Source: Promethearchaeota archaeon
GTDB lineage: Archaea > Asgardarchaeota > Lokiarchaeia > Sigyniarchaeales > SOKP01
NCBI GenBank assembly: GCA_030599585.1
Contig: JAUVNS010000006.1
Location: forward strand, 128,001-192,000
Direction of reading: 5' to 3'
DNA length: 64,000 nucleotides
The translations under genes were made by a program, and so were the position numbers. This document shows, piece after piece, positions 1 through 64,000 of the stretch (its first letter is position 1; each line of letters starts with the position of its first letter). Below the pieces are notes generated by a model that was given only the letters and a program-made list of their open reading frames with translations, searched no databases and was not told where the DNA came from.

Positions 1-621
1 TAAATTTAATTCGTCTCCACTTGCAATATCGTCCTCACCTACAGCGTTTCCACATTGAGGACAATACAAAATGGGGTATTCACCTTTTTCTAAATAGCCC
101 TCATCGAATAGTTTATGAAATTGCCACTCAATTAGCTTATTGTAGAGTTTATCACCAGTAGTGAACCCTCTTCTCCAATCCAGGCTCATCCCTAAAGCTT
201 TAAAATCGCTTTTATAAGTATCCGAAAAATAGTTCACAATATTCCACGGTTCTACAAAGCTTTTGACAATCTTTTTTACTTGTCCTCGATCCGATGTATG
301 CAACGATACGTACTCTTCCATTCGCTCTATCGTTTTTTTATCATTTCTTTCAATGGAAGAAGATATTGCTAACACAGGAGTACCTGTTATATGAAATGCC
401 ATGGGATACAATACATTATATCCTTTAGCACGATAATATCTCGCAAAAACATCTCCGTTCACAAAACTCCTCCCATGGCCTATATGTGAAGGACCAGAAG
501 CATACGGATAAGGAGAGGTTATAAAAATCTTTTCCTTGTTAGCGATTGGATCAGCTTCAAAAATTTTTGCTTGCTCCCATCTATCTTGCCATTTTTTTTC
601 TATTTGTTGAGGATTATACAT
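1..621 (-). CDS. leuS: Leucyl-tRNA synthetase, archaeal type (N-terminal part; runs off the window)
   Basis: Manual translation MYNPQQIEKKWQDRW...ITSPYPYASGPSHIGHGR...PMAFHITGTP shows the class Ia HIGH motif; absent from the ORF track because it is truncated. Confidence 0.92.
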   Translation of the reverse strand, partial: MYNPQQIEKKWQDRWEQAKIFEADPIANKEKIFITSPYPYASGPSHIGHGRSFVNGDVFARYYRAKGYNVLYPMAFHITGTPVLAISSSIERNDKKTIERMEEYVSLHTSDRGQVKKIVKSFVEPWNIVNYFSDTYKSDFKALGMSLDWRRGFTTGDKLYNKLIEWQFHKLFDEGYLEKGEYPILYCPQCGNAVGEDDIASGDELNL

Positions 622-833
622 GATATACTCATCTTCAGTGTGTCATTTCCAGACTTTTTTTTAAGAATATTTTCAGATGCAATAACTACCCTTAAACCTT
701 TCTCAAATAAATTTTCTACGCTTAGCAAACAAATCCGTCAAAAATTTAAAAGAAAAAGATCGTGCGGATTTGTATCGCTATAATAATGATAGTAATAATG
801 CCTGAAGTAATACTTTTTTCTGTAAAAATTCTA

Positions 834-946
834 TTACTGAGCTCAATAGAGCAGCATTCTTCAGAACCATTATTAATGTATGCAAATCCCTTCTGTTTTA
901 TAAATTTTATCTTGGATTAAAAATTAGATTCATAATTTAGTTCTAT
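834..946 (+). repeat. Imperfect direct repeat, copy 1 (~113 bp)
   Basis: TTACTGAGCTCAATAGAGCAGCATTCTTCA... recurs at 4265-4377. Confidence 0.9.
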
Positions 947-1198
947 TGACTAAAGAATTATTTCTACATAAATACCAAAATTTTCTTGATGAATCAAGAG
1001 TTTGAAAATATAAACAATTTCTAACAATCCTCTTTTATTAATTTAATAAGTTGTTCATAAGAATGAAGAGGGAGAAGAACAAATATCTATTGCAGTTCTA
1101 TTTAAACTTTTTTTCAATTTTTTTGAAGCATAATTATTATAAATTTTCTACATTATTATCAAATTAAGTCAATTATTTAATACTCAAGATGATTAATC

Positions 1199-4100
1199 AT
1201 GCCCAGTTTACCATTAAATATTTTTTCTTCGTCTGAATGTGAGCAAATAAAGAATATGTTAAAAAATCCAGAAGAAGATCTTCAAGAGATTATTGAATTA
1301 CTAGAGGAAAATGTCGAAGTAGAATATAAAAAGTTTGAAGAATCAAAAGAAAATTATCGGAAAATCGTCGAAACTATTCCTGATCTATATTTTCTTGTGG
1401 ATGAGAACGGAACTCATTTAGATTTTAAGGGAAATGAAAATCTTCTCTATTTAAAACCAGAGATGTTTCTTGGAAAAACATTGTATGAGACCTTACCTAG
1501 AAATGTAGCTGAAAAGTATGAAAAAGCAATATCGAAGACTTTGAAAACAAAACTACCAACGATTATTGAATATTCTCTAAATGTGCAAGGAATATTAAAA
1601 TTCTATGAAGCTAGAAACTTATATTTTTCAAGTAATCGCGTAGCACTTTTTGTAAGAGATATAACAGATCGAAAAGAAGTAGAAAAAAGATTAAAAGAGT
1701 CTGAAGAGAAGTTTAAAAGTATTGCAGAACAATCTTTGATGGGGATTTGCATTGCCCAGAATAACCAAATAAAATACATTAATAAAACCTATGCGGACAT
1801 ATTTGGATATTCAGTTGAGGAGATGGGGAACTGGGAAATGAGTGATGGCATAAAAGCTATTTTTCCTGACGACAGAGAATTTGCTATTGAACAATTGACT
1901 AAAAAGCAGAAGGGAGACAAAGATGTTGTAAATCATTATCAATATCGAGGTATCAAGAAATCAGGGGAGATAATATGGGTTGACCAGTATTCAAAAACTA
2001 TAATATTTAATGAGAAAACAGCAAATTTTATCATGTTAATAGATATAACTCAAAGCAAAAATATAGAAAAAAAACTATATCATGAACGAGATCTTATTTA
2101 TACTCTTTTAGATAACCATCCCGACTTCATTTATTTTAAGGATAGCAAAGCCCGATTTCAACATATCAGTAAGCGTTTTAGTGATTTTTTTGGACGGAGA
2201 GTGGAAGAAATTATCGGAAAAACTGACTTGGAGCTCTTTCCAGAAGACATTGCTAAAAAAACTCATACTGAAGATCTCCAGATTATAAAAACAGGGATAC
2301 CATTAATTAATAAAGAAGAAACCAATGAGAAAATATGGGTTTTGACTACAAAGATGCCATGGATCGATAAAGAGGGTAAAATAAAAGGACTCTTTGGAAT
2401 TTCACGTGATATCACTGAACGGAAAAAAACAGAACAAAAATTGAAAGAATCTGAAGAAAAATTTCGAACTATAACTGAACAATCTCTCATGGGTGTAATT
2501 ATTATTCAAGATCGTCGTGTAATATATGTAAATGAAGCTGAATCAAGTATTATGGGATATTCAATTCAAGAAATGATGGAATGGTATCAAGAAGATTTAT
2601 TTGAGCATATCCATCCAGATGATAGAATTAACGCTATAAACCGAAGCCAGGAAGGAAAAGAAGGCCAAGAATTACCCCCATATTTTGCATACAGAATTGT
2701 AACTAAATCAGGAAAAGCTAAGAATGTTGAAGTATATTCTAAGTTCATTGAATTTAACGAAAAACCAGCTATTCTCACCTATGTTCTTGATGTAACAGAA
2801 AAAAAAGAAGCAGAACAAAAATATGAAAGCTTAATCAATAATCTTTCTGATATTATACTTGAATTGGATATGAAGGGCATTGTATCTTATGTTAGTCCTC
2901 AATGTTATGATATATTGGGCTATCAACCAAGTGAAATTATTGGAAAAAATGTATTTCTATTTATTCATTCCAAAGATGCATCAATCATTGCTGAATCAAT
3001 GAAAAAGGCGATTAGCACCAAAGAAATAATTTCAATTCTCCCTTATAGACTTTTACATAAAGATGGTGACATCATTAATGTATCAGCGCGAGGTAAATTT
3101 GTCATTGTAGGGGGGAATGAGAAGTTTATTGGTGCAATAAGAGATATTACATTCCAGAAAAAAATAGAGCAAGAGTTAAAGTTCTCAGAAGAAAAATATC
3201 GCTTACTCTTTGATAATTCACCCGTGGGGATCGGTATTTCTACGATTGATGGAAAAGTATTAGATAGCAATGATGCGATGGTAAAATTAACCGGCTTTTC
3301 TGCTGAAGAATTAAATAAAATTGGGGCACCCTCCATATATGTTGATCAAAGTGATCGTTCAGAGATACTAAAATTATTGAAAGCGTCTGGGAAATTACAC
3401 GATTATGAGGTTAAGTTAAGAAGAAAAGATAATACGGAATTTTATGGTTCAGTTAGTTTTGATCTAACAGAACTCAGAGGGGAACAAATTATACAAACCT
3501 CTCTGAGAGATATAACCAAAGGTAAAGATGCCGAACTAGAAATGATAAAATTAAATAACTTAAAGTCTGAACTATTAAGAAGAACCTCTCACGAGTTGAA
3601 AACACCATTAGTTTCCATAAAAGGTTTTTCAGATATTTTATTGGATTTGCACAAAGAGGACCTTGATGATTATGTCATTTCAACTATTAATCAAATCCGA
3701 AAAGGATGTATTCGCCTTCAAAATTTAATCAATGATATCTTAAAAACTGCTGAATTAGAATCAGGTGCAATTCAAGCCCATAAATCTGAAGTAGACTTGT
3801 CTTTTCTAATTAAATTGTGTGTTAACGAGCTTAAAGGACTTTCAGAGTTAAGAAAGCAAACAATTAAAATAGAAATACATGAATTAATGTTAATAATAAT
3901 AGGAGAAGAAGAAATTCATCAAGTAATTAGTAACATTTTAAGTAATGCAATTAAATATACTCCTCCTAATGGTACAATCGAAATAAGATCCGAGATTCAA
4001 GATAACTCGATTATCATTTCAGTAAAGGATAATGGGTTGGGTTTTACAGAGGAAGAAAAAGGTAGGATATTTAAGCAGTTTGGAAAAATTGAGAGATATG

Positions 4101-4258
4101 GGCAAGGATTGGATATCGTTTCAGGGGGCTCTGGTCTTGGTTTATATATTTCTAAAAAAATCATAGAATTGTATGGTGGAAAAATTTGGGTGGAGTCGGA
4201 AGGTAGTAAAAAAGGTTCAACTTTTTACTTCTCGCTTCCATTAATTGAAAAATTCTAA
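1199..4258 (+). CDS. Multi-PAS sensor histidine kinase (cytoplasmic)
   Basis: About six PAS/PAC repeats ending in RDIT/DVT; H-box SHELKTPL; N box NAIKYT; G1 DNGLG; G2 GSGLGL. Confidence 0.95.
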   Translation: MPSLPLNIFSSSECEQIKNMLKNPEEDLQEIIELLEENVEVEYKKFEESKENYRKIVETIPDLYFLVDENGTHLDFKGNENLLYLKPEMFLGKTLYETLPRNVAEKYEKAISKTLKTKLPTIIEYSLNVQGILKFYEARNLYFSSNRVALFVRDITDRKEVEKRLKESEEKFKSIAEQSLMGICIAQNNQIKYINKTYADIFGYSVEEMGNWEMSDGIKAIFPDDREFAIEQLTKKQKGDKDVVNHYQYRGIKKSGEIIWVDQYSKTIIFNEKTANFIMLIDITQSKNIEKKLYHERDLIYTLLDNHPDFIYFKDSKARFQHISKRFSDFFGRRVEEIIGKTDLELFPEDIAKKTHTEDLQIIKTGIPLINKEETNEKIWVLTTKMPWIDKEGKIKGLFGISRDITERKKTEQKLKESEEKFRTITEQSLMGVIIIQDRRVIYVNEAESSIMGYSIQEMMEWYQEDLFEHIHPDDRINAINRSQEGKEGQELPPYFAYRIVTKSGKAKNVEVYSKFIEFNEKPAILTYVLDVTEKKEAEQKYESLINNLSDIILELDMKGIVSYVSPQCYDILGYQPSEIIGKNVFLFIHSKDASIIAESMKKAISTKEIISILPYRLLHKDGDIINVSARGKFVIVGGNEKFIGAIRDITFQKKIEQELKFSEEKYRLLFDNSPVGIGISTIDGKVLDSNDAMVKLTGFSAEELNKIGAPSIYVDQSDRSEILKLLKASGKLHDYEVKLRRKDNTEFYGSVSFDLTELRGEQIIQTSLRDITKGKDAELEMIKLNNLKSELLRRTSHELKTPLVSIKGFSDILLDLHKEDLDDYVISTINQIRKGCIRLQNLINDILKTAELESGAIQAHKSEVDLSFLIKLCVNELKGLSELRKQTIKIEIHELMLIIIGEEEIHQVISNILSNAIKYTPPNGTIEIRSEIQDNSIIISVKDNGLGFTEEEKGRIFKQFGKIERYGQGLDIVSGGSGLGLYISKKIIELYGGKIWVESEGSKKGSTFYFSLPLIEKF

Positions 4259-4264
4259 AGGCTT

Positions 4265-4377
4265 TTACTGAGCTCAATAGAGCAGCATTCTTCAAAACCA
4301 TTATTAGTGTATACAAATTCATTCTGTTTTATATATTTTATCTTAGACTAAAAAGAAGATTGGTAATTTAGCTCTAT
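4265..4377 (+). repeat. Imperfect direct repeat, copy 2
   Basis: Matches 834-946. Confidence 0.9.
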
Positions 4378-4411
4378 AAATTTAAAATCTATTGTGAATT
4401 AGAAATAAATT

Positions 4412-5254
4412 ATGAAATTCGAAAATTTAATTTATAAGGAAATTGAAGAGACAGCTTGGATATTACTCAATAGACCTGAAGTCATGAACGCATTAAGCAT
4501 GAAACTTTCAGAAGAGCTTGTAGAAGCGATAGAAATGGTGAGACAATCTACAAAACTTAAATTCTTGGTCATTAAAGGTGAGGGTCCCAACTTCTGCGTT
4601 GGAGATGACATTAGAGAGATGATTAAATGGGGAAACGCTAACGATATAACTCGAAGAGTTCGATACTATCAAAATATGGCCAATCAACTTGAGGAATTGG
4701 ACAAAATGACTATTGCTGCAGTAGATGGTTTTGCTGTAGGAGGGGGGTTGGAGATCACTATGGCTTGCGATTTTGTTATAGCTACAGAGCGTTCAAAATG
4801 GGGTATGCCAGAGGTAGATGTTGGAATAACTCCCGGATGGGGTGGTACGACACGCTTAGCACGATTAATAGGTCGAAGAAGAGCGAAGGAAATCAATCTT
4901 ATTGGAGCACTTCACACGAGCAAAAAAGCTGTTGAATGGAATTTGTGGAACCGAGTTGTTGCCAACGATCAACTAGATGAAGAAGTTGAGCTATTACTAG
5001 AAGTACTTAAATCCAAAAATCAACAAGGAATGCGTCAATTAAAATTTATTATTAACAGGGGCGTAGAATGCGATTTATACACAGCTCAAGGTTTCGAAGT
5101 TTTATCGGGCGCTTTAACGGGAGCTGTGAGTGGATTTTGGAAAATAAAAGACGCAGACCAAGGCAAAGGCGTTCTCGGTTTCACTGCTAAAGATGGTAAA
5201 GATGGATTATGGCAAACGAGAAGAAGATTAGCAAAAGGATTTTGGGTAGATTGA
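4412..5254 (+). CDS. Enoyl-CoA hydratase/isomerase (crotonase family)
   Basis: LNRPEVMNAL, FCVGDD, AVGGGLE, GMPEVDVGITPGWGG. Confidence 0.93.
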   Translation: MKFENLIYKEIEETAWILLNRPEVMNALSMKLSEELVEAIEMVRQSTKLKFLVIKGEGPNFCVGDDIREMIKWGNANDITRRVRYYQNMANQLEELDKMTIAAVDGFAVGGGLEITMACDFVIATERSKWGMPEVDVGITPGWGGTTRLARLIGRRRAKEINLIGALHTSKKAVEWNLWNRVVANDQLDEEVELLLEVLKSKNQQGMRQLKFIINRGVECDLYTAQGFEVLSGALTGAVSGFWKIKDADQGKGVLGFTAKDGKDGLWQTRRRLAKGFWVD

Positions 5255-5381
5255 CTGTTCCACCATCGAAATTTGTTTTAGTTTTAAAAAGAAAAGGTAT
5301 AAATATATTATCTATGGGTTGTTAATTTACGTAATTCTTTGATATAGAAAGAATTAGTTCTAAAAAAAATTGGTTTTAAAA

Positions 5382-5657
5382 TTGGTAAAAGGAACAGTAA
5401 AATGGTTTAATAGCCGAAAAGGCTTTGGATTTATTAATTCTGAAGAAGGTGACGATGTCTTCGTTCATTACACCGCATTAGCTGGTGGAGATGACGAATA
5501 CAAAACGTTAAACGAAAACGATAAGGTTGAATTTGAAGTAACCGAAGGTCAAAAAGGCCCTCAAGCTTCCAATGTTGTCGTAACCGAAAAAGCTCCACCT
5601 CAATTTAACTCGTATAATCGAGGCGGTGGCGGCGGCGGAAGACGAAATCGCTATTAA
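5382..5657 (+). CDS. csp: Cold-shock domain protein with Gly/Arg-rich tail, copy 1
   Basis: GTVKWFN, RNP1 KGFGFI, RNP2 VFVH; TTG start (alternative TTG at 5370). Confidence 0.95.
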
Positions 5658-5952
5658 GTTAAATGAGTTAGAATAAATCTACAAATGTATTTAAATAAAA
5701 TAAGTATTAAATAATAAAAGTAAAAAACTCTTTTTGCGATTGTTATCTAACCTTATCTTTTTTTTTTTGTTTATTATTATTAAAAAAGCGCTAGTTAATT
5801 TTGAAAATATATCTGGGTAGATTGACTGTTCCACCATCGAAATTAGCTGTAGTTTTAAAAGAAAAGGTAAAAATATATTATTGATGGATTGTTAATTCAC
5901 TTAATTCTTTGATATAGAAAGAATTAGTTTTAAAGAAAAATTGGTTTTAAAA

Positions 5953-6228
5953 TTGGTAACTGGAACAGTAAAATGGTTTAATAGCCGAAAAGGATTTGGA
6001 TTTATAAATTCAGAAGATGGTACTGATGTCTTCGTTCATTTCTCTGCATTAGCAGGTGGAGATGACGAATACAAGACATTAAATGAAAACGATAAGGTTG
6101 AATTTGAAGTTACTGAAGGCGAAAAAGGCCCTCAAGCTTCAAATGTTGTCGTAACCGAAAAAGCTCCTCCTTCGTTTAACTCGTATAATCGAGGCGGTGG
6201 CGGTGGCGGAAGACGAAATCGCTATTAA
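5953..6228 (+). CDS. csp: Cold-shock domain protein with Gly/Arg-rich tail, copy 2
   Basis: Near-identical to copy 1; TTG start (alternative 5941). Confidence 0.95.
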
Positions 6229-6512
6229 TTTAAATGAGTTAGAATAAATCTGTAAATGTAATTAAATATAATAAGTATTAAATAATAAAAGTAAAAAACT
6301 CTTTTTGCGATTGTTATCTAACCTTATCTTTTTTTTTTTTGTTTTTAGAGCAAAATTATTAATTCTTTAAACATCTTGTTGGGGTTTTTAGGAATCGATT
6401 GTATTTTTATTTATTTAAAAAGGATAAATTAATTACCCGTGGATTCTTTTTGTAATTAATTCTTTAAGAAAAGATTAAAGAATTTTTTTCAAAAAAAAAT
6501 AGGTTGAATTTT

Positions 6513-6776
6513 TTGACTACAGGAACAGTAAAATGGTTTAATAGCCGAAAAGGCTTTGGATTTATTAATTCTGAAGATGGTACTGATGTCTTCGTTCATT
6601 ACTCAGCATTAGCTGGTGGAGATGACGAATACAAGACATTAAACGAGAACGATAAGGTTGAGTTTGAAGTAACCGAAGGCCAAAAAGGTCCTCAAGCTTC
6701 AAATGTCGTAGTAACCGAAAAAGCTCCTCCTCAACTTGACTCTTACAGTCGAGGCGGAAGACGAAATCGCTATTAA
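6513..6776 (+). CDS. csp: Cold-shock domain protein, copy 3 (shorter RGG tail)
   Basis: Same motifs; TTG start after AGGTTGA (alternative 6504). Confidence 0.95.
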
Positions 6777-6949
6777 GTTAAATGAGTTAGTATATGTCTA
6801 CAAATGTAATTAAATATATAATAAGTATTAAATAATAATTAAGTAAAAAATTGGAAACTCTTTTTGCGATTGTTGTTATCTAACCTTATCTTTTTTTTTT
6901 TTGTTTTTAATTGTTAAAAAAATTCTAGTTAGTTTTGAGAATAAGCGTT

Positions 6950-7777
6950 TCAGTGCTTCATGCGTTTCATTTCTTTTGAAACTTTCATAAACCCTCTGAT
7001 CATCTTTGGGAGCGAAAATCCCTTGAAGGATTTGCCACTATCTTTACACGTTGGTAATGCGTATGGAATGACTGTCATGCTACTCTTTTCAACATCTGTC
7101 ATGACATATTTCTTCAATAATTCCATTTGAGAGTCGTATGTTTCCTTATCCTTCCAAGCTTCAATCAATGACACCTTATATAAATTTGTTAGTACCATTC
7201 CAGGTTGAAATATGTTAATTTTGATATTAATATCACTCGTTTCTAACTCCTTTGCTAAGCACTGGGAAAATGCAACGACGCCTCCTTTAGAAGCAGAGTA
7301 AATAGTCATATGTTCCACAGGTCTATCGGCTCCACCGCCTGATAACATTATTATTCTTCCATATTCTTGTTTAATCATTTGAGGTAATACTGCAGATACA
7401 GAATTTATTGCTCCAATTAAGTTAATTCCGATGATAGTTTTAGCGTCTGAGTAAACCTTATCTGGAGGTAAATATTGAAACGGTCCATAAGTTAAGTTCA
7501 CTCCGGCGTTCGCTACTAAGATACGGATTGATCCAAAAGCTTCAATTGTTTTATCAACAAGGTTTTTAACTGCATCAGGATCAGAAACATCGCAAGGTAT
7601 ACCGATGACAGAGTCGCCAAATTGATTTTTAAACTCTGCTACAGTATTATTTACGTTAGTTTCATTTCGAGAACAAATTACTACTTTACATCCTTCTTTA
7701 AGAAATAGCTCGGCTATCTTTTTACCAATCCCACTTGTGGAACCGGTTACGATTGCTGTTTCATTAATCATTTTCAT
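6950..7777 (-). CDS. Short-chain dehydrogenase/reductase
   Basis: TGSTSGIG, ANAG, YSASK. Confidence 0.93.
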   Translation of the reverse strand: MKMINETAIVTGSTSGIGKKIAELFLKEGCKVVICSRNETNVNNTVAEFKNQFGDSVIGIPCDVSDPDAVKNLVDKTIEAFGSIRILVANAGVNLTYGPFQYLPPDKVYSDAKTIIGINLIGAINSVSAVLPQMIKQEYGRIIMLSGGGADRPVEHMTIYSASKGGVVAFSQCLAKELETSDINIKINIFQPGMVLTNLYKVSLIEAWKDKETYDSQMELLKKYVMTDVEKSSMTVIPYALPTCKDSGKSFKGFSLPKMIRGFMKVSKEMKRMKH

Positions 7778-7813
7778 ATTAAAATCACTTTAAATTTATA
7801 TTACGTAGTAAGT

Positions 7814-8653
7814 TTAAGGAACTTTTCGGTTCTTTTTTAGCCACTCAACTCCAAAATCTACAATATCCCGGATTGATATCAATCGACTATCTGCTATTCC
7901 AATTTTACCAGGTTTGTAATTGATTTTGGATTCAAAATCCTTTCCAAGTTGTGAAAAATCGTCACTATCGAGATCTAATTCTTCCCATTCTACCCATTTT
8001 CTCTGATTGTTTACAAGCATTGCGCATCCATTTTTACTATATTTTTTACCAGGAAAATCACTTCTATATTCAGCAAGATGTATCGACGAATTATTCTCAT
8101 GATTAACGCCCACCAATAAAATTTGACAGTCAAGTTTATATAAACGCGAAATAGGGGATCTTTCACCAAGTTCTTCCGTTAATTCGTGATTTTCTGTGAT
8201 AATTTTTGCATGTTTTCCCCATGCTGCAAACGATGAGACCGGGTGATTGCTTCGTAAGACGCCAGGCCAATGCAGAAAATTTTCTACAATTCTTCCCATC
8301 TCTCGAGTAGGTGTAATTTTTGATTCGAAAGCAGGCATTTCCTTTCTAATTGTATCCCACCAATCCTTAGGTACGGGAGGATATTGCCAATTAGAGGGGT
8401 CAGAGTTGTCGCTAGAAAAGGTTGGCATTACTAAAGTGCCTTCGTGGGTTAGGGTTTGCATTAAAGCTCTAATAACTGATAATGACCCTCCAACAGTCCA
8501 GCCAATTTTACTTAGTGAGCTATGCATAATTATTATAGCTCCGGGTTTAACACCAAGAGCTTCAAAATCGCGTTTTAAAGAAGTTATTGTGTTAGGTTTT
8601 GAAGTATAATTAACGACGCTTCTTTCAGTTTCCTTCTTATTATCGCTTTCCAT
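7814..8653 (-). CDS. AAC(3)/YokD-family N-acetyltransferase
   Basis: MHSSLSKIGWTVGG, GTLVMPTF, RSNHPVSSFAAWG, SSIHLAE. Confidence 0.9.
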   Translation of the reverse strand: MESDNKKETERSVVNYTSKPNTITSLKRDFEALGVKPGAIIIMHSSLSKIGWTVGGSLSVIRALMQTLTHEGTLVMPTFSSDNSDPSNWQYPPVPKDWWDTIRKEMPAFESKITPTREMGRIVENFLHWPGVLRSNHPVSSFAAWGKHAKIITENHELTEELGERSPISRLYKLDCQILLVGVNHENNSSIHLAEYRSDFPGKKYSKNGCAMLVNNQRKWVEWEELDLDSDDFSQLGKDFESKINYKPGKIGIADSRLISIRDIVDFGVEWLKKNRKVP

Positions 8654-8702
8654 AATAATTAAAATATGATAACTAATAATTACTTTGCTCTACTTACTAG
8701 AA

Positions 8703-9299
8703 CTACTCTAAAATGCAGTTCATCAAAAGATTGATACCTTTCGCTCTTGCTTTGAGTAGGGTTTTTTCTGGTATTCCCTCCATTTCTTTGGATGGAAGAA
8801 TTTTTTCTTTTAATACCTTTTTAAAAAGTAAATATTCGTCTTTTCTACTAATGAACGGATTGACTCTTTCCGCATGGATACAATCATCAATTGGTTTTTT
8901 TTTTCCATTGTGATTACCTTCTGTGAGATCAAATCTGTAGTTCTCATATACTAAAAAGCAATGAACCATAGGAATGTAGGGAATTTCATATTTTTTCAGA
9001 ATTTCGTCTACACCCGTCGTTATATCTTCAGTAAATTGGTAAATGCATACATGTTTATATAGTGGAATTTCAAGTTCTTGTGCAAGGCTTGCGATTACAG
9101 CATGTTTGGTAGTACAAGTACCTTTTTTATCTTTAAAGAGTATCAGTTTATCTTCATGATTCGTATTATGACCGTAGTCAATCTTATGCACATAGTCACA
9201 AGCTCTTCTGAAGGTTTTTATTCCTAAGTCCAAAAACTTAATTGAAAGTTCTCCAACAGGTTTAATTTCGGCATCAGGTAATTTATCGTACGAATCCAT
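8703..9299 (-). CDS. Hypothetical protein, possible transglutaminase-like fold
   Basis: GTCTTKH, then HCFL and FDLT, a possible Cys-His-Asp triad. Confidence 0.55.
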   Translation of the reverse strand: MDSYDKLPDAEIKPVGELSIKFLDLGIKTFRRACDYVHKIDYGHNTNHEDKLILFKDKKGTCTTKHAVIASLAQELEIPLYKHVCIYQFTEDITTGVDEILKKYEIPYIPMVHCFLVYENYRFDLTEGNHNGKKKPIDDCIHAERVNPFISRKDEYLLFKKVLKEKILPSKEMEGIPEKTLLKARAKGINLLMNCILE

Positions 9300-9476
9300 G
9301 TTACTGGTTTTATTTGAAAAAATTTAAACTATATCTCTATAGTCTATAGAATTTTCTTAAATGTAAGATAGATATCATCATAAAGAGACTTTACCTCTCT
9401 TTAAGCATGAGTAAAATATAATTGACCTTCTCCATTATTATTCCTATACCAATTAAACGAATAATTTTTTTATGCT

Positions 9477-10727
9477 ATGACGATTTTAGAAGACGCTATA
9501 GGAAATGTCATTTCTAAAGAAATGCGCTATGTTGCTGAGACAGAAGGAATCGATGTTAAAACATTGGTGAAAAAGATCTCAAAAGGAGAAGTAGTTATAA
9601 TGAAAAGAGATAATTTTCACCCTGTGGGTATCGGTACACCCTTGAGAACAAAGATAAACGTTAATCTTGGCACATCTTCTTCGGCTATAGATTTAAACGA
9701 GGAATTTAAGAAAGTAGAAGTAGCTCAGAAATATGGCGCTGATACTATCTCAGATCTTTCAATGGGCGGAGAAATTGACGAAATTAGGAAGAAAATTATA
9801 GAAATATCAAGCGTTCCTATAACGACAGTACCGATCTATCAAGCAGTAATTGAAGCTGAGCATGTATCGGAAATCACAGAAGATTTGATTTTTAAAGTAG
9901 TAGAAAAACAACTTAAGGATGGAGTAAGTTCGATCGTGTTACATTCTGGGTTTACTCTTGATATGTTAAACGAAATGAAAGGAAAAAGAATAATGAAAAT
10001 GGTTTCAAAAGGAGGAAGTTTGACTGCTTCTTATATGAAATCTAGAGAAGTCGAAAATCCTTTTCTACAGAATTTCGAAAAATTTCTCGAATTAATTAAA
10101 GAATACGATGTAGTATTAAATCTTGGGAACGCTTTGAGGAGTGGTTGCATTCACGATGAAGTGGATGAATTTCAGCTTTCTGAAATAAAGAAGAATAACA
10201 AATTAGCAAAAATTGCGAATAGTTATGGAGTCCAGGTAATTTTAGAAAGCTTGGGAGGTCATATTACCGCAAAAAACATAATAAAATGGGTGAAACTACA
10301 TAAGAAGATGACCGATAATAGACCGCTTTTCGTATCAGGACCACTTCCAATTGATATCGCTACAGGTCACGATCATATTGCTGCTGCTATTGGGGGCGCA
10401 TTTGCTTCTGGATTTGGCGCAGATTATATATGTGCCATTACTCCTGCAGAGCACCTTTGCTTACCTACGCTTGAAGATATCAAGAATGGATTAATTGCTT
10501 GCAAAATTGCTGCACACGTAGGGGATTCTATGAAATTTGGTTTGAACCATCTATTCAACGACGATTTAGAACTTTCTAAGAATCGTTATTTAAAAAACTG
10601 GAAAGAACAATTTGAATACTGTATCGATCCTGATGAACCGAAAAAGAGACACCTAACTGATGGAGAACTTTGCACGATGTGTGGTAAACACTGTGCACTT
10701 TCTATCTCAAAAAAGATGTTATTATAA
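9477..10727 (+). CDS. ThiC-family radical SAM enzyme, divergent paralogue (ThiC2/Bza-like)
   Basis: TKINVNLGTS, GADTISDLS, TVPIYQ, ITPAEHL, CTMCGKHC; ESLGGH replaces EGPGH. Confidence 0.85.
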   Translation: MTILEDAIGNVISKEMRYVAETEGIDVKTLVKKISKGEVVIMKRDNFHPVGIGTPLRTKINVNLGTSSSAIDLNEEFKKVEVAQKYGADTISDLSMGGEIDEIRKKIIEISSVPITTVPIYQAVIEAEHVSEITEDLIFKVVEKQLKDGVSSIVLHSGFTLDMLNEMKGKRIMKMVSKGGSLTASYMKSREVENPFLQNFEKFLELIKEYDVVLNLGNALRSGCIHDEVDEFQLSEIKKNNKLAKIANSYGVQVILESLGGHITAKNIIKWVKLHKKMTDNRPLFVSGPLPIDIATGHDHIAAAIGGAFASGFGADYICAITPAEHLCLPTLEDIKNGLIACKIAAHVGDSMKFGLNHLFNDDLELSKNRYLKNWKEQFEYCIDPDEPKKRHLTDGELCTMCGKHCALSISKKMLL

Positions 10728-10730
10728 CAG

Positions 10731-12218
10731 TTATTTCTGTTTCTGTTTGTACTTAATATATTCACAGACTTTAGCTAGGGCATTTACAGGCCTATCCCAC
10801 AATGTAAAGAGTAGGGCACCATTCTTTCTTAACCGCTTAGACCATGGGCTCGTAAAGCTCATAGGGTTGATGTAAAAAATCGGAACGGAATATTTTAGAC
10901 TGTTTTTCATAGTCGGTTGGAGTAACTTTTCAGCTAATTTATCCATGCTTTCTTCTGACTGATTTTGAAATTCTGCCCATTTTGCAATTTCTTCGTTCTG
11001 GAGATAATCATCCATAACATCTTGAAAACCAACAACCCCATATTGGAAGATCGCATCGACCTCACCAGATTTCATTATCAGTTCTGGGAGAGTTATGTAA
11101 AAATAAGGAAGATTCATATCAAACGTACAATCTACAGGGTTATTAAAGCCTGCAGTTGAAGGTAAGAGAGGTTTCAATTCTTCTTGAAGCGTTTTAGAAA
11201 ATTCGGGAACGATAAGTCCATGGTTTTCGGCATTATTGGCAATCATAGCTCCGGGTCCTCCAGAATTTGTGATAATACCGATTCGTTTGCCTTTCGGTAA
11301 AATTTTATTTGATAAGATTAAGGCAATATCCAAGAATTCTTGAACATAGTCCGTTTTTATAACTCCCGTTTCTTTAAATACTGCGTTGAATATTTTTGAA
11401 TCACCAGCGAGTGATCCAGTATGGCTTTGTAAGGCTCTATTGCCTCCTTGAGAACCACCAACATAAATCGCGATAATCGGTTTTTTTGGTGTTATCTCTC
11501 TTGCCAATTCTAAAAATTTCTTTCCACGCTTTAACTCTTCGATATAGAGACCTATAACTTCCGTTTCTTCGTCATCCTTATAATATTCCAGACAATCCAC
11601 GATGTCAATATTTGCCTCGTTTCCAACTGATAAGGATTTACTTAACCCTAAATCTAAATTTTCGGGATCAAACCATATGTGCGATGAAAGCGTTCCACTC
11701 TGAGAGGCGATAGAAAAATTCCCTTTTTTCAAATGCTCCCATATAGCTATATTAAACGCACTATTGTTATTGTTAGGTTCGTACCAATTATTAAAAAGTC
11801 CTAAACAGTTTGGACCAATAAACCTTATTCCATAATTACTAGCAATCTCGTTAATTTCTTCAGTAAGAGTGTTTTTACGGTCACCAACTAATTCGCGAAA
11901 ACCGCCAGATATGAGCACGATCTTAGTTATTCCCTTTTCACCGCATTCTCTAAACACTTGCGGTACTTTTTTGGCCGCTAATACAATAACAGCAAGATCA
12001 GGAACTTCATGAACATCTGCGATGGTTTTATACGTTTTAAAACCCATAACTACATCCAATTTAGGATGAATTGGATAAACATTTCCCGTATATCCGGATT
12101 TTATGAGGTTCATGATTTGAATTGCTGCTAATGAACTTCCTTTGTTATTAGCCCCAAAAAAAGCCACGCTTTTAGGATTTAAGAATCCATAGAGGAAATG
12201 ATCTCTACTCATAAACAT
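10731..12218 (-). CDS. Acyl-CoA synthetase (NDP-forming), alpha subunit
   Basis: PKSVAFFGA, GPNCLG, SQSG, SHTGSLAG phospho-His, TNSGG, NPVD. Confidence 0.9.
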   Translation of the reverse strand: MFMSRDHFLYGFLNPKSVAFFGANNKGSSLAAIQIMNLIKSGYTGNVYPIHPKLDVVMGFKTYKTIADVHEVPDLAVIVLAAKKVPQVFRECGEKGITKIVLISGGFRELVGDRKNTLTEEINEIASNYGIRFIGPNCLGLFNNWYEPNNNNSAFNIAIWEHLKKGNFSIASQSGTLSSHIWFDPENLDLGLSKSLSVGNEANIDIVDCLEYYKDDEETEVIGLYIEELKRGKKFLELAREITPKKPIIAIYVGGSQGGNRALQSHTGSLAGDSKIFNAVFKETGVIKTDYVQEFLDIALILSNKILPKGKRIGIITNSGGPGAMIANNAENHGLIVPEFSKTLQEELKPLLPSTAGFNNPVDCTFDMNLPYFYITLPELIMKSGEVDAIFQYGVVGFQDVMDDYLQNEEIAKWAEFQNQSEESMDKLAEKLLQPTMKNSLKYSVPIFYINPMSFTSPWSKRLRKNGALLFTLWDRPVNALAKVCEYIKYKQKQK

Positions 12219-12329
12219 TCACTTATATCAAGAAATATTAGATGATTTTAAAATGTAAATATATACATTTAATAGCTCAAGAATAATACATTATTTAATT
12301 TTTATACAAAACATAATGATGGTAAAATT

Positions 12330-13319
12330 ATGGTAAGAATTTTAACAAAGGATAATGTTGCACAGTTATTAAATATGGCAGATGCCTTGGAATACGTAGA
12401 AGAAGCATACAAACAACTTACTTTAGGGAATGCTTTTGTTCCGCAGCGAATAGCTATTACTGATCCCGCTCCAGGGTTAACTTTAGTAATGCCGGGTATA
12501 ATTGGGGGTGAAATGAGTGCCCTCGCAACTAAAATTGTATCGGTATATAAAAAAAATCCGGAGAAATACAATATGCCCACTGTATTGGCGAAAATTATGA
12601 TTCAGGACATAAACACGGGGGATATCGTTGGAATCATGGACGGTAGTCTTATTACGGCAATGCGTACTGGAGCAGCAACGGGAGTATCTGTTAAATACTT
12701 AGCGCGAAAAAATAGCACTGTAATGAGTATATATAGTGGGGGTGTTCAAGCAAGAAAACAAGTATCTGGAGTGTACTACGGTTTAAACCAGAAATTAGAA
12801 AAATGTAAAGTTTTTGATTTTAAAAAGGACACTGCTGAAAGCTTTAAAATAGAAATTGAGAAAGAATTAGGGATTGAAGTCGAAATCACTGGTTCTGGTG
12901 ATGATCTACTTTCAAAAACCGACATTATAGTGGCAGCAACTACTAGTACGACACCGTTATTTGCAGGAGATAAAGTGCCAGAAGGTGTACACATTTCTTC
13001 TATAGGTGCACATGCCCCAGATGCCAGAGAATTAGATTCCACTACAATAAAAAGAGCTTCACTGCTTGTAGCTGGATTAAAGGAAGCGTGTTTAGCTGAA
13101 GCTGGCGATTATATAATTCCAATTAATGAGGGAATTATTTCTAAAGATGATATTATTTCAATAGGAAACATAATAACTGGTAATGTACCCAACCGAACCT
13201 CTAACTCAGAGATAACAGTATTTAAATCCGTTGGAATAAGTGCACAGGATGTTGCAGTGGGAAAGTTAGTGTATGATAGAGCCCTAAAAGAGGGAATTGG
13301 TCATGATATTGATTTCTAA
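12330..13319 (+). CDS. Ornithine cyclodeaminase/mu-crystallin family (archaeal alanine dehydrogenase-like)
   Basis: ITAMRTGAATG, ATTSTTP, RELD, FKSVGISAQD. Confidence 0.9.
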   Translation: MVRILTKDNVAQLLNMADALEYVEEAYKQLTLGNAFVPQRIAITDPAPGLTLVMPGIIGGEMSALATKIVSVYKKNPEKYNMPTVLAKIMIQDINTGDIVGIMDGSLITAMRTGAATGVSVKYLARKNSTVMSIYSGGVQARKQVSGVYYGLNQKLEKCKVFDFKKDTAESFKIEIEKELGIEVEITGSGDDLLSKTDIIVAATTSTTPLFAGDKVPEGVHISSIGAHAPDARELDSTTIKRASLLVAGLKEACLAEAGDYIIPINEGIISKDDIISIGNIITGNVPNRTSNSEITVFKSVGISAQDVAVGKLVYDRALKEGIGHDIDF

Positions 13320-13440
13320 CACCTTTTTTTTTCCATTAAAATATAATCTATATTATTAAGAATTTGAAAAAATTATTTAAAGCATATTCATTAATAAAAT
13401 GAAATAAATATTGAATCAATTAAAAGGAAGGTAAAGTGTA

Positions 13441-13725
13441 ATGAGTGAAGAGAAGAAGGAAAATATCTTAGACAAACTAAATACCGCATTTGTAGATTTC
13501 GTTGGTGGTGCATTCGGCGAAAGCGGTAAAGATTTTATTGAAGACACTTCAGAGAAAATTAAAGAGTTCTCGAGTCAATCAATCAAACAATTTATGGGAT
13601 TTTCCGACACGGTCATTGATAATCTTAAACTAACAGAAAATGAACAAGTCATGAAAATGCGAGACAGCGTTGAAGATTTGTTGAAACAAGCTGGACTATT
13701 AGAAGAAGACGAAGAAGATTTCTAA
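13441..13725 (+). CDS. Small acidic helical hypothetical protein
   Basis: Clean ORF with purine-rich leader; no recognised motif. Confidence 0.7.
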   Translation: MSEEKKENILDKLNTAFVDFVGGAFGESGKDFIEDTSEKIKEFSSQSIKQFMGFSDTVIDNLKLTENEQVMKMRDSVEDLLKQAGLLEEDEEDF

Positions 13726-13828
13726 TTTTAATAGTTTCTAAACATTGTATTTACTACTATTTTTCTATTTATTTTAGTATGATGCAAATTATAATTATTA
13801 AAAATTTAAAGCAAAACGAAAAGAAAAC

Positions 13829-14074
13829 CTATAAAACTTTTTTATTCTTCAAAAAGGATCTAATTTCATCTTTTGTTGCGTTAAATAGCTCAGAGATGAC
13901 TGTTAGTGAGATGCCTTCGTCCATTCCTAGCTTTCTATAATCTTTATAGAGCTTTACCCATGTTTCTTTTTGCGTGTAGCGATCTGGATGTTTTGATTGA
14001 ATATGTTGCCAATAAGGATGTTTTAACTTAATTCCACAATACGGGCAAAAACGAGTCTCATCATCTGCTGACAT
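13829..14074 (-). CDS. Small C2H2-type zinc-finger protein
   Basis: CPYC-x9-H-x4-H. Confidence 0.75.
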   Translation of the reverse strand: MSADDETRFCPYCGIKLKHPYWQHIQSKHPDRYTQKETWVKLYKDYRKLGMDEGISLTVISELFNATKDEIRSFLKNKKVL

Positions 14075-14167
14075 ATATCTAACCTTTTTAGGTGAAAAAT
14101 AAATATTTGTGTTATAAGTTAATAAAATACTATTTATTTAAAAAATTATCAATTTGGATCTCATTAA

Positions 14168-15403
14168 TTACCCTAGAAAAGAGTGTTTACCTTCCCATAC
14201 TATTTTTCTATAATGATCCGGATCTGTGTCACCTTCGGTACTGAAAATTAAAACTCGAGATTCCTTAAATAAGCTCATTTTTTTTCTGAGATCTCGATAT
14301 GAATCGTTAGTAAGTAGTTCTACTAATAAACCTAAACCTACTGCTCCTGATTCTCCTGAAATGATTTTAGGATCGTTTAATAACGAATTTCCTAATATTT
14401 TCATGCCTTTCGCAGCAATTCCATCTGAACAAGAAATGAAAAAATCAGCGTAATCTCTTAACACTCTCCAAGCGATAATATTAGGTTTACCACAAGCCAA
14501 ACCAGCCATAATCGTCGCTAAACTACCGCCAACCGCATGGGGTTTGGTGTCTCCTATTTGTGCTGATTTGAATAAACAGGCGGCGTTATGAGGTTCGATA
14601 ATGACAGTTAACGGTCTATCATCACCAAATTTAGTTGTTAAGTATCCTTGAATTGCCGCAGCTAAAGAACCGACTCCTGCTTGTAAGAATACATGAGTTG
14701 GCATTAAATCTCCTTGCATTTTCATTTGTTCTAAGACTTCATCAATTAAAGTTGAGTAGCCTTGCATGATCCATGTAGGAATTTCGATATACCCTTCCCA
14801 GGCAGTATCTTGAATCAAAACGCCATTATTTTCAGCAGCAAAGTTTGCAGCCATTTTCACTGTCTCGTCGTAATACTCGTTTGTCACAATGACTTCGGCG
14901 TTTTCTTTTTTAATATTGTCAACTCTGAATTGAGAGGATCCTTTCGGCATGAACACGACTGCTTTCTGGTCTAGTTCTCTCGCAGTCCAAGCAACTCCTC
15001 GCCCATGATTCCCATCTGTAGCGGTTACAAAAGTTATGGTTCCAAGCTTTTCTTTGTATTCCGGTGTTTTTAGGGCCTCAAATGAGAGTTCAGCAATCTC
15101 AATTCCTAGCTTACAGCTGAGATAAAAGGCAATGGCGTATGAGCCCCCTAAAACTTTAAACGCGTTTAATCCTAACCGAAAAGACTCGTCTTTAACCCAT
15201 ATTTTCTTTATGTTGATTTTATTAGCTAATTTAGGTAAAGAATGAAGGGGCGTTGGTTGGTATTTGGGAAAACTTTGATGAAATTTCCTTACTTTTCCAA
15301 TTATTTCTCGAGACATAAACTCTGTAGAGGTTTTTCCACTTGCTTGCTTCCTTGAGTCGTTATTAGAAAATAGCTTAATTCCTTTGAGTTTATTATTTTT
15401 CAT
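14168..15403 (-). CDS. dpaL: Diaminopropionate ammonia-lyase (PLP-dependent)
   Basis: KDESFRLGLNAFKVLGG, ATDGNHGRG, QDTAWEGY, STEGDTDP. Confidence 0.92.
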   Translation of the reverse strand: MKNNKLKGIKLFSNNDSRKQASGKTSTEFMSREIIGKVRKFHQSFPKYQPTPLHSLPKLANKINIKKIWVKDESFRLGLNAFKVLGGSYAIAFYLSCKLGIEIAELSFEALKTPEYKEKLGTITFVTATDGNHGRGVAWTARELDQKAVVFMPKGSSQFRVDNIKKENAEVIVTNEYYDETVKMAANFAAENNGVLIQDTAWEGYIEIPTWIMQGYSTLIDEVLEQMKMQGDLMPTHVFLQAGVGSLAAAIQGYLTTKFGDDRPLTVIIEPHNAACLFKSAQIGDTKPHAVGGSLATIMAGLACGKPNIIAWRVLRDYADFFISCSDGIAAKGMKILGNSLLNDPKIISGESGAVGLGLLVELLTNDSYRDLRKKMSLFKESRVLIFSTEGDTDPDHYRKIVWEGKHSFLG

Positions 15404-15912
15404 AGTGTCGGTTTAAATCCATTTCTCAAGATTATTTTTGTTGCGAGTTTCGCTACATCTCCTACGAGCGTAGAACAATGTTCCATCATTCCCGACTTGA
15501 AAGCTTCTTTCATTTCGTCGGCATCCCATAAATTAAAAGTTCTACCCATCGATTTTTCTTGAACATCGTAGCAACGACAAGAACCGTATTGTTTGACATA
15601 TTTATCGTGTAGTTTTTTAACAAGCGTATAAGACTTCATAGGTTTATACATATCTTTAAAATCTTCCCGACTTCTTCCGTAAAGATATCCTATTACCATA
15701 GATGCTCCTACTAGCGCGCCACAAGAACCATCACCCGTTAAGCCTAAGCCATCTGCTAAGCCACTCCCTGCTTTGAAAACATCGTCATTCCAAATTCCTA
15801 ACGCCTCAAAAATCGCCGCAATCGCCGTTTGAGCGCATCCAGTGCATTCTTGTTCGTATTTTTTCCCCAACGCAAATGCTTTCTCTAAAACTTCTTTATT
15901 CGTATTACTCAT
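15400..15912 (-). CDS. C_GCAxxG_C_C family putative redox protein
   Basis: GCAQ, GSCGALVG, SCRC, HC. Confidence 0.85.
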   Translation of the reverse strand: MSNTNKEVLEKAFALGKKYEQECTGCAQTAIAAIFEALGIWNDDVFKAGSGLADGLGLTGDGSCGALVGASMVIGYLYGRSREDFKDMYKPMKSYTLVKKLHDKYVKQYGSCRCYDVQEKSMGRTFNLWDADEMKEAFKSGMMEHCSTLVGDVAKLATKIILRNGFKPTL

Positions 15913-16042
15913 TATCTTCAACTACTCTATTGATTTTATCACATGAATTATGATTATGATTAAGATAAATTATTAAAGAATAATAATTAAATTGATTACA
16001 AAATTCTCTCCCTTAATTTAAAAGTAGTTTCGATTCAATTTT

Positions 16043-16852
16043 ATGGCAACTTTTCCTTACAGGCTTTTTCAGGCAAAATTCGATATTTTTTTAGACAGAG
16101 TACCTATTTTAGGTAAGATTCTGTCGTTTGCATTCGGAGCAGTTGAATATTTTATACTTGAAACTTTTAGGTTTCTTGACATTAAGTTAAACATTAACTC
16201 GATTAAAATAGTGAATAGGTACATCTTTAAGAGTAGATGGGGAGGAAAGGTTATCCCATTGAACGTAAACTTAGACATTGAGACCAAGTTTCTTCCTTCC
16301 CAGGAAATTCTGGCTCTGTTAAGTAGATCAAAGGTTACTGGGATCGCTAATTGCTATTGTAGAGAAACGCAAAGAAAGCATTCAGACACACCAAATTGTG
16401 AACACCCTATTAAGACTTGTATTCACATAGGGTTTGGAAAATCACTAAATGAAATTCCCTATAAATCGGAAAATTTAGAAAAAGTTTCAAAGCGAGAGAT
16501 AGAAAAGCTATTGGAAGAAAGCGATAAACGGGGTTTAGTCCACCAAATTATTTATTTTCCTAATCCGTTATTCTATTATGTAGTGTGTAACTGCTGTCCA
16601 TGTTGCTGTGTTATTATGAATAAATTCCTAAAAAGCGGTTCTCCTCAGATGATTAAATCTGACTTTATCGCTTATACGGATTTGGCAAAATGTAATAATT
16701 GTGGAGTTTGCGAAGAATATTGTAATTTTGGTGCAAGAAAGCTTATTACAGAAAAATTAAATTTTTTCCAAGAATATTGCTTTGGTTGCGGGTTATGTGT
16801 GTCCAAATGTCCAGAAAAAGCCATAAAATTAAGAAAAAAAGTTGAATCCTAG
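16043..16852 (+). CDS. 4Fe-4S dicluster protein
   Basis: CYCR, CNCCPCCC, two CxxCxxCxxxC motifs. Confidence 0.88.
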   Translation: MATFPYRLFQAKFDIFLDRVPILGKILSFAFGAVEYFILETFRFLDIKLNINSIKIVNRYIFKSRWGGKVIPLNVNLDIETKFLPSQEILALLSRSKVTGIANCYCRETQRKHSDTPNCEHPIKTCIHIGFGKSLNEIPYKSENLEKVSKREIEKLLEESDKRGLVHQIIYFPNPLFYYVVCNCCPCCCVIMNKFLKSGSPQMIKSDFIAYTDLAKCNNCGVCEEYCNFGARKLITEKLNFFQEYCFGCGLCVSKCPEKAIKLRKKVES

Positions 16853-16966
16853 ATGTGTTTTTGTTTGTTTTTTTTTTAATAATAGAGCAAAAATAAATAC
16901 AATTATTATTATTAAATTTATAGGAATAGTATTGGACTTGTTCTAATAGGGATGTTATAATTAATA

Positions 16967-17404
16967 ATGAAAGAACTATACGAAATAGGTATTGTTTTCC
17001 GAGGATTTATCCTAGTAAGTTACGAGTTTAAGAAAATTGAAAAAAGGGATAAAGTTAAAAATGTGAGCAAGGATTTGAGAGGAGGTTTTATTTCAGCGAT
17101 AAATACATTTGCTAAAACTGCTTTCAACAATCTTTCATTAGAATATTTAGAATCAGGGAACATCTTATTTATTTTTAAAGCCCTTGAAATACAAGCCGCA
17201 AATTATAATGTTGCGGAACCAGTTATTTTATATGGTTTAGTAGACAAAAAAAGGAAAGATACCGATAAGTTTGTTAAAAAATTCCTTGAAAAGATTGACC
17301 CCATCTTGAACCTTTTTATAACGAGATATAGTAACAAGGACTTAACTGAGTTTAATCAATTTGCACCATTTCAGAACGATATTAAAGAGTTTATCTTGAA
17401 TTGA
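16967..17404 (+). CDS. Longin-like domain protein
   Basis: EIGIVFRG beta-hairpin, helix LRGGFISAINTFA, then strands; pattern typical of Asgard longin/roadblock proteins. Confidence 0.6.
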   Translation: MKELYEIGIVFRGFILVSYEFKKIEKRDKVKNVSKDLRGGFISAINTFAKTAFNNLSLEYLESGNILFIFKALEIQAANYNVAEPVILYGLVDKKRKDTDKFVKKFLEKIDPILNLFITRYSNKDLTEFNQFAPFQNDIKEFILN

Positions 17405-17409
17405 AGGAA

Positions 17410-19083
17410 TTAATAAGTCCCCAGACTCCATCCCTTAGGTTCTGAACGCGAGTATATGAGGACTCCCTCCATTCTCAATTTATCGATCTGTTTTTCAACG
17501 ACATCCCTCCCGTATCCCAACATCCCAATATCGTCAATTAATTTTTTTTTAGTAGAGACTAATTTGAACTTTTCTAAGTGAGTGATGATAATAGTTTTTA
17601 AATTTATCTCAGCTATAGTTTCTGAAGAGGGTGTATTTTCTATAACTTTTCCTTTTTTACCCTCCTGCTTCAAAGCATCAATTAACGCCCCTCCTTTTTG
17701 AGTAGGAATCTCTTGCTCTACCACAATGGGTTTTATCCTTTTCCCCTTTTTAACAAGAGCTTTAGCCGTACCACCTACTCCTATTTCATCTTCTGGCAAA
17801 GTCCAAACCGAATATGTTATCTTATCATAGGAATCAGGTTTTTCCGAAATCATTCGCTGAAATTCTTCTACAACACTATCAGTGAGATATCCTTTCTTCT
17901 CCAGTTCTGCTCCAATCCCCTCAATAATCCTATTATCTATTAAATATTTGAAAATATATTCTCTAATGTTAGTTGGGACGGTTTCGAATATTATTGGTTT
18001 CGGGTCTTTTGTATCTAGAGTCTGAGACTCCGGGATTTTTATGTTATACGGAATTTCTAAAGGAGGTTTTTCACCGCATTCAAGATCACTTATACACCTA
18101 ATACTCCTATCGTACCCCCCAAATAAGATGTTCGTTATACCATCATCAGGATTAACAATTGAAGAAACAATTTTAATAGAATTCGAGGCAGAAGTTTTCC
18201 ATTTCAACTCAATATCTAATGAATCCAAGTGAGGGTTATGGTATATGTAAAGCGATCCATCAGCACATCCAACTATTATCTCTTTAGCGTTATCTGCATC
18301 GATGTCAATTATTTTTAAAGAAATAGGTCGACTTTTTTCGATCTTAATAGATTTTATCTCTACGCCCTCAGTATTAAGCACTCTTATAAAAGAATCATCA
18401 GTTCCTATGATTATTTCATAATATCCATTATTTGTAACATCTCCAACCTCGATAGTATTAATTTGTGAATCAAAATCTTTTTGCCATACTATATCTGGTT
18501 TGTTCTCTTTAAATTGAATCAATTGAAGCATCCCATTTTTAGTCCCGACGAGTAAACCGTAAATCGGTATATCAACATCTGGAAGCTTTAAATAACCTAG
18601 CGTTATTGCTGTTACCCAGGAATCATAATATAATGTGAAAATAGGCTCAGTAGAATCAATATTTTCGAAAATTTTAAGGGTTTTATCTTCGCTTCCATGA
18701 ATCAGCTCTATATTATTATCTCTAGTAAAATCACCTGCAATAACGCTTAGTACTTTACCCTTTGACTTATAATTCATAATACCAGCTAGCTTGTTGATAC
18801 CTTTGACTAATTTAACAACCAAAAAATTGCCATCCCCAGCACCTACCAGAATCTCTTCGCAGCCATCTTGAGTTATATCTATAGGATAAGTAGTTCGGAC
18901 CCAACCATCGAAAGTAATGCTATCAAGAATGTTCAAATCTTGGTCCATGAGATATAATGTTTTGTCGTGGCCCCCAAAAACGATGTAAGTATTGTCTCCA
19001 CACTTCAGTGTTGAACAAGTAAGAACAGCATCAGGACATTCAAACATCCAGTTCAAATTAAATTGTTTTTTGAGTTTTGACAT
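17410..19083 (-). CDS. FG-GAP/WD-like beta-propeller protein with C-terminal winged-helix-like domain
   Basis: Repeated DxxxDGxxEI(L/I)VG...D units; C-terminal helix-turn-helix-wing pattern. Confidence 0.7.
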   Translation of the reverse strand: MSKLKKQFNLNWMFECPDAVLTCSTLKCGDNTYIVFGGHDKTLYLMDQDLNILDSITFDGWVRTTYPIDITQDGCEEILVGAGDGNFLVVKLVKGINKLAGIMNYKSKGKVLSVIAGDFTRDNNIELIHGSEDKTLKIFENIDSTEPIFTLYYDSWVTAITLGYLKLPDVDIPIYGLLVGTKNGMLQLIQFKENKPDIVWQKDFDSQINTIEVGDVTNNGYYEIIIGTDDSFIRVLNTEGVEIKSIKIEKSRPISLKIIDIDADNAKEIIVGCADGSLYIYHNPHLDSLDIELKWKTSASNSIKIVSSIVNPDDGITNILFGGYDRSIRCISDLECGEKPPLEIPYNIKIPESQTLDTKDPKPIIFETVPTNIREYIFKYLIDNRIIEGIGAELEKKGYLTDSVVEEFQRMISEKPDSYDKITYSVWTLPEDEIGVGGTAKALVKKGKRIKPIVVEQEIPTQKGGALIDALKQEGKKGKVIENTPSSETIAEINLKTIIITHLEKFKLVSTKKKLIDDIGMLGYGRDVVEKQIDKLRMEGVLIYSRSEPKGWSLGTY

Positions 19084-19236
19084 GGTTCATTACACAAGAT
19101 ACTAAATAATATGATTCTATAATAATTGCAGAATGCTTATTCTTTAATTATAGTTATAGAAGTTCTTTTAAACTTATTAAATGAATATGAAAATTTAAAA
19201 ATAATATAAAAAAAAAATATTTATAATAAGTATTAA

Positions 19237-21429
19237 TTATAGTCCAAGTTGTGCATCGCTAGGAGAGTAAGCTCCAGTACCGCTAATTTTATAAGTGATC
19301 TCTATTTTTTCTTCAGCCATTAATTTGTCAATTGTCCACTTAAGCGTATCTTGTCCTACTTCGTCTGTGATCTCTGGTTTCATAGAGAAATCCGAATACT
19401 CGAAGCTATCGGGTACTTTGTCCATGAGAACTAATTTCTGTAAAGGCGCAGTCCCAATATTTTCAAGAGTTAAGATTATTTCATAGTTGCCCAATTTTCC
19501 AATTGGAAGGACTTCCTTTCCAATTCTAAAGCGTCGTCTCAGATGCAAGGCTTCTATTACAGGTACTTCTGGCTTAAACTCTAATTCTTGAGAAACTGGG
19601 AACGTGTTAGTAAAATAAGTTATCTCTGATTCAAACTTTGACTCTTGAGCGGGATTTATACAATGAATCGGGTATTGAAACTCTAAAGATGATTCCGGCA
19701 TAAATAAACCATTACTCGAGTTTCTGAGATCCTTCAGAGAAATTTTAAAAATATTTCCGTCAAAATTAACAGATCCCGAATCAAGATCAATTTCTTTTCG
19801 GTTCCATAATACTTTTATCTCATCAGCTTTAGGTGGTTGATATTCATCGTTGAAATATTGCTGAACAACGGTGATTTCGTTTAATGGGGCTGATCCATTA
19901 TTGACCATCTTCAATGTTGCAATAACATCTTTCTCTTTGTAGGTAGGAACTTGTTCTATATCGTAAGACATATCACCTGCTATACTTGCGATTTCTAATA
20001 TAACATCAGCAATGGAAGCAGTTCCTTTGACGATTGTTTGAAAATCAGGCATAACTCGAAATTCGAGCTTCTTCCTAAAAGCAGGATATTCTTCAGATTC
20101 AAATTTCCATTTCTTAGAATGCCATTGAGCCCCAGCTGGTAAATATGGGACATCTTTAGGATCTATGTCGACATATTTCACAGATTCATCCTCTGGAGAA
20201 TACACATCCGCATTAAATAATTGAATTATAAATTCTGAAGGATTTTCAAAAACGAGCTTGCAATCCCAAACACCTGGTTCTTCATCGCGTTCAACCGTAT
20301 CGACATAAAATTTGTTTCTAGTATAAGCGTCGTATTTATCGATGTCTAACCCTTCTGCAAAGGAAGATGATGCTTCATATGTTACATCGATTGTGCCTGT
20401 TTTCCTCTTTGTAATGTCTGTTACTAAGATACTGCAAGTAAATTTCAAGAGAACTGTTGTTTCAGGCATCAATTTCTCAATGTTCCAGACAATCTTATTA
20501 CCTTCAACTTCTGCTCGTCCTTCTGTTGTGTCTCTTACGACGGGATTACTAAAATCCCCAGGAATATGTTTCACAACTTTAACATTTTTAATTGCTTTTG
20601 CGAATAAATTTCTCATAGCAATAGCAAAGGTAACAGTATTTTCTTTGTCAATTGAAATTCCAAAGGCTTGTAGAGAAAATCCATCTGAGGCGGTTCCGCC
20701 ATCTTCAAAAGTTTCATCTTCTTCATCCTCTTCTTCTTCTTCCCCTTCTTCTTCTTCCTCTTCTTCCTCTTCTTCTTCCTCTACAGGAGCAATTCGTTCT
20801 TTTACTTTAGCGCCTGCCTTACTAGTTTTATCTTTCGCTTTAAGGAGGTTAGTTTCAATATCCCTTAGATTTAAAACATTATCGGCATCAGGAAGAGTGT
20901 TAACATACTCTTGAACAAGGAGCAAATTTTTGATTTCTTCCTTAATAACAAAATCTTCAGTATAAGCATTTGTATCTTTATCAGTTCCGAGCTCTCTGAT
21001 TTTAATATCTTTTGATTTTAAACTTGTACTATCAATATTTTTGAGGGAAAGATCAATATCCCATAACCGATCTTTCTTTGATTGATTTTCCACGCTTAAC
21101 TGGCCTTTAAAGTTAATAGATTCTATGTTAGAGTCGTGATCTAACTCTACGTCAACATTTTCAATAATTTTCACCAGTCCCGTTACTCCTTCTCTATTGC
21201 CGTCTTTTAGTAAAATTGATCCTTCTAATTCACCCGTATTTGCATCATATGTCTCAATCACAGGAGTAGAAATATCTCTATCGACTAGCATAACTTTGCC
21301 GCTATCTAAATCGGACCTTTTTAGACCTTCGGCTAATTTTTCTTCAGCAGCTTCTTCAGCAGCCCAACCATAACTTGGTTTAGGTTGTGCTCTTGCTCTA
21401 GGTTCTTTTTCTTTTTTCTTACGTGCCAT
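19237..21429 (-). CDS. Large acidic beta-sandwich protein (mu-homology/DUF11-like domains, poly-Glu linker)
   Basis: Ig-like repeats (V.D.VP..F......LKWTI.KL); no signal peptide. Confidence 0.6.
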   Translation of the reverse strand: MARKKKEKEPRARAQPKPSYGWAAEEAAEEKLAEGLKRSDLDSGKVMLVDRDISTPVIETYDANTGELEGSILLKDGNREGVTGLVKIIENVDVELDHDSNIESINFKGQLSVENQSKKDRLWDIDLSLKNIDSTSLKSKDIKIRELGTDKDTNAYTEDFVIKEEIKNLLLVQEYVNTLPDADNVLNLRDIETNLLKAKDKTSKAGAKVKERIAPVEEEEEEEEEEEEGEEEEEDEEDETFEDGGTASDGFSLQAFGISIDKENTVTFAIAMRNLFAKAIKNVKVVKHIPGDFSNPVVRDTTEGRAEVEGNKIVWNIEKLMPETTVLLKFTCSILVTDITKRKTGTIDVTYEASSSFAEGLDIDKYDAYTRNKFYVDTVERDEEPGVWDCKLVFENPSEFIIQLFNADVYSPEDESVKYVDIDPKDVPYLPAGAQWHSKKWKFESEEYPAFRKKLEFRVMPDFQTIVKGTASIADVILEIASIAGDMSYDIEQVPTYKEKDVIATLKMVNNGSAPLNEITVVQQYFNDEYQPPKADEIKVLWNRKEIDLDSGSVNFDGNIFKISLKDLRNSSNGLFMPESSLEFQYPIHCINPAQESKFESEITYFTNTFPVSQELEFKPEVPVIEALHLRRRFRIGKEVLPIGKLGNYEIILTLENIGTAPLQKLVLMDKVPDSFEYSDFSMKPEITDEVGQDTLKWTIDKLMAEEKIEITYKISGTGAYSPSDAQLGL
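20714..20782 (-). repeat. Low-complexity GAR-codon tract encoding poly-Glu
   Basis: EEEEEEEEEEEEGEEEEEDEEDE. Confidence 0.9.
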
Positions 21430-21583
21430 GGTAGTTTACCATTTTTTACATTTTCGTAAATATCCCATAACTTAATATCTATGGATTAATAATTATGTAA
21501 TCGTGATAGTTAAAAAAGATTTATCAACTAAATCTTAGATCTAAAAAAATATTAGCTGGTTCAACTTTTTTTTCATGCTAGAG

Positions 21584-21760
21584 TTAGATAGTGAAATCGT
21601 CAAACTTAGGAGGCATTTCGTTAGGGTTTTTAAAAATAAATCTACACATAGGGCATGTTAATCTCTTTTTCTTCGCCCCAATATCAGGTTTTTTGAAGGA
21701 ATAGCCGCACGCGGGGCATATTATAATAAAGTTGGAGTCTATATTCATCACTATCTTCAT
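21584..21760 (-). CDS. Small zinc-ribbon (CPxCG) protein, 58 aa, not in the ORF track
   Basis: MKIVMNIDSNFIIICPACGYSFKKPDIGAKKKRLTCPMCRFIFKNPNEMPPKFDDFTI. Confidence 0.75.
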   Translation of the reverse strand: MKIVMNIDSNFIIICPACGYSFKKPDIGAKKKRLTCPMCRFIFKNPNEMPPKFDDFTI

Positions 21761-21801
21761 ATTTATTATAGTATAAAACTATTATTGTTCTACAATACAC
21801 A

Positions 21802-23229
21802 TTAAACATTGAACTCAACTAGGATCAATATAATGTCATTTACATTTATACCGGTAGGACCTGTGATAATCTCTCCATTTATTAAGTTAAAAAAGGCATT
21901 AGAGTTATTGCTGCTTAGATAATTCTCAATGCTAACATTATTCTTAGCAGTTTCCATTAATAAACTATTATCAACGATTGCACCTATAGCCTTACTATTT
22001 CCTTCAATCCCATCGAGATTGCATCCTAATACAAAGAACTTATAATCAATTTTTTCGTTTTTTATAGTATTGAGGAAATTTAAAAGCATTTCTTGGTTCC
22101 TTCCACCAATTCCTTTCCCTCGTAATGTTACAGTAAGTTCTCCAGTTCCGATCATTGCTATCCTGGATTTTTCAGGCTCTTTCGGGCATTTCTTAAGTTT
22201 TTCTGTTATCAAATAGAAAAGATGTTTTCCAAAATCTGCTGCTTCTCCCGAAATTTCGTCTGAAAAATAATCAATCTCAAATTTGTGCTTCCTTAGATAA
22301 TTAGATACCTTTTCCACGCTTATTTCGATGCTTCCTATTAGATATGTATGAGTGTTTTCGAAGACAGGATCGTTCCTTGATGGGTTTTCTAAGCGTGGAT
22401 TTTTTACGCCTTCCATTATAACCTTTTTAATAGACATAGGAATCCTATCAAGCAAATTATATTTCAATAAAACCTTATACGCGTCGTTGAAGGATGTTAA
22501 GTCAGGCACGGTAGGACCTGACGCAATTGAATCTAATTTATTCCCTACAACATCAGAAATCATAAGTGTTAGTGTAGTTGCCTTACTACTTTCATAGATT
22601 TTTTTTGCGAGGTTGCCTCCCTTAAAGTCAGAGATATGTTTTCGAATGGTGTTAATTTCGTGAATTGACGCGCCCGAGGCTAATAAAAACGAGTTAGTTT
22701 TTTGAATGTCTGTGAGATTTATATTTTTTTTGGGTAGTGGGAGTAAGGCAGAGCCACCTCCGGAAAATAAGCAAATAATTAAGTCTTTTTTATTTGTCCC
22801 TTCAACAAGTTCTAACATCTTATTAACACCGTTTAACCCGGCTTCATTTGGTATAGGATGAGATGCCAAATTCATTTTTATATTCTTTGTTGAGTTAAGA
22901 AATTTAAATTCTTGATCCTCAGGGATGTTTAAAAATCCCTCATATTCAATATTGGAGGATGTTTTTAGTAATTCATCTAATGCAATAGCCATTTGAGCGG
23001 TTGCCTTTCCACCCCCAATGATTAAAATTCTCTCAAATTTCTTAAGGTCGTATTTATCATCTTTGATCACGAGGATTTCATCGGAAATCGTTATAGCATT
23101 TCTAATTAATTTTCTAGGCTCGACTGAACTGATTGCAATTTCTAATGACTTCAGCCCTATTTTTCTTAACTCTAAGGAATTTCTATTTAGGTTCTCTGAA
23201 ATTAATTGCGAATAATTTTGTATATACAT
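21802..23229 (-). CDS. gckA: Glycerate 2-kinase (GckA/MOFRL family)
   Basis: GGGKA, SHPIP, SGGGSAL, IASGPT, GGRNQE, TGPTGINVND. Confidence 0.92.
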   Translation of the reverse strand: MYIQNYSQLISENLNRNSLELRKIGLKSLEIAISSVEPRKLIRNAITISDEILVIKDDKYDLKKFERILIIGGGKATAQMAIALDELLKTSSNIEYEGFLNIPEDQEFKFLNSTKNIKMNLASHPIPNEAGLNGVNKMLELVEGTNKKDLIICLFSGGGSALLPLPKKNINLTDIQKTNSFLLASGASIHEINTIRKHISDFKGGNLAKKIYESSKATTLTLMISDVVGNKLDSIASGPTVPDLTSFNDAYKVLLKYNLLDRIPMSIKKVIMEGVKNPRLENPSRNDPVFENTHTYLIGSIEISVEKVSNYLRKHKFEIDYFSDEISGEAADFGKHLFYLITEKLKKCPKEPEKSRIAMIGTGELTVTLRGKGIGGRNQEMLLNFLNTIKNEKIDYKFFVLGCNLDGIEGNSKAIGAIVDNSLLMETAKNNVSIENYLSSNNSNAFFNLINGEIITGPTGINVNDIILILVEFNV

Positions 23230-23363
23230 TTACATCAACAATCTTCAAGAAAAAAATTAATTATACTTCTCGAGATATTTAATTAAATTAAAATTAATAT
23301 TGTATGTATACTCTATCTCAGTAAGATAAGTATTTATATTACAATTAAAGATACCGAAAGAAA

Positions 23364-24854
23364 ATGACAGACTCAGAAGTGTATGATATTGCAGTAATTG
23401 GTTCTGGACCAGGAGGATACCATTCTGCTATTAGAGCAGCTCAATTTGGTGCTAAAGTTGCCTTGATTGAGAAAAATAAGTTAGGAGGTACGTGCTTAAA
23501 TTTAGGTTGCATACCAGCAAAAGCGCTCTACGCATCTGCAGAGTTTATCCAAAAACTTAGAGAAAATGGAGAGGATCACGGAATTCTAGGTGATTTTAAG
23601 TTAGATTTCAGTAAAGCCGTTGATCGTAAAAATCGGGTTGTTAAAGAATTAACGGATGGAATTGCGACATTAGAAAAAGCATGGAAAAACGATGTTTATA
23701 TGGGACATGGTAAGATTTTAAATGGAAACGCAAACAAAGGATTTGAAATCTCGATTGAAGGGGACGATAATAAAAAAATTAAAGCTAAAAGGGTAATAAT
23801 TGCTACAGGTTCAACTCCAGTGTTAATTCCTGTGTTTAATATTGACCACGATAGAATATTAACTACTGACGATGTCTTACACCCTAATTTTAAAACTTTG
23901 CCAAAAAAATTGCTAATTATTGGAGCTGGAGTAGCGGGGGTTGAGTTTGCTAATATATTTGCTAGTTTTGGAAGTAAAGTTACAATGCTGGAATACCTTC
24001 CCTCTCCAATTGCAACTGAAGAGCCTATGGTAGTGAAAGAAATACAAAAGAAGTTTACTAATCTTGGTATTGAAATACTTGTATCACAAAATGTATTATC
24101 CATCGTAAACACAGGATCAGGCGTGAAAGCAACAATAATTTCAGCTGATGTTCCAAAAGAGCAGATTGAAATGGCTGAAAAATCCCATGTTGAAGCGGAT
24201 TACTGTCTGGTTACAATTGGCCGAGCAAAAGAATCTAGAAATTTAGGATTAGAGGATTTAAAAATAGAAGCCCCACGCGGAGCAATTCAAGTAGATTCTA
24301 AGTCGTTAGAAACTTCTGTAAAAGGAATATTTGCAATCGGTGATGTTACAGGTGGATTAATGCTTGCTCATGTTGCTAGGCATGAAGGTGATGTTGCTGT
24401 GGCAAATGCGTTAGCAAGCCTAGACGGATTCCAAGTTAAAGAAAAAGTTACTAATTATCGAATAATTCCTGCGACTATTTTCACGAGCCCAAACATAGGA
24501 TCAGTAGGACTAAGGAGAAAAAATGCAAAAAATGCGGGATATGATTTACTTATGGGAAGATTCCCATATGAGTCGTTAGGTAAGGCGAAGTGCATAGGAG
24601 AAGAGGATGGATTCATACTAATTATCGCTGATAAAAAAACTAACAAAATACTCGGTGCCTCGTGTATTGGTGCTGAAGCGCCTGAATTAATATCAGAGAT
24701 TTCTTTAGCCATGCAGCATGGATTAACTGTTCATGATGTTTCTACTACAATACATAGCCATCCAACAATTTCTGAAATGGTTTTAGAAGGGATGGAAGAT
24801 GTATATGGCATGGCTATTCATAAAAAAGGAAGACCTATACATCCAAACGATTAA
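23364..24854 (+). CDS. lpdA: Dihydrolipoamide dehydrogenase
   Basis: GSGPGG, GGTCLNLGCIP redox disulfide, HSHPTISE. Confidence 0.95.
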   Translation: MTDSEVYDIAVIGSGPGGYHSAIRAAQFGAKVALIEKNKLGGTCLNLGCIPAKALYASAEFIQKLRENGEDHGILGDFKLDFSKAVDRKNRVVKELTDGIATLEKAWKNDVYMGHGKILNGNANKGFEISIEGDDNKKIKAKRVIIATGSTPVLIPVFNIDHDRILTTDDVLHPNFKTLPKKLLIIGAGVAGVEFANIFASFGSKVTMLEYLPSPIATEEPMVVKEIQKKFTNLGIEILVSQNVLSIVNTGSGVKATIISADVPKEQIEMAEKSHVEADYCLVTIGRAKESRNLGLEDLKIEAPRGAIQVDSKSLETSVKGIFAIGDVTGGLMLAHVARHEGDVAVANALASLDGFQVKEKVTNYRIIPATIFTSPNIGSVGLRRKNAKNAGYDLLMGRFPYESLGKAKCIGEEDGFILIIADKKTNKILGASCIGAEAPELISEISLAMQHGLTVHDVSTTIHSHPTISEMVLEGMEDVYGMAIHKKGRPIHPND

Positions 24855-24874
24855 TTTATTCAAACTCCAACTTG

Positions 24875-26959
24875 TTATCGTTTTACAAGCTTAACCTGAA
24901 AAGAAGTTAATTTTCCTTCCTCGATTATGATCTCTCGATAAGCCCCGGTTAAACCAGGTCTGAAGTAGCTCCCTAATCCTAAAGCGGGAGTTTGAACGAC
25001 ATACGGTGCGTTGGTTTCAATTTCGTTTTGATTTTGTAGTCTATCAGAATAATAATCGTAGTAAACAGCTGCGGGATTATCTAATTTTTTTAGTTTAACT
25101 GGAATGGTTGTCATAGGATTAATAGATTTCTGTTGAGGATTACTCAACCTAAACTCTCTTAATTGATGAGTATGCCCTGAAAGAGTAAGGACACAATAAT
25201 CGAGGCAAAATTTAATCATTTTTGACCAATTGGAAGAGATTGTTCCAAATTTTAAGTCAAACTTATCATTAATTCGAATTGCAGAAGGACGCTTCCCCAA
25301 TTTTTCCATAATAGATTCTTTAAATTCTTCGAGAGAAGGCAATTTATCTTTTGAGGGTCGTGAAAGAGAAAATCGTTTACTCATGGTTTTTTTAGGATTA
25401 ATTGGAGGCCCATGAACCATAAGAAATGTATTGTACCCCGGTTTAATGGTTTTATTTATTAAGTCCTCTAAATATCTTATTTGTTTGTTGGTAACTCCAG
25501 TTACGGAGGGGTGTCCACTAACAAAGTCTATAATGTTTTTAAAAGAATCGGAACCAGAGTTTAGAAAAACGAAAATATTCTCTCCAAGTTTGAGAGAAAA
25601 ATCTAATGACGAATTGATTTCTATTAAATAGGCTTTTAAAGCCCTGAAATTTTTCGTAATAGAGCTAATGGGATTTGCCATTAACTCGTCGTTCAAAGCT
25701 ATCGCTTCGTTAGCATTCAATCCTATTTTTTTGTACAAATTACCCCAACGAAGATCATAATGATATGGACGAAAATCATGGTTTCCTGGGATCGTAAAAA
25801 TGGGACAGAGTATTTCTTCTCCAGAAACCATCCCCCTTCTCATCTTTTGAGGATGGTTTAACAAGATTTCTTTAAAAATCCGCCAATTACTAAATTCGTA
25901 ATTAAAGTCTAAAGTCTTCCGTTTCTCTTTATTAATTTTTGAAAGAATAGAAAAATCGATGATATCTCCCGTTAACACTACAAAATCTAATTCGTTGTGA
26001 TTCACGCTCTGATTTGCGAGCTTGATAAAGTTTCTAAAATTATTATTGGGATTAATATACCGTTTATGTAGCGGTTTGGTTGTCTCAACTTTTCCCTCTG
26101 TTCTTTTCATTAACAACCTCTGAAAATAAGAGACTGCTTTAACACTTTGAGCAACGATTTCGCCAACTTCTGATTTTCTAATTGACTTTTGCCATTTTTT
26201 AACAATCTCATAGATTCTATCGTTTCTCTCTGCTAAATGTAAATCTGTAGCATGTAAAAATTTGAAATTGGTCCACTTATTTTTAGAAATTACAATCGAG
26301 TGATAGTTAATCCGATCACCTTTATTCAGATTTTGCTGGAGAATATCAAACATTACGAAGTTAAAACTGTTTAAAAATTCTATAACCTCATCTGTCAGCC
26401 TAAAGGAAATTGTAGCTGAGTAGAATTTATTTAAGCTCCCAAAAATCTCATGTTTGATTAAATAATTTTGAGGACTAAGATAATCGTCATAATCGGGATT
26501 ATCGATCTCACACTCATATACATTTTGAACATTTAAAACTGTACAGTCTATTATATCCCCCCGAAAAGCCCGTGGTTTTAACTTTTCTAACTTTTCCCTT
26601 TGGACAATATCAAACGTAGCACCATTTGAGTCAGTGAATTCCTTGATTGCTTGCGTCTCCTGTCTGCTTTTCTTACTTCTGACAAAAAACCTTTTTAATT
26701 TAGCCCATATCCCCTTTTTTTTTGTTTTTTCAAGTAATTTCGTTAATTTCCACTTGTATTCGAGAATTGGAACGAGTTTAAGGTTCTTTCTTAAAAAACC
26801 CTCAAAATTAGTTAAATTCGGAATATTACTCGCAAATAAAAGTTTGACTTCGAATTCTTTCTGCCTTAATTTACTATCTATACTAATATATAGAGGATGA
26901 CCTAAATTGGGGCTGACTACCAATGAATTTCTTCGCTTGAGATATTCTGGTTCAATCAT
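24875..26959 (-). CDS. Calcineurin-like metallophosphoesterase with long N-terminal extension
   Basis: TDLH, TGDIID, PGNHD, VHGP, SGHTH. Confidence 0.85.
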   Translation of the reverse strand: MIEPEYLKRRNSLVVSPNLGHPLYISIDSKLRQKEFEVKLLFASNIPNLTNFEGFLRKNLKLVPILEYKWKLTKLLEKTKKKGIWAKLKRFFVRSKKSRQETQAIKEFTDSNGATFDIVQREKLEKLKPRAFRGDIIDCTVLNVQNVYECEIDNPDYDDYLSPQNYLIKHEIFGSLNKFYSATISFRLTDEVIEFLNSFNFVMFDILQQNLNKGDRINYHSIVISKNKWTNFKFLHATDLHLAERNDRIYEIVKKWQKSIRKSEVGEIVAQSVKAVSYFQRLLMKRTEGKVETTKPLHKRYINPNNNFRNFIKLANQSVNHNELDFVVLTGDIIDFSILSKINKEKRKTLDFNYEFSNWRIFKEILLNHPQKMRRGMVSGEEILCPIFTIPGNHDFRPYHYDLRWGNLYKKIGLNANEAIALNDELMANPISSITKNFRALKAYLIEINSSLDFSLKLGENIFVFLNSGSDSFKNIIDFVSGHPSVTGVTNKQIRYLEDLINKTIKPGYNTFLMVHGPPINPKKTMSKRFSLSRPSKDKLPSLEEFKESIMEKLGKRPSAIRINDKFDLKFGTISSNWSKMIKFCLDYCVLTLSGHTHQLREFRLSNPQQKSINPMTTIPVKLKKLDNPAAVYYDYYSDRLQNQNEIETNAPYVVQTPALGLGSYFRPGLTGAYREIIIEEGKLTSFQVKLVKR

Positions 26960-27143
26960 GTATTAGATCTCTTTTTAAATAACTAAATCAATCAAAATTA
27001 ATATTAGGTGTCTCACTTATTGAAAAAGACTTTAACTTTTATATGTTTTTTACCTAATCTAAATGAAAGTAACGATCATTTAAGATTTTTAATTTCAATC
27101 CGAAAACCCAATGGAACAAAGACTAGAAACTTTTTAAACTAAC

Positions 27144-27419
27144 TTACTTAGCAAGATTTAAAAAGATGACATTGTCTCCACGTAGCACGATATTGCCAAG
27201 AGATTCATGTTCTTCTTTAATATTTCCATCTTCATCTTGATATTCAAATAGCTGTGATGCGTCTTCAATGTAAAGATTTAGATGTTCGTCAAACGAGCGT
27301 AAAATTGCTCTGAAGAGACGATTTCTCTTGACTTTTATCAATATGACTTTATCGATCGAATTTTTTAAATAATCTATAGGTCTGGCTGGTCTACCTTGTT
27401 GATAACTTCTCTTGTCCAT
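27144..27419 (-). CDS. Sm-like (LSm/SmAP) RNA-binding protein
   Basis: RPIDYL, Sm1 LRSFDEHLNL, Sm2 IVLRGDNV. Confidence 0.93.
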   Translation of the reverse strand: MDKRSYQQGRPARPIDYLKNSIDKVILIKVKRNRLFRAILRSFDEHLNLYIEDASQLFEYQDEDGNIKEEHESLGNIVLRGDNVIFLNLAK

Positions 27420-27543
27420 GTTAATTAACTCTAAGAAAAAAATATTTCAAAATAATCTATTATAATATGTAAAATTACCGTAGAAAATTAAAACCTTTTG
27501 CTTTATGTTTCCTTTTACGGTTAAAAAGATCACACTATTATCT

Positions 27544-28485
27544 CTACTTTTTTATTTCATAGTTATTTTTAAACGAAAAGTTATGAATGTTTTCTTTTAT
27601 AATCAAATACTTCTCTTCAACTAAATTTATTGAAGATGTATCCATTTCAAAGATTTCTTCATAAAACTGTTCAAAATTTACTGAATGAACTAAGGAATGA
27701 CAATTTTTGCACAAACATATACAATCTTCATTCTTCAAAATTGTAATTATATTATTTATAGGATGCTTAGATAATTTTTCCCATTTAAATTCCTTTTTCT
27801 CCGGATTTCGATGATGAAACTCTAAAGCTGGTAAGTTTTCTTTAGTTTTAATATTTCCACAACCAATACAAACACCATCATATAACATTTCAATAACTAA
27901 TCTCTTTTTGATCCATTTCTTAATTCTGTATTTAATTCTTGCTCTATGTTGAGCTCCTTTACGGCAATCGAATTTATATTTAATATTACTTTTGATTTCG
28001 TAATAAATTAAGTAATCAATTTCTCCAATATTATTAATTGACAATTTTTCTGAAAGTATAATCTCCTTAAATTTATCATAATTTGTCACTTCTTCACAAG
28101 CATGACAGTTTTTACATAAAACTTGAAGATTCTCATTTTTAATAATCCGAATAATCTCATCTATATTTCTTGCTCTTAAGGTCCTCCATGTATAATTTTT
28201 AGAAGAAGGATTTAGGTGATGAAATTGCATCGCAGGTAAAATTTGAAGACCTTCATGGCAATTGTGGCATTGTTTTTCAAACAGATCGGTAATTACTTTA
28301 ATCTGTTTTTTAAAGTTAGTAATCCCTTTAATAATTTGACGGCATTTTTCACAAACTGAATGTAATCGACCTTGTCTTTTTCTAAAATATTCGTGAGACT
28401 TGATCTTATGGCATCTCCCACATTCTTTTCTTTCTCCGTCATTGAAGAGTTTATTTCTTCTTGGATTCTTAATCTTTATTGACAT
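27544..28485 (-). CDS. Putative HNH-type endonuclease with two tandem HNH/Zn modules
   Basis: Two units of CxxC...(Q/E)FHH.NP..K...LCKNCH plus an N-terminal CxxC..CxxC. Confidence 0.75.
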   Translation of the reverse strand: MSIKIKNPRRNKLFNDGERKECGRCHKIKSHEYFRKRQGRLHSVCEKCRQIIKGITNFKKQIKVITDLFEKQCHNCHEGLQILPAMQFHHLNPSSKNYTWRTLRARNIDEIIRIIKNENLQVLCKNCHACEEVTNYDKFKEIILSEKLSINNIGEIDYLIYYEIKSNIKYKFDCRKGAQHRARIKYRIKKWIKKRLVIEMLYDGVCIGCGNIKTKENLPALEFHHRNPEKKEFKWEKLSKHPINNIITILKNEDCICLCKNCHSLVHSVNFEQFYEEIFEMDTSSINLVEEKYLIIKENIHNFSFKNNYEIKK

Positions 28486-28606
28486 ACTATTAAGACAAAT
28501 AAAAACCAAAATAATAACATAGTCTTAGATGGATTTTTAAAAAATGATTTATTAAGAATCTATAACCACATAAATATAATATGATATTAGAATCATTTAT
28601 AAGCAA

Positions 28607-28729
28607 AGGTCCGTAGCGAAGCATGGATATCGCAGCTGCCTCCTACATACTTTTTATGGGGAAAGCAGAAGGTCGGGGGTTCAATATAATTCGCAGTTCG
28701 CGCTTTTTGAACATATCCCCTCGGACCTG
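28607..28729 (+). tRNA. tRNA-Arg(CCU) with two introns (28646-28663 at 37/38; 28685-28714 at 58/59)
   Basis: Acceptor AGGTCCG/CGGACCT+G, D stem GCGA/TCGC, anticodon CCT at 28642-28644, T stem GGGGG/CCCCT; both insertions fold as bulge-helix-bulge. Confidence 0.9.
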
Positions 28730-28790
28730 TTTTTTTGTATCTCCGCATTTTTTAACCAAATAAATAAGGATTTCGTTTGGTTTGTCTTTC

Positions 28791-28807
28791 GTCTGGTACG
28801 ACCAGAC
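28791..28807. promoter_or_regulatory. Palindromic operator candidate upstream of aor
   Basis: GTCTGGT-ACG-ACCAGAC, just upstream of TATA-like TTTATATA. Confidence 0.55.
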
Positions 28808-28872
28808 ATAATGTAGATTTATATAACCATCTATCACATATATTAAATGCCTAAAAATAGAGGTGAAATATC

Positions 28873-30609
28873 ATGGCAAAAAGAATTTTAAGAGTAAATA
28901 TGACAAAGCTTGAAGCCAAATTTGAGAATTTTCCAGCAGACTTCGTAGCTTTAGGTGGACGAGCTCTTACCTCCACAATTGTAGCGAAAGAAGTAGATCC
29001 GTTATGCCATCCATTAGGAGTAAATAATAAGCTTGTATTCGCTCCAGGGCTGGTTACAGGGACAAAAGCTCCAACATCTGGGCGAATATCTGTTGGTGGG
29101 AAATCTCCATTAACAGGAGGGATTAAAGAGGCAAATGCAGGCACAACTTTTGCTCAAAAATTAGGAAGAATGAGAATCGCCGCAATTGTTATCGAAGGTA
29201 AGCATGAAGGGGATGATTATTATCTTCTGAAAGTTACAAACGATGGCACTGAAATTATAAACGCAAATAAGTGGTCAAATAAAGGACTCTATGGCGTTTA
29301 TAAGGAATTATATAAGGAATTTGGCGATAAAGTAAGTATTAGTGGCGTTGGTATTGCAGCTGAAATAAGGGGAGCCGCTTCTGGAATCTGTTTTAACGAT
29401 CCTGAAGGGTTACCAAGTAGATACGCAGGACGAGGTGGACTTGGTGCTGTTATGGCATCAAAAGGGTTAAAATTCATTGTAGTAGATGACACTGGAGCGC
29501 CAGGAGTAGAAATTTTAAACGAAGAAGCTTTCAATATGGGTGTTAAAAAATTAACGAAAGCTTTAACGAGCCACGACGTAACAAAACCGGGTGGAGCGCT
29601 TAATTCATTTGGCACAGGTGTGTTAGTCAACATTATAAACGAAGCAGGTGGTTTACCACAGCGTAATTTTTCATCTGGTCAAGATGATAGATCTGAAAAA
29701 GTATCTGGAGAGGTAAAGGCTGAGGAAATAAAGAAGCGAGGGGGTGTTCGACCTCATTTCTGTAGTCCAGGATGTGTAATCCAATGTTCTGAAGTATGGA
29801 CAAAACCAGGTGGAAAAGATCCTGTTGGCGTTTTAGAGTACGAAAGCGTATGGGCTTTAGGTCCAAATTGCAGTATTTACGATTTAGATGTTATTGGAGA
29901 ATTAAATAGAGCTTGTAACGATTTAGGTTTAGACACAATTGAAGCTGGAGATTTACTTGGTGTAGCAATGGAGGGGGGTTTACTTGAATTTGGAGACGGA
30001 AAAAGTGCTTTAAAGATGTTAGATGAAATTAAGAATAAAACTCCAACTGGGAGAATTTTGGCTAACGGTACAGCTTTTACAGCACAGGCATTCGGTGTAA
30101 CCCGGGTCCCCGTTGTAAAAGGTCAAGGTTTACCAGCATACGATCCCCGAGCAATAAAAGGAATCGGCGTAACTTACGCTACAACTCCTCAAGGTGCAGA
30201 TCACACAGCAGGTTATGCCATCGCTACGGAAATCATGGGAGTCGGTGGGACAGCAGACCCTAAAGATACGAATAAATCCGATTTATCGCGCAATTTACAA
30301 CTCGCTACTGCAGCAATTGATGCATCGGGATATTGTCTTTTCATCGCTTTTGCGGTATTAGATATTCCTGAAGGATTAGAAGGCGTTGTTGATACACTTA
30401 ATGGTGTATTAGGGACCAGCCTTACTGTCAACGATGTTGCAGGTTATGGCCAACAAATCATAGACACTGAAAGAGCGTTTAATAAAGCCGCAGGCTTTAC
30501 AGAAAAAGACGATAGATTGCCAGAGTTTTTCTTAAAGGAGCCGTTACCACCACACGATGAAGTATTTAACGTAACCGATGAAGATTTAGACAAAGTTTGG
30601 GGCGCATAG
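28873..30609 (+). CDS. aor: Tungsten-containing aldehyde:ferredoxin oxidoreductase
   Basis: KSPLTGGIKEANAG, AGRGGLGAVMASKGLK, CSPGCVIQC, GLDTIE, YDPR. Confidence 0.95.
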   Translation: MAKRILRVNMTKLEAKFENFPADFVALGGRALTSTIVAKEVDPLCHPLGVNNKLVFAPGLVTGTKAPTSGRISVGGKSPLTGGIKEANAGTTFAQKLGRMRIAAIVIEGKHEGDDYYLLKVTNDGTEIINANKWSNKGLYGVYKELYKEFGDKVSISGVGIAAEIRGAASGICFNDPEGLPSRYAGRGGLGAVMASKGLKFIVVDDTGAPGVEILNEEAFNMGVKKLTKALTSHDVTKPGGALNSFGTGVLVNIINEAGGLPQRNFSSGQDDRSEKVSGEVKAEEIKKRGGVRPHFCSPGCVIQCSEVWTKPGGKDPVGVLEYESVWALGPNCSIYDLDVIGELNRACNDLGLDTIEAGDLLGVAMEGGLLEFGDGKSALKMLDEIKNKTPTGRILANGTAFTAQAFGVTRVPVVKGQGLPAYDPRAIKGIGVTYATTPQGADHTAGYAIATEIMGVGGTADPKDTNKSDLSRNLQLATAAIDASGYCLFIAFAVLDIPEGLEGVVDTLNGVLGTSLTVNDVAGYGQQIIDTERAFNKAAGFTEKDDRLPEFFLKEPLPPHDEVFNVTDEDLDKVWGA

Positions 30610-30618
30610 TAGTAAAAT

Positions 30619-30906
30619 ATGACTATCTTAGTGAAAATTTTTGGAGATTTACGGAAAAAAATTGAAGGTTACACCATTTCAGACGCTTTACCATTAAATT
30701 TGCAAATTGATAGCAATGGAATCGATACTATCGCTGATATATTAAATAAATTTGCAATTGAAAAAGAGGAAACTTACCACTTATTTGTGAATGGCACATA
30801 TTCGGGATTTAATAAAAAAGTAAAAAACGGCGATAGAGTTGGCCTATTTCCTAAGAATATGTCTTTATTATATAAATGGTATTTTGAACGGAATGAAGAT
30901 GAGTGA
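30619..30906 (+). CDS. MoaD/ThiS-like beta-grasp protein lacking the C-terminal GG
   Basis: VKIFGDLR...FVNG...GDRVGLFP followed by a non-GG tail. Confidence 0.8.
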   Translation: MTILVKIFGDLRKKIEGYTISDALPLNLQIDSNGIDTIADILNKFAIEKEETYHLFVNGTYSGFNKKVKNGDRVGLFPKNMSLLYKWYFERNEDE

Positions 30907-31144
30907 TAAAAAGAACATCACAGCAACAGTCAAATTTTTCGCTAATTTACGAGACTTTGCTCCAGCGAAGAAAACGATCACATTACCAATAAGAAGTACC
31001 GTAAGTACAATACTAGATATGTTTACTATTTCAAAAGAAACTAAATTGATAATTCTAATTAATGGTTCCCCGCACCAAACGAGAGAGACACTAATTAAGG
31101 ATGGAGATACTGTAGCGATTTTTCCCCCTTTGGCAGGAGGATAA
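30899..31144 (+). CDS. moaD: MoaD/SAMP sulfur-carrier protein
   Basis: VKFFANLR...GDTVAIFPPLAGG; ATG at 30899 overlaps the previous gene end. Confidence 0.9.
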   Translation: MSDKKNITATVKFFANLRDFAPAKKTITLPIRSTVSTILDMFTISKETKLIILINGSPHQTRETLIKDGDTVAIFPPLAGG

Positions 31145-31175
31145 TGTAAATTTAAAAAATTAATTTTTTTTTTTT

Positions 31176-31787
31176 TTATTTAGACTGATTTTCTTTCTTT
31201 AGTTGTACCCAATCTCTTTTAAAAAGCGAAAATCTATGATTATCGTGATATTTTCCATCAATATATATTTCTTCTTTTATAATTGCTTCTTTTTCAAATC
31301 CCAATTTCTCAGCGGCGCGAAGGGATCTTTGATTTGGGCTAAATATTCCTGCCTCAATTTTATGTAAATTTAATTCGGTAAAACCGTATTTAATCACTAG
31401 TGCACAAGCTTCAACAGCTATACCCTTTCCCCAATGTTCGGGCTCCCCGATTAAAGCAAAAAGATTAGCATTTCTACTAACCCAATTGATTTCATCTAAC
31501 CCTACAACACCAATTGGTCGGTTTTCTTGCTTATGATAAATCATAAAATTTGCTTTATCCCGAATACGTCTGTCTGGTGAAGGTTCGAACCTTTTTTTTA
31601 CCTCTTCAAGAGACTGGGGCCACATATTTCGAGAATAATGACGAACTTTTGGATTATTGATCCAACTACAAAATAAATTTGCCCATTTAGAATTTGCCGC
31701 AACTAAATCGATGGTCTTTCCTTCTATAAAAGGAAATACATCATTTTTTTCTTCCTTATCTTCTTTACTTTTTTGTTCTTCTGCCAT
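31176..31787 (-). CDS. RimJ/RimL-family GNAT acetyltransferase
   Basis: WGKGIA, LNLHKI, NQRSLRAAEKLGF. Confidence 0.92.
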   Translation of the reverse strand: MAEEQKSKEDKEEKNDVFPFIEGKTIDLVAANSKWANLFCSWINNPKVRHYSRNMWPQSLEEVKKRFEPSPDRRIRDKANFMIYHKQENRPIGVVGLDEINWVSRNANLFALIGEPEHWGKGIAVEACALVIKYGFTELNLHKIEAGIFSPNQRSLRAAEKLGFEKEAIIKEEIYIDGKYHDNHRFSLFKRDWVQLKKENQSK

Positions 31788-31823
31788 TTTTAATCAATCT
31801 ATATGATATCCTTCACTTTTAAT

Positions 31824-32423
31824 TTACTTTTGTCCTTCAAACCATTCTTTTTTTGTTAAGCCCCATTTATGTATATCATGATATTCTCCGTCAACATACA
31901 TCGCCTCTTTCACGACCGCTTCTTTGTTTAATCCCAGCTTCTCAGCAGCACGGAGAGATCTTTCATTTGGTGTAAATACACCGGCTTTTACTTTATGCAA
32001 GTTTAATTCTGTAAACGCATATTTAAGCACTAATTGAGCGGCTTCACCTACTATGCCCTTCCCCCAATAATCCGGTTCACCAATCATTGCAAAGATATTA
32101 GCATGACGACTTACCCAATCAATGCGGTTTAATCCAACCTCTCCAATTGGACGCTTATCGCGTTTGTGATAGATAACAAATCCTGCATAATCTCTGATAT
32201 GTCCATGTCCATGTCCATCTGGAACGGCCTCAAGCCTTTTTTTCATATCATCCAGACTCCTTGGCCACATGTTTCTTGAATACCGTCGTACTTTTGGATC
32301 GTTTTTCCATTTACATCTGAGTGCCGCCCATTTGGAGTTTTGTACGACTAAATCAATGGTTTCTCCTTCAATGAAAGGAAAAACTTCTATCTCTTCTTCC
32401 TTCTTTTCTTTTTCTTCTGTCAT
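31824..32423 (-). CDS. RimJ/RimL-family GNAT acetyltransferase (tandem paralogue)
   Basis: Same motifs; shared FPFIEG.TIDLV N-terminus. Confidence 0.92.
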   Translation of the reverse strand: MTEEKEKKEEEIEVFPFIEGETIDLVVQNSKWAALRCKWKNDPKVRRYSRNMWPRSLDDMKKRLEAVPDGHGHGHIRDYAGFVIYHKRDKRPIGEVGLNRIDWVSRHANIFAMIGEPDYWGKGIVGEAAQLVLKYAFTELNLHKVKAGVFTPNERSLRAAEKLGLNKEAVVKEAMYVDGEYHDIHKWGLTKKEWFEGQK

Positions 32424-32677
32424 TTTGATTACCTAAAATTTAAAAAGTTTTCATCAATCTGAATATGAGAAAATAACGAAAAATGGCATTAAAATTTTTC
32501 TATTTATCAATAAGAGGCTTTAATTTGAGTTGATCTTCAATTTAAAACAAAATATACCACGATACCTTGCTCAAAGAGATTATTATTAGTAAAAAATACA
32601 TAAAAAATTAAAGATTCTTCATTCTCTAATAAAAAGTGAAAAAAAAATAAAAAAAATTTTAAAATACGTAAAAATAA

Positions 32678-32890
32678 TTACATCAATTTCATAGCCAAGT
32701 CCATATCGTTAGCAGTTAATTTCTTTCGACCGGCGTGACGAGTCATTTCAAGAGCTTTATTTGTTACTCCTCGGGCAGCTTTTTCAAGATAATCGATTAA
32801 TGCATCGACTGCTTCACGAGCTACCATTTCAGCGCCGTTATCTTTCATTAACTTTCTAACTGGAGACCAGGCAAATACTTTTTTAGCCAT
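32678..32890 (-). CDS. Archaeal histone
   Basis: Histone fold: PVRKLMK..GAEMV...HAGRKKLTANDM. Confidence 0.93.
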   Translation of the reverse strand: MAKKVFAWSPVRKLMKDNGAEMVAREAVDALIDYLEKAARGVTNKALEMTRHAGRKKLTANDMDLAMKLM

Positions 32891-33342
32891 TATTTTATTC
32901 CTCCACTTTTAATTTAGTAATATTTTTTATAAAGTTCCTATGTTTAACTTTGAACTTTATTATATTATATATCTTCATTCAAATATTTAAAAGTTGCTGA
33001 AATTTTTCGATAGGATATGTTTCGGTTAATAATTTCGTCCGATCGACAAAATTGCGATGTGAGAGAAGAAAGGCGATAAGCACACTGCTGAGCTTTTAGA
33101 TCAGAGATTTTTTTTGATTTTGAAATATGTACTAGGATTAATTCAGTTTGATAAAATGCTATACCAACTTATTAAATACCTATTAACGGTATCATATTTC
33201 TCTTGATAAGAAAAATTTGATGATAGAATAAAGCTTTATTTATTGGATAGCACATTGTAAGCATCAATTGTTAAATTTAGAATAAAATGAACTCTAATTT
33301 CTTACCAAAAAAAAGAGAATTAATCAACATTTAATTTGTTCA

Positions 33343-33621
33343 TTACTTTAACTTTCTTCCAATCCAACGAATACCTATATAGCCAATCGCGCCTAGTACA
33401 CCATAAGTGGCACCGTTAATCAGTCCACCCCAGAGGTTGTTAATGGGAATTTCTACCATAATACATGTGAGTTCACAAACCTCGATATATTTAGGAAATA
33501 TTAAGCTTCCTGGCCAGATATTCATTGGAGCAATAAATGTTATAAATAAAACTCCAGTAAAGACGATAAAAATAGTTAGGGTAAAAAATAGATTAAAATA
33601 ACTATCAGCAGGTGACGACAT
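33343..33621 (-). CDS. Small two-TM membrane protein
   Basis: Two hydrophobic segments from MSSPADSY; the longer called ORF overlaps leuB. Confidence 0.6.
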   Translation of the reverse strand: MSSPADSYFNLFFTLTIFIVFTGVLFITFIAPMNIWPGSLIFPKYIEVCELTCIMVEIPINNLWGGLINGATYGVLGAIGYIGIRWIGRKLK

Positions 33622-33728
33622 TTTTACTAACCATGAATATAAGTTTACACAAGAAGAATTAAGAATACTATTTAAATCTTCTATTATAAATACTAAGTAA
33701 ATTTCTAAAAATATACTTGGTAATTGGT

Positions 33729-34793
33729 ATGAAGAAAATAATAGCAATCACTCGTGGCGATGGTTGCGGTCCCGAAGTTGTGAACGAAGGAATTAAAATT
33801 CTCAAGATCGTTTCAGAGTTCACTGACTATGATTTTGAATTTAATGACGCTCCAGCAGGAGGTGAAGTTTGGAAAGTATTTGGTACCAATCTTCCTGAGA
33901 AATCGTTTGATACAATTAAAAAATCTGATGCGCTATTGTTTGGCGCTATTGGTTTGCCTGATTTGCCCCCCGGTGTAGCAGAAAGTGCTATTATGAAAAT
34001 TCGGCAAGGTTTAGATTTATATATTAATTTGAGGCCCGTTAAATTATATGATGTACTTCGCGAGAAATGTCCTTTAAAAAGCGAATTTATAGGAAAGGGT
34101 ATTGATATTACTTTTGTGAGGGAAAATACCGAAGGACTCTATAAGAACATAGGAAAATTGGGAGAAGACTCAGCAGAGAACCTAATGGTTTACTCCAGAG
34201 AGGGTTGTGAGCGAATTATTAAGTTTGCGTTTGAATTTGCAAAAAAAAATCGTCATAAAATTGTTACCTCCGTTGATAAGGCTAATATTTTGAACACAAG
34301 TAAACTATGGAGAAAAATCTTTCACGAAATGAGTGGAGACTATTCAAATATTGAAACAGAAGATATATACATAGATGCATTTACCCAGTGGCTAATAAGA
34401 GCACCTCATAGATTTCAAACTGTAGTCACAGGAAATATGTTTGGGGATATTATTAGCGACGAAGGCGCTTTCCTTGTAGGAAGTCTGGGAATGGGCCCGA
34501 GTGGAAATATTCATCCCGGAAAAGTGTCGATGTACGAACCAATTCACGGCTCGGCCCCCGACATTGCAGGAAAAGGAATTGCTAATCCTATAGGCACTAT
34601 TTTAAGTGTAAAGTTAATGTTCGAAGAATCGTTTCACTCGTCTGAAATAGGAAAGAAAATTGATACTGCAGTTGAAGAGGCTCTATTAGAGGGAAGGACT
34701 ACTGACATTAAAAGCGATAGCTTAAAAACCCTTACTACGATAAAAATGGGTGATCTGATTTCTAGTAAACTTAAAAATAAGCTAAAAGCGTAA
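33729..34793 (+). CDS. leuB: 3-isopropylmalate dehydrogenase (beta-decarboxylating dehydrogenase family)
   Basis: GDGCGPEV, NLRP, VRENTEGLY, VDKANIL, NMFGDIISD, EPIHGSAPDIAGKG. Confidence 0.88.
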   Translation: MKKIIAITRGDGCGPEVVNEGIKILKIVSEFTDYDFEFNDAPAGGEVWKVFGTNLPEKSFDTIKKSDALLFGAIGLPDLPPGVAESAIMKIRQGLDLYINLRPVKLYDVLREKCPLKSEFIGKGIDITFVRENTEGLYKNIGKLGEDSAENLMVYSREGCERIIKFAFEFAKKNRHKIVTSVDKANILNTSKLWRKIFHEMSGDYSNIETEDIYIDAFTQWLIRAPHRFQTVVTGNMFGDIISDEGAFLVGSLGMGPSGNIHPGKVSMYEPIHGSAPDIAGKGIANPIGTILSVKLMFEESFHSSEIGKKIDTAVEEALLEGRTTDIKSDSLKTLTTIKMGDLISSKLKNKLKA

Positions 34794-34800
34794 ATATCTA

Positions 34801-36363
34801 TTATTTTAATTTTCTCGTGGTAACAATAACATCTAGCATTAGTTTCAAATGTTCATATATTTTTTCTCTATAATCTGGACCAATTTTTAGGAATAGAACT
34901 GACACAACTTTCTCTTCTAAATCCTCATCGATTAAAAATTCTTCCATTAACTGAGACCAGTTTTTGTCGTCAGATACTCGAATACCTACAATTACAGCGC
35001 GTTTCTTTCTCACTTTTCTAATAATGTTGATAAGTATATCCTTCCATTTAGGATCAATGTGCTCCCTATCGCGAGCATCGAATATGCAGAAAACTCCATC
35101 CGAATTAGATAGAATAAAATCATCGTAGGCAAAGCTACTTAAAATTAGACCGTTCTTATACGGGTATAATTTTTCTTTAATACTATCTTTTAACTTTGAA
35201 TATTCACCGAGGTTTTCTAAGTTCAAGATCGTTTGGAAGCCCGGATCCCAACTCATGCTTTCAGAGATGAATGTTAATTCTAAGATAACAAGTTCCTTTA
35301 AGGTTGAAAGAATAGCTTCAACTAATTCTTCCCGGATTACATCTTTTTCTTTTTTCTTGGTTTTAATGATGTAGTGATAAGCAATTAATTCAAAAGCGTT
35401 GATCACATTTTCACCGGAGAGAGCACTGGTTTCTATGTAGGATATACCCGTTTCTGATAGAGATTTCGCTAATTCCTCTCCTTCAACTGTGGATACTACT
35501 CTTTGCTTGGATAAATCGACTTTATTTCCCACGATAACCATAGGGATATTTTTTTCATCAATGAGCTGATTTATCTCTTCATGCCAATCTTTGATTTTCT
35601 CAAATGATTCTCTGTTAGTAATATCAAAAACAATAAAGGCCGCTTCTGCGCCCTTGTAGTATATCTTGCGAAATCTTTTGAAATATTGCTGCGCACCTAT
35701 GTCCCATAACTGAACTGAGATTTCGTTTCCTTGAAAGTCAAAATTATGAGCAAAGATGTTAAGGCCAATAGTGGCTCGATAGTCGTGAGAAAACTTTCTT
35801 TCTACGAATTGTCGGATTAGAGAAGTTTTTCCTACCTCGTGGTTTCCTATGATAACAAATTTAAAGTTGTAATTTGCACATTCATCCAATGCTGATTGAC
35901 AAATAGATTCTTTAAGCTTTTCATGCCTTTCTGTTTCAGAATCAAAATCGGGGATATCTAGCTGTATTAATTCGTCCCCATGCATGTGAAGAAGTTGTGC
36001 AACTTTTTCTGCAAGGAAGTACGTATATGGGGCAACTTTTTCAACTGATGCCATGCTATTAAAAACTAAGCTTAAAATTCTTTCTTCGTCAATTGTAATA
36101 AACAATAAGCGATACTCATCCGTATCGAACGAAGCAGTTCCAAATTTCTTGAAGGCAAATTCGTTCCTTATCCTTTCTAAAACGGGATTTATCAGGGTCG
36201 TTAATACTGATACAAGTTCTAGATCACTTTCAGTGTTTTTTTTTTTTTCTCCCGCGATCACGAAACCTTCATGATCTGAAACTATAATTGCCTCAACATC
36301 AGTAAATCTTCCTAGAAAATTGTTAAGAATCTCATCGAACAGTCGTTTTCTATTAACTAACAA
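34801..36363 (-). CDS. Roadblock domain + Rab-like small GTPase + degenerate GTPase-like C-terminal domain
   Basis: IIVSDHEGFVIA roadblock; G1 GNHEVGKTS, G2 ATIG, G3 WDIGAQ, G4 NKVD, G5 ETSAL. Confidence 0.88.
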   Translation of the reverse strand: MLVNRKRLFDEILNNFLGRFTDVEAIIVSDHEGFVIAGEKKKNTESDLELVSVLTTLINPVLERIRNEFAFKKFGTASFDTDEYRLLFITIDEERILSLVFNSMASVEKVAPYTYFLAEKVAQLLHMHGDELIQLDIPDFDSETERHEKLKESICQSALDECANYNFKFVIIGNHEVGKTSLIRQFVERKFSHDYRATIGLNIFAHNFDFQGNEISVQLWDIGAQQYFKRFRKIYYKGAEAAFIVFDITNRESFEKIKDWHEEINQLIDEKNIPMVIVGNKVDLSKQRVVSTVEGEELAKSLSETGISYIETSALSGENVINAFELIAYHYIIKTKKKEKDVIREELVEAILSTLKELVILELTFISESMSWDPGFQTILNLENLGEYSKLKDSIKEKLYPYKNGLILSSFAYDDFILSNSDGVFCIFDARDREHIDPKWKDILINIIRKVRKKRAVIVGIRVSDDKNWSQLMEEFLIDEDLEEKVVSVLFLKIGPDYREKIYEHLKLMLDVIVTTRKLK

Positions 36364-36490
36364 ACGGATACACCTTCAATTTTGAATTAAATCAAGAAGA
36401 AAATATTCTTATCATAATTATAATATAACTTGCTTTTAAAAGTAGTCATTTGAAAATATTAGATTTTGGAGTAAATAATAACGCTGAGTT

Positions 36491-38056
36491 TTACGAATTA
36501 ATCATAGTACTAAACATCACATCAAGCTGATCGTATATTTCCAGTCTATACTCGAAACCAATCTTAAAGAATAGAAGTGAGACCATTTTTTCTTCCAAAT
36601 ATTCATTAATATTAAATTGTTCCATTATATTAGACCAATCGGTTTCATCTGATACTCTTACACCAATTAGAGCAACTTTATTTTCTTTTAAATTGCTTAT
36701 AATGTTCACAACCACATCTTTCCATTTAGGATCGATATTCTTATTGTCCCGTGCGTCAAAGATAACAAAAACACCATCAGAATCTGCAATATCAATATTA
36801 TCAAAAAGAAAATTCTTTACTAGCAATCCATTGGAGTATTGGTACAATCTTTTTTCTTTGTCATCTATTATTTTATCACATTCGCATAAACTATTAACCT
36901 CATTTAAGATTTGTAACCCTGGGCTCCAAAAGGGGTTTTCGGTTATAAATGTGATTACTAATTTCTTATTCTTGTTTAAAATCGAATTAATCTGAATCAT
37001 TAAATTTTCTTTTAATTTTTGTTCTTCTCTTTCTTTACTCTTTATAATATAATGATATGCTATTAGGCTAAACGAATCTTTAATATTTTCACCGGTCAAA
37101 GCGCTGGTTTCAATATAGGAAAAATCGCTATCAGTATTTTCTCGTGTAAGTTCGTCAACTAGCGCCATTCCATCTTTATATTGAACCTTTCTCTGGTCAG
37201 ACAAATCAATTTTATTACCTACAATTACTATTGGTATATTTTTTTTATGGAGAAAATCTTTAAGTTCTTGATACCATACTTTCACATTTGCGAAGGAATC
37301 TCTTTTGCAAACATCGAACACGATGAAAGCAGCTTGAGCGCCTACATAATAAGTCTTTCTAAATCGTTTGAAATATTCTTGTCCACCAAGATCCCAAAGC
37401 GAAAAGTAGACTTCATTTCCATAAAAGCGTATTGAATGAGAGAGGACATTTAAGCCAAGAGTAGACCTATAATCAAGAGAAAATCTATTTTCTACAAATC
37501 TTCTTACAATCGAAGATTTTCCAACAGCTTTATCGCCCACTATTATAAATTTAAACTTATAGATTCCTCCTGAATCTAAACGTAATTGATAAATTTGATC
37601 TTTTATTCTATTGATACTATCAGAAGTATTAGATTCTATTTCGAAATTCGGTATATTGACTTGAATTAAATCGCCTTCGTTTGCAAATATGATTTGAGCT
37701 GTTTTTTCTGCTAGAAAATAAGCGTAAGGGCTAATTTTATCAACAGAAGCTAAAGTGTCTAAAACTACGCTAAGAGTGATATTCTCGTCTATAGAAATAA
37801 AGAGTAATCGATTTTTTTCGGTGTCAAAACTAGCTGATCCAAACTTTTTGAAGGCAAATTCTTCCCGTATTCTTTCTAAAAGTGGATTTATTAATGCGGT
37901 TAATACTGATACTAATTCCATATCAGTGTTTGCTTTTTTTTGGCCAGCTATAATAAATCCTTCTTGATCAGATACAATTAAAGCCTCTACATCATCATTA
38001 ACAAGCAGAAAATTAGTAAGAAGTTCATTAAAAAGTCGTTTTTTGTTTATTGACAT
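36491..38056 (-). CDS. Roadblock domain + Rab-like small GTPase + degenerate GTPase-like domain (paralogue)
   Basis: G1 GDKAVGKSS, G3 WDLGGQ, G4 NKID, G5 ETSAL. Confidence 0.88.
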   Translation of the reverse strand: MSINKKRLFNELLTNFLLVNDDVEALIVSDQEGFIIAGQKKANTDMELVSVLTALINPLLERIREEFAFKKFGSASFDTEKNRLLFISIDENITLSVVLDTLASVDKISPYAYFLAEKTAQIIFANEGDLIQVNIPNFEIESNTSDSINRIKDQIYQLRLDSGGIYKFKFIIVGDKAVGKSSIVRRFVENRFSLDYRSTLGLNVLSHSIRFYGNEVYFSLWDLGGQEYFKRFRKTYYVGAQAAFIVFDVCKRDSFANVKVWYQELKDFLHKKNIPIVIVGNKIDLSDQRKVQYKDGMALVDELTRENTDSDFSYIETSALTGENIKDSFSLIAYHYIIKSKEREEQKLKENLMIQINSILNKNKKLVITFITENPFWSPGLQILNEVNSLCECDKIIDDKEKRLYQYSNGLLVKNFLFDNIDIADSDGVFVIFDARDNKNIDPKWKDVVVNIISNLKENKVALIGVRVSDETDWSNIMEQFNINEYLEEKMVSLLFFKIGFEYRLEIYDQLDVMFSTMINS

Positions 38057-38158
38057 AATCAGTTCAGTGTAATACGAATATATTAGAGTGAAATATTAAA
38101 AACCACATATACTTAAAAGTGATAATTTTATAATTTATTAAATAGTTTTCTGATTGAC

Positions 38159-38734
38159 ATGGTTAGTTGTATAATTTGTCATTTGGGTATTATTGAAGGC
38201 GTAGATTCGTCTCACAATTGTCCGAATGGGCATCAAGCTCACACTGAATGTTTAAAGGAGTGGATACTTCATTCTTCTAATTGTCCAGTATGTAGAGAAC
38301 CGTATTCAAAAGAAGTGCTTGACAAGTTCAAAGATTTTATAAAACTTAGAGAGAATGAAAAGCTAGAAGCATTAGATAACGATCTCAGAATAGATGAGTT
38401 AAAAAAAATGGAAAAAATTGCCTCGAAAATGTCCTTTCTAAAATTTATCGAGTCAATCGATATTCTGATCAACGAACAAGAATATGACTACGCTTTATCA
38501 CGGTTAGACTTACATAATAACGGTAGTAACTCAATCCAAAAGGGCCAAAATATTTTATTTTTAAAAGGTAAGATTAATTACATGAGAGGGCGTTATGATC
38601 TGGCAATTAATCTATTATTTAAATTAGTAAAAGAAAAATACGACCATTCCGAAGGATTCCTTTTCCTTGGAAAGGCATATGAAGCCTTAGGTTTAGATGA
38701 TAAAGCAAAATGGGCGTATGAAAGAGTTAAATAA
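38159..38734 (+). CDS. RING-H2 finger + TPR protein (putative E3 ligase)
   Basis: CIIC...CPNGHQAHTEC...W...CPVC; C-terminal TPR helices. Confidence 0.82.
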   Translation: MVSCIICHLGIIEGVDSSHNCPNGHQAHTECLKEWILHSSNCPVCREPYSKEVLDKFKDFIKLRENEKLEALDNDLRIDELKKMEKIASKMSFLKFIESIDILINEQEYDYALSRLDLHNNGSNSIQKGQNILFLKGKINYMRGRYDLAINLLFKLVKEKYDHSEGFLFLGKAYEALGLDDKAKWAYERVK

Positions 38735-38760
38735 GCTTCTATTTTTACTAATAATATACT

Positions 38761-40167
38761 ATGAAACCTTTTTGTTTAACCATTGCTGGTTCTGATCCTA
38801 CTTCTGGTGCCGGAATTCAAGCTGATATCAGAACTTTTGACAGAATTGGAGTTCATCCTTTCTCTGCAATTACCGCAATTACATATCAAACAGCTACAGA
38901 TTTCTATGGGTTTAAATCGCTCTCAGAGGAATTAGGCGAGCAACTTGACGCTATTTTGAATTCATACCCCATCAAATATGTTAAGATAGGGATGATCCCA
39001 GATAATAAATCCTTAGATATAATAAAAAACGCGATTCTAACTCATAATTTAATTGCTGTTTTAGACCCTGTTAATACATCTAGTGTTGGTGAAAGACTAT
39101 CGAGCGAAGGTCTTGAAATTGAAATTGAAAGAGATATTTTTCCTTTAGTAACTGTTTTAACTCCAAATCTAAATGAAGCAAGTTATTACGCTAATAAAGA
39201 ACTTAAAAATATTACTTCAGATGACTTTAGATCACTCAAAGATGCAGCAGAGATTATCATTAGGAAAATGTATGTAGATCAAGAAATTTCCAAAATTCAG
39301 AAAGCTATTGTAATCAAAAGTGGAGGAAAGGATCAGAATAGCATATTTGACTTGGTTTGTTTGAGTAAGTTAACAAATTCTAAAGAAATTCTCGATTTCA
39401 AGATATTCAAAAAGCGGAAAATATCACTTCAAGGAAACGTACACGGAACAGGATGTGTATTTTCTTCAGCTATTACCGCTTATCTTTCATTAGGAAACCC
39501 TTTAATAACATCTATAGAAAAAACAGAAGCTTTTTTTAACCGTAATTTTCTTAAATTTATAGAATTACCACAAATGGGAAAGATTTTAGATTTAACATTG
39601 GAAACAGAACAGATCGAGGTTATTAATCAGATAAAAGAGATTTATAATTATGTTTCCAACAATACGAAATTTAGGAAGTTAATACCTGAAGTAAGAATGA
39701 ATATTTCGGGTTCTTTACCTAATGCAACTAGTAAAGAAGAAGTAGCGGGAATTGAAGGAAGAATAACAATTATAGGGGGGTATCCACATGCTTCCGGAGA
39801 TGTAAAATTTAATGTATCAGATCATACTGCCCGACTGATTCTTTCAGCAAAAGAATTTGACAACTCGATTAACTTTGTTACAAATCTACGATATAAAGAT
39901 AAGTATGTAAAAAGAATTCAAGAAGAGACAAACTTAAAGACATTTGAATTTTTGAGGCAATCGCAACCAGACGCCATTAAACATGAGGAACGATCTACCA
40001 TGAGATGGCTAATTGAAGAAAGCATAAATAAAATGGGCGAGATACCCGATCTTATTTGGGACAAAGGATCGATCGGTAAAGAACCAATGATTAGGTTGTT
40101 TAGCAAAACTTCCAAGGATATGATTGAAAAATTGATTAAAATTGTAAATGTTATAAATAATGAGTAA
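38761..40167 (+). CDS. thiDN: Bifunctional HMP/HMP-P kinase and thiamine-phosphate synthase ThiN
   Basis: TIAGSDPTSGAGIQAD, TPNLNEA, HGTGC; C-terminal LIPEVRMN...SDH.AR...GKEPMI. Confidence 0.92.
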   Translation: MKPFCLTIAGSDPTSGAGIQADIRTFDRIGVHPFSAITAITYQTATDFYGFKSLSEELGEQLDAILNSYPIKYVKIGMIPDNKSLDIIKNAILTHNLIAVLDPVNTSSVGERLSSEGLEIEIERDIFPLVTVLTPNLNEASYYANKELKNITSDDFRSLKDAAEIIIRKMYVDQEISKIQKAIVIKSGGKDQNSIFDLVCLSKLTNSKEILDFKIFKKRKISLQGNVHGTGCVFSSAITAYLSLGNPLITSIEKTEAFFNRNFLKFIELPQMGKILDLTLETEQIEVINQIKEIYNYVSNNTKFRKLIPEVRMNISGSLPNATSKEEVAGIEGRITIIGGYPHASGDVKFNVSDHTARLILSAKEFDNSINFVTNLRYKDKYVKRIQEETNLKTFEFLRQSQPDAIKHEERSTMRWLIEESINKMGEIPDLIWDKGSIGKEPMIRLFSKTSKDMIEKLIKIVNVINNE

Positions 40168-40215
40168 TAATGTTGTAATATAGAAATAAGGTTACTGGCG
40201 TCAAAACACAAGATT

Positions 40216-41115
40216 TTAACTCATAAGATTTGAAGAGTATTGCTGGACTAAATACTCGATTTTTTCAGCATCTAATTGTTCCTGTTCAAGTTCAGGGCAC
40301 ATGTGTTCAAGATGTGAAAGTAATTCGCTTAATCCTATCTCTGCTTCTTTTATATTGTCACTATCCTCTTCTCTGAGAACTATCGATCCCATTAGGTGGT
40401 CAGTTCGTTTAAAAATTATAATATTACCTTCAAGCCTAATTTGATTTAGTTCAGAGTTAAATGATTCTTTAGCGTATTGGGTAATAGCAGCAAATAAACC
40501 ACCATGCAAAATATCTTGATTGGAAGAAGACGTTAATGGTACTCCGCCTCTATCAAAAACTGTTAATGCTTTAGGAGTTGCCGCATTACCTATCCGTTTT
40601 CCAGTTAGTTTGTAATAAATTTTCGTGAATGCAGGCACAATACCAAATCCTGTTTTGCAGGAAATAGGTAGTATTTCAAATGTGTCAATTTTATGCAAGT
40701 CTAATGCTTTTATAATATCGCCCATGGAAGCTACTGGGGACATGTCAATCTTGTTTGTTAACACAATTAATGGTTTCTTCTTAAAAACTGATGATAGTTT
40801 CCATAATTCATCTTTCGCTTCGTTGAATCTTTCCCGGGCGTAAGCGTCTATCATAAAAATGACACATGAAGCGTTTGAGAGTTCTCCTAACCACATATCT
40901 CTAAAATCTTTTTGACCACCCATGTCCATAAGATTTATAGGAATACCTTGAACTTCTAGCTTAGTTAGCTCCTTTCCCATAGTTGGAGTATGCTTAACGA
41001 ATGTTCCACTTTGGAGAAAACTTACTAAAGTACTTTTTCCTGCATTATCCAACCCACAAATTACAATTTTTTTTTCTTTAGCGAAAAGTTTTTGTAAAAC
41101 ATTTTTAACGCCCAT
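40216..41115 (-). CDS. Arf-like small GTPase with C-terminal roadblock/longin-like domain
   Basis: MG + amphipathic helix, GLDNAGKST, PTMG, DMGGQ, NKID, SCK. Confidence 0.9.
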   Translation of the reverse strand: MGVKNVLQKLFAKEKKIVICGLDNAGKSTLVSFLQSGTFVKHTPTMGKELTKLEVQGIPINLMDMGGQKDFRDMWLGELSNASCVIFMIDAYARERFNEAKDELWKLSSVFKKKPLIVLTNKIDMSPVASMGDIIKALDLHKIDTFEILPISCKTGFGIVPAFTKIYYKLTGKRIGNAATPKALTVFDRGGVPLTSSSNQDILHGGLFAAITQYAKESFNSELNQIRLEGNIIIFKRTDHLMGSIVLREEDSDNIKEAEIGLSELLSHLEHMCPELEQEQLDAEKIEYLVQQYSSNLMS

Positions 41116-41153
41116 AGTCCCTCACATTATTTGTTTATATGATAATTTTTATT

Positions 41154-41223
41154 CTTAGTCCCTTATCCCTTAGACGAGAGATATCTATTAAATAGTAATA
41201 GATTTAATATTTAAACTTAAGTT
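41154..41223 (-). promoter_or_regulatory. Promoter/leader element shared with 43101-43169
   Basis: Minus strand TTTAAATA..TACTATTTAATAGAT..CTAAGGGATAA..CTAAG. Confidence 0.65.
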
Positions 41224-41265
41224 AATTAAAAGAGTTAAAGAATATCTACATAATATAGGATACTT

Positions 41266-41916
41266 TTATTTCTTAGCTGTCAGTTTTGATATCCAAGCAT
41301 TCTGAATTTTTTCTTTTTCATCTTTATCGTGGAAAAGGTGCTTATCGAAAAACTCTAAAACTGCTAAAGTGGAGATAATTATTCCGATAATTCTTAATAT
41401 CTCAGGTATGATTGGAACTTGAAGCATTTTACCTAATCCATATATTAGAAAGAATAATCCAAGTCCAAAGGCAAGCCCATTACGTGTTTTTCTACCTTCT
41501 CTTAACAATATAACTGGAATAATAAAACCGATTATTACAGCATAAGAAATAAATAATATTAGAGTATCATTTATATAAAGCCCAAAACCTATGTAGAAAC
41601 TGGCAACTAATGGAAGCCAATACAATTTCTTCAACTTCTTAAGATAGAAGAAGAAGCGCAATTGAATGCTGAAAATTAATAGGGCAATAATGTTTGATAA
41701 GCTTAATCTGATACCTAAAACCAAATCTAAATCGATGAAAAATAGATTAGTAAGCCGAAAAATTGAATTAAAAAGCATTGCAGCAAAGAAAACTATTAAT
41801 CCAAGATAAATTGATTCCTTAATCTCCAAATAAGTTCTGATAATAATCAGTATTGTAATGACGCAAAAAATCAAAAAAACAATTTCTAGTATTAAAGGGA
41901 ACAACAAATCACTCAT
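41266..41916 (-). CDS. 7TM membrane protein (type B, conserved cytoplasmic tail)
   Basis: Seven hydrophobic segments; homologous to 54328-54978; ATG at 41916 overlaps the upstream gene end. Confidence 0.8.
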   Translation of the reverse strand: MSDLLFPLILEIVFLIFCVITILIIIRTYLEIKESIYLGLIVFFAAMLFNSIFRLTNLFFIDLDLVLGIRLSLSNIIALLIFSIQLRFFFYLKKLKKLYWLPLVASFYIGFGLYINDTLILFISYAVIIGFIIPVILLREGRKTRNGLAFGLGLFFLIYGLGKMLQVPIIPEILRIIGIIISTLAVLEFFDKHLFHDKDEKEKIQNAWISKLTAKK

Positions 41917-42562
41917 TTTGCTCAACCACACCTGCTTTAAATAATTTGAAATAACCAAGGGCGAAAATTAACCCAAAAATAGGATACACTAAACTTAAAA
42001 TCTGTCCAACTATTGTTTTTTCTGCTATTAGGGTTGGAAAAACAAGAGTAGCAAAGACAGCCAACCCTAATGAGCTATTATCTTTTAATTTAAATCCAGT
42101 GGCAAATAAAAACACAACTGCTATTACTCCACCCGCAAAAACATAAGGAAGAAGAAAAATAACTATTTCAGTTACCAAAAATACAATAAACATTCCTGCG
42201 AATATAAAAAAGGATAGAAAATAGAGCGATTCCCATCGATTTATATAACTCACCATTGATAGAGCTAGAGTGATCATTAATCCTAAGCCAAAACTATAAA
42301 ACGAAAATGTGTTAATTGAGATTATTAATTCTGCGTTGAGAACATCGCTGAGCGGTGTGCTTTCATAAAGAAACTCCCATATTAGGAGCCAGGAAAGCGA
42401 TAAGAAAATGCAGAATATAATAAATCTAATCATATTAAGTTTTTTTATTTGTCTTCTTTCTAATATTACTTTTCTACCTAATATTATCGTCATAATTGGA
42501 ATAATAATAATTCCAAGAAAATTTGCCACAAGTTCTATTATATCAGCTGTTTGTCCTAACAT
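41909..42562 (-). CDS. 7TM membrane protein (type A)
   Basis: Seven hydrophobic segments; YINRWE and KDN.xLG.AVF shared with 54980-55621. Confidence 0.8.
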   Translation of the reverse strand: MLGQTADIIELVANFLGIIIIPIMTIILGRKVILERRQIKKLNMIRFIIFCIFLSLSWLLIWEFLYESTPLSDVLNAELIISINTFSFYSFGLGLMITLALSMVSYINRWESLYFLSFFIFAGMFIVFLVTEIVIFLLPYVFAGGVIAVVFLFATGFKLKDNSSLGLAVFATLVFPTLIAEKTIVGQILSLVYPIFGLIFALGYFKLFKAGVVEQNE

Positions 42563-43065
42563 TAGAAAAAACTACCTCGTACTTCAGGTCTAGATTTAAA
42601 TAATTTTGATTTTATATCTTTAAAAATGATCGATAGATCGATAGGAGCACCATCGATTAATATTAATTTTTCTTCGTTAATACCATTATAAATAGTTTGA
42701 ATATAGTCTGTTAAAACTTTTTCAGTTAGCAGGTCGCAATATTTCAATGTAGAAATAATGTTCTCTAAAACTGGTTTGTAAATATCAACATTTAACTTTT
42801 TCTTTATAAGAATAGAAATCGTTAATAAATCGTTTCTTTCTTCTTCATGTTCTATTTTGAATGCATACGACAAAACATTACACTTACTATATTTGCTTAC
42901 TGAGAAATCTCCACTATTAATACCTGTTGGAAGACATTTAGAAAGTAAGTCCTCTGATTCACTAAGAGTAGGATCAAGAGTAGGATAGGATATGACGATC
43001 TCTGGACTAGATAAATCGTAACCTCCTAATTTACATAGTATATACCGTTCTGTATTTTCAATCAT
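42562..43065 (-). CDS. uDENN/longin-like protein
   Basis: PEIVISYP...LSKCLPTG uDENN-like pattern; homologous to 55623-56114. Confidence 0.65.
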   Translation of the reverse strand: MIENTERYILCKLGGYDLSSPEIVISYPTLDPTLSESEDLLSKCLPTGINSGDFSVSKYSKCNVLSYAFKIEHEEERNDLLTISILIKKKLNVDIYKPVLENIISTLKYCDLLTEKVLTDYIQTIYNGINEEKLILIDGAPIDLSIIFKDIKSKLFKSRPEVRGSFF

Positions 43066-43100
43066 AAAAATGGTATTGATTTAATTAGAATTCCTTAAAC

Positions 43101-43169
43101 CTTAGCTATTATCCCTTAGCTAATAGCGATCTAATAAATAGTAAAAGTTTGATTATTTAAATTTAAGTT
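43101..43169 (-). promoter_or_regulatory. Promoter/leader element shared with 41154-41223
   Basis: Minus strand TTTAAATA..TACTATTTATTAGAT..CTAAGGGATAA..CTAAG. Confidence 0.65.
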
Positions 43170-43227
43170 TAGCAAACTAATAATATAATATCTAAGTCGT
43201 ATCTATAAACGGTTACTAAAAAATGAT

Positions 43228-44541
43228 CTATACTATTTTTTTTGAAGCAGTTTTGTCTAATGCGTCCTGCAGGATTTTAATTGCGCAAAATTCCCCACAC
43301 ATGCTACAAACATCATTCTCTATTTTTCCGTTTCGAAAGTGAATCTCCCGAGATAATTCGGGATCAATCGAATGCTTTATCATTCCTTCCCAGTCTAGAT
43401 TCTTTCGAGCTATATCCATTTTTAAATCCCAGTCTGATGCTCTTTTGCCGTATTTGGCTATATTTACTGCGTGAGCCGCGATTTTTGAGGCAATCACACC
43501 TCTTTTTACATCTTCCTTGTTCGGTAATGCTAAGTGTTCAGAGGGGGTAACATAACAGAGATAGTCAGCTCCCGCTAATCCCGCCATAACACCACCGATA
43601 GCGCTTACAATGTGATCGTATCCAGGAGCAATATCAGTTACTAAAGGGCCTAACACGTAAAAGGGTGCGTTATTGCATAATGATTTCATAATTTTAATAT
43701 TTCTTTCAATTTCGTTAGCGGGTATGTGACCCGGACCCTCTACTATAACTTGCACATCTTGGGTCCAAGCGTGCTTTACTAATTTCGATATTTCTATAAG
43801 TTCTTGAATCTGTGCGTAATCTGTTGAATCAAAGATACTTCCTGGTCTCATACCATCACCAAGCGAAAGTGTAAAATCATACTCCTTAGCCATATCTAGC
43901 AAATAATCGTAATTACTATTGAAGGGATTTTCTAAATCATTCTCCAAAATCCAAGCTGCTAAAAAAGTTCCTCCACGAGATACGACTCCAGCTGTTCTCG
44001 GATGGTCTTTCAGATAATTAACAATTTCTTTCGTGATGCCAACATGGATTGTAAAGAAATCGACTCCTTCTTTAGCTTGCTCTTCTATAACGTTAAATAG
44101 GTCATCTTCATCAAAATTTATTACAGCTCCTTTCTTCTCTAACGCTATTAAAGCCGATTGGTAGATAGGAACTGTCCCAATTGGGACATTTATTTCGTTT
44201 AAAATTTGTCTTCGAATGTTTTTAACATCTGCTTCAGTTACTCCAGTGCTTAAATCCATAACAGTATCTGCCCCAAACTTCACCGCTATCTTTGCTTTTT
44301 CTAATTCTTCTTCAATGTCGCATACTCGTTTACTAGAACCTACATTAGCGTTAATTTTTACGAGTAAGCCCTCTCCTATCCCCATGGGCTCAGTTTTACG
44401 TTGGTTGGATTTTGGAATAACAATACGTCCTTGTGCTATTCCCTTACGGATGAATTCTACATCAACTTGCTCTTTTTTAGCAACAAATTTCATTTCTTCA
44501 GTTATTTTACCCTCACGCGCTATTTTCATTAGTGTAGACAA
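43228..44541 (-). CDS. thiC: Phosphomethylpyrimidine synthase
   Basis: KINANVG, GADTVMDLST, VSRGG, SLGDGMRPG, EGPGH, YVTPSEHL, CSMCGEFC. Confidence 0.92.
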   Translation of the reverse strand: MSTLMKIAREGKITEEMKFVAKKEQVDVEFIRKGIAQGRIVIPKSNQRKTEPMGIGEGLLVKINANVGSSKRVCDIEEELEKAKIAVKFGADTVMDLSTGVTEADVKNIRRQILNEINVPIGTVPIYQSALIALEKKGAVINFDEDDLFNVIEEQAKEGVDFFTIHVGITKEIVNYLKDHPRTAGVVSRGGTFLAAWILENDLENPFNSNYDYLLDMAKEYDFTLSLGDGMRPGSIFDSTDYAQIQELIEISKLVKHAWTQDVQVIVEGPGHIPANEIERNIKIMKSLCNNAPFYVLGPLVTDIAPGYDHIVSAIGGVMAGLAGADYLCYVTPSEHLALPNKEDVKRGVIASKIAAHAVNIAKYGKRASDWDLKMDIARKNLDWEGMIKHSIDPELSREIHFRNGKIENDVCSMCGEFCAIKILQDALDKTASKKIV

Positions 44542-44749
44542 ATTTTTAACCCTTCTCGTAATGTCATTAAACGTAATTTATAATTTAATATCGAATGCCT
44601 AATGCAAATTAGTAATATTTGAATTAAATTGTTTTGTTTAATAAAAAATAATGAATCTCCCATCCAATAATATTTTAATAGAATTAGAAATAACTACTAT
44701 CACTAATGTTATTAAATTCCATTGAAATTCCGTTAATAGGTGAGATTAA

Positions 44750-45646
44750 ATGGTAAGTAGAGGTATGAAAAGTGTTATAAAAATTCTAAAAGAAAAGAGA
44801 GAGAAGGAGATAAAGAAAAGAGTAAAAGAGGGTCGAGCGGGAATATTAGAACTGGCACGATTAGCACCTCTTCATAAAGATACTAAATTAGAGAATGTCG
44901 ATGCTGGCGGAGTCCCCGCTGCTTGGATGATTACACCAGAGGTTGCTAAAGACCGTGCGATATTGTATTTACATGGAGGGGGGTATGTTCAAGGTTCGAT
45001 TACTTCTCATCAAGATTTAGCTCAAAGAATTTCTATAGCCTCAAAAACAAAATTGTTGATATTAGATTACCGATTAGCTCCAGAACATCCATTTCCTGCT
45101 GCTTTAGAAGATTCAGTCCGAGCTTATGAATGGTTAATTAATAATGAGGGGTATGATCCAAAAGATTTAATTATTGCTGGAGATTCTGCTGGGGGTGGGT
45201 TAACACTTGCTACGCTTGTAAAACTACGAGATCAAGAAGTTCAATTACCCGCTGCTGCGGTTTGTCTTTCACCTTGGACAGATTTAGCGTTAACTGGAGA
45301 TTCATTGAAGCTTAAAATTCACGAAGATCCCTTCGTATCCCCAGACAGATTAATGTTCTCTGCGGGATTGTATTTAGGAAAAACGGACCCAAAAAATCCA
45401 TTCGCATCACCTTTATACGCCGATTTCAAAGGGTTTCCACCGCTCTGTATTCAAGTTGGAAGCGCAGAAATTTTGCTTGACGATGCTACTCGGCTAGCAA
45501 AACGAGCTAAAAAGGCAGGTATTGAAGTACAGTTAGATATTTGGGAAGATATGATTCACGTGTTTCAAGCGTTTGCTGTTATGGCACCTGAAGGTACAGA
45601 AGGGATCAATAAAATAGGAGAATTCATTAAAAAAGTCTTTAAATAG
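44750..45646 (+). CDS. HSL-family alpha/beta hydrolase (esterase)
   Basis: HGGG, DYRLAPEHPFPA, GDSAGG, HVF. Confidence 0.93.
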   Translation: MVSRGMKSVIKILKEKREKEIKKRVKEGRAGILELARLAPLHKDTKLENVDAGGVPAAWMITPEVAKDRAILYLHGGGYVQGSITSHQDLAQRISIASKTKLLILDYRLAPEHPFPAALEDSVRAYEWLINNEGYDPKDLIIAGDSAGGGLTLATLVKLRDQEVQLPAAAVCLSPWTDLALTGDSLKLKIHEDPFVSPDRLMFSAGLYLGKTDPKNPFASPLYADFKGFPPLCIQVGSAEILLDDATRLAKRAKKAGIEVQLDIWEDMIHVFQAFAVMAPEGTEGINKIGEFIKKVFK

Positions 45647-45672
45647 AAATAGAAAAAAAAAGAATTTAAAGT

Positions 45673-46011
45673 TTATACTTCTGGTGCAGTCATACCTAAG
45701 ATTTTATAAGCTTCTGTGAAATCCAAAAAGATTTCTGCTTTATATTTAAGTCCATCAATTTTTGAAGCCATGAATAAGTTTTGTTGAGTTGTCCGCTTTA
45801 GGGCTTCGCTTTCCATGCCTTTCATTATCTCACCAATACCATAAACTAAAAGAGTTCCATCTTCGTCGGAACCGACAGCTATGGCGATAGTTTTTTCAAT
45901 TGTTTTATCAGGGGGATTATCTTTTAAAAAATCAACATATGCTTTTGCTACTTTATTTGATTGATCAGGTGGAAACCAAACTCGAGATACTAGGAGTGTT
46001 ATTATAATCAC
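45673..46011 (-). CDS. Hypothetical protein
   Basis: Clean ORF with no recognised motif. Confidence 0.7.
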   Translation of the reverse strand: MIIITLLVSRVWFPPDQSNKVAKAYVDFLKDNPPDKTIEKTIAIAVGSDEDGTLLVYGIGEIMKGMESEALKRTTQQNLFMASKIDGLKYKAEIFLDFTEAYKILGMTAPEV

Positions 46012-46114
46012 ATCGTTTTTTTAATTAAATTAGATTTCGTTACAAATCTAAATTAGATGATGAGACATATAAATCTTCACTTTTTTGTCAGAAGGAAGGA
46101 TTAAGGATTAATAA

Positions 46115-46582
46115 TTAATAACCTACTTTCAATTGTTTTAAAAGCTCTATTAATGATACGGACAACTTATAATTTTTTAATTCGTCAAAAAGCACAAATT
46201 TAGCGTCTAGGGCATCGGAATCGGGTATAGGAAGTTGGTCCTCATCACCTTCAATTTGTTCTACAAAATAATTTATTAATACATAATGGTATTCAAGTTT
46301 ACCCTTATCGTCATACATAATTTTGTCTATGATACCCGCTAATTTAGTTACTCGCACTTTAAAACCGGTTTCTTCAAAACCCTCTCTTTCTGCAGCACTT
46401 TCAATCTTTTCGCCCAGATCCAAGTGTCCTCCAGGAATTGACCAATAACCGGCATCGGGTTCATATTTCCTTTTCACTAACAATAAAGAATTATTCCGGG
46501 TTAGCAATACGCCAACACCTATTAAAGGAACAATGGGATAGCGTCGTAATTCAAAAGGTTTTAATCTTTCTTTATTTGTCAT
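46115..46582 (-). CDS. NUDIX hydrolase
   Basis: PGGHLDLGEKIESAAEREGFEETG Nudix box. Confidence 0.93.
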   Translation of the reverse strand: MTNKERLKPFELRRYPIVPLIGVGVLLTRNNSLLLVKRKYEPDAGYWSIPGGHLDLGEKIESAAEREGFEETGFKVRVTKLAGIIDKIMYDDKGKLEYHYVLINYFVEQIEGDEDQLPIPDSDALDAKFVLFDELKNYKLSVSLIELLKQLKVGY

Positions 46583-46670
46583 TATTAATAAGCTCTAAAT
46601 TGCATTAATTATTATTACTCTTTAAAGGTTTCAAAGATTTAAGATTAATTAAAAATACGAAAAGATTATT

Positions 46671-47162
46671 ATGGTTAGACCAAATTACTGGCCCATAAAT
46701 GGAATGCCTCATAAATCTGAACCATTTACTTGGATTGTGAGAGGGAAAATAGCAGCAAGTTGGTGGCCAGACCCGTCTGTAATCAAAAAATTTAAAGAAC
46801 AAAGTATATCTGTTGTTATAAACTGTTCAGAATTTGAAAACAGCAAAGAAATTAGAAATTCTTTTAAATTTTATCATATCAACGTTCCAGATTACGGATT
46901 ACCTACAGAAACTCAAATCGAAACTTTCTTAGCTATATGTGATAAACATGGGTTAAAGAATGAATCAATTGTAGTTCATTGTGTTGCAGGTTGTGGAAGA
47001 ACTGGACAATTTATAGTCGCTTGGGGAGCAAAGAACGGTTATATAGCAAAATCAATGGATCCCGTAAAATGGATAAGAAAGTACAGATCATGCAGCCTTG
47101 AGACCAAAGAACAAATGAATTTTGCTCGAAAAATGGCAAAAAAATATCAAATGATTCGATAA
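46671..47162 (+). CDS. Dual-specificity/protein-tyrosine phosphatase
   Basis: VPDYGLP acid loop and HCVAGCGRT (CX5R). Confidence 0.92.
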   Translation: MVRPNYWPINGMPHKSEPFTWIVRGKIAASWWPDPSVIKKFKEQSISVVINCSEFENSKEIRNSFKFYHINVPDYGLPTETQIETFLAICDKHGLKNESIVVHCVAGCGRTGQFIVAWGAKNGYIAKSMDPVKWIRKYRSCSLETKEQMNFARKMAKKYQMIR

Positions 47163-47273
47163 TTTTATTATGTAAAGTATTTATTGTACAAATTTTATTA
47201 TTTAGTAAATTTATGTTGCAATAAATCTAATTCTCTAAAATTAGATTAACAATTCTAACCGATAAGCGCTCTC

Positions 47274-48425
47274 ATGAACAAATCTGATTATGTTTATATG
47301 ATTTTAGATAATATACTGGTCTATAGTATTAATCTACCTCCAGAATTTCAGAACAATGGATTAGATGATCATCTTAATAATTTCGATGAGAACTATGTTA
47401 AAATCATTGCTGGATTTAATAAAAGCTTCTTGGAGCATTTCTTAACGGTTACGAAAGGGAAATCTCAGAAGGATGTAGCCGGTTTATTAAAGAAAATGGA
47501 AAAAATCGCCTATATGGTTGGTCCTATTGGGAATCTTAGCTATTTAGGAAGCGATCAAGTAGATCATCTTCTAACGAAAATAAATGATCTCAAGATCGAT
47601 GAAATAATCGAAGAAAAAATTAGTTTGCTAGCGGATGACCAATTGAGGCAGCAATTTGGTGGAAGCAATTACAACGCTTCAGAAGCATTAGAAAACCAAT
47701 TAGCAAGCGCTGCGTTTTTTTTAATGAACATGGGATATTCCCGAGAAGAAATTCAAGAAAAATTTAATGAAGTACGACAAGATCCTTCGAGATTAGATAC
47801 CTTGTTTAATACACAACAAAGAGAAATTTATAATTTACCAATGGAACTACAACAACCGTCCTCAACCTCCCCATCTAGGCCACAACAAACTTCGATAGAT
47901 CAAAGCAATGGTTTAAACGCATCAATTGCTCAACATATACAAACAATTCATCAAGAAATTACAGGAGAAAGAGCGGAAAAAGTTAAGGTTATTCTTGAAG
48001 AGATAAAAGCATATGTTAAAGATGACCTCTCCGAACTTCAAGAAAAAGTCTTCAGGCAAATGCACCCTGATAGATTAAAGCGCGCTCTGAAAATATTAAA
48101 AACAACAAAAAGAAAATCTAAAAGAATGAAACTTTATATTGAATGGTTTACAGATAGCTTGCTTTTATCAAAAATAGAGCTGAAGGTAGAACACTGGCAA
48201 GTCTCATCATCTGCAGACCACTCAAGTGCTGGAGTTTACACAGCCGGAATAGATTTTTCACGATATGACCCCATTATACGGGATTTTTCAGACGCTAAAT
48301 TAACTAAAGTTGTTAACATTAGTAGACGCATTTTACAGAAGCCATCTAAAAAAGCGATTCAGAAACTTGGTCAAGACCTCATAAGTGAAACTGGTTTCGA
48401 TGAACACCTTTATTTTACGGATTAG
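47274..48425 (+). CDS. Hypothetical protein with UBA-like motif and low-complexity linker
   Basis: LMNMGYSREEI followed by a Q/S/P-rich linker. Confidence 0.65.
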   Translation: MNKSDYVYMILDNILVYSINLPPEFQNNGLDDHLNNFDENYVKIIAGFNKSFLEHFLTVTKGKSQKDVAGLLKKMEKIAYMVGPIGNLSYLGSDQVDHLLTKINDLKIDEIIEEKISLLADDQLRQQFGGSNYNASEALENQLASAAFFLMNMGYSREEIQEKFNEVRQDPSRLDTLFNTQQREIYNLPMELQQPSSTSPSRPQQTSIDQSNGLNASIAQHIQTIHQEITGERAEKVKVILEEIKAYVKDDLSELQEKVFRQMHPDRLKRALKILKTTKRKSKRMKLYIEWFTDSLLLSKIELKVEHWQVSSSADHSSAGVYTAGIDFSRYDPIIRDFSDAKLTKVVNISRRILQKPSKKAIQKLGQDLISETGFDEHLYFTD

Positions 48426-48539
48426 CTAGTATTAGAAACGTTGTTTATCTTTTTTTCTCCAAACAAGTATAAAATTTTTATTTATCCTTTTTAATATTAA
48501 TAATAAAACATTGAAATATATCAAAGAGAAGATTAGAAA

Positions 48540-48743
48540 GTGGGATTTTTAGAAAAATTAAAGGTTTTGTTGCTGGCTTTAAGTAGCGTATTCGTTTTTA
48601 TAGCGATCGCCGGGACAATTATTGCAAATTCTTTCTCTGCTTGAGGTAGTAGAATGAGCTATTATGACGGAATCTCAGGTATGGGTTATATAATTTCTGC
48701 ATTTTTAGTTGTGCTCTATTTAATTATCCCTGATAGAAAATAA
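48540..48743 (+). other. Small two-TM ORF with in-frame TGA (selenoprotein candidate, pseudogene, or two micro-ORFs)
   Basis: GTG...MGFLEKLKVLLLALSSVFVFIAIAGTIIANSFSA*GSRMSYYDGISGMGYIISAFLVVLYLIIPDRK-TAA; TGA at 48642-48644. Confidence 0.45.
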
Positions 48744-48756
48744 TTATCTTTTATAG

Positions 48757-48793
48757 ATGAGTCCATTAAAAAAAATTATAGTTAATGGAGGAT
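48757..48793 (+). promoter_or_regulatory. SECIS-like hairpin candidate
   Basis: ATGA-G / TCCATTAA:TTAATGGA stem / A-rich loop / G-GA-T. Confidence 0.35.
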
Positions 48794-48880
48794 ACTTCCC
48801 GCGAGGAAGAAGAAGATTTGAATAAATAAAATGGTATTTCTAGAGGAAATCCTCGGGTACTAGAGAATTTACTGGAAGTT

Positions 48881-50500
48881 TTAACTTTGCATTTTGTAGG
48901 CAGTTTTGCCCCTAATAATGGTTTCCACAACTTGAATATTTCTAATTTCATCATTTGGAACTTCCAGGGGATTCCTATTTAATATTACAAAATCAGCGAG
49001 TTTTCCTATTTCTATACTTCCCTTAATATTTTCTTCAAAAGCACCATAAGCGGCATTGATAGTATATGTTTTTAAAGCTTCCTCAATACTTATGCGTTGT
49101 TCAGGAATAAAATCGTTTCTATGAACTAGAGCATGCAATCCCATTATAACGCTAGGGTCTTCAACGGGACAATCAGAACCTGAGATTAAAGTAACTCCAG
49201 CATCTAATATTGATTTCATGGGATAAGTATCCTTAAGTCGTTCCTTTCCTAAACGTTTCTCTAACCAATTAAATTCTGAATTGATGAAGGGAGGCTGACA
49301 TGAGGCAATAATCTTGTATTTTGCCATATCTTTCAATACATCTTGAGTTAAAATTGAAGCGTGTTCTATCCGATGTCTATGATCCTCTCGAGGTGATTCA
49401 TCCAACAATCGTTTATAGAGATCTACTGCTATCCGATTTCCTTTATCACCGATCGCGTGAATACAAATTTGAAATTCATTATCATGAGCAACTTTCATCT
49501 TCTGGTACAAGTCTTCAGTATCAACGACACAGAAACCACATTTTTCAGGTGCATCCGTAAAAGGTTCATACATGCAAGCTGTCTTGGCCCCGAACGTACC
49601 GTCAAGGAAAAACTTTGCACAACCTAATTTAAACTGACTGTCTGGCTTACCACCATCAAGAGGAGGTTTTTTAAGTCTTAATAACTTCTTAGGTCTTTCT
49701 GTATTCACCATGAGATACCAGTTATGTAAGATATCTGACTGGATTGATTTTAATAACGGTATCTCGACAACTCCAAAATCTCCAAATTCTCCTCCAGCAT
49801 CGGAATGTAAAATCCCGTGGAGAGAGGTTAATCCTTGAGATGCTAGATAATTAAAGGCTTTAGTTGTTGCGTTTTTTAATTCTACTCCTTTAGGAAACGA
49901 AACTTTATTTAGTATAGGTGAGACCGCTGTTTCAGTCAAAATTCCTGTTAATTCTCCTTTCTCGTTTTTCCTAATTTCTCCCCCTTCAGGAACGGGAGTG
50001 TTTTCGTCTATTCCCGCAATATCCAAGGCTTTCGTATTAGCAATTCCAATATGCCCGTCATATCTCAGCACAAAGATAGGGTGTTCAGGACACGCATCAT
50101 CGAGATCCCATCGAGTAGGCAAAACAGGATCATCAAATTTCTCTTCGGATAAATTCAAAGCTATTGTTAATTGATCTTTTGATTTACTCTCAACTGCTTC
50201 CTTTAAAACTTCTTTCAACTCACTAAGACTTGTTACTTCAGACACATTTGGACTCACTTGGTAGAAAACGAATAATATGGGATGTAAATGACAATCGATA
50301 AACCCGGGCAACAAGCTATTCCCTTCTAAATCTACAGAAATATAACCTTGTCCTAACATTTCTTTTACTGTATTCAATTTTCCAGTAGATATGATCTTTT
50401 CATTTAATATACCTATGGCTTCTATGCGTGGTTCTTTTTCATTCATCGTTATGATGGGACCGTTGAAAAACAGTGTATAGACCTTTGGTTCAGGCGGCAT
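48881..50500 (-). CDS. Amidohydrolase 3 family (YtcJ-like)
   Basis: PGFIDCHLH, KFFLDG, IHAIGD, HRIEH, GSDCP, GKLADF. Confidence 0.92.
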   Translation of the reverse strand: MPPEPKVYTLFFNGPIITMNEKEPRIEAIGILNEKIISTGKLNTVKEMLGQGYISVDLEGNSLLPGFIDCHLHPILFVFYQVSPNVSEVTSLSELKEVLKEAVESKSKDQLTIALNLSEEKFDDPVLPTRWDLDDACPEHPIFVLRYDGHIGIANTKALDIAGIDENTPVPEGGEIRKNEKGELTGILTETAVSPILNKVSFPKGVELKNATTKAFNYLASQGLTSLHGILHSDAGGEFGDFGVVEIPLLKSIQSDILHNWYLMVNTERPKKLLRLKKPPLDGGKPDSQFKLGCAKFFLDGTFGAKTACMYEPFTDAPEKCGFCVVDTEDLYQKMKVAHDNEFQICIHAIGDKGNRIAVDLYKRLLDESPREDHRHRIEHASILTQDVLKDMAKYKIIASCQPPFINSEFNWLEKRLGKERLKDTYPMKSILDAGVTLISGSDCPVEDPSVIMGLHALVHRNDFIPEQRISIEEALKTYTINAAYGAFEENIKGSIEIGKLADFVILNRNPLEVPNDEIRNIQVVETIIRGKTAYKMQS

Positions 50501-50683
50501 GTTTATTATTCTCTTAACTTAAAGGTGAAAATTACATATTATGAATTTAAAATGATACATAAACCTTGATAAAACCGATTTCACTGAGATTTTAGTATAT
50601 GTGTGAAAAAGTTTAAAATAATTCAATCAATTTTTAGGAATATAAGTAAATAAATTTAGCAAACCTAATAAGGCGAATAGAAT

Positions 50684-53041
50684 ATGGTAAAGAAATCTGA
50701 CTTAAAGAAACTTAATTCCATCATGCAAGAAGGGAATGAATTTAAAAACCTCAGAGAATACAATAATGCTGTCGAAAAGTATTTGGAAGCTCTAAGATTT
50801 GTTGAAGAGAGAGTTAAAGAACCAGAGGAGCGCGTAGATGAAACAAGAAACATTAAATCCCAAATTGACCAAGTATATTCTGTAAAAATCATTGATATCA
50901 TTGACGAGGCAAGGAATTTCATAGAAAAGGAAGATTTTGATTCCGCCTTCAACACTTTCGACGAAGCGGCGAGAATTGCAGACAAAATAGTAGACAAAGA
51001 TATGAACGATTATGAAGTGAAAGAGATTAGTTATCTAATAAATAAAACAAAAATCGAAGAATCTCTCTTTCAAGCCGTCTTAGTGAAGAATAAGCAGGAG
51101 TTAGATAAAGCCATAAGCATGTTAAACGACACATTAGACGCTGCGAAAGATTTTTACATGGAAGATCTAGAAGATCAAATGATTAAAAAAATTGAAGATA
51201 CTATTAATCAAACTTACTCGTCAAAGGCTTCTACTGTAATGGAAAGAGCTAACCATTTTAAAAGTGATGGTAAAATTGATGACGCCCTTGAAGAATACCA
51301 GCTCGCTTTGGAATTAGTAGATAATTATTTTGATTCAGACTTAAAAAACACAGATAAACAGAATTTAATAAATTTGATTAATCAATTATACTCAGAAAAA
51401 ATAAATACAAGCATGGAAGCTGGTAAAAAACTATTTGAAGAAAGCACTTTTGAGGACGCTGCTGAAAAATTCGAAGAAGCTATAAGTATCTCTAAAAAAA
51501 TGTACGATACGGATTACAAGAAATCAGAAATACAGAGAGTCAATTCAATGGCATCAGTAGTGCTAAATCCTATCTATTTGGATAAAATTTATCCTCTCTT
51601 TAAAAAAGGTAAAGAACTAATAAGAAAGGATAACTTTGAAGAAGATATAGTTGTAGTGAATGAGGCATTAGACCTATTTGACAAGTCCTTAGAGTTGACA
51701 GAAAAAATGGCTGATTCAAACGAAAAGATCGAAGTTTTAAGTGAATTAACTGATTATATTAAAAAAACATGCAAAATTCGAATTAAATTTATTAAAGAAA
51801 AATCCATTCAAAAAATTGGGCAACGAGACTACGAAAAGGCTATTAATGATCTATATGCGGCAATTAGTGTAGCAAAAAGATTACCAATCTCTGGCGAAAC
51901 TAACGAAGATTTAGAAGATTTAAAAAATACAGTCAACAAAGTGTATTTAGCTCAAATAGAGGAAGTCGTTAGAGAGGGAAATGTTAAATTGAGGAACAAA
52001 AATTACGACGAAGCTATTAAAACCTTTAATAAAGCATTAGAAATGACTAATAAAATGTACCTCACTCAAGAAATGGAAGAAGAAATTAATAGAATAAAAG
52101 GTTTGGTATATCAAGCAGAATTAAAAGACTTAGTAGATCGTGGGGATTTATCTGAAGAACTCCAGAAATTTGAAAAGGAGTTAGATAAACTAAATAAAAA
52201 AATGGATTACGCACAAACAATAGATGACCCTACGCGTAGATTTCAAGAGATGGAGCAGATCAAGAAAACTATTGACGAGGTATTTTATTCCAAAATTAAA
52301 CTATTGGTCGAACAGGGCGTCCAACTAGCAGAAAGTGAAAATTTTAGTGAATCCTTTAAAAACTTTGAAAGCGCAATTAACATTAACGACTCAATAAAAA
52401 GTCCAGAATTTAAAAATCGTATCGCTATAAAATACGAATATAGATTGAAGTTGATAGATAAAGCAAAATTAGAAATTGAAAGGAAAATTTATGATACAGC
52501 AATTCTAGACTGTAATAAAGCTATAGAATTAGACAGTACACATATCGACGCATATTTTTATATCGGGATCGCAAATAACGAGAAAAAAGAATATAACAAA
52601 GCGATTGAGTACTTCAAAAAAGTGATCGATCTCAATCCGAACCACGCAAAGGCTTGGAACCACATGGGTTTTAGTTATGAAAAATTAGATCAATTTGATC
52701 AGGCAATAGATTCTTATAAAATAGCAGTTGGGTTTGATTCCACTTATACTTTAGCCCATTATAATTTGGCAAACGCGTATAAACACGAGAAACAATATGA
52801 AATAGCAATTGAATCCTATAAAATAGCAACAGAAATAGATCCGAACTATGCGCTAGCTTGGCTTTTTATGGGTTATACCTATTTAGATAAGAACGATTAC
52901 CATTCAGCACTTCAAAATCTCGAGAAAGCAATTGAAATTAACCCGAATCTTGGAAAAGAGATTAAATCCTCTATTGATACCATTAAGGATTCGGTAGGAA
53001 AGCTTCAAAAAGGTTTGTTAGAGAAGTTCAATAATAAATAA
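50684..53041 (+). CDS. Large TPR/alpha-solenoid protein
   Basis: Helical repeats throughout; canonical TPRs in the C-terminal ~200 aa. Confidence 0.88.
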   Translation: MVKKSDLKKLNSIMQEGNEFKNLREYNNAVEKYLEALRFVEERVKEPEERVDETRNIKSQIDQVYSVKIIDIIDEARNFIEKEDFDSAFNTFDEAARIADKIVDKDMNDYEVKEISYLINKTKIEESLFQAVLVKNKQELDKAISMLNDTLDAAKDFYMEDLEDQMIKKIEDTINQTYSSKASTVMERANHFKSDGKIDDALEEYQLALELVDNYFDSDLKNTDKQNLINLINQLYSEKINTSMEAGKKLFEESTFEDAAEKFEEAISISKKMYDTDYKKSEIQRVNSMASVVLNPIYLDKIYPLFKKGKELIRKDNFEEDIVVVNEALDLFDKSLELTEKMADSNEKIEVLSELTDYIKKTCKIRIKFIKEKSIQKIGQRDYEKAINDLYAAISVAKRLPISGETNEDLEDLKNTVNKVYLAQIEEVVREGNVKLRNKNYDEAIKTFNKALEMTNKMYLTQEMEEEINRIKGLVYQAELKDLVDRGDLSEELQKFEKELDKLNKKMDYAQTIDDPTRRFQEMEQIKKTIDEVFYSKIKLLVEQGVQLAESENFSESFKNFESAININDSIKSPEFKNRIAIKYEYRLKLIDKAKLEIERKIYDTAILDCNKAIELDSTHIDAYFYIGIANNEKKEYNKAIEYFKKVIDLNPNHAKAWNHMGFSYEKLDQFDQAIDSYKIAVGFDSTYTLAHYNLANAYKHEKQYEIAIESYKIATEIDPNYALAWLFMGYTYLDKNDYHSALQNLEKAIEINPNLGKEIKSSIDTIKDSVGKLQKGLLEKFNNK

Positions 53042-53160
53042 CTTTTTTCCATATATTATTTATTCTCATTTTGTGAAAAAAGCTATAATAAACACTAATT
53101 TAACGATTAAGTAGTTTATTAAATAAAAAGATTAGAAAAGAAAAAAAACTAAAAACAGAT

Positions 53161-54057
53161 TTATAACAGATTTGAAGCGTATTGATCTACCAAATACTCG
53201 ATTTTGCTAGAATCTAATTGATCTTTCTCGAGCTCAGGGCACATGTGCTCTAAATGGAGCAATAAATCATTTAATCCTGATTCTACTTCCGGGATATCTA
53301 TGTTATCGCTTTCGTTAACAACTATTGAGCCCATAAGATGTTTCGATCGTTTGAAGATGATAAGATGTCCACCCATTTTAAGTTGATCAAGTTCTGAATT
53401 AAAAGATTCCCTCACAAAATTATGGATGGCGGTAAACAACCCCCCTTGTAATATATCTTCATTTGAGGATGATGTTAAAGGAATTCCTCCCTGATCAAAA
53501 ACGGTAATCGCTCTAAGGTTTGTCTTTTGGGTAAGATGCTTACCAGTTAATTTATAATAGATCTTCATAAATGCTTTTACAATTCCATAGCCTGTTTTAC
53601 ATGAAATCGGTAATACTTCAAAAGAGGGTAAATCTTTCAAATTCAAAGCTTCGATAATTTCACTAATTGAAGCAACAGGCTGAAGATCGTATTTATTTGC
53701 TAGTATTATCAGAGGTTTCTTCTTAAAAATAGAAGATAACTTCCATAGCTCGTCTCTAGCTTCGTTGAATCTTTCTCGAGCGTATGCGTCGATCATAAAT
53801 ATTACACACTCAGCAGTCGAGGCTTCACCAATCCATAAATTTCTGAAGTCTTTTTGACCACCCATATCCATAACATTAATACGAATTCCTTGTACTTCAA
53901 TTTGGGATAATTCTTTACCCATTGTGGGTGCATGTTCCATAAATGTACCATTCTGTAGAAAGGAAATCATGGTGGTTTTGCCAGCACTGTCAAGTCCGGT
54001 TATAACAATCTTCTTTTCTTTGGTAAATACTCGTTTTAAAATATCTTTAACTCCCAT
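53161..54057 (-). CDS. Arf-like small GTPase with C-terminal roadblock/longin-like domain (paralogue)
   Basis: GLDSAGKTT, PTMG, DMGGQ, NKYD, SCK. Confidence 0.9.
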   Translation of the reverse strand: MGVKDILKRVFTKEKKIVITGLDSAGKTTMISFLQNGTFMEHAPTMGKELSQIEVQGIRINVMDMGGQKDFRNLWIGEASTAECVIFMIDAYARERFNEARDELWKLSSIFKKKPLIILANKYDLQPVASISEIIEALNLKDLPSFEVLPISCKTGYGIVKAFMKIYYKLTGKHLTQKTNLRAITVFDQGGIPLTSSSNEDILQGGLFTAIHNFVRESFNSELDQLKMGGHLIIFKRSKHLMGSIVVNESDNIDIPEVESGLNDLLLHLEHMCPELEKDQLDSSKIEYLVDQYASNLL

Positions 54058-54327
54058 TTTACTCAGTCTTAGGTTATTTTACATATATATATAATAATAA
54101 AATTTATATCTTGAAACTATAATAAAACTTTTTAGTTAAAAACGAAAGGATTTATGCTTTTGTTTGTTATGTTGCTACAGAATTATTTTTTTATAGAATT
54201 CATTTTCAGATTTTTCAGTAGAACAAAAAGAATTTACTATAAAAGTGCAAAGTTAAAACTAGATTAAATTATTGTTGATTTCCCTGATTAGATTAAAATT
54301 AAAAGAAAAAAAGAAAAAAAATCGTTA

Positions 54328-54978
54328 TTATTCCTTTACTACCAATTTTGCAATCCAGGTTCCCATTATCTTCTGTTCTTCTTCGACATTGACAAATACA
54401 TATTTCTCATAAAAACCTTTTGTTCCTAATAAGAGTGCCAACATAGCAACTATTCTAAAACTAATAAAAACAATTTCAGCCTGAAATAGCTGCCCAAGTC
54501 CCCATATAAAAAAGAACAATCCCATACCAATAGCTAACCCATTACGACTTTTTCTTCCGTCTTTTATGAGAAAGTAGGAAGAACCATAACTTACAATCAT
54601 CGCATAAATTATAAAAGGCATTGGCGAGTCAACTAAAACTCTTCCGATTGCCAGGTAAAAACTGCAAAATAAGGGAAGAGTGTATAGTTTAGGTAAATTT
54701 TTTAAATAGAACATGAACTCCAATTGAATCGTAAATAATATGAACCCGAGAATCATTCCAATTGTGATTCCTCCAGCTACTTTGATATCTATATCCAAGT
54801 CAAACGAGTATATTGCAATATCGATAGTGGATCTAAACAATACGGCTACAACATAAATTAATGCCGCCAATAACATTCGGTTTTTATTCATCTTCCAGTG
54901 TTTTAATGTCGTAAGGATAGCAATCAATCCCATAGTAAAGTAAACGAGTTCCATAATCAATAAGCCAATTTCCGCCAT
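54328..54978 (-). CDS. 7TM membrane protein (type B)
   Basis: IQL.F.FYLK, G.K.RNGLA.G.GLFF, tail KI..WI.KL. Confidence 0.8.
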   Translation of the reverse strand: MAEIGLLIMELVYFTMGLIAILTTLKHWKMNKNRMLLAALIYVVAVLFRSTIDIAIYSFDLDIDIKVAGGITIGMILGFILFTIQLEFMFYLKNLPKLYTLPLFCSFYLAIGRVLVDSPMPFIIYAMIVSYGSSYFLIKDGRKSRNGLAIGMGLFFFIWGLGQLFQAEIVFISFRIVAMLALLLGTKGFYEKYVFVNVEEEQKIMGTWIAKLVVKE

Positions 54979-54979
54979 T

Positions 54980-55621
54980 TTAAGTTTCTACCTCCTGTTT
55001 AAATATTCTAAACAATCCCAATGAGAAGATAACAATAAAAACAACATAACTTATAATGATTATTCTTGATAGCAATGCTTCGTGTATGAACTGAGTGCTA
55101 AATGCTAGGGTGAAAAAGACTGCTATACCAAGAGCGCCATTGTCCTTCATGCGGATCGCCGTAAAGTATAAAAAGATAATACTTGCTGCTCCTGCAATTT
55201 GTGTGTAATCCTCAAGCCAAGCGTAAAATCCGGTAAATATATAGAGGAAGAACATCCCTGCGAAAAAGAAAATAGCTGAGAAGTGTAAAACTTCCCATCT
55301 ATTAATATAAAATATCAAAGTAAGGCCCAGTGTCACCATGATGGCTACGGAGGTATTATAAATACCAAATTCAGCGCTAAATATTTCATCCATAAAGGGT
55401 GTAGTGAACGGTGTATTGCTCACAAGAAACTCGGTGATAGCTAGTATCGAGAAGTTAAGAAAAGTACTAAAAATAATTAATCGTATAATATTGTATTTTC
55501 CCGCTTCTTTCTTGTCTTTTTGAAGCTTCCAGCCTAAAATTAACGTCGCCATAGGTATGAATATTGCGCTCGAAAGATTAGCCACAATTCCAAGACTAGA
55601 TATAATTAAATCTTCTGCCAT
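54980..55621 (-). CDS. 7TM membrane protein (type A)
   Basis: Homologous to 41909-42562. Confidence 0.8.
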   Translation of the reverse strand: MAEDLIISSLGIVANLSSAIFIPMATLILGWKLQKDKKEAGKYNIIRLIIFSTFLNFSILAITEFLVSNTPFTTPFMDEIFSAEFGIYNTSVAIMVTLGLTLIFYINRWEVLHFSAIFFFAGMFFLYIFTGFYAWLEDYTQIAGAASIIFLYFTAIRMKDNGALGIAVFFTLAFSTQFIHEALLSRIIIISYVVFIVIFSLGLFRIFKQEVET

Positions 55622-55622
55622 T

Positions 55623-56114
55623 TTACAAAAAACTTCCTTTTAGTTTTATTTCTGGTTTAAGTATTTTAGATTTAATTTCTTTAAAAATAGTAGAAAGATC
55701 AATTAAGATGTCATTTATAGTAATATTTTTTTCTTGGTTAATTCCTTCAAAGATGATTCTTTGATTCTTAGTTAATATATGCTCGTTTAAAAGCCCATTC
55801 TGTTCTAAAGTATCTATTAAACTTTGAAGCACAGGCTTATAAATTTCTACTTTGTCTTTTTTATGAAGGAGTACCGATAATGAGAAGAGATCATCTCTAG
55901 CAGCACTTTGATTTACCCTGAAAATATACGATAAAACACTGTATTTGCGGTATTTATCGATAGTGAAATCTCCTGTTTTGGAGCCTACTGGAAAACATTT
56001 TGATAGGATTTCTGACTCTACTGACTTTCCTAACGATGGATAGGAGCTAATAATCTCCGGATTAGAATTCACATATCCTCCGAGTTTACAAATTACACTA
56101 TAATCTGAAGCCAT
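55623..56114 (-). CDS. uDENN/longin-like protein (paralogue)
   Basis: CKLGGY, PEIISSYP, LSKCFPVG, R-D-D loop. Confidence 0.65.
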   Translation of the reverse strand: MASDYSVICKLGGYVNSNPEIISSYPSLGKSVESEILSKCFPVGSKTGDFTIDKYRKYSVLSYIFRVNQSAARDDLFSLSVLLHKKDKVEIYKPVLQSLIDTLEQNGLLNEHILTKNQRIIFEGINQEKNITINDILIDLSTIFKEIKSKILKPEIKLKGSFL

Positions 56115-56289
56115 TATAATCACATGTCTTTTATTTTAAAGAAAATAAAAATAAATTATAATAACTACGTAAAAGTGTGGTAATAAAAATGGGAAGTTTT
56201 TCGGAATTTTATGTTCTGTTAGCACAAATGAACTTTTTTACACACAAATTGATTTTACTTTGATGTGAAATTATGTCTTTTAAAGTTTA

Positions 56290-57555
56290 CTAAAAACTCA
56301 TTGCTTTTAGAAACTTTGGCCATAGTGTTATTTTTGAAAGAACCGGTATTGTAGCGAATAGTTTTTCTCCTACAAATCTGTCGTTATCGGTGTTATGTTT
56401 TGATAAATCTTGGTTAATATGTGCTTCGTATACATATTTACGAACCGTCTTATTAGTGTTTAATAGGTTAGCATAAGAATTCCAAAGCGTTTTGCTAGAA
56501 GAACTCTCATTATAAAAGAGATATTCACAGGCATTACCATTTCTAAAATATGTGAATAAGATTCGAGCAACCTCGTCGTCGTATTTCTTTAATTCAGCCC
56601 TTGAAAAATTCGAATTATTTTCGAGTAAAGATTCTAACATGGTCGATGCTATATCAGCGCTAGCCAATCCACATAAGATTCCTTCGTAAAAAAATGCTGT
56701 AACTAATCCTGCTGCTTCGCCTAACACGATAACGCGATCTTTTGAAAAGGAGTTTATTGGATGTTTCGAAATACCTCCACTTACAAATGGATTAGATTCG
56801 TCCCATTTGATTCCTTTCATCAATGGTTGAATTATTTTATAATTCTTAAGGATTCTAATTAACTTACTTTTGAGCTCTGCTGGAGTTTCTCTATTCCCTA
56901 AATATCCAGTTGCAATTCTTCCTTTTCCGACATTAAAGAAAAAGGGACCGTTCTGACTAATGTTAGGGTTTAGATGGAACATGTATTGAAAATTAAAATT
57001 CTGATCTAATAGAGTTTCATCAGCATAAATATTAGTATAAATTCCCATAAAGGATTCAGGGACTCCAAATCCTAACGATTTTTGCAGAGGAAAGCCTCGA
57101 GAACCTGTGGCTAAAACAAGAAGTTTAGTAGAATAAGATTCTCCTTTTCTATTAATGAGTTCAATATAGTCCGTATGCCTTACAATTTTGGTTATATTCT
57201 CGTTAAATTGAGTAGTACCACCTTGGTCTCTAAATTTATCGATAAGCTTTTTAATTAATACTTCAGTATGAGATATTTTTCCGAGTGGTGCTCCAAATTC
57301 TTTAGAGTTTAACAATCCATCATATTTTTCGCTTTTGTAATTTAACTGAACAAATGGTCGCGGAAATATCGAATCGTCGTTCCAGAACATAGCGTCGACA
57401 AACGGTTTGTTATGTTCAGCAAATATGTTTGTTCTTACGGGTATTTCTCGATCGTAATCTTGTGCTTCTACAAGCAATGTTTTCGCGTATTTTGAAGCTT
57501 TGTAAGCAAAGGACACTCCGGAAATTCCAGCACCAATAACAATAAAATCATACAT
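56290..57555 (-). CDS. FAD-dependent oxidoreductase (geranylgeranyl-reductase-like)
   Basis: VIGAGISG, LATG, LGEAAGLV..F..EGI. Confidence 0.8.
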   Translation of the reverse strand: MYDFIVIGAGISGVSFAYKASKYAKTLLVEAQDYDREIPVRTNIFAEHNKPFVDAMFWNDDSIFPRPFVQLNYKSEKYDGLLNSKEFGAPLGKISHTEVLIKKLIDKFRDQGGTTQFNENITKIVRHTDYIELINRKGESYSTKLLVLATGSRGFPLQKSLGFGVPESFMGIYTNIYADETLLDQNFNFQYMFHLNPNISQNGPFFFNVGKGRIATGYLGNRETPAELKSKLIRILKNYKIIQPLMKGIKWDESNPFVSGGISKHPINSFSKDRVIVLGEAAGLVTAFFYEGILCGLASADIASTMLESLLENNSNFSRAELKKYDDEVARILFTYFRNGNACEYLFYNESSSSKTLWNSYANLLNTNKTVRKYVYEAHINQDLSKHNTDNDRFVGEKLFATIPVLSKITLWPKFLKAMSF

Positions 57556-57645
57556 AAACTCCCAAAATCATTAACCATAAAAAAAGATTATTTTATTTTT
57601 CCGATTCTTAGAAGTCTGGTTAGTTATTAGAATTAATAAAAAAAA

Positions 57646-58398
57646 TCAAATGAGATTTTGAATTGTTTTTGTTATTTTTTCCAAATTTACTTCTGCCATC
57701 CCGAGAGGGACCGAAGACTCATATAACACGACTATCAATAATGGTTCTAATTTCCAAGGAATATCAATTATTCTCGAAAATACTTTTTGATTATTCTCCA
57801 AACTATAAAATGTTAAAGAGTATTCAGTGTTTGCAATGTGTCTGATTTCTAATTCTTTTAGAGAGGACAATAGGATATCTTGTGGTAAGGATGTAAAAAT
57901 TATCTTTCCATTTATAGAAAATAACGCTGCGGCTAATATCTCGTTTTCAAGGGTTAATCTTTTAATGAGATCAACTATCTTTTTATATAGAGGTTGACTT
58001 GAAGATAACTCATCGTCCCCTTTTATAATTGAAACAATTTTAGCATCAAATTCGCTATTATGGATTTCTTCGTAATCTTCAACAACATTATCCTCAAGGA
58101 ATTCTTTAAATACCTCTACAATGCTCGCCAATCTAGAGTTGATATACAAAATATTAGCGCTTGTATCGGCTAAAATCGCGTAAATATGCTCACCTTCAAC
58201 CTTAAATACAATTCTAAAACCGCCCATTTCGAGGACTTCGGGCGTTTCTTTAGAAATAACGCTTTCAGAAAACGAAAAAATAGCCGAGAAAAAGGGAGTT
58301 ATCAAATTTGGTTCGATATTCTCAAAATGTTCTGTAATATTTCTGCTGTAAAGACAAGCTCCGGCTTTCGTCAAAATAAAAAGTGAGTGTAACTTCAT
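57646..58398 (-). CDS. Longin + roadblock fusion protein
   Basis: N-terminal LFILTKAGACLYSR (longin); C-terminal AAALFSINGKIIF (roadblock). Confidence 0.7.
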   Translation of the reverse strand: MKLHSLFILTKAGACLYSRNITEHFENIEPNLITPFFSAIFSFSESVISKETPEVLEMGGFRIVFKVEGEHIYAILADTSANILYINSRLASIVEVFKEFLEDNVVEDYEEIHNSEFDAKIVSIIKGDDELSSSQPLYKKIVDLIKRLTLENEILAAALFSINGKIIFTSLPQDILLSSLKELEIRHIANTEYSLTFYSLENNQKVFSRIIDIPWKLEPLLIVVLYESSVPLGMAEVNLEKITKTIQNLI

Positions 58399-58585
58399 CT
58401 TGAACTCCACTGAAATATAATATAGAAAGATATAGAAATTTATGCTTTTAAGTATTGTTAAATAATGGTAGGAAAACACTAATCTTAATGAAAAATAGTT
58501 ACTTTAAAATTAGAGCTTATCTAGTTTTATTATTATTGAATATACTAATGAGAGATAAATATGAAAAATTTGGAGGATATGATGT

Positions 58586-58975
58586 ATGTTTGATGTTAAG
58601 GTGGAGAAGGCTAAGATAGTGCAACTGCTCCAGGCGAATGTAGATGCAGAAAATAGCGGTGACATCGAGGCGGTCTTAACAATTTATGACCAAGACTGTT
58701 ACACCCTTGCCCCCGGAACGAAGTTGATGAAAGGGCACAGCGACCTCCGAGGACTCTACCAAGTAATTTTAGAATCGTTGGTCCACATGGAGAATGAAGC
58801 TATAGATATAAATTTCTCAGAGAATGGCGATATGGCTTACTTGATCGCGAGTTATCATATGGTGTTGAAGGGAGACGAGGGGGATGTAGACCAAATTGGG
58901 AAGTTTCTTGGGGCTCTAAGTAAGAAGTCTGGCGAGTGGAAAATAGTAGCGATATCGTACAATACGGATGAATAA
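58586..58975 (+). CDS. SnoaL/NTF2-like (DUF4440) protein
   Basis: GDIEAVLTIY..D, GDMAY, GEWKIV. Confidence 0.85.
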   Translation: MFDVKVEKAKIVQLLQANVDAENSGDIEAVLTIYDQDCYTLAPGTKLMKGHSDLRGLYQVILESLVHMENEAIDINFSENGDMAYLIASYHMVLKGDEGDVDQIGKFLGALSKKSGEWKIVAISYNTDE

Positions 58976-59190
58976 AGTATTTTTTAAAATCCTTATTTTC
59001 TTCAAAATTCTGGAGTGTTGAATTTTAAGTATTTTTAAATGATGACTGGGTTCTAATTAGCATAAAAAAATCTTCTTCTTTTTCATAATCGTGATCTTTA
59101 AATAGAAGCTTAAATGATCCCATATAAGAAAGTTGTGTGGTTATGTAGAATTACTATCACAACTTAGAAAAAGATTAATATGCTAAGAAA

Positions 59191-59598
59191 ATGACTGAAA
59201 ACGACTTGAATAAAATTAGGCTAAAGAAGGCTGAAATGCTGTTAAAAGCTCAATCCATGCCAACAGATATTGTTAAAATCCATTCTGCAGAAGAATTTGA
59301 AAATCTGAAGAAGGAATATCCCGATAAGATTTTAATCGTAGACTTCTGGGCAGTATGGTGCAGCCCCTGCATGATGTTCGCTCCAGTATTCGAAAAAATA
59401 CAGAAGGAGCACTATCAAGAATTTATTTTTGTGAAAGTAAATGTTGACGAAGTTGGTTCTATTGCCCAAACTTATAGAATAACTGGAATCCCAACAACGC
59501 TGTTTATAAAAAGCGATGAAGTGATACATAAAGTTGTTGGTGCTGTTAACGAGGAATATATTAGGAAAGTTTTAGAGAAGTTAAGATCGTTTACTTAA
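59191..59598 (+). CDS. trxA: Thioredoxin
   Basis: VDFWAVWCSPC, cis-Pro GIPT. Confidence 0.93.
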   Translation: MTENDLNKIRLKKAEMLLKAQSMPTDIVKIHSAEEFENLKKEYPDKILIVDFWAVWCSPCMMFAPVFEKIQKEHYQEFIFVKVNVDEVGSIAQTYRITGIPTTLFIKSDEVIHKVVGAVNEEYIRKVLEKLRSFT

Positions 59599-59656
59599 TT
59601 TTTTTTTTTAATTTTGTAAGAAATAGTTATAAACTAATTATTATTGGTGAATATCC

Positions 59657-60103
59657 TTGGAAAGTATATCAAAACAATTAGAAGATATGGTAAAAGAGAA
59701 GAAAGTTTTCAAAAGTGGAAAGCTGTTTAAATGTATATTAGGACTAAACGTAATAGAATCAAATGTTTTTTCGTATTTATTAAAACACGACAACGTGACT
59801 ACTAAGGAATTGACGGGTGAATTTAAAAAAGATAGAAGTTCAATTCAAAGAGCTTTAATGCAGTTGAGTGCTCTCGATATTATAGAGAAGCGATCAATGT
59901 CGTTAAAAGAATTCAACGAGAAAGATGGTAAAGAAGGAACAAATAAACGCGGATACTTATATGTTTACGGTGCCAAAGATCTTGAAATTGTAAGAGTTCA
60001 ATTACGTGATTTACTTGACAGGTGGTATAAATCTATGGTAAACCATATTGAAAATTTAGATAGTATTTTTGATTGCTACGAAAAAGATGGTGAAACTTGC
60101 TAA
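59657..60103 (+). CDS. Winged-HTH transcriptional regulator (TrmB/COG3355-like)
   Basis: KCILGL, KDRSSIQRAL, GYLYVY. Confidence 0.8.
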   Translation: MESISKQLEDMVKEKKVFKSGKLFKCILGLNVIESNVFSYLLKHDNVTTKELTGEFKKDRSSIQRALMQLSALDIIEKRSMSLKEFNEKDGKEGTNKRGYLYVYGAKDLEIVRVQLRDLLDRWYKSMVNHIENLDSIFDCYEKDGETC

Positions 60104-60198
60104 CCGGTATTTTATTAAATATCTTCTAACTAACCATATAGTCTAATGCAATATTTCCTTATTATTTTCTACTTAGGTCTAATTTAAAAAAAAAGAAG

Positions 60199-60600
60199 TT
60201 AGAATGGTAGAATTATTAAAGTTATACCTAATAATAAGCCAAGTAAATACGCCACAATAACATAGAGGATAAAAGCAAGGATGGTTACCCCTATTGCTCC
60301 AAAGATTCCAGTGTTATGTCTAGCACTAATTAACAACCACGATGCAATTAAGACAATTACCCACGCTACCCAAGTACCTAGGAACAAAAATGTTAGGGCA
60401 TAAATAACCGTTATTACAAAAGAAGTAAAAAATACTGATCCAAACTCCCTGTGCCTAGCACTACTGAAAAAGCTCAAAGCTATTTTAAGAAAAATGCCCA
60501 TTACTATCAGAAAGATCAAGTAGAGGAGAAGAAACCACATAATATCTTCAAGAGTGCCAAAGGTTTGAGCCCAATCTTCGTTAAAAATTTCAAATATCAT
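60199..60600 (-). CDS. Four-TM membrane protein
   Basis: Hydrophobic segments. Confidence 0.7.
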   Translation of the reverse strand: MIFEIFNEDWAQTFGTLEDIMWFLLLYLIFLIVMGIFLKIALSFFSSARHREFGSVFFTSFVITVIYALTFLFLGTWVAWVIVLIASWLLISARHNTGIFGAIGVTILAFILYVIVAYLLGLLLGITLIILPF

Positions 60601-60696
60601 TATAAAACCTTATTTTTATTTATAATATTTCTTAGAATATCTTGAAATATTTATGTATTATTCATATTTTCTAGAAGTCTAATTTGATGAAAGTTG

Positions 60697-61032
60697 TTAC
60701 ATCCAAGAAGCAATTTTTGGAGTTTTAGCCAGAATGTCCACAAGATCCTCGTATTCAATGCATTTAATTCTAGGATCGACCGTACTAGGTTCAATTCCTC
60801 GTGCTAGAAGATCAGGTGTTATTGCAAATACAGATACTGAAAGACTTAACAATTTTTCTAATGAGCTTGGTATTGTACCACTTTGTGAGGTTCCTATTAC
60901 ACCATCGTGAATGAGAACGATTGCGATACTAGAACCATTATCAGTTTGGTCCTTTAGAATACTCAGCAGATTATCTAAATACGCCTGCTTTCTTGTACTA
61001 AAACCATATAAATACACTAATTCTTCTTTCAT
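60697..61032 (-). CDS. dsrH: DsrH/TusB-like sulfur relay protein
   Basis: LIHDGV, DLLARGI, YEDLVD, ASW. Confidence 0.8.
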   Translation of the reverse strand: MKEELVYLYGFSTRKQAYLDNLLSILKDQTDNGSSIAIVLIHDGVIGTSQSGTIPSSLEKLLSLSVSVFAITPDLLARGIEPSTVDPRIKCIEYEDLVDILAKTPKIASWM

Positions 61033-61056
61033 TTCTTTTATACGCCTCTTAGGATA

Positions 61057-61425
61057 TCAATACTTATACGTTACATCGGCTTCTAGAATAAATTTTGAAA
61101 TTTCCTTATTGCTTGCTACCTTTACATTGTCAAATTCGACTAAATCTGATTGTTTTATTCCCGCAATCTCTAACGCAGAGTCTAACACATACACATCCAG
61201 ATCAGAAAGTTCCATCATTCTAAATATGTTCGAAGGGACATCCATATTGACCTTCTCGGGGTCAAAATTCTTGGATAAAAAGTAAACTGAATCCCCCATA
61301 AAGATTATCTTACACTCTTCGAGATCGCCTACTGCCATAATTCCCGCGCCCATCCGGATTGCTTCGATAACTGAATTCTTCCCAATTGGAGAATCCAAGC
61401 ATAAAATTACTACTGATTTAACCAT
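61057..61425 (-). CDS. dsrF: DsrF/TusC-like protein
   Basis: SPIG...EAIRMG, IFMGDSVY. Confidence 0.75.
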   Translation of the reverse strand: MVKSVVILCLDSPIGKNSVIEAIRMGAGIMAVGDLEECKIIFMGDSVYFLSKNFDPEKVNMDVPSNIFRMMELSDLDVYVLDSALEIAGIKQSDLVEFDNVKVASNKEISKFILEADVTYKY

Positions 61426-61429
61426 GCAT

Positions 61430-61798
61430 TCACCCTCCTGGACCAAATACTATTACTCTATCTGATTCTGCCATCCATTTTGACAAATCCCCTAATCCAA
61501 CTTGACTAGCATTCTCGATCAACTCGTCGGGTTTTAAACCAGTAAAGTTCATCCATGTACTACACGCAAAGAGTTTCATATTGTTCCCATCTATAAAATT
61601 CTCGAGACGTTTAGGTAAGTTTCTCATTGACGAGCTTAGTTTTAAGTCCCGTTTCGCACTATACACCCCGCTTCCATAAAAATATATACCTAATATTTGA
61701 TGGCCTTTCTTTAGGATTGCTTGTCCTAAGTTAAGCATCGTGTCTAGTGCTTCGAATTTATAAGGCTCAGCGCATACGACAAAGGTAAAAACAACCAT
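61430..61798 (-). CDS. dsrE: DsrE/TusD-like sulfurtransferase
   Basis: EPY, YFYGSGV, catalytic Cys in ACST, GLGDL...SDRVIVF. Confidence 0.8.
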   Translation of the reverse strand: MVVFTFVVCAEPYKFEALDTMLNLGQAILKKGHQILGIYFYGSGVYSAKRDLKLSSSMRNLPKRLENFIDGNNMKLFACSTWMNFTGLKPDELIENASQVGLGDLSKWMAESDRVIVFGPGG

Positions 61799-61905
61799 AT
61801 TAACAAAATAAATTTTTTTGAATATATAGTTAATGCTAATATTTACATCAAAAAAAGGAAAAAAAATTGTTTAAACATTAAACTTGTTTTAAAAATAAGA
61901 GAATA

Positions 61906-62739
61906 TTAATCTCTCTGATCCTCATCAACCAAGCGGCTTCTGAAAATCAATAGAAATGCTAATAAAGCAGTAGCAAGCACTACTCCGATCAGATAATCGA
62001 GTGTAGATGTTCGAATAATCTGTGTTGGAATGTTAATCGTTATAATACTTAATGCTGAAACTAATGCTAGCCACCATCCACTCTTATTACGCTCTGCCAT
62101 CATAGGAATTGAAGCAAAAAGCATGAGAACAGCAATCCAGTTGATCTCACCGGACATTGTTAATATCCACCATTCTAAGCCATCGAAAAAAGGAGCCGCC
62201 AATCGTGTAAGCAACATTCTTTGTGCTCCAATGCCGATAACAAACGCGTGTGTAGCCAGCATGCCGACAAATGTGAATGTTATTAGGTTTCCTATTTTTT
62301 CAGAAGTGCTTTCATATCTATGTAACAGAAATACGCTCATGTAGCCCACTAATCCAACGAAGCAAATAAAGATAGGAATTGGGAGCCCTCCCACCCAACT
62401 TATGTAAGGGAGAAACATAAACATCCCACCAATGGATGGTACTGCATATGCAGTTAATTCGATCTTCATAGTCCATGCCTCACCTTTTAAGATGGAGGGT
62501 GTAATGGCTAATAGAACAATTCCCGCCACATATATTAGAGCTCGCCACAAAGGATAAAAGAAGGAGAATAAAGCAATTCCACTAGCAAATTTAGGTTCAG
62601 TTATAACGGTATCAACAATCTCAGCTAAGAGAGCTTCCAGAGATATCTGCACTAGAGTAGGCGCAACGAGAAGCATGAAGAGACCGACTGCTACAGCTAT
62701 TATACTTTTTATTATTTTTGGAATTTTAGATTTTTTCAT
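61906..62739 (-). CDS. Multi-pass membrane protein (about 8 TM)
   Basis: Hydrophobic segments. Confidence 0.75.
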   Translation of the reverse strand: MKKSKIPKIIKSIIAVAVGLFMLLVAPTLVQISLEALLAEIVDTVITEPKFASGIALFSFFYPLWRALIYVAGIVLLAITPSILKGEAWTMKIELTAYAVPSIGGMFMFLPYISWVGGLPIPIFICFVGLVGYMSVFLLHRYESTSEKIGNLITFTFVGMLATHAFVIGIGAQRMLLTRLAAPFFDGLEWWILTMSGEINWIAVLMLFASIPMMAERNKSGWWLALVSALSIITINIPTQIIRTSTLDYLIGVVLATALLAFLLIFRSRLVDEDQRD

Positions 62740-62821
62740 TTATGTACCACGAAATTATGTTTTTTTTTGTTTTTATAATATAATTTTTGTTAAATATTTC
62801 GTTAAGGAGATAAATAAAGCT

Positions 62822-62843
62822 ATTACTTTACCGGTAAAGTAAT
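62822..62843. promoter_or_regulatory. Perfect 22-bp palindrome (operator candidate)
   Basis: ATTACTTTACCGGTAAAGTAAT. Confidence 0.6.
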
Positions 62844-63010
62844 TTTAGTTAACTTGTTTTTAATATATTAAGTTCTGTAAATAAACGATACACTTGTCTA
62901 TAATTAGATTTTTTCATTATCCTTTATTTAAATATTTAAATTTCGCTTTTAGTTAATAAATTTTAACGATTTAAAAGAAATATCTTATTTCGAGTAAGAT
63001 TTCTTTTTTT

Positions 63011-63030
63011 ATATTAGATAAGCCTAATAT
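63011..63030. promoter_or_regulatory. DtxR/MntR-like metal-box candidate upstream of FTR1
   Basis: ATATTAGATAAGCCTAATAT abutting TATA-like TTTAAAT. Confidence 0.55.
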
Positions 63031-63126
63031 TTAAATCTTTAATTTATCTTAATTTTCATAAGAAACTTACTTTAAAATATTTAATATGGTGGTTAAATCA
63101 CGATAAATCAGATATCATTTGTTGAC

Positions 63127-63978
63127 TTGTCAATCCCGATGTTTCTAGCATTGAGGGAAGGGTTAGAAGCTGTCTTAGTTGTGGTAATAATTTTATTATA
63201 CTTAAAAAAAACCAACCAAAAGTTTTATTATAAGTATGTATATTTAGGAATTCTTTTAGCAACAATTGCAAGCGTCGTATTTGCTATCATCTTCTCAATA
63301 GCATTTGGAGGATTTACTGGCATACCTGAAAAAATATTTGAGGGGACAACATTTATCATTTCAGGCATTTTTATATTAACATTAGTTTTATGGGTGAGTA
63401 AGGAAGGTCCAAAGATGAAAGAGAACCTTGAAGGAAGATTAGAAGAATCTATTAATACGCAAAAGGTATTTTCGATTTCTATCACTACATTTATTATTAT
63501 AATTAGAGAAGGAATTGAATTAGTCCTACTCACAACAGGGGCTGCTTCTATAGGTTCTTTAAATCAAGGAAACGTTATATTAGGGTCTATCATTGGTTTA
63601 GCAATCTCGATTCTCATTGGATTTTTAATATTTTACAGTATAAAATCCATAAATTTGAGAACCTTTTTTAAAATAACAAATGTAATGCTAATATTATTCG
63701 CTGCTGGGTTAATTACGTATGGTATCCACGAATTTATTGAAGCGGGAATAATTAATCCGATTATTGAAGAAGTATGGAATATTAAGCATATTTTACCTGA
63801 AAAATTTCCCGATGGAAACCCCGCAACTCCTGAATTTTTAGAGATTATAGGCGCCCTACTAAAAGCTCTCTTTGGATATAATGCTAATCCTGCTTTGCTA
63901 GAAGTAATTATTTATCCGGTGTTATTAGTTTCAATAGGTATAATTTCAGCCCTGGTATGGAAACGTAATAACCATTAA
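63127..63978 (+). CDS. FTR1/EfeU-family iron permease
   Basis: Two RExLE motifs (REGLE, REGIE), AAGL..GIHE, LFGY. Confidence 0.92.
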   Translation: MSIPMFLALREGLEAVLVVVIILLYLKKTNQKFYYKYVYLGILLATIASVVFAIIFSIAFGGFTGIPEKIFEGTTFIISGIFILTLVLWVSKEGPKMKENLEGRLEESINTQKVFSISITTFIIIIREGIELVLLTTGAASIGSLNQGNVILGSIIGLAISILIGFLIFYSIKSINLRTFFKITNVMLILFAAGLITYGIHEFIEAGIINPIIEEVWNIKHILPEKFPDGNPATPEFLEIIGALLKALFGYNANPALLEVIIYPVLLVSIGIISALVWKRNNH

Positions 63979-64000
63979 AAGAGCTTGTTTATTTATTTCT

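Follow-up and report, generated by a model that had tools for sequence, protein, structure and literature searches.

A duplicated cassette of longin, seven-helix membrane protein and Arf-family GTPase genes in Lokiarchaeia, probably encoding a membrane-bound GTPase switch

On the minus strand of this Lokiarchaeial genome, the same four genes occur twice within the window (the whole stretch of 64,000 nucleotides that was analysed), at 40216-43065 and 53161-56114, both times in the order lng, tmA, tmB, GTPase; these are the only two copies of the cassette in the genome. Since it is found in two copies here and in simpler versions in other Asgard groups, the cassette probably encodes a membrane-bound GTPase switch. 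Our preferred reading, to which we give a probability of about 0.55, is more specific: a membrane-anchored Arf-type GTPase switch in which a longin protein would serve as an arginine-finger GAP. The data show directly which folds and families the proteins have, that the two membrane proteins are paralogues, that the genes are linked and co-duplicated, that copy 1 has a shared upstream (putative promoter) element and that Arg77 is invariant. The features are:

42562-43065, minus strand: lng1, 167 aa, NPRL2-like longin; Arg77 is invariant, and the C-terminal tail (G-S-F-F) is conserved
41909-42562, minus strand: tmA1, 217 aa, seven-helix membrane protein
41266-41916 (from ATG), minus strand: tmB1, 216 aa, paralogous to tmA; its cytoplasmic tail (K-I..W-I.K) is conserved
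40216-41115, minus strand: GTPase1, 299 aa, Arf-family G domain and C-terminal domain
55623-56114 (from ATG), minus strand: lng2, 163 aa, 48% identical to lng1
54980-55621, minus strand: tmA2, 39% identical to tmA1
54328-54978, minus strand: tmB2, 37% identical to tmB1
53161-54057, minus strand: GTPase2, 68% identical to GTPase1 (Pfam Arf, E 1.4e-34), with C-terminal domain
43074-43194, minus strand: putative promoter/leader element preceding lng1; it contains a TTTAAATA box
41128-41248, minus strand: matching putative promoter/leader element upstream of GTPase1, found by local alignment

The duplication is real, as the original prediction had it: in BLASTP the two copies match at E values of 2e-51 (lng), 3e-46 (tmA), 1e-45 (tmB) and 3e-164 (GTPase), far beyond chance, with identities of 37-68%. 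The tight junctions described earlier (1-8-nt overlaps, 1-nt gaps) agree with the open reading frame calls, lng1/tmA1 overlapping by 1 nt and tmA1/tmB1 by 8 nt, and lng2-tmA2 and tmA2-tmB2 each being separated by 1 nt; tmB and the GTPase gene lie 150 nt apart in copy 1 and 270 nt apart in copy 2. The tmB1 open frame extends to a TTG at 41958, and the ATG at 41916 fits the starts of its orthologues; lng2 has an alternative GTG at 56123. The motifs quoted from the two copies (YINRWE, KDN, RNGLA and the tail WI.K) stand out as conserved columns when 27-29 orthologues are aligned. In copy 1 the elements upstream of lng1 and GTPase1 align with a score of 49 (300 shuffles gave 13.8 +/- 2.3, none reaching 49), which by sequence comparison points to a promoter/leader of ~120 nt common to the GTPase gene and the operon headed by lng. 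This element and the tight junctions of lng, tmA and tmB speak for coupled expression.

As had been proposed, the GTPase is a member of the Arf family. GTPase1 matches Pfam Arf with 119 bits (E 1.9e-34); its Arf-family G domain spans residues 1-170 and is followed by about 128 aa that form a C-terminal longin/roadblock-like domain. The best solved relative of its profile is the Asgard GerdArfR1 (8oun_A, 8e-39), followed by Arf1 and Arl3, and the top 60 PDB matches include no Rag. Conservation covers the G1-G5 motifs as well as Gln68 in switch II. The N-terminal helix is only moderately amphipathic (median hydrophobic moment 0.6 vs 0.35 for shuffles), only 1 of 22 sequences being distinct from its own shuffles. 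A roadblock identity of the C-terminal domain, brought up in the original prediction by way of the Rag GTPases, was not borne out: its matches are weak ones to roadblock or longin domains, and they lean towards longin.

The small protein is indeed a longin. The AF2 model of lng1 (pLDDT 87.9) has the strand/helix order bb-a-bbb-a plus an a/b extension, and its best match in structure comparison (VIA) is human NPRL2, with 157 residues aligned at an rmsd of 3.4 A (Z 14.3); NPRL2 chains head the fold matches, and other longins reach Z 10.7 at most. NPRL2 is thus closer than DENND1 (Z 9.4), and the uDENN-like label first given to this protein does not hold. In sequence, lng1 has no Pfam or NCBIfam match and lng no PDB profile match, nor is there a sequence-level link to NPRL2, FLCN or SMCR8; a scan of 301 Asgard genomes gave no Pfam NPR2 match above the cut-off. 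The loop joining strands 4 and 5 holds Arg77, which is among just three columns that are invariant in the Asgard-wide alignment of the lng family, whose members are only about 20% identical. This arginine would correspond to NPRL2 Arg78, judging from the collinear aligned ranges (model 3-167, NPRL2 5-174) rather than from a residue-level superposition. Established arginine-finger GAPs are NPRL2 for RagA, FLCN for RagC and SMCR8 for Arf1, and Arf GTPases require an arginine supplied in trans. Before strand 2, Lokiarchaeial lng proteins carry N-P and the non-Lokiarchaeial members G-P or G-L. A paper of 2025 described Asgard longins that carry an arginine finger together with a GP motif, posed their client GTPase as a question, and reported the motif before strand 2 as specific to GAP longins (PMC12290439).

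Most longin domains are exchange factors or platforms, not GAPs (TRAPP, DENN, Mon1-Ccz1; the SRX domain with SR-beta), and the same complex could be built around a longin of that kind, with Arg77 as a structural or interface residue. This is the next possibility, to be held only tentatively. The longins of DENND1, Mon1-Ccz1, Fuzzy-Inturned and SRX are all among the weaker fold matches of lng, the C-terminal domain of the GTPase has weak Fuz/Intu longin matches, the GTPase scores slightly above the Pfam SRPRB cut-off (26.1 vs 25 bits), and lng has no sequence match to GAP longins. Against this, NPRL2 is clearly the best structural match for all 167 residues (Z 14.3 vs 9-10), the strand 4-5 arginine is invariant in so divergent a family, and the non-Lokiarchaeial motif is the one reported for GAP longins (PMC12290439).

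The membrane proteins are seven-helix proteins and mutual paralogues, in agreement with the original prediction. The AF2 model of tmA1 (pLDDT 91) has seven TM helices with a predicted N-out, C-in topology (K+R 11.3 on the cytoplasmic side vs 0.7 outside). A resemblance of tmA and tmB around TM5-TM6 had been claimed; it is not detected by BLASTP but is found by profile comparison (hhalign, probability 96.6%, E 4.7e-10, 171 columns), and it extends beyond TM5-TM6 over most of their length. Compared with 48,161 chains (VIA), the tmA model has only GPCR-fold chains among its top 50 matches, rather than transporters (PQ-loop chains included) or enzymes; the best match, 8jmt_A (rmsd 3.5 A, 186 residues), has a Z of 15.5, within the range that unrelated helical bundles can reach, and Foldseek returned only E values of at least 0.02. 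There is no sequence homology of tmA or tmB to any GPCR family, and no sequence relatives were found outside Asgard-type metagenomic proteins; a tmA profile search of 1.84 billion proteins found only 95 clusters (52-281 aa).

Conservation of both proteins is concentrated on the cytoplasmic face (3.14 vs 2.10 bits for tmA, 2.85 vs 1.91 for tmB). TM3, TM5-TM6 and TM7 bear conserved motifs at their cytoplasmic ends, the outer loops vary, and none of the 20 most conserved positions is in an outer loop; among invariant columns and those conserved to at least 90%, no charged residue was seen inside a predicted helix (judged by eye, unquantified). In the model the outer loops of tmA are short and an extracellular domain is absent. 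Orthologues, too, differ most in their seven-helix proteins (30-45% identity vs 60-75% for the GTPase), which makes the "diversifying receptors" of the original prediction unnecessary.

These features bear on a second alternative, receptor/G-protein signalling, in which the pair, once activated by a ligand, would promote nucleotide exchange on the Arf-type GTPase, as GPCRs do on G-alpha, with the longin as the off-switch. The exclusively GPCR-fold matches, the topology, the cytoplasmic motifs and the variable outer loops all fit it; we nevertheless consider it unlikely, given the lack of GPCR sequence homology and the narrow reach of the tmA profile, the short outer loops, a Z value that unrelated bundles attain, and the fact that the membrane partner in Heimdall-type loci (below) is not detectably homologous to tmA or tmB.

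Arf1 recruits the sigma and zeta longin subunits of the AP and COPI coats, and lng has fold matches to the longins of sigma-adaptin and zeta-COP (Z about 8-9). A proto-coat or trafficking device, in which the helix of the GTP-state GTPase would enter the membrane and recruit the longin, and the seven-helix proteins would be sorted or clustered or the membrane remodelled, would also suit the related Asgard ArfR, which in their GTP form bind membranes through the N-terminal helix (bioRxiv 10.1101/2024.02.28.582541). This seems improbable: adaptin-type longins score well below NPRL2, and the Lokiarchaeial loci compared show no further conserved coat-like genes next to the cassette.

A survey of gene neighbourhoods across Asgard genomes bore out the claim that the four genes form one conserved unit (>40 Lokiarchaeial loci). 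The linkage is present in 18 of the 20 larger loci and in 43-46 Promethearchaeota (Lokiarchaeia) loci overall, including the cultured Ca. Lokiarchaeum ossiferum B35, and every Lokiarchaeial locus that is not truncated by a contig end has all four genes. It is kept under a permuted order (GTPase-lng-tmA-tmB), where the entire cassette has been duplicated in tandem, divergently or at dispersed sites, and around the most distant tmA relatives found among the 1.84 billion proteins. The location of GTPase2 is syntenic in about 25 related genomes. In 41 other genomes sampled from the genus, tmA was found in 22 and lng in 21, the same genomes bar one, so that presence is nearly all-or-none; about half of the genus lacks the cassette, including several genomes that are 100% complete, and the cassette is therefore dispensable. 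The lng family also reaches genomes labelled Heimdallarchaeota/Hodarchaeales, an extension that is new; at 12 of 19 sampled Heimdall-type loci, lng is followed by a G-only Arf-like GTPase and then by one 6-8TM protein with no detectable homology to tmA or tmB, an independent echo of the cassette in other Asgard families. That the genes are adjacent merely by shared ancestry, without joint function, is made very unlikely by these data, since, even with many loci coming from one order and hence not independent, the linkage outlasts permutation, repeated whole-cassette duplication and relocation, persists at the limit of detectable homology and recurs with a different membrane protein, while flanking genes are conserved only among close relatives.

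As a whole, then, the original prediction is partly supported: it stands for the unit, the folds and the families, and needs correction in the uDENN, roadblock and receptor-diversification parts. The operon appears undescribed, as it had suggested: a literature search found no account of it. Those parts of the published accounts that were available treat Asgard ArfR GTPases and longins separately, without gene neighbourhoods, and one paper places the MK-D1 GTPase genes generally outside operons with longin or roadblock genes.

Among known systems, the cassette recalls GATOR1 (NPRL2-NPRL3-DEPDC5) and Rag at the lysosome: the lng model best fits the N-terminal 174 residues of human NPRL2 and retains an invariant Arg in the longin loop, the likely client GTPase has an extra C-terminal longin/roadblock-like domain, and multi-pass membrane proteins go with the set. 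It differs in having no sequence similarity, no NPRL3 or DEPDC5 partner, no TOR pathway and a single GTPase instead of the Rag heterodimer, one that by sequence is Arf-family rather than Rag (119 vs 26 bits). C9orf72-SMCR8-WDR41, which is brought to lysosomes by the 7TM PQ-loop transporter PQLC2 and acts as a longin GAP on Arf GTPases, shares with the cassette a longin-type (here candidate) arginine-finger GAP, an Arf-family GTPase and a seven-helix membrane protein; however, lng fits SMCR8/C9orf72 less well (Z 7.6-7.8), DENN modules and WDR41 are missing, and the membrane protein model matches the GPCR fold, with no PQ-loop or transporter chain among its top 50 matches. Asgard ArfR (HodArfR1, GerdArfR1) include the closest solved relative of the G domain (8OUN), and the described motifs of Asgard "FLCN/SMCR8-type" longins recur in lng (the invariant Arg, and G-P or G-L outside Lokiarchaeia), but here GTPase, longin and 7TM genes are all linked. 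With GPCRs and heterotrimeric G proteins the cassette shares seven helices in a GPCR-like arrangement and with the same orientation (N-out, C-in), conserved motifs on the cytoplasmic side and an adjoining GTPase of the family usually held nearest to G-alpha; it lacks GPCR sequence homology, the G-alpha helical domain and beta or gamma subunits, has two 7TM paralogues, and its coupling is putative. MglA-MglB, a prokaryotic small GTPase with a roadblock GAP, resembles the cassette in that the GTPase gene stands beside that of a (here candidate) GAP from the longin/roadblock superfamily, but MglB forms a roadblock dimer that lacks an arginine finger, MglA is not Arf-like, and membrane proteins are absent.

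In our preferred reading, that of a membrane-anchored Arf-type switch with a longin GAP, tmA and tmB would form the membrane part, probably as a heterodimer, and act as ligand sensor, exchange factor or mere anchor, their conserved cytoplasmic loops and tails holding or regulating the soluble parts through presumed physical contacts. The Arf-family GTPase, with its N-terminal helix, intact nucleotide site with catalytic Gln and C-terminal longin/roadblock-like domain, would be the switch, and the NPRL2-like longin would turn it off by inserting Arg77 as an arginine finger. The parts of such a switch are probably those that eukaryotes use in nutrient sensing and trafficking.

The original prediction placed one four-gene set twice on the same strand of the window, at 40216-43065 (copy 1) and 53161-56114 (copy 2). 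The ORF listing and the identities between the copies bear this out, and the duplicated cassette is real and well above chance. Each copy carries lng (a small NPRL2-like longin), tmA and tmB (two seven-transmembrane, or 7TM, proteins resembling each other) and a gene for an Arf-like GTPase with an additional C-terminal domain; the ending 1 or 2 gives the copy.

Genes of the two cassette copies, from the ORF listing
42562-43065, minus strand, lng1, longin
41909-42562, minus strand, tmA1, 7TM protein
41266-41916, minus strand, tmB1, 7TM protein (start taken as the ATG common to the orthologues)
40216-41115, minus strand, GTPase1, Arf-like GTPase
55623-56114, minus strand, lng2, longin
54980-55621, minus strand, tmA2, 7TM protein
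54328-54978, minus strand, tmB2, 7TM protein
53161-54057, minus strand, GTPase2, Arf-like GTPase

The lng/tmA/tmB junctions of each copy are overlaps of 1 nt or 8 nt or gaps of 1 nt, and the GTPase gene follows 150 or 270 nt past tmB. Between the copies the proteins are 48% (lng), 39% (tmA), 37% (tmB) and 68% (GTPase) identical (E 1e-45 to 1e-164); no third copy was found in the source genome (4.85 Mb, 52 contigs searched). The divergence of the 7TM proteins had been read as a sign of diversifying receptors; since orthologous 7TM proteins likewise show lower identity, no special diversifying selection is needed. Copy 2, flanked by genes for an FAD-oxidoreductase and a TPR protein, occupies a position common to ~25 genomes, and the position of copy 1, between thiDN (a ThiD/ThiN fusion, upstream) and thiC (ThiC, downstream; the two flanking genes lie at window positions 38761-40167 and 43228-44541), is common to one sister genome only; copy 1 among the thiamine genes looks like a secondary insertion.

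Several neighbors deserve mention in their own right. The TPR protein (785 aa, window 50684-53041) has a weak MIT-domain match, and its gene is convergent to GTPase2 and syntenic with the cassette in ~22 related genomes, not in more distant ones. Window 36491-38056 encodes a 521-aa protein with a Ras/Rab-like G domain (residues 169-333) and additional N- and C-terminal regions, and window 38159-38734 a 191-aa protein whose N-terminal RING finger (zf-RING_2, E 7e-7) belongs to the eukaryote-like domains of the ubiquitin system.

In copy 1 the same ~120-nt element, with a TATA-like box inside, precedes both the lng operon and the GTPase gene (alignment score 49 vs 13.8 +/- 2.3 for shuffles). The upstream regions of copy 2 (54058-54327 and 56115-56289) do not match this element and resemble each other weakly (score 23 vs 15.5 for shuffles, with 3 of 300 shuffles reaching it), so we do not claim a shared promoter element there.

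A survey of gene neighborhoods confirmed that the linkage of the four genes is conserved in other genomes. Of 400 genomes sampled across the phylum, 47 have a member of the tmA family, these 47 belonging to a single order, and every locus not cut by a contig end has all four genes, as do 18 of the 20 larger loci and 43-46 loci overall. The four-gene arrangement also holds around the tmA relatives that are most distant, and at genus level tmA and lng are jointly present or absent, being present in about half of the genomes. Most loci read lng-tmA-tmB-GTPase and others GTPase-lng-tmA-tmB, and the whole cassette has been duplicated in tandem (G275), divergently (G151) and at dispersed sites (G273, G248 and the source genome). 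Comparative genomics thus strongly supports the four genes as a functional unit. By record title the loci belong to Promethearchaeota (Lokiarchaeia), among them Promethearchaeum sp., Sigynarchaeum and the complete genome of the cultured Ca. Lokiarchaeum ossiferum B35 (CP104013.1, ~5.353 Mb). Five loci of close relatives with the Lokiarchaeial type of cassette (L055, L058, L065, L078 and L088) carry the NCBI titles “Hodarchaeota” or “Hermodarchaeota”; our genome panel puts at least two of them, L058 (= G257) and L065 (= G260), in the genus of the window, so that submitter names are no reliable guide to distribution.

Two variants were seen among these loci. In one locus of the order GTPase-lng-tmA-tmB (L035:6484-6936), tmB is followed by a stand-alone 150-aa protein that is 31% identical to GTPase residues 164-295, the C-terminal domain. 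In Promethearchaeum sp. MAGs (L053:57-1341, L091, L092), a full cassette has additional GTPase-lng pairs next to it that lack 7TM genes at their side, which suggests that the longin and its GTPase form the tightest unit.

The module reaches further than the original prediction saw. Relatives found with the lng profile occur in 78 of 400 Asgard genomes, including four further families (f13, f16, f17 and f18), and a single Heimdallarchaeota MAG has as many as nine; homology of the non-Lokiarchaeial proteins to lng is firmly supported by an HMM E of 6e-17 and an hhalign probability of 97%. At 12 of the 19 loci sampled, lng comes first, next an Arf-like GTPase consisting of the G domain only (174-206 aa) and last one protein of 6-8 TM helices (268-321 aa), all in one direction and with short gaps, an arrangement we call the Heimdall-type cassette; at four more of the 19, one or two multi-pass proteins come after lng.

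Three-gene cassettes outside Lokiarchaeia
L154:2119-4004 (the same as L125:3436-5321)
L126:3464-5475
L100:3489-5424
L139-L155

The 7TM partners of these cassettes make up a family of their own, with a conserved G-W-x-x-P-x-W ... K-x-W tail, whose named members are hypothetical proteins of Heimdallarchaeota or Hodarchaeales. Comparison with tmA/tmB gave an hhalign probability below 5%, just a similar K.W(I/F) tail being aligned, and the two TM proteins beside lng at another locus (L143) likewise show no detectable relation to tmA/tmB. In two cassettes of family f13 (L141:389-1795 and L142:627-1985), the 7TM gene has just downstream of it a gene for a protein of 450-468 aa that carries a domain of the type found at the C-terminus of the Lokiarchaeial GTPase.

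The longin assignment of lng comes from its modeled fold. By sequence lng matched nothing in Pfam, in NCBIfam or, with either the Lokiarchaeial or the Asgard-wide alignment, among PDB profiles; named database homologues are all “hypothetical protein.” Sequence membership in NPRL2/FLCN/SMCR8 (PF06218 or Folliculin) found no support, none of the 29 members giving a Pfam hit even at E 5 and all sequence bridges having failed, and Pfam NPR2 (PF06218) gave nothing above cut-off in 301 Asgard genomes. The AlphaFold2 model built from 29 orthologues (pLDDT 87.9) shows the strand-strand-helix-strand-strand-strand-helix order of longins, with a small helix/hairpin extension after it. Foldseek ranked NPRL2/Npr2 of GATOR1/SEAC first (E 7e-6 to 4e-4), and VIA-align gave Z 14.3 for human NPRL2 (rmsd 3.4 A over 157 of 167 residues, model 3-167 vs NPRL2 5-174) and Z 13.0 for yeast Npr2. 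Other longins reached at most Z 10.7 (a Lokiarchaeial longin, the next best), with DENND1, FLCN (Z 9.2), Lst4 and the sigma-adaptins at about Z 9. As modeled, the longin fold of lng is thus nearest to the catalytic GAP longins. The uDENN label initially given to this protein does not stand: Pfam uDENN reached E 0.087 in one of the 29 members, and DENND1A/B scored Z 9.0-9.4, far under NPRL2.

Longins of this kind present an arginine finger from a loop (Arg78 in NPRL2, Arg164 in FLCN, Arg147 in SMCR8). In lng, Arg77 is invariant in 29 Lokiarchaeial and 29 Asgard-wide sequences and is placed by the model in the loop joining strands 4 and 5; because the aligned ranges are collinear, it should fall near NPRL2 Arg78, a correspondence that holds at the level of ranges. 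Across the Asgard-wide family Pro28, Pro46 and Arg77 are the only invariant residues. A GP motif before strand 2 has been reported as specific to GAP longins (PMC12290439); many non-Lokiarchaeial lng proteins have G-P or G-L at this point, and the Lokiarchaeial ones have S-N-P-E, which lacks the Gly but keeps the Pro in at least 90%. The C-terminal tail also differs by cassette type, being G-S-F-F in the Lokiarchaeial and D-L-W-K in the Heimdall-type proteins, a sequence difference that would fit docking of the tail on a type-specific partner. A search for longer proteins bearing lng found no fusion, which is weak evidence.

The GTPase had been described as Arf-like, and its G domain (residues 1-170) is indeed, by profile comparison, of Arf rather than Rag type. 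Pfam Arf (PF00025) scored 119 bits (cut-off 22.3), with Ras and Roc next at ~42 bits, and the top PDB matches were the Asgard ArfR proteins GerdArfR1 and HodArfR1, then Arf1 and Arl3. A Rag-type G domain was rejected: Gtr1_RagA scored 26.3 bits (cut-off 22), far under Arf, and no Rag was among the best 60 PDB matches. Motifs G1-G5 are kept in 22 GTPase sequences (GLD..GK(S/T)T, PT(M/L)G, D(M/L)GGQ, NK.D and S.KTG, the switch-II Gln included). The N-terminal helix is only moderately amphipathic (median hydrophobic moment 0.6 vs 0.35 for shuffles); GerdArfR1 and HodArfR1 are reported to be membrane-bound in the GTP form via their own N-terminal helix. Each cassette encodes a single GTPase.

The C-terminal 128 aa of the GTPase match known domains weakly (dynein roadblock at E 0.4, Fuz/Intu longin at E 0.02-0.03), and their conservation pattern, taken alone, reads as the succession of strands and helices that marks the longin/roadblock superfamily. 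Such fusions have been called “Rag-like GTPase-RB” (Tran et al., 2024). A separate 468-aa neighbor in another Asgard family has a domain with a match to this C-terminal region (E 9e-9) and a weak one to Intu_longin_1 (E 1e-3), and on this account the domain leans toward longin; hhalign detected no relation between it and lng. The domain that is fused to the GTPase in Lokiarchaeia may elsewhere be a separate neighbor.

As originally proposed, the membrane proteins are predicted to have seven helices. The AF2 model of tmA has seven TM helices (pLDDT 91), and alignment of the tmA and tmB profiles (hhalign probability 96.6%, E 4.7e-10, 171 columns) shows the two to be paralogues. Basic residues cluster on one side, with K+R counts of 11.3 on the predicted cytoplasmic side vs 0.7 outside in tmA and 15.3 vs 1.0 in tmB, which predicts an N-terminus outside and a C-terminus inside. 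Conservation is concentrated in the loops and tails predicted to face the cytoplasm (the outer loops hold none of the 20 most conserved positions), and the conserved columns, by eye, hold no charged residue within a helix.

When the tmA model was compared by VIA, independently of Foldseek, with 48,161 chains, the best 50 matches were all GPCRs or designed GPCR-like folds, led by the 7TM domain of the adhesion GPCR ADGRL3 (8jmt_A; Z 15.5, rmsd 3.5 A, 186 residues). We read this match as a GPCR-like arrangement of helices and not as homology, because Foldseek gave only E of 0.02 or more and unrelated helical bundles can reach ~Z 14 by chance. Nor does sequence support a GPCR: tmA has no Pfam or NCBIfam match, and its profile, run against 1.84 billion representative proteins, found only 95 clusters, all of tmA type (52-281 aa). 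A microbial rhodopsin was rejected, tmA having no conserved Lys in helix 7 (184-201); the conserved Lys residues lie beyond the helix, on the cytoplasmic side. An ion-coupled transporter or enzyme is unlikely, given helices without conserved charge by eye and no transporter among the best 50 fold matches.

The components are sharpened to an NPRL2-like longin, an ArfR-type GTPase and 7TM paralogues of GPCR-like fold, and the best-supported reading of the cassette is a membrane-anchored Arf-type switch. In the biochemical mechanism we infer, the 7TM pair would give the membrane address and its conserved cytoplasmic face would hold or regulate the soluble parts, while the Arf-type GTPase would cycle and the NPRL2-like longin would donate Arg77 as the GAP finger. 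Complex prediction for tmA, tmB and GTPase with lng as partner gave 0.35 vs 0.19 with the GTPase replaced, values that speak neither for nor against binding.

The longin might alternatively act as an exchange factor or platform, a role to be set against its modeled proximity to NPRL2 and the invariant Arg77. Another alternative is true receptor/G-protein-like signaling. In its fullest form, the GPCR-fold 7TM proteins would be ligand- or membrane-state-gated exchange factors for the Arf-type GTPase, and the NPRL2-type longin its arginine-finger GAP; we consider this archaeal receptor-coupled system improbable, the helix arrangement of tmA being in its favor and the failure of GPCR homology by sequence against it. 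If it were true, one ancestral Asgard module would lie behind both the logic of 7TM/G-alpha signaling and lysosomal longin-GAP nutrient sensing (GATOR1-Rag, FLCN-Rag, C9orf72/SMCR8-Arf). A proto-coat is a further alternative, to which the longin fold, shared with the lower-scoring sigma-adaptins, is relevant. A defense system was rejected, PADLOC having no match for lng, tmA or tmB and only P-loop noise for the GTPase. That these are neighboring genes without a functional link is unlikely, because the linkage outlasts rearrangement, duplication and replacement of the partner.

Small GTPases, longins and roadblock proteins are numerous in Asgard genomes. Gene order has been said not to reveal which regulator acts on which GTPase (PMC10933270), the GTPase genes of MK-D1 lie generally outside operons with longin or roadblock genes (Tran et al.), and the client GTPase of arginine-finger longins was posed as an explicit open question in 2025 (PMC12290439). 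Each type of component (Arf-related GTPase, NPRL2-like longin, 7TM protein) is a known class of Asgard “eukaryotic signature” proteins. The accessible part of Liu et al. describes NPRL2-like longins and other operons, this cassette not among them; the ArfR and AArf papers contain no neighborhood analysis, and we found no description of the cassette in the openly searchable full texts.

The cassette described here offers a concrete, testable candidate for the client of the longin, namely one particular Arf-family GTPase that is linked to particular seven-helix membrane proteins. Since the cultured Ca. Lokiarchaeum ossiferum has the cassette, expression, localization and biochemistry are feasible. 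Heimdallarchaeota and Hodarchaeales are the groups placed nearest to eukaryotes, and because the simpler pairing recurs in genomes bearing these labels, the module may be old enough to bear on the origin of GTPase-controlled membrane signaling.
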